DNA of 44,533 bases from Chiloscyllium plagiosum (GCF_004010195.1 NC_057717.1:106594405-106638937); one strand, 5' to 3'. Counted from the first letter of the stretch, positions 1 through 44,533 are shown. Numbers and translations: made by a program. The notes: generated from the sequence alone by a model not told the origin.

Positions 1-142
1 TCACTCCCCCATTCCCCCCACCCACACTCCCCCATCCCCATTCCTGCCCCAATCTCACTCCCCGATCCCCTGTATCCTCACTGCATTGCCTCCTCCCCAC
101 CTCCTGCTTCCTTACTCAGCAGGTTTTTCTGCTTTAAGGGCT

Positions 143-840
143 GTAATGGGGAGGTGGTATTATCCCTGGGACATTAATCCCTACTAATGCTCTCACGTGG
201 GTTCAATTCCCATTGCGGCAGTTTAGCAATGTGTAAGCTGGCTGATAACAATCGTCAGAAAGCAGTGGAAGCTGGATCCCAGAATTTTTTCAAAGTGGAG
301 ATTGGCAGACAAGGAGCTTTAGGGGCAGGAGAATCAACGTTTCGGACAAGAGCCTTTCATCAGGAATGAAGGACTCTTGCCTGAAACCTCGATTCTCCTG
401 CTCCTCGGATGCTGCCTGACCTGCTGTGCTTTTCCAGCGCCGCACTCTCGACTGATTTCCAGCATCTGCAGTCCTCACTGTCTCCTAGGAGCTTGAGAGC
501 CACAGGGCAGATAGCAAAATGAAGATGAAACCACACCAGATGGGCTTTGAACTTATTGAAATGTGAGCAGGCTTAAAAGGCCAAATAGCCTATTTCTGCT
601 CCGAGTCCCAATAACACCATCTACCAAGAACCAGCATGAGTTGGTGCAAAAGCCCATCCAGTTCACTCACACCCTTTAAGGAAGGAAATCTGTCCTTACC
701 TGCTGTGGTCCACATGTGAATCCAGACCCATGGTGCCCTCTGAACTGGACCGAGCACATAATCCATTTAAGGGAAGTTCGGGATGGATAAGAAAAACTGG
801 CCCAGCCAGTCGACACCAACACCCTGGGAGTGAAGAAAAA
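143..840 (+). mobile_element. Deu-domain (SacSINE1-like) tRNA-derived SINE, split by later insertions
   Basis: Head at 143-230 has a box-B-like GGTTCAATTCCC. Body at ~640-840 has GTTCACTCAC...TTTAAGGAAGGAAATCTG...CTTACCTG (Deu-like core) and an A-rich end. The interval between holds a decayed CR1 3' end and a PLE end. Confidence 0.55.
325..485. mobile_element. Penelope-like element terminal fragment, fold-back, with hammerhead core
   Basis: Imperfect inverted repeat 325-360 / 366-401. The minus strand at 336-363 reads CTGATGA-AAGGCTCTTGTCC-GAAACGTT. It ends in the recurrent CAGCATCTGCAGTCCTCAC.TCTCC terminus. Confidence 0.75.
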
Positions 841-971
841 AGTAAGATACTGCTCATTCACCTTTCTTATTTCTTACTAGATCTTTCTTGTTTTTTTTTG
901 CAAAGTAGCAACTGCATTTTTTGGCAAAATGTTGACTACAACCCCAAAAATGATTTGAAAAAATACCCGGA

Positions 972-1086
972 AGAACTGCAGATGCTGGAAATCTGAAACA
1001 AAAACAGAAATTGCTGTAAAAACTCAGCATCCAATGAGAGAAATCAGAGTTAATGTTTTGGGTCCAGCGACCCTTCTTCAGAACTG
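972..1086 (-). mobile_element. Short PLE-type terminal repeat (second family) with decayed hammerhead core
   Basis: The minus strand reads AGTT-CTGAAGA-AGGGTCGCTGGACCC-AAAACATT-AACT. Related copies lie at ~9290-9385, ~16866-16968, ~25035-25125, ~38663-38760, ~41865-41970 and ~42590-42815. Confidence 0.65.
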
Positions 1087-1942
1087 TAAATGGTTGCAAA
1101 AATGAAGAACGACAAAAAAGATTTGTTGTTTGTGATATATTCTTTGAAATCTCTTGATGATTGTCTGAGGAATTAATCTGTTTCCTTCCACAGGGACTGA
1201 CAGTGAGGCACAAGAATGCTGTAGTCTACCATGTCAATGATTTCTCTCTCTCCTTCTGTCACGTGTGCTATAGTCATTATATATTAACCAAAATATTTTG
1301 TAATTTGGTTGTGATACTGATTTATTGGATTTAAAATGCTAATTTCCTGAGTAAACATATCCTGCTTGCTGGATCCCCATCTCCTTCCAAATCAGTCCTG
1401 ATAATCAGACAGCTTGAGAATTTGAAATTCCCAAATACCTGCATTTCTACCTAATGAATAGGCAGATTGACACGGCCAGAAGGGTACAAAGGCACACAGG
1501 GCAGTCTGTGCTCCATTAAGAGCTATTATCCCATGCTCTACTGTGGGGAGCTGCAGGCAGTTGGATTGAAGTGTGATGAATCATCGTTTTTATACACTGT
1601 TCACTTTGGGGTTGAATGTCTTGATCTGGTTAACTGGTTGAAAAGGTCAGACTACAACTAAACAATGAGCTCTTGACCATGTTAACCCTTGCAGATCCAG
1701 CGCTTGGCTACTCTTAAAGCATATTCTTCTACAGAAAATAGCAGGTTTTTTTTTTCAAATATCCTACACTTTAATGAAGAACACAGCCTCCAGCTATCAA
1801 TCCCACTATTCACTCAGAAACATTTTTATCCACAGAAATGCAGTAATTAAGAATTGTTGTTGTTTGTTGGTGCTTATTGCTGCTTTACTGTTTGGTAATG
1901 TCTTGTCCTTTGCTTATTGTCTTGCTGTGTGCTTGTGGTCTT

Positions 1943-3549
1943 AGAGTCATAGAGATGTACAGCAAGGAAACAGATCCTTCGGTCCAACTTGTACATGCCA
2001 AACAGGTATCCTAAATAAATCTTGCCCCATTTTCCAGCACTTGGCCCATATCCCTCCAAACCCTTCCTACTCATATACCCATCCAGGTGCCTTTTAAATG
2101 TTATAATTGTACCAGCCTCCTCCACTTCCCCTAGAGCTCATTCCATACACGTACCACCCTCTAGGTGAAAAAGGTTCTCCCTTATTTCCCTTTTATATCT
2201 TTCCCCTCTCACTCTAAACCTACGCCCCCTAATTTTGGACTCTCTTACCCTGGGAAAAAGATCTTGTCTATTTGTCCTATCTATGCCCTCATGATTTTAC
2301 AAGGTCACTCCTAAACGTCCAACGCTCCAGGGAAAACAGCCCCAGCCTGTTCAGCCTCTCCCTATAGCTCAAATCCTCCAACCCTGGCAACACTTTTTTT
2401 TTAACACTTTCAAGTTTCAGAACATTCTTCCAATAGCAGAGAGATCAGAATTACATACAATATTCCAACAGTGGCCTGACCAATGTCCTGTACAGCCACA
2501 ACATGGCCTCCCAACTCCTATACTCAATACTCTGACCAATGAAGGAAAGCATACCAAACGCCTCCTTCAGTATCCTATCTACCTGCGACTCTACTTTCAA
2601 GGAGCTATGAACCTGCACTCCAAGGTCTCTGTTCAGCAACACTCCCTAGGACCTTACCATTAAGTGTATAAGTTCTGCTAAGATTTGCTTTCCCAAAATG
2701 CAGCACCTCGCATTTATCTGAATTAAACTCCATCTGCCACTCCTCAGCCCATTGGCCCGTTTGGTCCAGATCCTGTTGTAATCTGAGGTAACCCTCTTCG
2801 CTGTCCACTACACCTCCAATTTTGGTGTCATCTGTAAACTTACTAACTATACCTCTTGTGCTCACATTTAAATCATTTATTTAAATTATGAAAAGCAGTG
2901 AACCCAGCACCAATCCCTTGTGGCACTCCACTGGTCACAGGCCTCCGGTCTGAAAACAACCCTCCACCACCACCCTCTGTCTTCTACCTTTGAACCAGTT
3001 CTGTATTCATATGGCTAGTTCTCCCTCTATTTCATGAGATCTAACCTTGCTAACCAGTATGTCATGAGGAACCTTGTCGAACGCCTTACAGAAGTCCATA
3101 TAGATCACATCTACTGCTCTGCCCTCATCAATCCTCTTTGTTACATCCTCAAAAAACTCAATCAAGTTTGTGAGACATGATTTCCCAGGCACAAAGCCAT
3201 GTTGTCCCTCAGGATTTCCTCCAATATATTGCCCAATCTCACCGGCCTATAGTTCCCTGGCTTGTCCTTACCACCATTCTTAAATAGTGGAACCACGTTT
3301 GCCACCCTCCAGTCTTCCAGCACCTGACCTGTGACTATCGATGATCCAAATATCTCAGCAAGGGGCCTAGCAATCACTTCCCTAGCTTCCCACAGAGTTC
3401 TAAGATACACCTGATCAGGTGCCCGGGATTTGTCCACTTTTATGCATTTTAAGACATTCAGCACCTCCTTCTCTGCAATATGGACACTTTTCAAGATGTC
3501 ACCATCTATCTCCCCTATTCTATATCTTCCATGTCCTTCTCCACAGTAA
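1943..3549 (-). mobile_element. CR1 LINE, 5'-truncated, degenerate ORF2 (RT region)
   Basis: Minus-strand ORF pieces DKPGNYRPV, KSCLTNLIEFFE..VDVIYMDFCKAFDKVPH, SKFTDDTKIGG, LYRTLVRPLLEYC. 3' tail CTCTATGACTCT at 1943. Several frameshifts. Confidence 0.95.
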
Positions 3550-6500
3550 TCTTGCTGTGCACTTGTTGCTTTGTTGTGTGCCTGTCGTTCTGCTGTGTGC
3601 CTGTTGTCTTGCTGTGTGCTTGTTGTCCTGCTGTGTGCCTGTTGTCTTGCTGTATGCTTATTGTCTTGCTGTGTGCTTGTCATCCTGCTGGGGGCTTGTT
3701 ATCTTGCTGTGTACCAGTTGTCTTTTTATGTGTCTGTTGTTTTTATGTGTGTCCGTTGTCTTGCTGTGTGGCTGTTGTCCCGCTGTGTGCTTGTTGTCCC
3801 GCTGTGTGCTTGTTGTCCCGCTGTGTGCTTGTTGTCCAGCTGTGTGATTGTTGTCTTGTGGTGTACCTGCTGTCTTGGTGTGTGCCTGTTTTCTTGCTGT
3901 GTGCTTGTTGTCTTGCTGTGTGCCTGTTGTCTTGCTGTATGCTTGCTGTCTTGCTGTGTGCTTGTTGTCCCGCTGTGTGCTTGTTGTCCAGCTGTGTGAT
4001 TGTTGTCTCGCGGTGTACCTGCTGTCTTGCTGTGTGCCTGCTGTCTTGCTGTATGCTTGTTGTCTTGCTGTATGCTTGTTGTCCCGCTGTGTGCTTGTTG
4101 TCCCGCTGTGTGCTTGTTGTCCAGCTGTGTGCTTGTTGTCCTGCTGTGTGCTTGTTGTCCTGCTGTGTGCTTGTTGACTTGCTGTGTACCTGCTGTCTTG
4201 GTGTGTGCCTGTTTTCTTGCTGTGTGCTTGTTGTCTTGCTGTGTGCCTGTTGTCCTGCTGTGTACTTGTTGTCTTGCTATGTGTTTGTTGTCTTGCTATG
4301 TGTTTGTTGTCTTGCTGTATGCCTGTTGTCTTTCTGTCTGCCTGTTGTCTTGCCTTATGCATGTTGTCTCGCTTTGTGCTTGTTGTCTTGCTGTCTGCCT
4401 GTTTCCTTGATGTGTCCCTGTTGTCTTGCTGTCTGCCTGTTGTCTTGCTGTATGCCTGTTGTCTTTCTGTCTGCCTGTTGTCTTGCCTTATGCATGTTGT
4501 CTCGCTTTGTGCTTGTTGTCTTGCTGTCTGCCTGTTTCCTTGATGTGTCCCTGTTGTCTTGCTGTCTGCCTGTTGTCTTGCTGTATGCCTGTTGTCTTGC
4601 TGTGTACATTGTCTTGCGGTGTGCTTGTTGTCTTGCTGTGTGCCTGTTGTCCTGCTGTGTNNNNNNNNNNNNNNNNNNNNNNNNNNNNNNNNNNNNNNNN
4701 NNNNNNNNNNNNNNNNNNNNNNNNNNNNNNNNNNNNNNNNNNNNNNNNNNNNNNNNNNNNNNNNNNNNNNNNNNNNNNNNNNNNNNNNNNNNNNNNTCTT
4801 GCTGTGTGCCTGTTGTCCAGCTGTGATTGTTGTCCTGCTGTGTACATTATCTTGCTGTGTGCCTGTTGTCCAGCTGTGTGATTGTTGACTTGCAGTGTGC
4901 CTGTTGTCTTGCAGTGTGCCTGTTGTCCTGCTGTGTGCTTGTTGTCCTGCTGTGTACATTGTCTTGCTATGTGCCTGTTGTCTTGCTGTGTGATTGTTGT
5001 ATTGCTGTGTACATTGTCTTGCTGTGTGCCTGTTGTACAGCTGTGTGATTGTTGTCTTGCTGTATGCCTGTTGTCCTGCTGTGTGCCTGTTGTTTTTCTA
5101 TGTGCCTGTTGTCTTGCTGTGTGCTTGTTGTCTTGATTAGTGCTTGTTGTCTTGCTGCGTGCCTGTTGTCTTTATGTGTTCCTGTTTTCTTGTTGTCTGC
5201 CTGTTGTCTTGCTGTGTACATTGTCTTGCTGTGTACATTGTCTTGCTGTGTGCTTGTTGTCTTGCTGTGTGCCTGTTGTCTTGCTGTGTACCTGTTGTCT
5301 TGCTGTGTACATTGTCCTGCTGTGTGCATGTTGTCTTGTTATGTGTCTGTTGTCTTGCTGTGTGCTTGTTGTCTTGTTGTGTACCTTTTGTCCTGCTGTG
5401 TGCCTGTTGTCCTGCTGTGTACCTGTTGTCTTGCTGTGTGCCTGTTGTCCTGCTGTGTATATTGTCTTGCTGTGTGCTTGTCTTATGTGTCTTTTGTCTT
5501 GCTGTGTACATTGTCTTGCTGTGTGCTTGTTTTCCAGCTGTGTGATTGTTGTCTTGCTGTGTGCCTGTTGTCTTGCTATATGCCTGTTGTCTTGCTGTGT
5601 ACATTGTCTTGCTCTGTGCCTGTTGTCCTGCTGTGTGCCTGTTGTGTTGCAGTGTACATTGTCTTGCTGTGTGCTTGTTGTCCTGCTGTGTGCTTGTTGT
5701 CTTGCTGTATGCTGGTTGTCTTGCTGTGTGCTTGTTGTCTTGTCATGTGCTTGTTGTCCTGCTGTGTACCTGTTGTTCTGCTGTGTACATTGTCTTGTTG
5801 TGTGCCTGTTGTCCAGCTGTGATTGTTGTCCTGCTGTGTACGTTGTCTTGCTGTGTGCCTGTTGTCCTGCTGTGTGCATGTTATCTTGTATGCCTGTTGT
5901 CATGCTGTGTATGTTGTCTTGCTGTGTGCCTGTTGTGTTGCTGTGTGCCTGTTGTCCTGCTGTGTGCCTGTTGTGTTGCTGTGTAATTGTTGTCTTGCTG
6001 TGTGCCTGTTGTCCTGCTGTGTGCATGTTGTCTTGTATGCCTGTTGTCCTGCTGTGTACCTGTTGTCTTGCTGTGTGCCTGTTGTCCTGCTGTTGTATAT
6101 TGTCTTGCTGTGTGCCTGTTATTTGCTGTGTTCCTGTTGTCTTGCTGTATGCTTGTTGTCCTGCTGTTGTATATTGTCTTGCTGTGTGCTTGTTGTCTTA
6201 TGTGTCTGTTGTCTTGCTGTGTACCTTGTCTTGCTGTGTGCTGGTTGTCCAGCTGTGTGATTGTTGTCTTGCTGTGTGCCTGTTGTCTTGCTATATGCCT
6301 GTTGTCTTCCTGTGTGATTGTTGTCTTGCTGTGTGCCTGTTGTCCTGCTGTGTGCTTGTTGTCTTGCTGTGTACATTGTCTTGCTCTGTACCTGTTGTCC
6401 AGCTGTGTGCCTGTTGTGTTGCTATGTAATTGTTGTCTTGCTGTGTGCCTGTTGTCCTGCGGTGTACCTGTTGTCCTGCTGTGTGCCTGTTGTCTTGCTG

Positions 6501-8060
6501 TGTGCCTGTTGTCTTGCTGCGTGCCTGTTGTCTTGCTGTGTAATTGTTGTCTTGCTGTGTGCCTGTTGCCCTGCAGTATACTTGTTGTCTTGCTGTGTGC
6601 TTGTTGTTTTGCTGTGTGCCTGTTGTCTGGCTGTGTGCCTGTTGTCCTGCTGTGTGCCTTTTGTTTTACTGTGTGCCTGTTGTGTTGCTGTGTGCTTGTT
6701 GTCTTGCTGTGTACATTGTCTTGCTCTGTACCTGTTGTCCTGCTGTGTGCCTGTTGTGTTGCTGTGTACTTGTCTTGCTGTGTGCTTGTTGTCCAGCTGT
6801 GTGCCTGTTGTCTTGATATGTGCCTGTTGTGTTGCTATGTAATTGTTGTCTTGCTGTGTGCCTGTTGTCCTGCGGTGTACCTGTTGTCTTGCTGTGTGCC
6901 TGTTGTCTTGCTGTGTGCATGTTGTCTTGCTGTGTGCCTGTTGTGTTGCTGTGTCCTTGTCTTGCTGTGTGCTTGTTGTTCTGCTGTGTGCATGTTGTCC
7001 TGCTGTATGCCTGTAGTCTTGTGTGCCTGTTGTCCTGCTGTGTGCCTGTTGTCTTGCAGTGTATTTCTCTTGCTGTGCACCTGTTGTCCTGCGGTGTACG
7101 TGTTGTCCTGCTATGTACATTGTCTTGCTGTGTGCTTGTTGTCCAGCTGTGTGATTATTGTCCTGCTGTGTGCCTGTTGTCCTGCTGTGTGCCTGTTGTG
7201 TTGCTGTGTGCCTGTTGTGTTGCTGTGTAATTGTTGTCTTGCTGTGTGCCTGTTGTCCTGCAGTATACTTGTTGTCTTGCTGTGTGCTTGTTGTTTTGCT
7301 GTGTGCCTGTTGTCTGGCTGTGTACCTGTTGTCCTGCTGTGTGCTTTTTGTTTTGCTGTGTGCCTGTTGTGTTGCTGTGTGCCTGTTGTCCTGCTGTGTG
7401 CCAGTTATCTTGCTGTGTGCCTGGTGTCCTGCTGTGTGCCAGTTGTCTTGCTGTGTGCCTGTTGTCCTGCAGCGTGCTTGTTGTCTTGCTGTGTGCCTGT
7501 TGTCCTGCTGTGTGCCTGTTGTCTGGCTGTGTGCCTGTTGTCCTGCTGTGTGCTTTTTGTTTTGCTGTGTGCCTGTTGTGTTGCTGTGTGCCTGTTGCCC
7601 TGCTGTGTGCCAGTTGTCTTGCTGTGTGCCTGGTGTCCTGCTGTGTGCCAGTTGTCTCGCTGTGTGCCTGTTGTCCTGCAGCGTGCTTGTTGTCTTGCTG
7701 TGTGCCTGTTGTCCTGCTGTGTGCATGTTGTCTTGTTGTATGCCTGTTGTCCTCCTGTGTGCCTGCTGTCTTGCTGTGTACTTGTTGTCCTGCTGCGTGC
7801 CTGTTGTCTTGCTATGTGCCTGTTGTCTTGCAGTGTGTCTGTTGTCTTGCTATGTGCCTGTTGTCTTGCAGTGTGCCTGTTGTCTTTCTATGTACTTATT
7901 GTCCTGCTGTGTGCCTGTTGTCTTGCTGTGTGCCTGTTGTCTTGCAGTGTGTCTGTTGTCTTGCTATGTGCCTGTTGTCTTGCAGTGTGCCTGTTGTCTT
8001 GCAGTGTGCCTGTTGTCTTGCGGTATACTTGCTGTTTTGTTGTTTGTTTGTTGTTGTATG
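3550..8060. repeat. 19-bp tandem satellite/minisatellite (consensus CTGTGTGCCTGTTGTCTTG)
   Basis: The unit repeats continuously for ~4.5 kb with variants such as CTGTGTACATTGTCTTG and CTGTGTGATTGTTGTCTTG. A degenerate edge also lies at 1853-1942. Contains an N gap. Confidence 0.97.
4661..4796. other. Assembly gap (136 N)
   Basis: Run of N inside the satellite. Confidence 1.
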
Positions 8061-9386
8061 TCACGTTCCTTTGTTGTCTTGTTCTCAGCTTGCTTCTCCT
8101 ACTCTGCCCAGTTTGAATCCTTTCAATCTAATTCTACCAAGTTTTAGCACCAAAGCTGCTCTGAATCTGTTCACAGCATTTGTTCTATTCTTTTTTGAAG
8201 CAAACCAAAATATTTTGCTCTACCTGTCATGCTATAAGTTGTTAAATGTCAATATCTTCTGTAAATCCCTGAGAATAGATGTGAGTTTAGTTGAGATTAA
8301 TGGAATATAAAGGCTGCCAATGTGGAGAATTCTACTGTGGTACTAATCCATGGAAAATCAAAAATCTCAGATGGAACCTGGCCAATCCCTGACTAAAATA
8401 TAGTTGATACTATTCAGGTACCTGATCTTACCCAGAAATGCAAAGATTTTATCTTTGACTTTCATAGCTACAAAGCAGCTGCATTATAGATTACAGATGT
8501 TCGCACATATAGATAGCAACATTTATAAGGCTAAGTACGGATACATGTACACGCGTGTCCACAATAACAGACAGCCATTAATGTTAGTACTTAATGTTCG
8601 TTTAGGATAAAGAGAAGGGAGGCTGATAAACTCTTGAAATCATTTGAAAATGATGACACTTTTGCTCTGATAAACAAGTTCCTAAAGAGAGGCTTCAGCA
8701 TTGCACACTTTATCACATAAGACAGCTTTGACCTGGTTCTCCTGAACTCAGTGCCAATTGGTTGCCTCCCACGCAGATTTCTGACATAAGACATCAGCTG
8801 TACCCCATCACTTAAAGAGAAGCAGATGCTGTGTGTTTTAGGTTGGGGATTGGTCAGACTGGAATGAAGGAATGGTGTTTATGTGGGCAACAGTTTGACT
8901 GTTTGCAGCTTTATCCTGTCTTCGTAGCTTGGAACAGAAATTGAGACACTGGGAAAGAACAAGAATGGAAGAGAAAGGAAAGAAACACTAGGACAGGAAG
9001 CAGGGTGAGAGAAATAAAAACAAGGTAAGAGAGCTATAACATGAAAGACATAGAAAAAAAAAAGAAAAAAAACTAAAAGGAGAAATTTATAAATGGAAGG
9101 AGAGAGAGTGACATGAGTGTGAGTGAAAAGCAAAACAACAGCCGGAACCCAACAATTTCCCATAAGCAATTGTTCAAGATAAGCAAGTAACTAATTTCCT
9201 TGATGAGGTTTCTTCATCCTTGTTCTTTGGGATTCAAGATTGCTGGAGAATTCATGGTGTTGAAATCATGACTCAACTGCCTGACACAAAGACAAAAATT
9301 GCTGGAAAAGCTCAGTATGTCAGGCAGTGTCTGTGGAGAGAAACCAGAGTTAACGTTTTGGGTCCAGAGATCCTTCCTCAGGACTG

Positions 9387-9775
9387 CCTGACACCCAATC
9401 CACAGACTCATTACTGGCTTACACCAAATACACAGCCAAAACTGTCCTTGACACCCAACTCACAGTCCCAACACTATCTCAGACCCAACCCACAGTCCCA
9501 ACTCTGCTTGACACCCAGTACACAGTCAAAACTCAACATGGCACCCAATCCAAGACAAAACACTGCATGGCACCCAAAACACAGCCCCAAAACTGCCTGA
9601 TCCCCATAAGACCATAACATATTGGAGCAAATTAGACCATATGGCTCATTGAATCTGCTCCACCATTTGATCATGGCTGATCCAAAGCTATCTGACTCCC
9701 ATTTCCAACACTATCTAACCCCCATTCCATAGTCCCAACACTCCCCGACACTCAATCCACAGTCCCAATCTACTG
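9387..9775. repeat. Degenerate ~30-bp minisatellite (…TGACACCCAATCCACAGTCCCAACACT…) interrupted by a CR1 tail
   Basis: About 7 units to ~9605, then a minus-strand CR1 3' end (CATAAGACCATAACATTGGAGC, ~9606-9700), then about 2 more units. Confidence 0.75.
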
Positions 9776-10809
9776 TTCCCATGCCAGCTGTATCTCCCCT
9801 ACATCATCCTCCTCCAGCTTTGGGCTTTTTTAAATTTGACCTAAAAAGTGAAAGGCCAGTGTGCACTAATTCCATTGAAGAGGAATGATGGGATATAGTT
9901 TGAGATCAGTTGTGAATTTGTGCAGAGTTGGAGCTCGGGCCCCAGACACATGTTGTCACAGCTGAGGGAATCGCACATTATGTGGGGCTGTTTAAGTTTT
10001 AGAAACAATCCCAAACACATGGACATCACTTGTTAAACAGCAGGAAAATTAATGCAAGCTGTGTCACCATGGCAATATTGCTGACTGAAAATATTGTAAA
10101 ATTCCCTGAGTGTAATTCAAAGTGCTTTATTAAGCATCCATCATTGCTTTGCTTCAATAAACTATCAGCTTCAAATAATCTGCTTGACTCTCCACTTTTC
10201 CATGACTACTTCTTTGATGTTCATTGGTCACATATCTGGCCCATTGCCAACCTCTTTTTCCTGAATTAATTCAGCTCTCAATGAGTCTCACGAGATGCCT
10301 TACTCCTTGTCTATTCCAGTCTGACTGTTCATCCTTTTACATTTGAGAGATTTTAATTAATGCACTGGAAAATGAACAACCCCCCCCCCCCCTGTAATTC
10401 CTAGGCAATCATATATTAGATCTTATGACACTGTTAAGAGTATCATAACAGGTTTCAATTAAAGTTTAAAAGATGAAGTCAATGAACAAGTAAATATTCT
10501 TGAAGTTATGCTGTCAAATTCTTCAAGTAGATGAAAAGAAGCCAAGTTTACCACTCAGAAAACTACACTACTTCGCAAACTACTTTCAATGGAGGGGTCT
10601 AGAAATTCAATTGCTGCCATTTTCAGTTGCTCATTCCTTTCTGCTGTCCTGCTCACTTATCCCTTGTCCCTCTTTGCACATTTCTGTTGTTGAACATGCA
10701 ACTCCTTACCCTTGTCACTTGAAGAAGCAGAAGCTGAAGCCAAAGATAATTTCCTGAAAATTCATTAGTGGGATTTTGGTATTTATTGCCGATGCCTTTG
10801 TTCATTCAT

Positions 10810-11425
10810 TTCACGAGGGCTAGAAAACAAGAACAGAGATCTTCTGCTGAGGCATTTAAGGCTCTGGTCAGAACGGAATATTGTGAGCAGTTGTGGGCTT
10901 CTTATTGAAGGAAAGATGTGCTGGCATCGGAGGAGGTCCAGAGAAATTTACAAGAATAGTACAGGGGATGAATAGCTTGTCATATGAGCGATTGAGGACT
11001 CTTAGTGTGTACTCAATGGAGCTTAGAAGGATGAGGCAGATCTCATTAAAACTTACAGAAGACTGAGAGGCCTGGAAAGAGTGAATGAGGAGAAGATGTT
11101 TCCACTAGTAGGAGAGACTGGAATACAAGGCCACAGCCTCAGGGTAAAGGGGTGATCCTTCAGAACTGAGATGAGAAGGAATGTCTTCAGTCAGAGGGTG
11201 ATAAATCTGTGGAACTCATTGCCACAGAAAGCTGTGGAAGCCAAGTCATGGTGTGTATTTAATATAGAAATAGATAGGTTCTATATTAGTAAGGAGATCA
11301 AGGACTGTGGGGAGAAGGTGGGAGTTTAGGGGTAAGAAACATATCAGCCATGATCAAATGGGAGAACAGACTAAATGGGCCCAATGGCCTAATTCTGTTT
11401 TGCTATCACATGGCCTTATGGTCTA
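10810..11425 (+). mobile_element. CR1 LINE 3' fragment (old)
   Basis: Decayed ORF2 C-terminal coding similar to 37000-37460 (CTGGTCAGA..GAATATTGTGAGCAG, CAGAGGGTGATAAATCTGTGGAACTCATTGCC) and a CTTATGGTCT tail. Confidence 0.85.
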
Positions 11426-11949
11426 ATTGCCCTTGCAAATGTGTTGATAAGGTGCCTTCTTGAACCTCTGCAATCCTTGGTGTGTAGGGAGACCCATAAT
11501 GCTGTTAGAGAAATAGTTTAGGATTTTGATGCAGTGACAGTGAAAGATTTGCTATGTCTTAGAGCACGTGGATGTGATTATTGGAAATGAACTTGGCTCT
11601 GTTCGCAGAGCTAGTGAGATTGTGGTCAGGGGTCAAACAAAGGCAGAGTTAGGACCCACAGCCTGCAACATGAATTTGTATTGAACTGCACCAAATACCA
11701 GGTCAACATTAACCAAATGAACATTTTTGGATGTATTTACTCTGACCATAGAGTCCACCTTGATCTAAGCAAGATAATGGATATTAAACAAATGCTAATC
11801 CCACAGGATAAGGAGGATCTGTGTTGTTGCCTCAGAGTTTTGGACCTCCTGTCACCTTACATTTCCAACCTTGTGCAGTAGGCATATCAGCTGAGAGATT
11901 TACCCAGGGGCAGTCCCTTTCAGTGTCAAGATGACTGCCAACAAGTCTT

Positions 11950-12810
11950 TGTTTCTCATTAGCTACTCTTGAGCAACTTCTGTTCACAAATCTTGCCTAT
12001 TGCAATCCTACAATATCAGGAATAACACAAGTTTGGAAGTAGACACCTCTCAAAAAGATCTTTTGCAAGATTAAAAATGTACTGGTTTTGATCGAAACGT
12101 CCTGTTACCTGTCCAAGCCAACTAGCCAATATAGAACATAAAATATTAGCTTTGGAATTTGGTACCACGTGCTTTCACAGCAGTTCAGCAATAAATTCAC
12201 CACTGAAAGGGACCAAAGGCACAAGGAATTATATTTTAAACCCCACGAACAAAAGCACCAATATATTTGCAGTACTTACTTTGTCAAGGCACCCTAGAAA
12301 TGGCTTTGAAGTCAGGCACCAGAATGATTACATCTGATGCACTGAGCAGATTAATCAACTCACAGTAGATCATGATGGCCCTCTTGCTCTGCATATGGAT
12401 GCTTTAGATTTCTGGAACAAATACATTCTTCAGATAGAGCTACCAGACTTTGGTTGGAGTCAGTGTGAACTGTTGCAAATGGAAACTGCCAAAGATGAGC
12501 AACGAGAGAAGTTGCAAAAGAATGTGATCCAAAGGTGGCTTGACAATATCAAGGAAGTTCCTGAGAACACTTGCTCATTTTGGCCATACAGTGATGAACT
12601 TGAAATGTCACGGCAAATCATTTTCAAGTCCAAGCACCAAAAGATCTACAGCAAGATATCATGACCATGTTAGATCAAGGACACATAGGTATTGAACATT
12701 CAATGTGTCAAGCATGTGAATCTGTGTACTGGCCAGGGGTGAGTCAGGATATTCAGCAACTCATGCAGGGATGTGAGGCTTGCAAAGTGTACCAACCCCA
12801 ACAGCAGAGT
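11950..12810 (+). mobile_element. Ty3/Gypsy LTR retrotransposon pol remnant (RNase H end to integrase zinc-binding domain)
   Basis: SDALSRL at ~12333 and QRWLDNIKEVPENTCSFWPYSDEL, followed by GHIGIEHSMCQACESVYWPGVSQDIQQLMQGCEAC (HHCC-type domain). Frameshifted. Confidence 0.85.
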
Positions 12811-13574
12811 GATTGTGACATGCTATGGTCTGATATACTGATGATCAGCCACTATCACACTGTGATACTTACATTAGCTCACATGACATAAGGATGAAAT
12901 GTGGTCATGTATGCTGAAGAACTCAACAAAACTACAGCACTTTGCATTTGCATACATACATTATAATCACTGGCATTTGTGTTTCTATGCTCAAGATAAG
13001 TAATTTGTACATACTGCAGCACACGTCCCTCAGCATGTCATAATGTGAGAGGAAGCTTAGGGAGACAGAGGTTGAGACCTTTATCCCATTAGCTCACATG
13101 CAATGATGTGATGATGATGTCATAAGTATGACCCTTAAAAGTATATCACATATCTGCTGTGAGAGTTAACATAACAGTGATATATTTCCAAGTGTGTGGG
13201 CTGGAGAGGAACTCGCAGGTGCATCTGCTGGTCTTGCCGTTCAATGTGGTAGCAATTGCAGGTTTGGAAAGTGCAAATGAAGGAACCTTGGCAAGTAGCA
13301 GCAGAGTAAGACATTGCAGCCAGTCCCATATCTCCTCAGAAATCACTCTGCACCTGTCAAAACCAGTCAGAGATTGTTTACTCCCTCCTCTTTATGTTAA
13401 TCAATAATCTGTTGGCTAGTTAACATCGGTCTTCCTTTGACGAACAGTGTCCAACTAGTTGTGTCCATAGTGTTCCATGGATTGGCAAGTAAATTGAATT
13501 GTCCTCCAGATCACTCAGCAGTAGCCAATAGTTGTTTCATTTGCTTTCCTTTTCTTTAAAAATCACACAGCTGT

Positions 13575-13965
13575 TCAAGGCTCGAGGGGGGACCTTACAG
13601 AGATTTTTTTTTAAATTATGAGGGGCATGGATATGGTAGACAAGGTCCTTTCCTCAGGGTGAGAAGTCCAAAACTGGAAGGCACAGGTTTAAGGTGAGGA
13701 GAAAGATTTAAAAGGGATCTAAGGGGCAACTGTTTCACACAGAGGGCGGTGCGTGTATGGAATGAGCTGCCAGAGGAAGTGGTGGAGACTGGTACAATTA
13801 CAACATTTAAAAGGCATCTGGATGGGTATATGAATAGGAAGGGTTTAGAGGGATATGGGCCAAATGGTGGCAAATGGGACTAGATTTATTTGGGATATCT
13901 GCTCAGCATGGATGAGTTGGACCAAAGGGTCTGTTTCCGTGCTGTACATCTCTGTGACTCTATGA
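13575..13965 (+). mobile_element. CR1 LINE 3' fragment
   Basis: Closely resembles the reverse complement of 1943-2330 and ends CTCTGTGACTCTATGAC. Confidence 0.9.
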
Positions 13966-14489
13966 CATCTTGTAACCAGGGTAGGCAATTAGTGGAGGGA
14001 TTGAATATTCGAGGTGTCACTCAATCAGTCTGGGAGGCAGGACATGGATATCTCAATGCAGACCTCCCAGCCTCTAACACGTTCCTGTAGTCCCAGTCTT
14101 TATGTGACTGGTCCAGTTAACATCTGGTCAACTGTGACTCCCAGGATAGTAATGGTGAGGGTTTACCACCGATAATGCCATTTAATATCAGTGGGAACTG
14201 GTTAGGTTTGCTTTTCAGGGAGATATTTATTGAGTGAACCTTATTCACTTACCAACTTGCCAGCCCAAATCTGAATGTTGATTCTACATTTGTTGCTAAT
14301 TTTAAATCTGAAATTGACAGACTTTTGGTAACTAACAATATTAACTGATGTGTGACAAAGGTTCAGTCTTACAACATAGATCAGACAGGATCTCTCTGAA
14401 TGGTAAAGTGGCTCACACAGTACAGCTTCCTCCCATTCCTGTCTGTCCAGATGGTCCTCAGATGGTGTCAGAGACAATAAAAAACCGTA

Positions 14490-15540
14490 TATGTTGGACT
14501 CCAAAGTAGACCAGCAGGAGGCTGGGAGAACACAGCAAGCCAGGCAGCATCAGCAGGGGCAGAAGTCAACATTTCAGGGGGAACCCTTCTTCAGGACTGG
14601 GGATGGGCGGAGCTGCAGATAAGGGGAGTGGTGGGTGCAGGGTGGTGAAGTGGGGATAGGTGAAGACAGGTAAAGGGCACAACCTGGTTGGTCAATGGAG
14701 GAATGATCTGAAAATGTGTTGCTGGAAAAGCGCAGCAGGTCAGGCAGCATCCAAGGAACAGGAGAATCGACGTTTCGGGCATAAGCCCTTCTTCAGTCCT
14801 CACTTTCTCCTCAATGGAGGAATGAATCCGGTTGGTGGCAGGGAACAGTGGAAGGAAGGGAGAGGAAGTTGGGGGATAGGGAGGGAGGTTATTTGAAATT
14901 GGACAATTCAATGGTTGAGTCCTCCAAGCTGTAGACTGCCCAGGTAGAAAAGGTGGGAAAGGGGATTAAAATGGGCAGTGACTGGGACGTCAGGTCAGCC
15001 CCTGCAGGCTTATGCAAAACCTGCTGGTACCCCACACCCCCTCACCTCCATCCAGGGCCCCAAACAGTCCTTCCAGGTGAGACCAAGGTTCACCTGCCTC
15101 TCTTCCGACCTTGTTTACTGCATCAGGTGCTCCCGATGTGGTCCTTTTCTGGCATGACCATCCTTGGTCTCCTTCATTACCACAATGATCCAAACCACAA
15201 ATTGGAGGAACAACATCTCCTGGGCATCCTGCAGCCCAGGGGGCTAATCGTTGAGTTCTCCAATTTCAATTAACCACCCTTCCCATCCCCCGACTCTCTG
15301 CCCAGCCCCTTCCCATCCCTTCCACTGCTCCCTGCCACCAACTAGATGCATTCCTCCCTTCGACAAACCAGGTCGTACCCTCTACCTGTCTTCACCTATC
15401 CCCACTTCACCACCCTGCACCCGCCACCCCCGTTATCTGCAGCTCCCCCCACACCCACCCCCAGATCTGAAGAAGGGTTACACTCCATCTCCTGATGCTG
15501 CCTGGCTTGCTGTGTTCTTCCAGCCTCCTGCTTGTCTACC
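14490..15540. mobile_element. Penelope-like element remnant with inverted (head-to-head) ends
   Basis: 14506-14960 is the reverse complement of the 3' part of 15020-15539 (GTAGAC.AGCAGGAGGCTGG ... CCAGCCTCCTGCTTGTCTAC). GIY-YIG C-terminal remnant ILGLLHY..KLEEQHLLGILQPRGL..EF. Confidence 0.85.
14707..14810. mobile_element. 104-bp PLE-derived mini-insertion with 15-bp TSD and intact hammerhead core
   Basis: TSD TCAATGGAGGAATGA at 14692-14706 and 14811-14825. The minus strand at 14769-14796 reads CTGAAGAAGGGCTTATGCCCGAAACGTC. Confidence 0.9.
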
Positions 15541-16199
15541 TCAGCTGTGTTAGGGCAGTACTGGTTGGTGTCTCATCAATTTTCCTGTCTAATACTAAAT
15601 TCCAATTGTTCAATTTGCAACTTTTGAATTATTCCTGATTCCAGCTTTAGTTTTTTTGGAGGGTGCGGAGGCAGTGCTGATCAGGACCTTTTACAAATCT
15701 TTTGAGTGAGATGAGTTGGAGTTAAAATGCCTGGGTTGAAGAGTCTGAGGTGATGAAGAGGTTAAATAATCCTCTTGCACGCAACAATGTGAACTTTAAC
15801 ATCTTCACATAGCTGACAGCAACTTGGAAAACAGAATTGCCAAGATGAAGCAATTATTTATGCGTGGGCGTACAAATTGTTTCAGTTTAAGGCCTCATGA
15901 GATCAGCCCCTTGAGAGGGTGCTCAGATTAAAATAAAGACAGCCATGTTTCTGGCTGCTTGCCAACACATGCCCAGAATCACTTTTATTTTAATTATTTC
16001 CAGTGTTTGTAAGACAAAGAGAGAGAGAGAGATTTGCTGAGATCGATTGAGTGCTTTTGAGGAAGCACTTTGCTTCCTCAGAACACAGATCATCCAGGAT
16101 TTCCTGTCTGGAATCTAATCCAGTGAAGTTGCTGGAAAGTGCACACTTGCAAGTGATTGTTGATATGAGATTGCACTCAGCTGCAGTCATCTGCAACAG

Positions 16200-16257
16200 A
16201 TGAAGAGACAAACTTTGCTATCTAGACCGAAACAAGACGCATGGCTTAATGGGCAAG
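16200..16257 (+). CDS. Candidate first coding exon of an unidentified gene (MKRQTLLSRPKQDAWLNGQ, phase 1)
   Basis: Strong acceptor TTTTATTTTAATTATTTCCAG| at 16003, in-frame upstream TGA at 16161, ATG at 16200, and donor AAG|GTTCTG (weak). Lies in a repeat-poor island. Confidence 0.35.
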
Positions 16258-17784
16258 GTTCTGGATAGTGACCAGAATCTCTAACGTTCAACAACTTAAG
16301 GAAAGCAAAGTATTGATTTTAAGTAAAATAATTCTGAACAGCATGACAGAATTGTTACAGCACAGTTTAATTACCACAGCTTGCAAAGGCAGGAGGTTAA
16401 ATTCAAAACTGAGCTGTAGAAACTAGGGCTCTGCTGTTATTTAGGTGTGGATTTTATAAGGGGAGATGACTAATTCCTTAAATACTGTGCAGGTTTAAGA
16501 ACAGTGTGCTATTTATTTAAAGCAGATATCCTGTCTGTAACTAGATCGGGGCAGAGGGTAAAGTGCTCACCAGTCCTGGCTAGGCAGAGAAGATAAACTT
16601 GATGGACTGGAAGGAAACACTCCTGTTTGCTTAATTCACAAGCAGTGCTGGAAATACACTTACTTTCCTCATAAATCCCTTCAGTTGCTGGGATTCCTGA
16701 GGATTTGGAAATGTGACTTTTTAATGTTAGGTTGAATCTGAGGCACACAGGCCTTCTGGAAGCAACTCAGTTGCCTATTTTCGCCATTTGTGTTATCCAG
16801 CCTTCAGCTGTTGAAACTGGAACCGGGCAAGTTGAAGTCAACGTCAGACCATCAGGACACACTTGAAACAAAAACTGAAATTGCTGGAGAAATTCAGCAG
16901 GTCTGGCAGTACCTGTGGAGAGAAAAACCGAGTTAACGTTTCAGGTTCAGTGATCCCTATTCAGAACTGGATATATTATAATTTCATAATTTCATGTTAT
17001 TCTTTGAGAAGTTACATCATGAAATCTGATGCAGAATATTGATCAACAATTTTCAATACCAGCCATCTGGGCTCAGATCGATTCTGTGTTGTGCACGTTC
17101 TGTCTGTCATGGCTCCATTTGCCTACACAAAGACACCGGAAAATGTGGAACAGGCACTTCTAAGTATTCCTGTTGTAAGGAAGCAGCTTCTGTTTTATTT
17201 TGTTAAATGTAAGTTGTTGTCATGTCCTACTCAAAGATCAGTTCTGTTCCTGGAATTATTTGGCATAAAGTAGTTTGTTTATAACTAATAAGATTGTGCA
17301 TCATCATGTTCAGACATCTGTACTCATAGAGTTGCACTTTCTGTGTATGAGTGAAGAACTGAACACTCTTCCCAACTGACTTCTCATAGAGTCATCCAGC
17401 ATAGAAACAGGCCCCTTGGCCCACCATTTCGATGCCCACCAACAAATACCAAACTGTATGAATCCCATGTGCCTGCACATGATCAGCAACTTACTTTGCC
17501 GTGGCATTTTATAAATTCTTCCAAATGCTTCTTAAATATTGCAAGAGTATCGGCCTCCACCACCCTCTCAGGCAGCACCTTCCATATTTCTACCACCCAC
17601 TGGGGGAAAAATGTTTCTTTAGATTCTCTCTAACTGCTTACTCCTCGCCTTAGACTTATGTCCTCTGGTCTTAGCTATGTCTTCCATGGGAAAAAGATTC
17701 CCATGATTTACCCGATCTATGTCTCTCAATTTTGTATACTGCAGTCAGATCCTCCCTTGGCCTCCTCTGCTCTGAGGAAAACAA

Positions 17785-18084
17785 GAATAAAGTGAGGAAT
17801 GCAGATGCTGGAGAGTCCGAGTCAAAAAGTGTGGCATTCACCAGGATGTTCTATGTTTCCTAGAATAGAAACTCTCAGTTATGAGGAGAGACTGGACAGG
17901 CTGAGTTTGTGTTCCTCAGAGTTGAAAAGTGTGGCACTGGAAAAGCACAGCAGGTCAGGGAGCATCTGAGAAGCAGGAAAGTCGACGTTTTGGGCATGAC
18001 GAAGGGCTTATGCTGAAACGTCGGCTCTCCTGCTCCTCAGATGTTGCCCGACCTGCTGTGCTTTTCCAGTGCCACACTTTTCAA
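17785..18084. mobile_element. Fold-back PLE end insertion inside CR1
   Basis: Near-TSD CTCTGAGGAAAACAA (17770-17784) / CTCTGAGGAACACAA (18085-18099). Inverted PLE termini are centred at ~18003. Confidence 0.85.
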
Positions 18085-19680
18085 CTCTGAGGAACACAAA
18101 CTCAGCCTGTCCAGTCTCTCCTCATAACTGAGAGTTTCTATTCTAGGAAACATAGAACATCCTGGTGAATCTCCCCTGTATCTTCTCCAGTGCAATTGTA
18201 TCCTTCTGAGAGTGTGGCGATCAGAACTGCACATCCGTGGCCTAACCAATGTTTTATGAAGTTGTAACGAGACTTTCTTGTTCTGATATTCTACATCCTG
18301 GCTAATGAAGGCAGACATCCCTATGCCTTCTTCACCATCTTACCTTGCTGGAGTGACACTTTCAGGGATCTATGGACTTGCTCACCAAGATCCCTTTGTT
18401 CCTCAGTACAGTACTCCCTAGGGACCTACGATTCGTTGTGTAAATCCTTCCATTATTAGATCTCCCAAACTGCATTACCTCACACTTATTGAGATTAAAT
18501 TCCATCTGCCATTCCTCTGCCCAATTTACCAGCTGATCAATATTTGACTGTAGCCTGAGACCACCCTCCTCACTGTCAACAACACTAACAGTTTTCGTGT
18601 CATCTGCAAACTTACTAATTATACCTTGTACATTCACATCCAAGTCATTAATGTACATAACAAACAGCATTGCTTCCTGTGGTACACCGCTGGTCACAAG
18701 CTTCCAATCACAAAGACATCTTTCTGCCATCATCCTTTGCCTTCCATTTGCAAGCTAATGTTGGATCCCGTTTGTCAACTTGCCTTCGTGCTCATGGGCT
18801 CTTACGTTTTGGACCAGCCTTCCATGTAGAATCTTGTCAAAGGCCTTACGGACGTCCATGTAAACTAACTCAACTACACTCTCCATATCAATATATTTAA
18901 TCTTTTCAAAAAAAACTCAATTAAATTAGTCAGGATCTCCTTCCAACAAATCCGTGCTGACTATCCCTGATTAATCCCTGCTTTTCCAAGTTAATCCTGT
19001 CCGTCCAATGTTTTTCCAACAATTTCCCTCCCACTACTGTCAGACTATCTGCTCTGTAATTACCTGGCATATCCTTGCTGCCCTTCTTGAACACAATAGT
19101 GATCCTCCAGTCATCTGGCACTTCACCTGTGGCCAGTGGAGTATTAAATATCTCCGGCAGGGCTCCTTTATCTCCAATAGCAGCCTGGAATATATCCTGG
19201 GATTTATGCACTATTGTGCCTACTAAAACATTTGATATCTCCGCCTTATTAATCTTAACATGGTCTAGAACCTCACCATCCCAAATGAAATTTCTAGCTA
19301 CAATATATTTCTCCTCTGTGAATACAGATAAGAACTATTCATTTAAGACCTCACCCATGCCCTCTGGCTCCATACACAGGTTGCCCCTTTGGTCTCTAAT
19401 AGGCTCCACTCTTTCCTGGGTTTTTCTCTTGCTCTTAATATACCTAAAAATGCCTTAGGGTTTTTCATAATCCTCTCTGCCAAAGGTATTTTGTGGGCCC
19501 TTTTAATTTCTTTTTTAAGAACCCCATACACGCTGTATATTCTGAAGGGCCTCCTGTGTTTTTATGCTCTGTACCTGACATATATCTCATTCATTTTCTT
19601 TATCAAACTCTTGTTCGGCTTTGACACCTAGTGTTTGCTGGATAGCTGTCCTTCCCCTTCACTCTTCAAGGAACATGCTG

Positions 19681-20362
19681 GGAGAAAGTGAGGACTGCAG
19701 ATGCTGGAGATCAGAGTCAAAAGGTGTGATGCTGGAAAAATACCGCAGGTCAGGTAGTAAGAGTAGGAGAGTTGATGTTTCGAGCATTAGGAATGTGGGG
19801 GACCCAAGGGGGCTGAGAGATAATGGGAGGGTATGGGGCTGGGGGGAAGCTGGGAGTTTGATAAGTAGGTAAAGGTGGGGGTGAAGGTAATAAGTCACAG
19901 AGGAGGGTGGAGCGGATAGGTGGGAAGGAAGATGGACAGGTGGCATGGTTTAAGAGGATCGTGCCGAGTTGCAAGGTTGGATCTGGGATAAGGTGGGGGG
20001 GTGGGGAGAGGGTAAATGAGGAAACTGGTGAAATCCACATTGATCCCATGTGGTTGGAGGGTCCCAAGACAGACGATGAAGTGTTCTTCCTCCAGATGGC
20101 GGGTGGTTACAATCTGGCAGTGGAGAAGGCCCAGGGCTTTCATGTCCTTGGCGGAGTGGGAGAGGGGAGTTAAAGTGTTTAGCACACGGCGGTGGGATTG
20201 TTTAGTGTGTGTGTCCCATAGATGTTCCCTGAAATGTTCCGCGAGTTGGTGTCCTGTCTCCCCAATGTACAGGATAACACACCAAGAGCAACAGACACAG
20301 CAGATGATGTTTGTGGAGGTACAGGTAAATCTCTGTCGGATGTGGAAGGATCCTTTGGGGCC
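19681..20362 (-). mobile_element. Penelope-like element 3' part (GIY-YIG endonuclease remnant)
   Basis: Minus-strand HSAKDMKALGLLHCQIVTTRHLEEEHFIVCLGTLQPHGINVDF, homologous to 30165-30815. Terminus GGAGAAAGTGAGGACTGCAGATGCTGG. Confidence 0.9.
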
Positions 20363-20658
20363 TGCTGGCCTTGAACTCTTGCTATTCCATTTTTAAGACT
20401 CCTACTTTCTAATTATAGTTCTAATTAAGTTTCTGCTCCCAGTCTGTGTTTGCCTAATCCTGTCTAATGATATTGAAATTGGCCTTCCTTTAATTTAGAT
20501 ACAACTTCTGCACTATCCTTATCTCTTCCCATAAGGACATTGAAACTTACAGAGTTATGGTCACTATCCCCAAAGCGCTCACCCAAGGACACTTCAACTA
20601 CTTGACTGGCTTCTTTCCTTTGCATTAGGTCTAACATTTCCTCATGTTTCTTTTAAAG

Positions 20659-20746
20659 TACTGTATCGGATTTGCTCCTCACCAGATGTAGTTGTTCTGG
20701 ATTCAGAGGATGTGCAGCATGCAGCAGCGAGTGAGCCTCTGCTACT
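20659..20746 (+). CDS. Candidate coding exon (phase 1 to 2; LYRICSSPDVVVLDSEDVQHAAASEPLL)
   Basis: Acceptor TTTCTTTTAAAG| (alternative in-frame acceptor CTCCTCACCAG| at 20685) and donor CT|GTAAGC. Open end to end only in the frame that matches the previous exon. Confidence 0.4.
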
Positions 20747-21807
20747 GTAAGCAAGACCTTACAGAACAGTCTGTGAATTTTACGTTTCCCAAAAGCTCAA
20801 GTCTTCTGTCAGTTCAGAGTGAAGAAAGTACAGGGCCTATTTTGAGTTTTCTCCTGTACATCAATCAGTGATGTCGATCGGAATGAAAGCACAGGCATTT
20901 CACAGCAGCACCAGCAGAATACTGCAGACCTCAGCTCATTCAGCGCCTGTTCATATCTCCTCATGTGCCTACGCACCATTCACTCAGCTGCAATCTGATT
21001 GATGAATCAGTTCCGTCTGCATGACAACACATTCCACTTCACAGAAATCACATTGTCCAAGTTATTCTGCAGAAATAGCAGCAATACAGCTTGAGTGCAA
21101 TACTGCTGGGTTAATGAGAATATCAGAAATAAAAATAAAAACAAAATGGTTTCCAGCTGAGTAATACATCAGGAATCTTCCCTGATATACGAAAGGACAA
21201 CATCCTGACAGTGAATGTAAAATAATCTTGTCATGTGCTTTCAGTGGTGAATGATTATTCTCTCATACACATACAGTTTGCTGGCTGCTGTCTCACCAAT
21301 ATCACAGGCCAGAGGACTATTAGTCAATTCATGTTGCTGCAGGCACTTGACGTTAGCTCAATCCTCAGCCTGTGCAAGCTTTCATTTTGTCACGTATCAT
21401 TCAGTTACTTACTGTTGTGGATCTTCCCTGGCTGTGATGTGCAGTAATGATAGGGCTGCCTTGTGAACAGGCTGAAGATATGTAGACTGCTATTGTAACT
21501 TGATAGAGATTTTACAGTGAAATCCCAGACAACTGATGGCCAATGATAAGATAGAGTCACAATGAAGCAGTATGGAGGTAGTTGATAAGCGATCTCCAGA
21601 TGAGGAATGACCATTAACCACATGGTGCTTTGTGGAATGTGGAAAATGCACAGCTGCTCAGAGTCGACCTCTGTCTACACATCTGCACCTCAGTATCTCC
21701 TGCCTAACCTCTCCCCTTCTTCTCCTGTCCCAGCCAGGGCCGGGGATTGTGCTCTAGGCCATTCTTAATATGTGTGCCTAATGTTACCGCACTCTGCAAA
21801 ATGACAT

Positions 21808-22000
21808 ACTGGATCACAGTATGATCTACTAGATCACCACACTCTACAGAATAACGCAATCGATCACCCCACTCCACAGCATGAGCTACCAGATCAACCA
21901 CATTCTGCATAGTAAGCTACTGGATCACTGCACACTGATGTATAATGTATTGGATCACCACATTATAAAGCATGAGCTACTGGATCACTGCACACTGAGC
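21808..22000. repeat. Degenerate ~30-bp minisatellite (TACTGGATCACCACAC…GCATGAGC)
   Basis: About 7 recurrences of TAC(T/C)(G/A)GATCA. Confidence 0.75.
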
Positions 22001-22309
22001 TGAAACAGTGCTCAGCATCAACATGTGATGTGATGCCCTCCTTCACTAAGTGACAATTGAATTATGTGTGCCATCTCTGAACAGAATCAGCCAGTCAGTA
22101 TAGACTGGGGCTTGAATCCAGGCTGGCTTTGGCCTGCGCACTTCATTACCAATGCATTTAACCACTCAGCCACTGGACATGCCCCTTCAAAATCATTCTC
22201 ACATCTGTCAGTAAAGTGTGGGCAATGAAACCACCCCTTCCCTTTCCATATCTGAGTTAGAATTCATACACACAAAATCCCATGTCAATTCAATATTGAA
22301 TGAAGTGCG

Positions 22310-24210
22310 AAGGAGCAGCATCAGGCGCGGAAATGAGCTGTCAACCTGATGCAGCTACACTCAGGACTACTTGCGTACCAAACAGCATAAGCAGCAAATG
22401 TTAGACATAGCTACGCAATCCCACAACCAACAGATCAGATCTAAGCTTTGCAGACCTGTCATATCCAGTTATGAATAGTGGTGAACAATCAAACTCATTG
22501 GAGAAGAAGTTTCCACCAATATCCCTTTCCTCAACGATGGAACAGCCCAGCACATCAGTGCAAAAGATAAGGCTGAAGCATCAACAACAATCTTGAGCCA
22601 GAAGTGCTGAGTCCATCTTGGCCTCCTCTAGAAGTCCAGAGCGTCACACATGCCAATCTTCAGCCAATTTGTTTCAGTCCATATGATATTAAAAAACAGT
22701 TGATGACACAAGATACTGCAAAGGCTATGGGCCCTGACAACATTCCAGCAATAGTGCTGAAGAAATGTGCTCCACAACTTCCCCGTCCCTAGCCAAGCTG
22801 TTCCAGTACAGTGACAACACTGGCATCTACCTGACAATGTGGAAAACTGCCCAGATGTGTATCCAAAATCATGACAATACTACCCATCAGTCTACTCTCG
22901 ACCACTGTAACCCGATGTTGTGTGATTTCTAAATCAGTAAAGTGATGGAGGATGTCACCAACAGTACTATCAAGCAGCAACTGCTCAGTAATAACCTGCT
23001 CAGTGATGCCCAGTTCAGGTTCCACCAGGGCCATTCAGCTCCTGACCTCATTACATCCTTAGTTCAAACATGGACAAAAAAGCAAATTCTTGAGGCAAAG
23101 TAAGAGTGACTACCTTTGACATCAAAGCAGCATTTGACAAAGTACTGCATCCGAGAGATCCTGCAAAAGTGGAGTCAATAGGAACCAGGGGGAAAGACTC
23201 TCCATTGGTTAGAGTCATACTCAGCACAAGGGAAAATGGTTGTGCTTGTTAGAGGTCAGTCACCTCCGCTCCAGGACATCTCTGGTGAGTTTCCTTGGCC
23301 CAACCATCTTCAGCTGCTTCGTTAATTACCTTCCCTCCATCATAAGGTCAGAAGTGGGGATGTTCACTGATGACTGTACAATGTTCAGAGCCAATCACAA
23401 CTCCTCAGATACTGAAGTAGTCCACACCAGAATGCTACAAGACTTACAATACTCAGTTTTGGCTGATAAGGGGCAAGTAAGACTCAGCCACTCAAATGCC
23501 AGGCAATGACCATCTCCAACAAGAGACAATCCAACCATCTACCCTTGACATTCAATGACATTACCATCTCTGAATTTCCCCACTATTAATGTACTGGGAT
23601 TACCATTGACCAGAACCTGAACTGGAGCAGTTATAAAAGTACTATGACTACATGATCAAGTCAGAGACTAGGAATTCTGTGACAAATAACTCACCTTTTG
23701 TCTCCTCAAAGCCTGTCCACCATCTACAAGTCAGGAGTACAATGCAGTACTTTCCATTTGCATGGATGCAGTTCCAGGAGCACTCAAGAAGCTCAACACA
23801 AGAAGTTCTGGAAAAGCAGCCCCCCCCCTCCCCCCTTAACTGGCAGTGCATTGGCCACTTTCAACACTCACAGCATCCATTAGTGACACACAGCGACCAC
23901 AGGGTCTCCCAACTACAAAATGCACTACGGCAACTCAATGAAACTCCTTACACAGCATGTTCCAAATGTACAAATTCTACCACCTCAAAGGAGAACAGCA
24001 GCAGATGCATGGGAACACTATCACTTGTAAGTTTCCCTCCAAGTCACACACCATCCTGACTTAGAACTAAATTGCCATTCCTACCTGGACCTCGCTGCCT
24101 GACAGTACTGTGGGTTTACCTACCCCATCTTGGATTGCGGCAATTAGGAATGCCCAATGAATGTTGGCCCAGCTTGTGATGCTCAAATCCCATGAGATCA
24201 TTTTAAGAAA
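22310..24210 (+). mobile_element. CR1-group LINE (second family), degenerate RT and 3' end
   Basis: KAMGPDNIPAIVLKKCAP, QQLLSNNLLSDAQFRFHQGHSAPDLI, TFDIKAAFDKV, LGPTIFSCFVNYLP..MFTDDC. Other fragments at ~14035-14290(-), 29355-29885(+), 39684-39900(-) and 40763-40860(+). Confidence 0.9.
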
Positions 24211-24263
24211 ATGCTTGTGGATTTTTTGTGACTGATTTTATCACCCATACCAATGTTTTCCAG

Positions 24264-24302
24264 TGGAGTGGTTGACTTTGGAAGTTTCAGCTTCCTCGAT
24301 CA
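24264..24302 (+). CDS. Candidate 39-nt coding exon (phase 2 to 2; GVVDFGSFSFLD)
   Basis: Acceptor ATGTTTTCCAG|, donor CA|GTAAGA. Frame-compatible with its neighbours. Confidence 0.4.
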
Positions 24303-25647
24303 GTAAGAATTCTTGAAATCATTTACTTTAAGAAAAGCTTTTTTTTATCCTGGAACATACGGTAATGCTTCAGTCATTCAGCTCCGTGTTCTTCACTGAC
24401 TGGAAAAAGGATTACACTCAGTTCAGTATCTGTTTTTCTCTGTCTCTGAGAGAATGAAGTATTTCATAGACAAAGCTCTACACTGCCTGCACATGCTCAA
24501 ACAAGCATGATACTGCCTTGATGGGCAGTGCCACTACCCTTGGACACACCTGAACTGTATTCACCGTAACTAACAATATATTAATCTGCAGCAGCCAAGG
24601 AGAGTCACAATTAAAATCTGAAAAAGTTAGCCTACAGGAGAGGACAACGTAGATGTGTTGAATGACAGAGGTAATTTGGGGTCAGGAAATAAATGCATAA
24701 AGCAATGTCAAGAATAAATGCCCTCTCTAACATGCCCAATAGGATCATCTTTATTTGATTTATAATAATGATTACATGACAGTGGAAAGTATTCTCTTTG
24801 ATGTTAATGCTAAGTTCCGAATCCCACATAAGTTATTTCACATCTCAAGCTTATTCTTTGTTCTCTCAACGTATTGAGATCATGGCTGGTCTGTAGCCGA
24901 ACTGCTTATTTGCTCCAGGTCTCTTGGTAACTCAGCTGAATCAAAACCCTAACATAAAAAGGAAGGTTATATTAAGAAAGAACTTAGTTGTTTACGTGTG
25001 GAACAACTTACTGCAACCATCAGAACTAACATTCGAAAGAAGATTCATACCGAACTCAAAATGTTAACTCTGTTTCTGTCTCTACAGATGCTGCTAGACT
25101 TGCTGACCTGATTTCTCCAGCATTTGTATCAGAATTACTGTTCCTTATCAACCAGAGAATCACTGACTTAGGAACTCACTGTGTGGGTCAGATTCAATTC
25201 CTGACAAGGAATGATGCTACAAATTAGAAGATGCTGGAAAAGCAGTTTTTATTGGACAGTAACTGGAAAGAGAAATTACTTCCTTTGTAGATACTTCATT
25301 CTATAAATATTCTCCTCGTAATGTTGGTTTCTATCTCAATCCTGACCAGCCACTGATCTCTTCACAGACTGAAACTTTGCGAAACATTTTGCTGTTTTTA
25401 TTTCTGTATCAGATGGCTAATATTAAAACCTGAAATCAGGGTTAAAACCTGTAGCTGACATTTTTACCTCTGCTGGTTCAAGTCACCTGCTGCTACTGAT
25501 AATGGCTAACCAGTCTCTACTGCCCATTATTCACCATCCAATCTGAACTGAGTGAATGTTTGTTTGGAATCCGAAGCTGTTAAGATTCATTCAAAACTGG
25601 ACCTCACCTATAGACAGGTAACTTAATGTACAGCCTCTACTTTTCAG

Positions 25648-25868
25648 TGTTGAAAAGTGTGGCGCTGGAAAAGCACAGCAGGTCAGGCAGCATCTGAGGA
25701 ACAGCAAAATCGATATTTCGGGCATAAGCCCTTCATCAGGAATGATGAAAGGCTTATGCCCAAAACGTCAACTCTCCTGCTCCTCAGATGCTGCCTGACC
25801 TGCTGTGCTTTTCCAGCGCCACACGTTTCGACTCTGACTCTCCTGCATCTACAATCCTCACTTTCTCC
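25648..25868. mobile_element. Fold-back PLE end insertion with hammerhead core
   Basis: ~90-bp imperfect inverted arms centred at ~25740. The minus strand at 25712-25739 reads CTGATGAAGGGCTTATGCCCGAAATATC. A decayed flanking duplication GCCTCTA..TTTCA is present. Confidence 0.85.
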
Positions 25869-26534
25869 TCGCCTCTAAGTTTCAATTAAGTTACCCACAA
25901 CACCCTCCCCACTAGAATGGAAATTCGCAAGTGAAATGTTCTCACGTATGCTGAAACCTTATTTCCCAAAAAGAGTTGGGTGTACACTTGAAAAGGACAT
26001 TACTGAGCACTGGCTCTGCAGTTGGTTCCTGCAACTTCTAGAGCGTCCTATACTCTGTAAAGTATGGCAAAGTGGAGGCCAGGAGCCAAGTTTACACCTA
26101 TTAATGTTTGCTCATATTGACAGGGAACACCTTCAAGCAAGACTTCTCTTGAGTCTTATTAGACCTGGAATTTCCTTCGGATAACCTTTCTGTGCCAAAG
26201 TAGCACAGTCTTCCCAGAGATAAAGTGTAAGTGTCTATTTTACAATCTGTACAGTCAGGGTTTCTAATTCATATATGTGTCAACATTTGTATTAGCATCA
26301 CTGTCCTGTATTCATGTTGCTAGTTTGAGTGTTTTGTGGTTTAATAACCAATTGGATTATATTGTAGGAAGAGATTATTTAATCAGATTCCAGGTCAAGA
26401 ACAATTTGTGGCCAGAACACAGTTTTGGAAGAAGTGGATGTAGCAGAATGCAACACAGGAAGGATCACCACCCAACTAAAAAACCTTGAATGTTTAGACA
26501 GAAGGCCATGATCAGGTTCTCTTTACTGATTATC

Positions 26535-26890
26535 AGTCTGTGGGCATGGCTGGAAGGGCAGCATTTATTACCAGTCCCTAACTGCTGAATTTTGTTGAAC
26601 TTGTGACTTGCTTGTCCATTTGGGAGTATAATTAAGAGTCAACCACATAACTGTGGAATTGGAATCACAGGTAGGCATGACTGAGTGAGGACAGCAGATT
26701 TCTGTCCTGAAAGGACCAGATGGGTCATTTACAACAACCATGGTCTCTGTAACTGAAACTAGTTGTCGATTCTAGATTTATTCATTGAGTTCAAACTCAA
26801 CCAGATGCCATGCTTGGATTTACACTTGTGTGCCCAGGGCTTTAGCCTGGCCTCTGAATCATTAGCCTTGTAACATTCTACTACCCCACC
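26535..26890 (-). mobile_element. Deu-domain (SacSINE1-like) SINE, old
   Basis: TTAAGAGTCAACCACA, GGACAGCAGATTTC and a tRNA-like head on the minus strand. Similar to 143-840. Confidence 0.6.
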
Positions 26891-26985
26891 TCCTTTCCCA
26901 ATGCTGCCTGATCCTCCAGAACCTGAAACAACTCTAACTTGCTTTACAACCACCAGTCTCTGAACAAAGTTACCCAGTCTGTTAC

Positions 26986-27116
26986 CATTCCTGATGAAGG
27001 GCTTATGTCTGAAATGTCAACTCTCCTGCTCCTCAGATGCTGCCTGACCTGCTGTGCTTTTCCAGTGCCACACTTTTCAACTTTGATCTCCAGCATCTGC
27101 AATCCTCACTTTCTCC
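26986..27116 (+). mobile_element. PLE 3' terminal fragment
   Basis: CTGATGAAGGGCTTATGTCTGAAATGTC…CAGCATCTGCAATCCTCACTTTCTCC. Confidence 0.85.
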
Positions 27117-28778
27117 CAGATGGAATATAACAAATCATTCATCTCCCAGGTGAGGATGGATGAACTGACTCCTCTTTATTTACCCACCCTCTGGATGGTC
27201 ACAACAAGGTTAATGTAAAAAGATCCCTTCAATTTTGATATCTTTCTCCCAGACCAAATGAATTTATGTTTTTAAAGGAGCCAATTTAGTCAGAATTTCT
27301 TGAGTTAGCAAAACAGTGAGTTTTATTGATTAGTAAACATGAGAAGAAATAATAACACAGCAGATTAGGAATATGAAATTAGTCCAAAATAAATAAAAGT
27401 GTTAAAAAAAAGATAAACATGTCAGTCTCATTTGTGAAGAGAAGATAGTAGAACATTGTGGCCATTACATTGGGTACATGTAGAGGTTACTTTGGTAGTT
27501 AAACAGACAATTTTGAGATTATTGATTTTGCAGGTTGACTAAAATTCTTCAATCCTGATTGATTTCGGCCTTGATGGCTGGCTGGCAGCATTCGTAATGA
27601 GAAACCATTTTTCCTTTCTTCACTTCCAGTACAGGGGTATTTAATGGCTGTTCTCAAGTTGTGACCTGCACAGCAGTATAATCCACATATCAGGTATCAG
27701 ACATTAAAACATACAGACCGGTGGCTTTAGGGAATTTTTAGCTGTGTTTATGCATATCCCTGGAAGGGTAACATCTAAAGATGTCTGTGGGAGACAGTGG
27801 GGTAGTCTGTCTCTCGTTATCTTTTCCTTAGCAGCAAATTTAGTATTCCATTTTTAAAAACATGCATGTTGGAATGATAAGCTCACATGTCCATAGCTGA
27901 TCCCAAGGTTATGACACTTGTTTATTGGATTCAGATTCCTCCTTGTGAGCAAATCTGTTTCTGATTTTTGAATTTTAAATAGCTTCACAGCAAAATCCCT
28001 CAAACATATTATCATTACTTACCCTGTGAACACTGCGAGATTTAACAATGAATTTAGTCAAATTCGCTAATTCATTAAATGGACGAAGTTTTAAACAATT
28101 CTGCAGTTAATTATTTTAGTAATTTAAAGATTTGTTTGCCATGAGAAAAGACATTTGGATAGGAATACATGAATAGGAGAGATTTGAAGGGATATGAGCC
28201 AGGAGCAGGTAGGTGGAACTAGTTAGTTTGCGATTATGGTCAGCATGGACTTGGCTGCACTTGCTATATGATCAATTACTCTATAAGTAAACAGGTTCAT
28301 TCATAACTGATCACATAAATCATGCATTGGTGATATAGAGAGAGAGTTCAGGCTGCTGACAGCTTATTGAACACACCATAGAAAAGAGTCATCCAGATTC
28401 AAGGGTCCCCAAATCCATCTCTGCTATGAACACAATGAATTAAGCTCAGCCACTAATATCAATCTCTTAACAGTTACAAAGTATTGTAGATGCAGGAGAC
28501 ATTGTTAGTTGACAGTATCCGTGGAAAAAGGAAGGGTCTGATTCTCTCTCCACAAATGGTGTGCAGTGTTTCCTGCATTTTCCATTTTTGTCCTTCAACA
28601 TTCTCAGCAAAATGCTGATTTTAAAAAAAATAAAAATGCTGGAAACATGCAGCAAATTAGGCAGTACTTATTGAAAATGTTGTAAATGGTCAATGATACA
28701 AACTGACAGCCTTTTTTTAAGCCCATGAAGTAGTGTTACACTTTCAGAAACCAAACTAGATTAACCAAATAAATAAGA

Positions 28779-29106
28779 TAGAATCATGGAATCCCTACAG
28801 TGTGGAAGCATTCAGCCCATCAAATCCACACTGATCCTCTGATAAGCACCCCACCCAGGCCCACCCCATCTCTGTAACCGTGCATTTCCCATGGCTAACC
28901 CAGCTAGCCTACACATTCATGGACACTGTGGGGCAACTTAACATGCAATCCACCTAACCGGCACATCTTTGGATTGTAGGAGGAAACCAGAGTACCCATA
29001 AGAAACCTATGCAGACACAGGGAGAATGTGCAAACTCCACACAGACAGTTGCCCGAGGAATTGAACCCAGGTCCCTGGCACTGACCACTGAGTCACCTTG
29101 TTACCC
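28779..29106 (-). mobile_element. HE1-like V-SINE (tRNA-derived)
   Basis: The minus strand has box B GGGTTCAATTCC, the V-domain CTGTGTGGAGTTTGCACATTCTCCCTGTGTCTGC…GGTTTCCTCC, and a CR1-like tail. Confidence 0.9.
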
Positions 29107-29354
29107 TAAAATTGTGTGGGGTGAGAGTAGTCCAAGTTGGGTTGTGAGTCCTGTTTGACTCATCTCACACACTGAACTCACACGGCCAGCCAGAAGCTCT
29201 TCCCATTCTTAGTAGAAGCTGCATCCACATCCAGGTTTGTCTTGGAACTGCTTCTCCTGTTTTCTACTACTGCCTGGTGACTTCCTCACCTGAATCAGGT
29301 GATACCCTGCAAGGGTTGTGATTAGCTCTTGTCTCAGATCTTTCCTGAGGACAT

Positions 29355-30043
29355 GAATAAGTACTGTGACAAGAGCAGGTCAGGGGTTAGGAATACTGCA
29401 ACGTGTAACTCACCTCCTGACTTCCCAAAGCCTGACCACCACAAGGCACAAGTCAGGAGTGTGAAGGAATACTTCCTACTTGCCTGGATGGGTGCTCCAA
29501 CAACACTAAAGAAGTTTGACACTATCCAGAACAAGGCAGCCCAACTGATTGACACCACATCCAACAAATTCCTTCCCTCCATCACTAGCACTCAGTGGAA
29601 GTAATGTGTATCATCTACGAAATGGACTCCAGAAATTCATTAGGGCTCCTTGGACTGTATCTTCCAAACCAACCACCACTACCAAGACAGCAACTACATG
29701 GGAACACCACTATCTGCAAGTTCCCCTTAGAGCCAGTCATCATTCTGACTTGGAACTATTTTGCCATTCCTTCAGTATCACTGGGTCAAAATCCTGCAAC
29801 TCCCTCCCTCATTGCATTATTGATGGACTTACACCAAATGGACTGCAGAAATTCAAGAAGCAGCTCACTACTGCCTTCTCAAGGACAAAAGGCATCTGGA
29901 TGGGTATGTGAATAGGAAGGGTTTAGAGGGCTTTGGGCCAAATGCTGCCAATTGGCCTAGATTAATTTAGGATATCTGGTCAGCATGGAGGAGTTGGACC
30001 GAACGGTCTGTTTCCCTGCTGTACAGATCTATAACTCTATAAC
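29355..30043 (+). mobile_element. CR1-group LINE 3' fragment followed by a CR1 3' tail
   Basis: KAQVRSVKEY..LAWMGAPTTLKKFDTIQNKAAQLI. From ~29886 the sequence matches the CR1 tail at 13810-13965. Confidence 0.85.
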
Positions 30044-30159
30044 TTGTGATTAGTAATAAATGCTGATCCATAACCCCTAGTTTAAAATTAATTTAAGAAG
30101 CTCAGTAAAGCTTTCATTTGCAGTCACACATTAAAGATCACATTATCAATTCAAAATCT

Positions 30160-30815
30160 ATCCTGCAGAGATCTTCCTGCACATCCAAACACTTAATCTA
30201 TTGTGTCCATTGCTCTCAATGTGGTCTCCGCTACACTGGGGAGACAGGACGCCAACTCCCGGAACATTTCAGGGAACATCTCTGGGACACACACACACTC
30301 CGTGGCCGACCACTTCAACTCCCCCTCCCACTCTGCCAAGGAAATGCAACCCCTGGGCCTCCTCTACCGTCAAATCCAAGCCAGGAGGAAGAATGCCTCA
30401 TCTTCTGCCTTGGCACCCTCCAACCACACGGCATCAACATCAACTTCACCAGGTTCCTCATTTCCCTTCCACTCACCTCAACCCAGATCCAACCCTCCAA
30501 CTCGGCACCGCCCTCTTGAACTGTCCTACGTGTCCATCTTCCTTCCCACCGATCCGCTCCACCCTCCACTCCAAGCTATTCACCTGCATCTACCTATCAC
30601 CTTCCCAGCTACCTTTCCCCCATTCCCACTCTCCTAATTATCTTTCAGCTGCCTTCACCTCCCCGACCCCTCCTCCCATCCTCACATTCCTGACGAAGAG
30701 TTTATGCCTGAAACATTGACTCTCCTGCTTCTCAGATGCTGCCTGACTTGCTGTGCTTTTCTAGCACTATACTCTTTGACTCTGATCTCCAGCATCTGCA
30801 GTCCTCACTGTCTCT
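30160..30815 (+). mobile_element. Penelope-like element 3' part (GIY-YIG domain)
   Basis: SCTSKHLIYCVHCSQCGLRYTGETGRQLPEHFREHL (GIY-YIG with CxxC), decayed hammerhead CTGACGA…GAAAC at 30690, and the standard terminus. Confidence 0.92.
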
Positions 30816-31186
30816 CAATAATCAAAACATTCAACTGACTCATGTATGAAACAGGTGAGACATATGATGGTCACCATCTGAACACACCTGACTAACTAAC
30901 TTTACGGATACACAGCATTTTAAAACAAGCCTGAGGTCTGGTACAACTCAGTGCAGTGTCTGATAAATGCACACTGTATAGAGTGTGAAACGGCTAATTG
31001 TTATCTGAGGCTGTGTCTGGAAGCATGTCCAGCAATGTTAAAGATTTGGTGGGAGCAGCTTTCAATCTGTTATTACTATTCTCCCTGCTTCTTGATTCTA
31101 CTCTTTACCAAAGTACTCCAACCAACTATGGTTCTCGTGAAACCATTGCTGTGACACAGGTCTGCATCCAACTTCCACAAAAATAC

Positions 31187-31275
31187 TCACACACACACAC
31201 GCACACATACAGACACACAAAGATGGGCAGGCATAGACACACACAGACAGACAGACATACAGATACGCATGCACA
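31187..31275. repeat. Imperfect (CA)n / (CAGA)n microsatellite
   Basis: CACACACACACAC…CAGACAGACAGAC. Confidence 0.85.
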
Positions 31276-31758
31276 TTCCTGGAAGCTTGCCCGTTCTGCC
31301 TATTGCTTTACATATATTTGACAAAGACCATAAACAGTGCATCAGGGCCCTAGTCTAACAGCCATTCTGTTCTCTAATATATCCCAGTACCTCCCCTCCC
31401 CCACATAATCACTATAACAAAGAGTCAATTCTGTGGAGCACACTGCAGCTCTTATTTCACAAACCTGCCTGCAGTCTCTTTCCCAGGAAATCTGAAACCT
31501 GAAGCTAATGCAGCTGCTGTGCTGCACAAAGCTTGGAATAATTTCAGGATAGGAAGTGTGGGCTGAATTTGCCATTCTTAGTCTGTGTGAATCATTTCTC
31601 TGCACTGAATTATGGCACAACTTTAAAACTCCGGCAACCCAGGACATGAGGCAGAGATGAACAGGACACCCAGGCTGGAAAGTATTCCGTTTTTATAAGG
31701 TGGATTAATATGTCAATGTGTTGGTCTTACAACCTGGTTGAATGTGTTCTCATCACAG

Positions 31759-31782
31759 ATATCCAGACAAAGCTGAGAACAG
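31759..31782 (+). CDS. Candidate 24-nt microexon (phase 2 to 2; YPDKAEN)
   Basis: Acceptor GTTCTCATCACAG|, donor CAG|GTCAGA. Length is a multiple of 3. Confidence 0.3.
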
Positions 31783-32060
31783 GTCAGAGTGTGGCTCAGT
31801 CTGAAGAAACAGCATACTGAGCAGCTAAATCTGTCCTGTTCTGGTAACCAAACAAAGACAGAGCAGTCCAACACAATCTACCCAGTCTTTGGTTGTGATG
31901 CTGCCCAATCTCTGCACTGAGCTGTAGACGACACAAATGATTAAAAAAAAATGAAATAGTCAGGGAAGAACAAGCGGTTAAGAATAAAGAGCAGGAAAAA
32001 GGGAACCGTCTGGTTGATTGACTTGCAGAGCTGTTGACGTTCCTAGGTTTCTCTCTGTAG

Positions 32061-32193
32061 GGATTCAATGAGAATAGATTTGATTGCATGCAGAAGGTTG
32101 GAAGGAATGAACGTCAGTTACAGCATTCACTGTCCAGGAGCAGAAAGCAGATATCACAACTCACAAAGCCAAGCATTCCAGCCTTGTCATACG
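32061..32193 (+). CDS. Candidate 133-nt coding exon (phase 2 to 0; DSMRIDLIACRRLEGMNVSYSIHCPGAESRYHNSQSQAFQPCHT)
   Basis: Acceptor TTTCTCTCTGTAG|, donor ACG|GTATTG. Lies in a repeat-poor island and is frame-compatible. Confidence 0.45.
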
Positions 32194-32774
32194 GTATTGT
32201 TTAAGAGTGAAATTTTATACATATACAGTAATCTGCTGCATGTGCAAACTGCACCAGGCAATTAAGGAGGGTTGCACTGAACAAGAGTACACAGAGTGAA
32301 GCAAACAGGGCACGGAACTGTTTCCGGCCTCTCCTTGAGCTTTTCTCATTGCTGAGTTCGATGGGACAGCCCACCTGAAAATGTAAAGGAGTATGAGAAC
32401 AGACCCATCTTGGGAAAAACTCCAACTCCAATTCTCCATTATTTCCTGGAGAATATGCAACTCTTTAAGAATAGAACAACAGAGGAGAAACCAAGGAGAA
32501 TGCCCTTCTCTACACTACTTAAATATGGCGTTTAGATCCTTGACAGGATCTCTGAAGGCCATAAGTTGCAATGCCATGTTTGGGATGGCGTCATTGCTGG
32601 CAATGCCAACATTATTTACCCAATTCTAGTAGCTCATTAAGTTGGGATGTTATAAGACATGCTGATCAATTTTAAATGTGGAAGGGAGGGATTTTCCATG
32701 TATCTACTGCTGCAGTCAGTTTGGATGTTGGAGATCACATTGAAGCTTAATGCAGCTCTCCCAGTTCTTCAAAA

Positions 32775-33197
32775 ATACCTTGGATAGGCTGGGACTTTTT
32801 TCACCGGAGCATAGGAAGTTGAGGGGTGACTTTTTAGAGGTTTCTAAAATCATGAGGGGTATAGATAAGGTGAATGGTAGATGTCTTTTCCCTAGGGTGG
32901 GGGATGTCAAGACCAGGGAGCTCATTTTTAAGGTGGGAGGAGAAAGATTTTAAAAAGACTTGAGCAGAACATTTTTTGCACAGAGAGTGGTTCATGTGTG
33001 GAATGCAGTTCTAAAGGAAGTGGTAGATGTGGGTATAGTCAAAACATTTAAAAGATAATTAGATAAGTACATGAATAAGAAATGTTTGGAGGGATATGGG
33101 CCAAGTGCAGGCAGGTAGGACTATTTAATTTGGGACAATTTTCAGCATGGTCTGCTTGGACTGAAGGGTCTGTTCTGGGCTGCATGACTCTCTGATT
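32775..33197 (+). mobile_element. CR1 LINE 3' fragment
   Basis: LDRLGLFSPEHRKLRGDFLEVSKIMRGIDKV plus a 3' UTR/tail. Confidence 0.9.
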
Positions 33198-33239
33198 CGA
33201 TGGAGGTCCACCCATGGATTTGACCAAGGAACAGAAACA

Positions 33240-33526
33240 GAAACAGAAAATAGAAATAAGAGTAGGCTATTCGATCCTTCAAGCCATTCCAGGTGCTCCA
33301 CCATTCAATTCATCTATGGTTGATCAACTCATTTCCCTGTTCCTGCTTTCTCCAATAATCTTTGATTTCTTTAGCCTGAAGAATTGTATCTAACTCCTTC
33401 TTGAAAATTTTCAATGTTTTGACATCAACTGTTTTCTGTGACAGAGAATTCCACAGGTTCACATTCTCTGGGTACAGACATCCCTCCTCATATCAGTACT
33501 AAATGGCCCATCCCACATCCTTAAAG
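33240..33526 (-). mobile_element. CR1 LINE 3' fragment (old)
   Basis: GAAATAAGAGTAGGCTATTCGATCC…ATCTAACTCCTTCTTGAA…GAGAATTCCACAGGTTCAC, the reverse of the CR1 3' end seen at 11170-11420. Confidence 0.75.
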
Positions 33527-33981
33527 AATGACCTGCAGGAAATGCAGTCAGATCCTGATCCTCACCGAACGAGTTAGGGAACTGGAACTGGAGTTGGATG
33601 AACTGAGGATTATTCGAGAGGCTGAGAGGGTGATTGATAGGAGCTACAGGGACAAAGTTACGCCGGAGAACAGAAGTAGCTGGGTAACAGTTAGAGGTGG
33701 GAAGGGGAAGAAGCAGGCAGTGCAGGGTTCCCCTGTGGTCGTTCCCCTAAAAAATAAGTATACAGCTTTGGAAACTGTTGGGGGGACAGCGTTGCAGGTG
33801 TAAGCTGCAGTGAAGGGGTCTGTGGCTCTGAGACTCAGAAGGGAAAGGGGGAGAGGAGGAGAGCGCTAGTTATAGGGGACTCTCTAGTTAGAGGGACGGA
33901 CAGGCGGTTCTGTGGACATGGGCGAGACTCACGGATGATTTGTTGCCTCCCGGGTGCTAGGGTCCGAGACGTCTCAGACCC
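33527..33981 (+). mobile_element. Young CR1 LINE ORF1 fragment (zinc finger/leucine zipper plus start of SGNH esterase domain)
   Basis: TCRKC..LTERVRELELELDELR..KNKYTALETV, then after a 1-nt shift in a G6 run ALVIGDSLVRGTDRRFCGHGRDSRMICCLPGARVRDVSD. CpGs are retained. Confidence 0.9.
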
Positions 33982-34352
33982 TGTTTCTTATCTGTATGTA
34001 ACCAGAATGGAATGTGTTTTTTAGCCTTGCTCTGCTGTTCACATGAATGTTTATATCTGGAAAAGAGTATATCAGCTGGAAAAGTCTCCAGTTCGGTGAG
34101 TCTGCTCCGGGGTTACGTTTAACCGCCGAGCGTGGGTTGTTGGCAACCGCTCTACGAGAACTGACGGCTCCCAGTTCCGGTAACATGTAGAGTGAGTATA
34201 AACCAGACCCGTTGTAAGTACGAGACCTGGTTGAGGCGACACTGCGGGGAATAAAATACTTATATTCTAGCAAACTCGTCTCTCAGTTCTTTTCTCCTGG
34301 TCTGTGTCAGACTACTCTCCTGCGAACCCGATCCTTGAGAATTTATAAAACA
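33982..34352 (+). mobile_element. Solo LTR-like element (young, CpG-rich), no TSD
   Basis: Termini TGTTT…AAACA, TATAAA at ~34197, AATAAA at ~34250, and many intact CpGs. Confidence 0.6.
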
Positions 34353-34399
34353 GTACTGAAAATGGAACCTGTGACTTTTACAAGAATATCTCCACCTTG

Positions 34400-35282
34400 T
34401 ACCAAAAAGAAAAAAGGGACTTTAATAAAAACCCACAGAATCTCGAACAGCCCCGGAGTGGCCCATGCGAAAGGCAAGTGGGGAATAGATATGCGGTATA
34501 GATCACAGGAAAACCAGATGGACTATCATGATATTGAGAAGCCTACCCTCTGGCCAGCAGAATAACAGGCTCTGACTGAAGCCTGCAGGACAGCACAGGA
34601 TCGGTCTGCCAACTTTTACGCACACTCCCACTGTACTGCAGAATGTAATCTTATTATCTTACTGTCAGGTACTAAGCAATGCTGTAAGTTCTGCTGCCTC
34701 ACAGATATCGGGTGCCTGGAAAGACCTGCCAAAGGAAGTTCACGACACCATACCAGACCAGTGGGTTCTTGTGAAGACAACCCACAAGGAATCCTTAGGC
34801 ATGAAGGTGGGAAGGATCATACCAGGTGCTGATCACCCAGTTGGCTGTCAAGGTCTGAGGAAAGGAGGCCTGGAATCAGACCTCCCAACAGGCATCCCAC
34901 AATACAACGGGACCAGAGACTGACTGACCACCATGATGCTTGTTGTTGTTATTTCAACTGTGCATGTTTTCTTTTTGTAAAGCGCAGTTGCCAAAATATT
35001 GAAAGTATGTAAGGTAAGATAAGAATTGTGTGGTTCTCTTCAAAAGGTCACAGTCAAATCAAAAAGTGGCGGGGGGGGACAGTGAGATATTGTGTTTTAG
35101 GTTATCTTCAGTAACTCACTCACCAGCTCACTATTTTCATTAATACTAGGTTCCCATTCATTCATTCTCCTTTACTAACCCATTATTTACTATAATACTG
35201 TTTGTTTCATAATATTTTGCTATCATAAGAAAGACCAAATTTAAAACAGTGCTTTCTCATCAAACGACCTTTGCAAACCCAT
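34400..35282 (+). mobile_element. Degenerate, internally deleted class I (gamma/epsilon-like) endogenous retrovirus remnant
   Basis: 34642-34890 reads LLSYCQVLSNAVSSAASQISGAWKDLPKEVHDTIPDQWVLVKTTHKESLG/RWEGSYQVLITQLAVKV*GKEAW (integrase C-terminus, GPY/F-like). PPT-like AAAAAGTGGCGGGGGGGGAC at 35061-35080 precedes a probable 3' LTR. Confidence 0.75.
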
Positions 35283-35284
35283 TA

Positions 35285-35900
35285 CAGAGGAACCTCGATT
35301 ATCTGAATTTCGGATTATCCGAAGATGATCTCAATGTTACAAAGAGGTAAGTGTATTTGATTTACCTGTACTGAAGAACATGTGAAAATGTTGGCAAAAA
35401 CAAAGAAACACAAGCACCTCAAGTATCAGCAATTGGATTTTCTTTAGTTAAGAGTTAGTTACACAGCTACTTGCAAAAGTAAGCATTTTACAGGGTAGTG
35501 CCATCACTTTAGCGTACCGTTCATGAAAAAAAAAATGGCTGAGAAAGTAAACGCATACGTGAGGTGGTGCTTCTGTCTTTCTCTCGTGACACTGAATTCA
35601 CAGAAACTGACAAATGCTTTTGTGGTCGTAGAAGCTGTTTGGGACCTTGTTTAATTCTGGAATTTCATATACAGTATTTATGTGATGGCTAGGGTTTAGT
35701 CCTTCTCAGTTTAACCTGTAATTTGCAGAATGCAAAGATTAGTTTATTTAAATAGCAAATTCATGAAAATTATACATTTAAACAAATTCTCCGGTACAGC
35801 ACAGCATTACATCAATAAGGCTTCTCTCGTTTAAGGTAAAATCAATTATCTGAACGAAATAGTGCCCACCTATCTCGTTCAGATAATCAAGGTTCCTCTG
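35285..35900. mobile_element. Non-autonomous Tc1/mariner-superfamily (pogo/Tigger-like) MITE
   Basis: 23-bp TIRs CAGAGGAACCT(C/T)GATTATCTGAA (22/23 match), TA target duplication at 35283-84 and 35901-02, subterminal ATTATC(C/T)GAA repeats, and no transposase ORF. Confidence 0.93.
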
Positions 35901-36289
35901 TACTGCTTTATCACACCTTCTCTGCCCTTGCAACAAGCAGTATTTGCCTCTGAATAAGTGTAGCATACAGAACAATACCAGCCCCATCATGTCTCTACAA
36001 ATCATGATAATATTAATCAGCCCTTTAGCAACCATTTCCCAGACCTGAATAGATTACAGAACACCAAACATTTTCCTCAATCAGTACGTACTTGGTAAAT
36101 GCCTTTTAACTGGGCTGTTTCCCTTTAAGATACTAACTGTCAAAACAGCGTTCAAATGAAATTGCATGAATACTACCAGCAAGTAGTAAATAAATCTCAC
36201 AACCCAGCTGCAGTAGTTAATTTAATATTCTTTTATTGAAGTACATGTATAATTTCTAACCTATTTAGAGCCTATTAGAGCATTACGTG

Positions 36290-36504
36290 CAGTTGTGGGT
36301 GCTACGTCCAAGGAAGATGTGCTGGCATTAAAGAGTGTCCAGATGGAGGTTCATAAGAAGATAGAAAGGCTTGTCATAGGAGGTTTACTGGAGGATTCTG
36401 GGTCTGTACTTGATGGAGTTTAGCAAAATGAGGAGAACCTGATCGAAACTATCAGAATATTGAGATGCTTGGAAAAAGTGGAGATGATGTCTCCATTAGA
36501 AGAA
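36290..36504 (+). mobile_element. Old CR1 3' coding fragment
   Basis: GGAAGATGTGCTGGCATT..GTCCAG..GAGGTTCA, similar to 10910-11110. Confidence 0.75.
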
Positions 36505-37539
36505 GCCGGTCGAGGTCAGAGAGTGGTGGTAGATGGTAAATATTCAGCCTGGAGCCCAGTTACAAGTGGAGTTCCGCAGGGATCAGTTCTGGGTCCTCTG
36601 CTGTTCGTAATTTTTATTAATGACTTGGATGAGGGAGTCGAAGGGTGGGTCAGTAAATTTGCAGATGATACGAAGATTGGTGGAGTTGTGGATAGTGAGG
36701 AGGGCTGTTGTCGGCTGCAGAGGGACTTAGATATGATGCAGAGTTGGGCTGAGGAGTGGCAGATGGAGTTCAACCCTGCCAAGTGTGAGGTTGTGCATTT
36801 TGGAAGGACAAATAAGAATGCGGAATACAGGGTTAACGGTAGGGTTCTTAGTGAGGTGGAGGAAGAGAGGGATCTTGGGGTCTATGTTCATAGGTCTTTG
36901 AAAGTTGCCACTCAGGTGGATAGAGCTTGTCAGAAGGCCTATGGTGTATTAGCGTTCATTAGCAGAGGGATTGAATTCAAGAGTCATGAAGTGATGTTGC
37001 AACTCAACAGAATTTTGGTTAGGCCACATTTGGAGTACTGTGTGGAGTTCTGGTCGCCTCACTTTAGGAAAGATGTGGAAGCTTTGGAGAGGGTGCAGAG
37101 AAGATTTACCAGGATGTTGCCTGGAATGGAGAGGAAGTCGTACGAGGATAGGTTGAGAGTTCTCGGCCTTTTCTCGTTGGAACGGCGAAGGATGAGGGGT
37201 GACTTGATAGGGGTTTATAAGATGATCAGAGGAATAGATAGAGTAGACAGTCAGAAACTTTTTCCCCGGGTACAACAGAGTGTTACAAGGGGACATAAAT
37301 TTAAGGTGAAGGGTGGAAGGTATAGGGGAGATGTCAGGGGTGGGTTCTTTACCCAGAGAGTGGTGGGGGCATGGAATGCGCTGCCCGTGGGAGTGGTAGA
37401 GTCGGAATCATTGGCGACCTTTAAGCGGCATTTGGATAGGTACATGGATGGGTACTTAATCTAGGTTAGAAGTTCGGCACAACATCGTGGGCCGAAGGGC
37501 CTGTTCTGTGCTGTATTGTTCTATGTTCTATGTTCTATG
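36505..37539 (+). mobile_element. Young 5'-truncated CR1 LINE (uninterrupted RT C-terminal ORF)
   Basis: Stop-free to 37464: VTSGVPQGSVLGPLLFVIFINDLD..SKFADDTK..LVRPHLEYC. Tail (TTCTATG)x3. Confidence 0.97.
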
Positions 37540-37544
37540 ACCTA

Positions 37545-38153
37545 TCTAGGATAACAGCAGAATATCCTGGATGGGGTCAGCTGTCCCTTTGGCTTTGTGG
37601 TTGAAAGTTGTTGGAAGTGTTCTTTCCAGCTTTGTCAAATGTCATTGTCAACCTTACAAAGAGAAAGACAATACTGCAAACAAAGACGATTCTGTCTGTT
37701 AGACCTTGCCCCATGGATGGCCCTGATGGCTTCAAAAAGTTTTACATGGGAAGCCAGTCTCTGTGGTGACCAGTGGGCTGTCAGATTTCCTGGATCTTCT
37801 GTCTCCTTGACTGATCACTTGTGTTGCAGAGTTGTCTTTGGAAATCAATCTTCAGCTGCTGCCTTGACTTGCAAACTTTGGGTTGTTCCAGCAGGCATTC
37901 GTTTCTAATGCAGGAGGTTACATATTCCAGCATGGTTTTCATCAAATCAGTCCTGATAGCAATGGTGCTGGAACCCAACGGTTTGGACAATGGTATCTAG
38001 TGCAGTCAACCTCCCATCTCACTGAAGTGGGAGCTGGGTTTGTGAATATTTCCCAGATTGGCCGTCAGATGCTTTTGGAATTCCTGTTGTCGGTGGGCCA
38101 CTTTAACACTGAGACGCCGATCTCCCCCTCTTGGACTGAACAGAGTGTGTTGT
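37545..38153 (-). mobile_element. RTE-clade LINE, EN-RT linker region, inverted relative to the adjacent RT part
   Basis: Minus-strand decayed motifs QD(W)FDEN, FEAIRAIHG and WKEHFQQL. Confidence 0.7.
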
Positions 38154-38650
38154 CCTGATTATATTCCAGCCGAGCGCTTCAAAGCTAATGAGCTTTTGCT
38201 CACCCTTCGACTCTGCGCACTCTTCTTGTAAGGATTTGTAAGGAAAATGAACTCCTTCTGACTTCATGAAGGTGACCACTATAACTATCTCCAAAAAGGG
38301 AGATAAACCACATTGTGGAAACTTTCGAGATGTTTCTCTGTTGTCCAAAACAGAGAAAATCTTGTCCATTTTCCTGAATCACCTTCTTCCTGTAGTTCAG
38401 GAAATCCTCCCACAGACACAGTATGGGCTTTAAACTCTCCAGAGGAACCTCTGACATAGCCTTTGTCACCAGACAAAACAAGAAAAACTTCAGAAATGCT
38501 TCAGTGGGTTCACTGAACTGAGCAGTAAATTGTGAGACTCTGTGGATTGTGCTTCAAAGTTTCAGGTGTCCACAAAACATTATCATAATCCTGAAGGCAC
38601 TTCTTAATGATGTGACTGCAAACACCTTGGGTGGAAGATGTGAAACAGAT
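38154..38650 (+). mobile_element. RTE-clade LINE, RT N-terminal region
   Basis: PDYIPAERFK…TISKKGDKPHCGNFRDVSLLSKTEKILSIFLNHLLPVVQEILPQTQYG…RGTSDIAFVTRQ. Confidence 0.8.
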
Positions 38651-38871
38651 GCGTTAAAAATCTTAAACAGAAATTGCTGGAAAAACTCTTCAGGTCTGGC
38701 AGGTCTGGCAAACAAATCAGAGTTAACATTTCAGGTCCAGTGGCACTTCTTCAGAACTGAGAGTAGTTAAGAAATTGTTGGTGTGTATACAGAAGATGGG
38801 GTGTTGGGAGGGGGGAGAAGAATCAGGAGGTGGGTTACTCATCACAGTATCCTAGTCTCTGAGCTATTGTA

Positions 38872-39683
38872 TACAACATAATACAGCACAGGAACAGCCA
38901 AGCCTGAACTGATTCTGACCCTTATTTAGACCCACTATTTATTGCCCATAAGTGGTTTCTATCCACTGTTTGCCTCCTGTTCATGTGTCTACCAAGATAC
39001 ACCTTAAATGTTGCTAGCATGCCTGCTTCCCCCACCTCCACTGACAGTGTGTTCCAGGCACCCACCACCCTCTGTGTGAATCATTTTCCCTGCACTTCTC
39101 CCCTAACCTTTCCCCTTCTCACCTTGAATCTCTACCCTCTTGTAATTTCTCCTTTCCACCCTGGGGAAAAAAAACCCTCTGACTATCCACCCGATCTAAG
39201 ACTCTCATAATTTTGTAAACTTCTATCAGGTCACCCCTCAGCCTCCATTTTTCCAGTGAAAACAATCCAAGTTAATCCAACCTTTCCGCATAGCCAAAAC
39301 CCTCCAGACTAGGCAACATCCTGGCAAATCTTCTGGGCACCCTCTCCAAAATATCCCCTTCCTTCTGGTAATGTGGTGACCAGAACTGCATGCAGTATTC
39401 CAAATGTGGCCTATCTAAAGTTTTAAACAGCTGCAACATAATTTGCTAACTTTGATATTGTATGTCCCGCCAATGAAAGCATTCATGCTGTGTGCCTTCC
39501 TGACCACCTTATCCACCTGAGTTGCCACTTTCAGGGATCATGGACCTATACACCCAGTTCCTTCTGTACGTCAATTCTCTGAAGTGTTCTACCATTTATT
39601 GTATAAGTTGCACTTAGATTTGATTTCCAAAATGCATCATTTTGCATTTGTCCAGATTAAACTCCATCTCCCATTTCTCTGTC
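38872..39683 (-). mobile_element. CR1 LINE 3' part (older copy related to 36505-37539)
   Basis: TTCCAGGCACCCACCACCCTCTG, GACCAGAACTGCATGCAGTATTCCAAATGTGGCCTA and AACTCCATCT, the reverse complement of CR1 ORF2. Confidence 0.9.
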
Positions 39684-40399
39684 CAAAATGAGGTCAGGAG
39701 CTGAGTGGCCCTGGCAGAACCTAAACTGGGCGTCACTGAGCAGGTTATTGCTGAGCAGGTGTTGCTTGATAGCACTGTTGATGACACCTTCCATCACTTT
39801 ACTGATGATAGAGAGTAGACTGATGGGGTGGTAATTTGCCAAGTTGTATTTGTCCTGCTTTTTTGTGTACAGGACACACCTGGGCAACTCTCCACACACC
39901 AGATCAGCTTTGTACAAACTAGATCAGTGAGTGTTTGATAATAAATATTTCTTTCTTGCGACCAGCCCCACAAGCTGTTCACTCACAAGAAGACTGTCAT
40001 TATCTACGACCACTTACAAACATAGTGCATACTGAATTTTTATTGCAATACTTTTTTTTTAAAGAGGATATATAACCAAAACTTGACTGAGAATGAAATT
40101 TCCACACAATGGAATTCAATGACTTTCTGGACAGCCTGTGTGGATTATCCTCAGCCTTGAGGGAGACTCTGGGATGTCACACCTAACAGGTGTCAAGGAA
40201 GCCTCAAAGAGAAGGACATCAAAGGGAGAAAGGCATTGCAAACAGTACTGTAATTTCTGTGAGTTATTTCAGGCTGACCATGATGAAGAAAAAAGAGCAA
40301 TCTGGCTGAGAAACATGTTTCTGTCTCTCAAGCATTGACAAGAACAGGAGTTCAATGTCAGCTTCACCTCTGCTCTGTGTGCTAGTGGGTGAAAGTGTC

Positions 40400-40635
40400 T
40401 GAAATAACTCCAAGAAGACTGGTATCTCATCACTAACTCACCCTTTATTTACATGTGCATAGTATATAACACTGACCCAATGAGCTTAGAGCTGACTCCC
40501 AAAGTGAGCAGAACCCCTGACACTCCTGTTTATACCTGTCAGCCAGGGCTCCCCAATTGGTCCAGGTTAACATCCCCAATCAGGGAATTCATTTTCTATG
40601 AGATCCACTTGACTGACCTCATTCCAATCACTTCG
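40400..40635 (-). mobile_element. Solo LTR (236 bp) with 5-bp TSD
   Basis: GTGTC at 40395-40399 and 40636-40640. The minus strand has TATAAA then AATAAA and ends TTATTTCA. The 5' TG is mutated. Confidence 0.8.
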
Positions 40636-41043
40636 GTGTCAGCTGAGAAACCCTCGGTATCCGTACGCTGCAGGTAATAGAACAAGTACACTCTCTTTGC
40701 TGCAAGCCAATCACAATCGAAAGGAAGCAGGAAGCAACTTACCCACAAAGGTAACATGTTGAAACAGCACTATCAAGCCGCACTTGCTCAGCAATAACCT
40801 GCTCAGTGACATCCAGTTTGGGTTCTGCCAGGACTACTCAGCTCCTGACCTCATTACAGCCATGGAGTGTTGGCCTACTAACATCAGTGTTACCAGTATC
40901 ACCAATGGTCTCAATGTCTCATCTTCTGCTGTTCCTGGAACTCTGATACTGATCTGTACATATTTTTAAATGTTATCTTTTTCAGACTCGCCTCCTGTTT
41001 TGAATCTGTTACTATTTTCTATCCTGGTTAATAACTAATAAAC

Positions 41044-41385
41044 AGTAGGGAGGAGGGACTTGGGGGAGGGGCGTTGGAAATGCGATAGGTGGAAAGAGGT
41101 TAAGGTGAGGGTGAAAAGGTGAGGGTGATAGGCCGGCCTATCACCTTCACCTTATCACCCTCACCTTAACCTCCTTCCACCTATCGCATTTCCAACGCCC
41201 CTCCCCCAAGTCCCTCCTCCCTACCTTTATCTTAGCCTGCTTGGCACACTTTCCTCGTTCCTGAAGAAGGGCTCATGCCCGAAACGTCGATTCTCCTGCT
41301 GCTTGGATGCTGCCTGACCTGCTGCGCTTTTCCAGCAACACATTTTCAACTCTGATCTCCAGCATCTGCAGACCTCACTTTCTCC
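41044..41385 (+). mobile_element. Young PLE-derived insertion: 180-bp palindrome plus hammerhead core plus terminus, 15-bp TSD
   Basis: TSD TAATAACTAATAAAC at 41029-41043 and 41386-41400. Palindrome 41045-41224. CTGAAGAAGGGCTCATGCCCGAAACGTC at 41261-41288. Confidence 0.93.
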
Positions 41386-42989
41386 TAATAACTAATAAAC
41401 CACTCTTTTGTTCATTTAAGAAAGCTGGTAAAATTGCCCCTTTTAAAACATCAATTACTTTGGTGAGGGAGAATTAGATTCACGAGCAAGAGATCCTTTG
41501 AAATTTAACCAACTGAAGGGGCAGTTGAAGAAAGAAGGGGAGCGAGTACAGTAACTTACCGATGAGGTATCCTGCCTGGAACCAGAACAAACAGAGAAAC
41601 TTCACCAAGGGATAGGGCAGAACCTCACAATCCTGAGCAGATGGCACCCTCAAATCAAGGATCAGCCTCTGATGATATTGGCACTGACAGGTTTGGAACA
41701 GCAGGTCACCTGCTCTGGCACAGCTTTTGTCTGTCTTTTTCTTCACTTGCCCCCACACCATTCTCGACAGCTCTGGAAAAATATCCCTTCTCCCATTCAA
41801 TCTCTTTGTCTTACTGACCTTTCACTGACCTTCTCTTTGTCTTCATTCCAAACAGCCCTTTTACGTCCTGATGAAAGCTCACTAGCCTGAAACTCAGCTA
41901 GCTTGGCTTCTCCCTTTACAGATGCTGCTTAATATTTCTCAGCATTTTCTGTTTTAATTTCAGATTTCCTGAGATACCATGCTTCATATTGCCACATACA
42001 ACCTTTGTTTGACAAAACAAGTGTCTATCAGATGATTTTCCATTTCTCAGTCTCTCAGCTGGTCACGGGTTAAAAATTGAGGTTAAGTGTAGCATTTAAA
42101 ATTCTGTAATATTCTGAATTAGCTGCATTTTGGAAAATGTGGGTGAATCAGAGAGGCAGCTGTAGAAATGTCATTTTTTCCCAGAAACCATATCAGTACA
42201 GGTAATAGCTTTCCAGGAAATGTGGGCTGTAGTTTTTAAAAATCCCCTTATCAAAGGATAGCGGACTTGTGTTCTGAGTGTTGCAATGTTCACCACAGAG
42301 TCTCACCCACACTGTCTGCTTTCAGTATTTGGGAGCTTCAGTTCAGTCACAGTCTACTTTAAGGCAGACATCTGGAAAGATATGAATGAATTAAAACTGA
42401 AAGCCATTCCAGTCGTGGTTTGCTTTATCCTTCACTATGTTTTCACGTACTCAATGCAAACGCTGGCAGTAGTACACTGTCATAGAGATTTAAAACAGTA
42501 CCAACTCTCATTTTATAAACTCGATGAAAGACTCATGTTCAGTGAAAGGTCGTAATAAGATTGGGAAGGTTTATGAGAGATTGATGCAAAAGTAAAATAC
42601 TGTGGATGCTGGAAATCTGAAATATTATTTTTAAATGCTGGAACTCAGCAGATCTGGCAGGATTTCTGGAGGAAGAATTTACTTTGCCTTTCATAACTTC
42701 AGGTTTAACGGCCACTGACATGAAAGCTCACTGACATTTTAACTGACAAATGTTAACCTTGTTTCTCTCTTCATCGATACTGCATGATCTGCTGAGCTTC
42801 TCCAGCAGTTTTTGGTCTTATGAAAGATTGGATCACACAAAGACAGTGCAGCAAATTAAATAAAATAGTTCTATACTCCATCAACAATGTACCCTATCAT
42901 TAACCTTATCCCAACCACTTAATCTCCCTACTTCCTGGGTTTTGAGTAACCACAACTAGAAAAAGGATGTGCTACTTTGGTTTTTATAT

Positions 42990-43450
42990 CCAAGGAAGCA
43001 TACACTGTGCTTTTATTGGAGGTGGACAGCAAAGATTCTGTAAATTGTCTCATGGGATGCCCAGGCTGTCTTAACATGAGAGGCTGAGTCAATTAGGCCT
43101 ACAGTCTCTGGCATTTAGGAGAATGAGAGGATATCAAATTGAAACAAGTAAGATTCAATCCTAAGACATTGCTTTCCCCTGATCAGGAATCTGAAAATGG
43201 AGCTATAGTCCCAGGATAATGCACCAATCATTTAGGATAGAGATGAGGAGAAATTACCTCACGCAAAGCTGGTATGAGATATTTGAATCTTTAAACCCCA
43301 AAGGATTGTGGGTGTTCTATCATTTAATATGTTTGGAGATGCATGGATATACCGTTTCTTGGGAAATTGAGGACTATGGGGAAATGATAGGTGAACAGAA
43401 ATTGAGGCAAAATCATAATCAGCCTGTTTCCTGCTTCTACTTTCTTATGT
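42990..43450 (+). mobile_element. Very old CR1 3' fragment
   Basis: TTTAGGAGAATGAGAGG and TTTAGGATAGAGATGAGGAGAAATTAC, similar to 11020-11400. Confidence 0.65.
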
Positions 43451-43790
43451 TTTTCTGTATCTCTACCCTTATCAGGAACTCTCAAAATCCAGTTCATCTT
43501 CTTACACAGACATGTACACTCTATTCTGTAATTGACTTTACTAAACTGATTACATCGGTCAATTTTGACCAATGTGGGAGTTAAAATAAACTCATCACTC
43601 ATCACTTCCTTGATCTTTTCAGTCCAGTGGGATCCTAGAAGATGTGTTGCATGTTTGAAGCATTGCAACATTTTTGATTTGTCCCTAATGAATGAGTCAA
43701 ATTATCAGCTGCAACAGTTGTGAATGTCAATTGCAAAAGCTGTTAGATGTGTATGATAGGAGAACTGTGCCAAGACATTGTCTGAGCTGA

Positions 43791-44533
43791 GTTGGTACCT
43801 GGGACTTCGATGTTGTGGCTATTACGGAGACATGGCTAGAACAGGGACAGGATTGGCTGTTGCAGGTTCCAGGATTTAAATGTTTTAGTAGGGTCAGAGG
43901 TGGGGGTAAAAGAGGGGGAGGTGTGGCATTGCTTGTCAAAGATAGTATTACAGCGGTGGAAAGGACGATGGATGAGGACTTGCCATCTGAGGTAGTTTGG
44001 GCTGAGGTTAGGAATAGGAAAGGTGAGGTCACCCTGTTAGGAGTCTTTTACAGGCCTCCCAATAGTCCTAGAAACGTAGAAGAAAGGATAGGGAAGGTGA
44101 TTCAGGAGATGAGCGACAGTAATAGGGTGGTTGTTATGGGGGACTTTAACTTACCTGATATTGATTGGGAAAGCTATAGCTCAAGTTCGTTAGATGGGTC
44201 AGTGTTTGTTCAATGTGTGCAGGAGAGTTTCCTGACACAATATGTAGACAGGCCAACAAGAGGTGAGGCCATACTGGATTTGGTTCTGGGTAACGAACCA
44301 GGCCAGGTGTTAGAATTAGAGGTAGGTGAGCACTTTGGGGATAGTGACCATAATTCGGTGATTTTTACACTCGTGATGGAGAGGGATAAGTGAGGACGAC
44401 AGGGCAAGAGTTATAGCTGGGGTCAGGGAAATTATGATGCGGTGAGGCATGACTTAGGATGTGTGACTTGGAAAAGTAGACTCCAAGGCAAGAGTGTAAA
44501 TGATATGTGGAACTTGTTCAAGGGGCAACTACT
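43791..44533 (+). mobile_element. Young CR1 LINE ORF2, AP-endonuclease domain (runs off the window end)
   Basis: DVVAITETW, RGGGVALLVK, GVFYRPP, VVMGDFN, PTRGEAILDLVL, SDHN. Premature TGA at 44391-44393. Confidence 0.97.

Follow-up and report, generated by a model that had tools for sequence, protein, structure and literature searches.

The window analysed here, a stretch of 44,533 nucleotides from the shark Chiloscyllium plagiosum, contains scattered short repeats with a CUGANGA box, a GC-rich hairpin and a GAAAC-GUH segment. The question is what these repeats are, and whether they cut the transcripts that run through them. Very probably they are dead or dying 3′-terminal copies of endonuclease-positive Penelope-like elements (PLEs) bearing a minimal type I hammerhead (min-HHR), in at least three related families of differing ages. 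The motif is the already-known PLE ribozyme motif, no new kind of ribozyme or element, and cleavage of local transcripts by the window copies is unlikely.

Abundance and structure of the motif

In the window, 21 fragments of related repeats (about 17 insertions) were observed, and 14 sites carried the CUGANGA, GC hairpin and GAAAC-GUH motif. The initial annotation had described a dispersed family of hammerhead-like motifs, and all of its sites were recovered on the same strands. Its density of about one copy per 4 kb agreed with the window count and with arbitrary genome positions, where 57 fragments and 6 strict-intact motifs were found in 200 kb. The copies had also been described as often lacking a coding part, which was the case for about 14 of the about 17 insertions.

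The exact pattern CTGANGA-N(6-30)-GAAAC gave seven matches in the window against 0.89 expected, and none of 100 shuffles reached seven. Five of the seven were family members, so the enrichment reflects copies of related repeats rather than independent events; the other two, 23289(-) and 35371(+), were isolated and chance-like. A loosened 28-nt pattern (up to three mismatches) gave 11 matches in the window, seven of them family copies, against 6.2 expected; since 5 of 100 shuffles reached 11, this count alone is not significant.

The proposed scan for type I hammerheads was run with a strict descriptor comprising both boxes, a helix II of 4 bp or more that includes G10.1-C11.1, Watson-Crick pairing at 15.2-16.2, U16.1 and H17. 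It yielded 35 matches in the 335 kb of genome examined and none in 30 dinucleotide shuffles. Three matches were in the window, at 41261-41288(+), 14769-14796(-) and 25712-25739(-). The first two had been named as intact cores, correctly, but the third core so named, 336-363(-), failed the descriptor. The site at 25712(-) had been called decayed; its ACGU is indeed changed to AUAU, but AUAU is still palindromic and the site passed. Rfam hammerhead families matched neither the whole window (gathering score; E <= 10) nor an 851-nt slice (E <= 10).

A hairpin, helix II, separates the CUGANGA and GAAA boxes. An unpaired base between A9 and 10.1 was needed by all 35 strict matches, none of which fitted without the bulge. 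At 10.1-11.1, 85 rows with letters, unfiltered on this pair, comprised 59 G-C, 17 G-U and 9 unpaired cases, the G-U pairs being attributed to CpG decay of C11.1. The 15.2-16.2 palindrome, which has no loop III, reads ACGU in families A and B and AGCU in an unrelated third family (L037:3810-3838(-)) of identical layout and other stem letters.

Across 86 distinct rows, pairing amounted to 91.2% for helix II, 86.0% for the helix III palindrome and 52.8% for helix I. The whole structure was 71.4% paired, compared with at most 41.4% with slid partners, and none of 500 shuffles matched the pairing or the covariation score. Compensatory change in stems I and II, which had been put forward as a check, was observed as between-family pair swaps at 10.4-11.4 (C-G in 64 rows, U-A in 9), 10.2-11.2 (G-C in 73, A-U in 4) and 1.1-2.1 (C-G in 54, U-A in 9); the rows were selected by a motif filter, one of them is on the wrong strand, and much of the signal is the single split between families A and B, so independent events are few. 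In the main young family, which supplies 27 of the 35 strict matches, helix I had only two contiguous pairs (3/4). Family B has a 4-bp helix I, as does one A subfamily, in which the U.U mismatch has become U-A, giving 4/4 pairs.

Decay was biased towards CpG, as had been suggested. In 72 distinct family-A rows, 64 of 432 CpG cells were changed (14.8%), compared with 195 of 2158 cells elsewhere (9.0%). Of the 64 changes, 59 were C>T or G>A. Only rows with no more than two box changes had been admitted, so that decay is understated. Taken by its sequence features, the motif is supported as the published PLE minimal type I hammerhead.

Window copies and their linkage to Penelope-like elements

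A young family-A PLE insertion occupies 41044-41385(+), with an inverted arm at ~41044-41134, a direct arm at 41135-41385 and 15-bp target duplications at 41029-41043 and 41386-41400. Its strict-intact motif lies at 41261-41288(+), with a predicted cut between 41288 (C17) and 41289 and a helix I of C-G, U-A, U.U and G.U. The other young family-A insertion, 14707-14810(-), is located inside an older PLE arm between target duplications at 14692-14706 and 14811-14825, and consists of a tail-less arm plus 15 nt of the inverted tail end. The core of its motif (14769-14796(-)) is intact, and junction sequence replaces the native 5′ strand of helix I.

Older family-A copies include head-to-head pairs. 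The pair at 323-486 is flanked by an 11-bp target duplication with one mismatch (312-322 and 487-497); its motif, 336-363(-), keeps both boxes, and stem II is weakened by an A.C mismatch at 10.1-11.1 and a G.U pair. The pair at 25644-25869 carries motifs at 25712-25739(-) and 25742-25769(+), the latter decayed with loss of C3 and G12. Compared with shuffles, the hairpins of these two pairs had folding energies of -57.8 kcal/mol (z -8.5) and -78.8 kcal/mol (z -15), respectively. In a more complex pair at 17789-18090, the motif 17996-18022(+) has lost C3. The copy at 26988-27120(+) has a decayed motif (26991-27018, with changes in stem II and at 15.2). In a longer family-A copy, 30151-30820(+), a GIY-YIG endonuclease remnant at 30151-30568 is followed by the tail and a decayed motif (30690-30717). 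The longer old copy at 19678-20362(-) likewise has a GIY-YIG remnant (20045-20362) followed by the tail, and an internal deletion has removed most of the motif's stem II.

Family B is represented by copies at 975-1130(-), 9270-9400(-), 16864-16969(-) and 38650-38790(-). The motif of the first (1052-1081(-)) has a stem I of AGUU/AACU, a 5-bp stem II and losses of G12 and G16.2, and those of the others, at 9352-9381(-), 16935-16964(-) (G8/A9 region and stem II) and 38725-38754(-), are also decayed. The clean AGTT…AACT stem I previously ascribed to one family was present at 1052, 16935 and 38725, three of the four family-B copies, but reads AGUC at 9352. A long head-to-head pair of old, diverged PLE arms, spanning roughly 14500-15545, comprises copies 14521(-) and 15480(+); a degenerate motif remains at 14568-14594(-), and the (+) arm contains a GIY-YIG remnant (15038-15351) and has its motif deleted. 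A single copy of a related repeat lies at 41840-41980(+).

These assignments modify the initial annotation in part. Its total of two families is an undercount given family A with its subfamilies, family B, the older diverged family and the lone 41868 element. Decay proposed at 26991(+), 30690(+), ~1052(-), ~9350(-), ~16933(-) and ~38722(-) was borne out. The hammerhead proposed at 41868(+) was not confirmed, as in the motif-like stretch 41868-41896 GAAAC is not followed by GUH and stem II is poor.

The placement of the motifs at PLE ends was upheld. In three window copies an endonuclease remnant (20045-20362(-), 30151-30568(+) and 15038-15351(+)) lies directly upstream of a tail copy of the same orientation, and longer genomic copies share this arrangement. 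Against P0004, the nearest full-length homologue (RVT_1 at residues 394-575, GIY-YIG at 806-886), the segment L018:1017-1334 was 46% identical (E = 3e-20) over the C-terminal GIY-YIG region. For the reverse transcriptase (RT) piece of L005, at least 29,275 first-look candidates were obtained in the genome, and all 150 that were scored had E <= 1.3e-39. Pfam detected no GIY-YIG in the remnants, likewise no domain in 19895-20392(-), and RVT_1 in L005 only weakly (E = 0.048). The RT-then-GIY-YIG frame is known here from remnants alone, several loci having N in place of coding sequence. In P0004 the endonuclease is preceded by a C-x4-C-x2-C linker motif, a feature linked in PMC8557442 to Neptune and Nematis rather than to Penelope/Poseidon; a clade placement of the shark elements on such sequence features is tentative. 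The RT frame at 36424-37464(+), considered as a PLE coding part, was rejected with no BLASTP likeness to P0004 (best E = 0.36). An AP-type endonuclease piece was noted at 43791-44393(+).

Young copies, including both in the window with their 15-bp target duplications, have a fixed 3′ end and an optional 36-nt tail. Insertion anatomy was determined at 30 young loci. All 30 direct arms ended at +97 relative to C17, an end imposed by the query. An inverted arm adjoined at 16 of the 30 loci, and 12 of these 16 arms ended at +58 to +68, the tail-less end. The insertions show 5′ truncation, an adjacent inverted 5′-truncated copy, a 30-40-bp tail and variable target duplications, and PMC8557442 describes the same set for published PLE insertions, with the tail at one end. 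The young-locus anatomy agrees with PMC8557442 and with PMC11167929. Tandem Repeats Finder detected in the window neither partial tandem copies forming pseudo-LTRs nor a head-to-tail array of hammerhead-bearing units.

The motif lies ~240 nt to the 3′ side of the endonuclease frame and 61 or 97 nt upstream of two alternative 3′ ends of inserted copies. A mechanism for this anatomy may be proposed on the basis of published PLE work. The PLE protein would nick both DNA strands, and reverse transcription would start at two internal RNA sites ~36 nt apart. We infer that such two-site priming could produce the fixed 3′ end, the optional one-end tail, the 5′ truncation and the frequent head-to-head inverted arms.

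The same loci bear on another reading, in which the ~130-nt unit would be no randomly truncated PLE copy but an independent, short and non-autonomous retroposon. Its discrete RNA, with its own start site or released by processing, would have its 5′ end a few bases before the hammerhead and be copied by the PLE enzyme up to that end. Direct-arm starts clustered at -30 to -33 relative to C17 in 14 of 30 loci and at -37 to -40 in three more, the inner end of 8 of the 16 inverted arms was at -25 to -31, and read/contig depth rose ~3.6-fold at 41255, all as such an RNA would predict. At 13 of the 30 loci, however, the sequence runs on in the 5′ direction through the PLE 3′ region and the endonuclease frame, and run-off at the 5′ end of a PLE transcript would give an identical picture. 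Rfam identified no Pol III-type head (tRNA, 5S or 7SL) in the window, and a SINE of that type was rejected. This reading is compatible with that of terminal PLE copies and has perhaps one chance in a few of being right. Its stronger form is rather doubtful. There the unit, with its start 3-6 nt before the CUGA box, would be a hammerhead-headed discrete RNA that retains the reverse-transcription start region and is copied in trans, as a SINE-like PLE parasite.

Unlikely cleavage of local transcripts

The hammerhead of the PLE copies would have no helix III of its own, and the only possible partner of its palindromic A-C-G-U would be another copy of the same orientation. We infer from this that element transcripts would have to be multimeric for a cut after C17 (GUC/G), and that the element's protein would probably have to assist. 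The window copies are monomers or head-to-head pairs, mostly mutated, so host transcripts are not expected to be cut.

The individual copies were consistent with this expectation. Monomer folds had no extra stability over shuffles (z = +0.30 and -0.55). The copy at 14769(-) has lost its native helix I partner, that at 25712(-) is buried in the -78.8 kcal/mol hairpin, as head-to-head copies bury the motif in long hairpins, and no intact same-strand partner was found near 41261(+). Only one pair of intact same-strand motifs less than 5 kb apart was observed in 335 kb (L030, 348 nt spacing). RNA run X22 gave 1584 reads on both strands, 95% of them continuing into unlike flanks, and run X23 placed zero reads. 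The X22 reads show only that many copies sit within other transcripts; they span the predicted cut at 41288/41289 with no pile-up of ends there, in a single-cell polyA library ill-suited to show such ends. It had been suggested that intact copies could cut transcripts reading through them. The missing monomer helix III, the poor supply of partners, the buried head-to-head motifs and the missing RNA ends at the predicted cut make such cleavage unlikely.

Published work on other PLEs bears on the role of the motif. Hammerhead activity was reported as low or protein-dependent (PMC4209133, PMC11167929), hammerhead mutants had no effect on PLE insertion in vitro (PMC11167929), and hammerhead-less clades proliferate well (PMC11167929, PMC8557442). 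Dimer cleavage of PLE minimal hammerheads was reported by Lunse, Weinberg and Breaker, according to PMC6765202.

The low activity and the neutral mutants would also suit a non-catalytic role, the likeness being kept as PLE-protein recognition RNA or protein-binding stems, or as the border of a reading-frame start. Helix I is weak in the main family, the missing RNA ends (in that ill-suited library) agree, and a frame starting at an ATG 25 nt past the cut is open to the 3′ end in both family A and family B, where two of the three differences are third-position changes. On the other hand, all hammerhead core positions are retained in three families with differing stems, and cutting of the Anolis element is lost when C3 or G8 is mutated and partly regained when both are (PMC11167929), which leaves a non-catalytic role improbable. 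A reading of the head-to-head copies as miniature inverted-repeat DNA transposons, or as hairpin genes of the microRNA type, can practically be dismissed: their hairpins are long and very stable, and weak matches to Rfam microRNA hairpin models occur, as at the inverted junction of 41044-41385, but every such match is far under the gathering score, the arms are unequal with the 36-nt tail on one only, the target duplications are long and variable (11-15 bp), and the sequence is also found as single arms and joined to the PLE reading frame.

Comparison with known systems and significance

The closest counterpart is the metazoan PLE min-HHR (Cervera and de la Pena 2014, PMC4209133), with which the shark motif shares the CUGANGA and GAAA boxes, the unpaired base between A9 and 10.1, G10.1-C11.1, the palindromic 15.2-16.2 without loop III, a short helix I, the terminal location in PLEs, many dispersed single motifs and opposite-strand pairs. 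Helix I of the min-HHR is ~4-5 bp, and 2 bp in Drosophila virilis (PMC4209133). Helix II is 4-5 bp in the shark, in contrast to the 6-8 bp stressed for trematodes and Drosophila, and sharks are not named as hosts in that paper. The density of 6 strict motifs per 200 kb appears to exceed by far the ~4,000 and ~9,000 per genome given there for coelacanth and Xenopus, in a comparison that involves differing descriptors and only a small shark sample.

In Anolis carolinensis, the Poseidon-type element PAc (Frangieh et al. 2024, PMC11167929) similarly has its hammerhead shortly upstream of two internal RT starts, whose spacing gives a 30-40-bp tail. PAc insertion involves cutting and extension of both DNA strands, in keeping with the head-to-head arms of the shark copies. 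Cut site and 3′ ends are separated by comparable distances, 85-92 nt in PAc (from the figures of PMC11167929) and 61 and 97 nt in the shark. PAc is known biochemically, whereas the shark elements are known from sequence alone.

Animal non-LTR retrozymes, as described in PMC7229834 and in the preprint of Li et al. 2026 (10.64898/2026.07.22.740005), are likewise non-coding, with type I hammerheads related to PLE terminal repeats, and the latter source lists them in one sampled chondrichthyan. They form head-to-tail tandem arrays yielding circular RNAs, whereas the shark window has no such array. Canonical type I hammerheads in Rfam have the same core letters and topology, but the shark motif has no intramolecular helix III and matched no model. 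A PLE expansion was reported in the whale shark (10.1101/443036, PMC8455134). A literature search, supplements excluded, found no paper describing these shark min-HHR families.

If the SINE-like parasite were real, the genome would hold ~10^5 intact minimal hammerheads and ~10^6 fragments, figures scaled up, with a wide Poisson range, from the 6 intact motifs and 57 fragments of the 200-kb sample, and this would be the largest vertebrate hammerhead load reported; two same-strand copies in one intron could then allow dimer cleavage of host pre-mRNA.

Read as terminal PLE copies, the repeats carry a warning for annotation: Rfam hammerhead models miss these motifs, and head-to-head copies mimic microRNA hairpins. 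They also display, in clean natural copies, the PLE tail and the head-to-head products predicted by recent biochemistry. With them, PLE-borne minimal hammerheads are extended to a shark genome, seemingly at very high density.

Motif occurrence, layout and stem covariation

The motif, a CUGANGA box followed by a GC hairpin (helix II) and GAAAC-GUH, was observed at every site named in the initial annotation, and both that observation and its main interpretation, hammerhead motifs at the ends of Penelope-like elements (PLEs), proved correct. With six window copies as BLAST queries, 21 repeat fragments were found in the window, representing approximately 17 insertions. Family A comprises a young subfamily (41044-41385 and 14707-14810) and older subfamilies (323-486, 17789-18090, 19678-20362, 25644-25869, 26988-27120 and 30151-30820), while all family B copies (975-1130, 9270-9400, 16864-16969 and 38650-38790) lie on the minus strand. 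An older, diverged PLE pair, long and arranged head-to-head, spans approximately 14500-15545, and the young family A copy at 14707-14810 sits inside its minus-strand arm. A lone related element occupies 41840-41980; its motif-like stretch lacks GUH and was not confirmed as a hammerhead.

The exact pattern CTGANGA-N(6-30)-GAAAC had seven matches in the window, compared with 0.89 expected. Since five of the seven were copies of related repeats, this excess is a measure of how often the repeats are present, not of independent events. When the pattern was relaxed (28 nt), 11 matches were obtained against 6.2 expected, a number reached by 5 of 100 shuffles and not significant on its own.

PLE minimal hammerheads are characterized by two core boxes, an unpaired base between A9 and 10.1, a conserved G10.1-C11.1 pair, a palindromic 15.2-16.2 without loop III, and a short helix I (PMC4209133). 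The motif of the window families fits this description in its boxes, unpaired base, closing pair and palindrome, in agreement with the minimal hammerhead reading proposed initially. A strict descriptor built on these features, with helix I unconstrained, was applied to 335 kb (the window, 29 targeted loci and 200 kb at arbitrary positions). It returned 35 motifs, including three in the window and six in the arbitrary-position sequence, compared with none in 30 dinucleotide shuffles, and the one-base bulge was required by all 35. Helix I of the main young family contained only two contiguous pairs, a weak stem, although one of 2 bp has been published for Drosophila virilis. The Rfam hammerhead models gave no match, even for an 851-nt slice at E ≤ 10, so the motifs fall outside the canonical families as those models define them. 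A third, unrelated minimal hammerhead family was represented by a single sampled copy at another genomic locus (L037:3810-3838, minus strand), with the same layout but different stem letters, a helix II of 5 bp, a helix I of 3 bp and an AGCU palindrome in helix III.

Pairing was evaluated in an alignment of 91 motif-bearing copies and one row in the wrong strand orientation, the rows being chosen by a motif filter. Paired cells amounted to 91.2% in helix II, 86.0% in the helix III palindrome, 52.8% in helix I and 71.4% in the whole structure, compared with 41.4% or less when the partners were slid; none of 500 shuffles attained the observed pairing or covariation score. Compensatory stem change, which the initial annotation had named as a check, was present in helices I and II. 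Position 10.4-11.4 was C-G in family A (64 rows) and U-A in family B (9 rows), 1.1-2.1 was C-G in 54 rows versus U-A in 9, and 10.2-11.2 was G-C in 73 rows versus A-U in 4. In one family A subfamily, a U.U mismatch in helix I was replaced by a pair (four of four paired). The covariation signal stems mostly from a few lineage splits, and, because single copies decay neutrally after insertion, the real structure test lies in the subfamily masters.

Insertion anatomy and the PLE coding part

In the 3.56 Gb source genome, at least 1587 first-look candidates of the young family were found, and the 40 that were scored showed 95-100% identity to the window copy. Thirty young loci fetched from the genome were surveyed for anatomy. 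They shared a fixed 3' end without poly(A), variable 5' ends and clear target-site duplications, with 15-bp duplications bordering both young window copies. A head-to-head inverted partial copy was joined in 16 of the 30. The direct arm stopped 97 nt past the predicted cut site, whereas the inverted arm ended at +58 to +68 in 12 of 16; one insertion end thus bears an extension of about 36 nt that is absent at the other.

This anatomy matches PLE insertions as described in PMC8557442, with an adjacent inverted 5'-truncated copy, a tail of 30-40 bp, often at one end only, and target duplications of variable length. It also fits the biochemistry of the Anolis PLE, in which both DNA strands are cut and extended and reverse transcription uses two internal RNA start sites whose spacing produces the tail (PMC11167929). 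An identical head-to-head junction was observed in four of the 30 loci (L004, L013, L014 and L027, near locus position 1500), with 4 nt (AACG/CGTT) assignable to either arm. The recurrence may reflect snap-back of the cDNA 3' end on the AACG/CGTT microhomology made by the helix III palindrome, or else by the spread of a hairpin-shaped master.

Longer copies extend upstream into a reading-frame remnant. At one locus (L018:1017-1334), the remnant could be aligned with residues 826-899 of P0004, a PLE protein of 902 aa with RVT_1 (394-575) and GIY-YIG (806-886) domains, at 46% identity (E = 3e-20). Among named proteins, the closest relatives were two from bamboo shark, both uncharacterised (85% and 66% identity). 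In the window, endonuclease remnants were located at 20045-20362(-), 30151-30568(+) and 15038-15351(+), each upstream of a same-orientation tail copy; the remnants themselves gave no recognised Pfam domain. Insertion anatomy and these upstream remnants support the assignment of the repeats to PLE ends.

At loci L005, L006, L007, L011, L015, L017, L020 and L025, the sequence turns into runs of N inside the PLE coding part or immediately before it. The RVT_1 reading frame at 36424-37464(+) (E = 8e-16) did not resemble the PLE protein in BLASTP and was therefore rejected as the PLE coding part. This frame and an AP-type endonuclease piece at 43791-44393(+) (E = 3.5e-18) are parts of other retroelements. 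About 25 nt past the predicted cut, an ATG opens a frame that continues to the element 3' end in families A and B (window 41313-41385 and the corresponding part of family B copies), and two of the three differences in that stretch fall at third codon positions. Possibly the PLE reading frame starts here, as it does in the Anolis element.

RNA cleavage and the 5' ends of short copies

Intact copies, it had been proposed, could cut transcripts running through them; the window copies probably do not. The A-C-G-U of helix III has no loop, so the helix cannot form within one copy and a second same-orientation copy is needed. Each of the three strict copies also has a drawback: at 14769(-), junction sequence occupies the place of the helix I partner; 25712(-) is an arm of a head-to-head pair and is held in a hairpin (-78.8 kcal/mol) by pairing with the antisense copy of itself; and around 41261(+) there is no second intact copy on that strand. 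Monomer folds showed no extra stability relative to shuffles (z = +0.30 and -0.55). Reported cleavage activity is low even for dimers (PMC4209133), and in Anolis the protein of the element was required for it (PMC11167929).

One single-cell polyA RNA run yielded 1584 reads of the young family, from either strand, and 95% of them continued into unlike flanks. No pile-up of read ends was observed anywhere, which is weak evidence, as such a library would not readily reveal ribozyme ends.

Among the 30 young direct arms, 14 started at -30 to -33 (window 41255-41258) relative to C17, the base before the predicted cut at 41288/41289, just upstream of the CUGA box, and read depth rose about 3.6-fold at the same point. 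The clustered starts and the depth step point to a discrete RNA 5' end. This end could be a transcription start or a run-off on the PLE's own transcript, or the short unit may itself be an independent retroposon.

Decay, spread and abundance

Two further features were noted in the window. At 29115-29429(-), the nuclear RNase P RNA model (RF00009) is matched over its full length (positions 1-301), with 99.2 bits where the gathering score is 28 (E = 2.2e-27). A minisatellite with a 19-nt unit (about 238 copies, 79% matches) covers 3550-8021, with all six frames open and 136 N inside at 4661-4796.

CpG positions of the motif were altered 1.6 times as often as the others, and nearly all of the CpG changes were C>T or G>A. 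At least half of the sampled words of 41135-41390 were found in sequencing runs labelled with four organism codes, and the young family or close relatives seem common to several of the labelled species. The 200 kb at arbitrary positions contained 57 fragments, or one per 3.5 kb. Scaled from this sample and its six strict motifs, the totals for the genome would be, with a wide error, about 10^6 fragments and some 10^5 intact motifs in order of magnitude.
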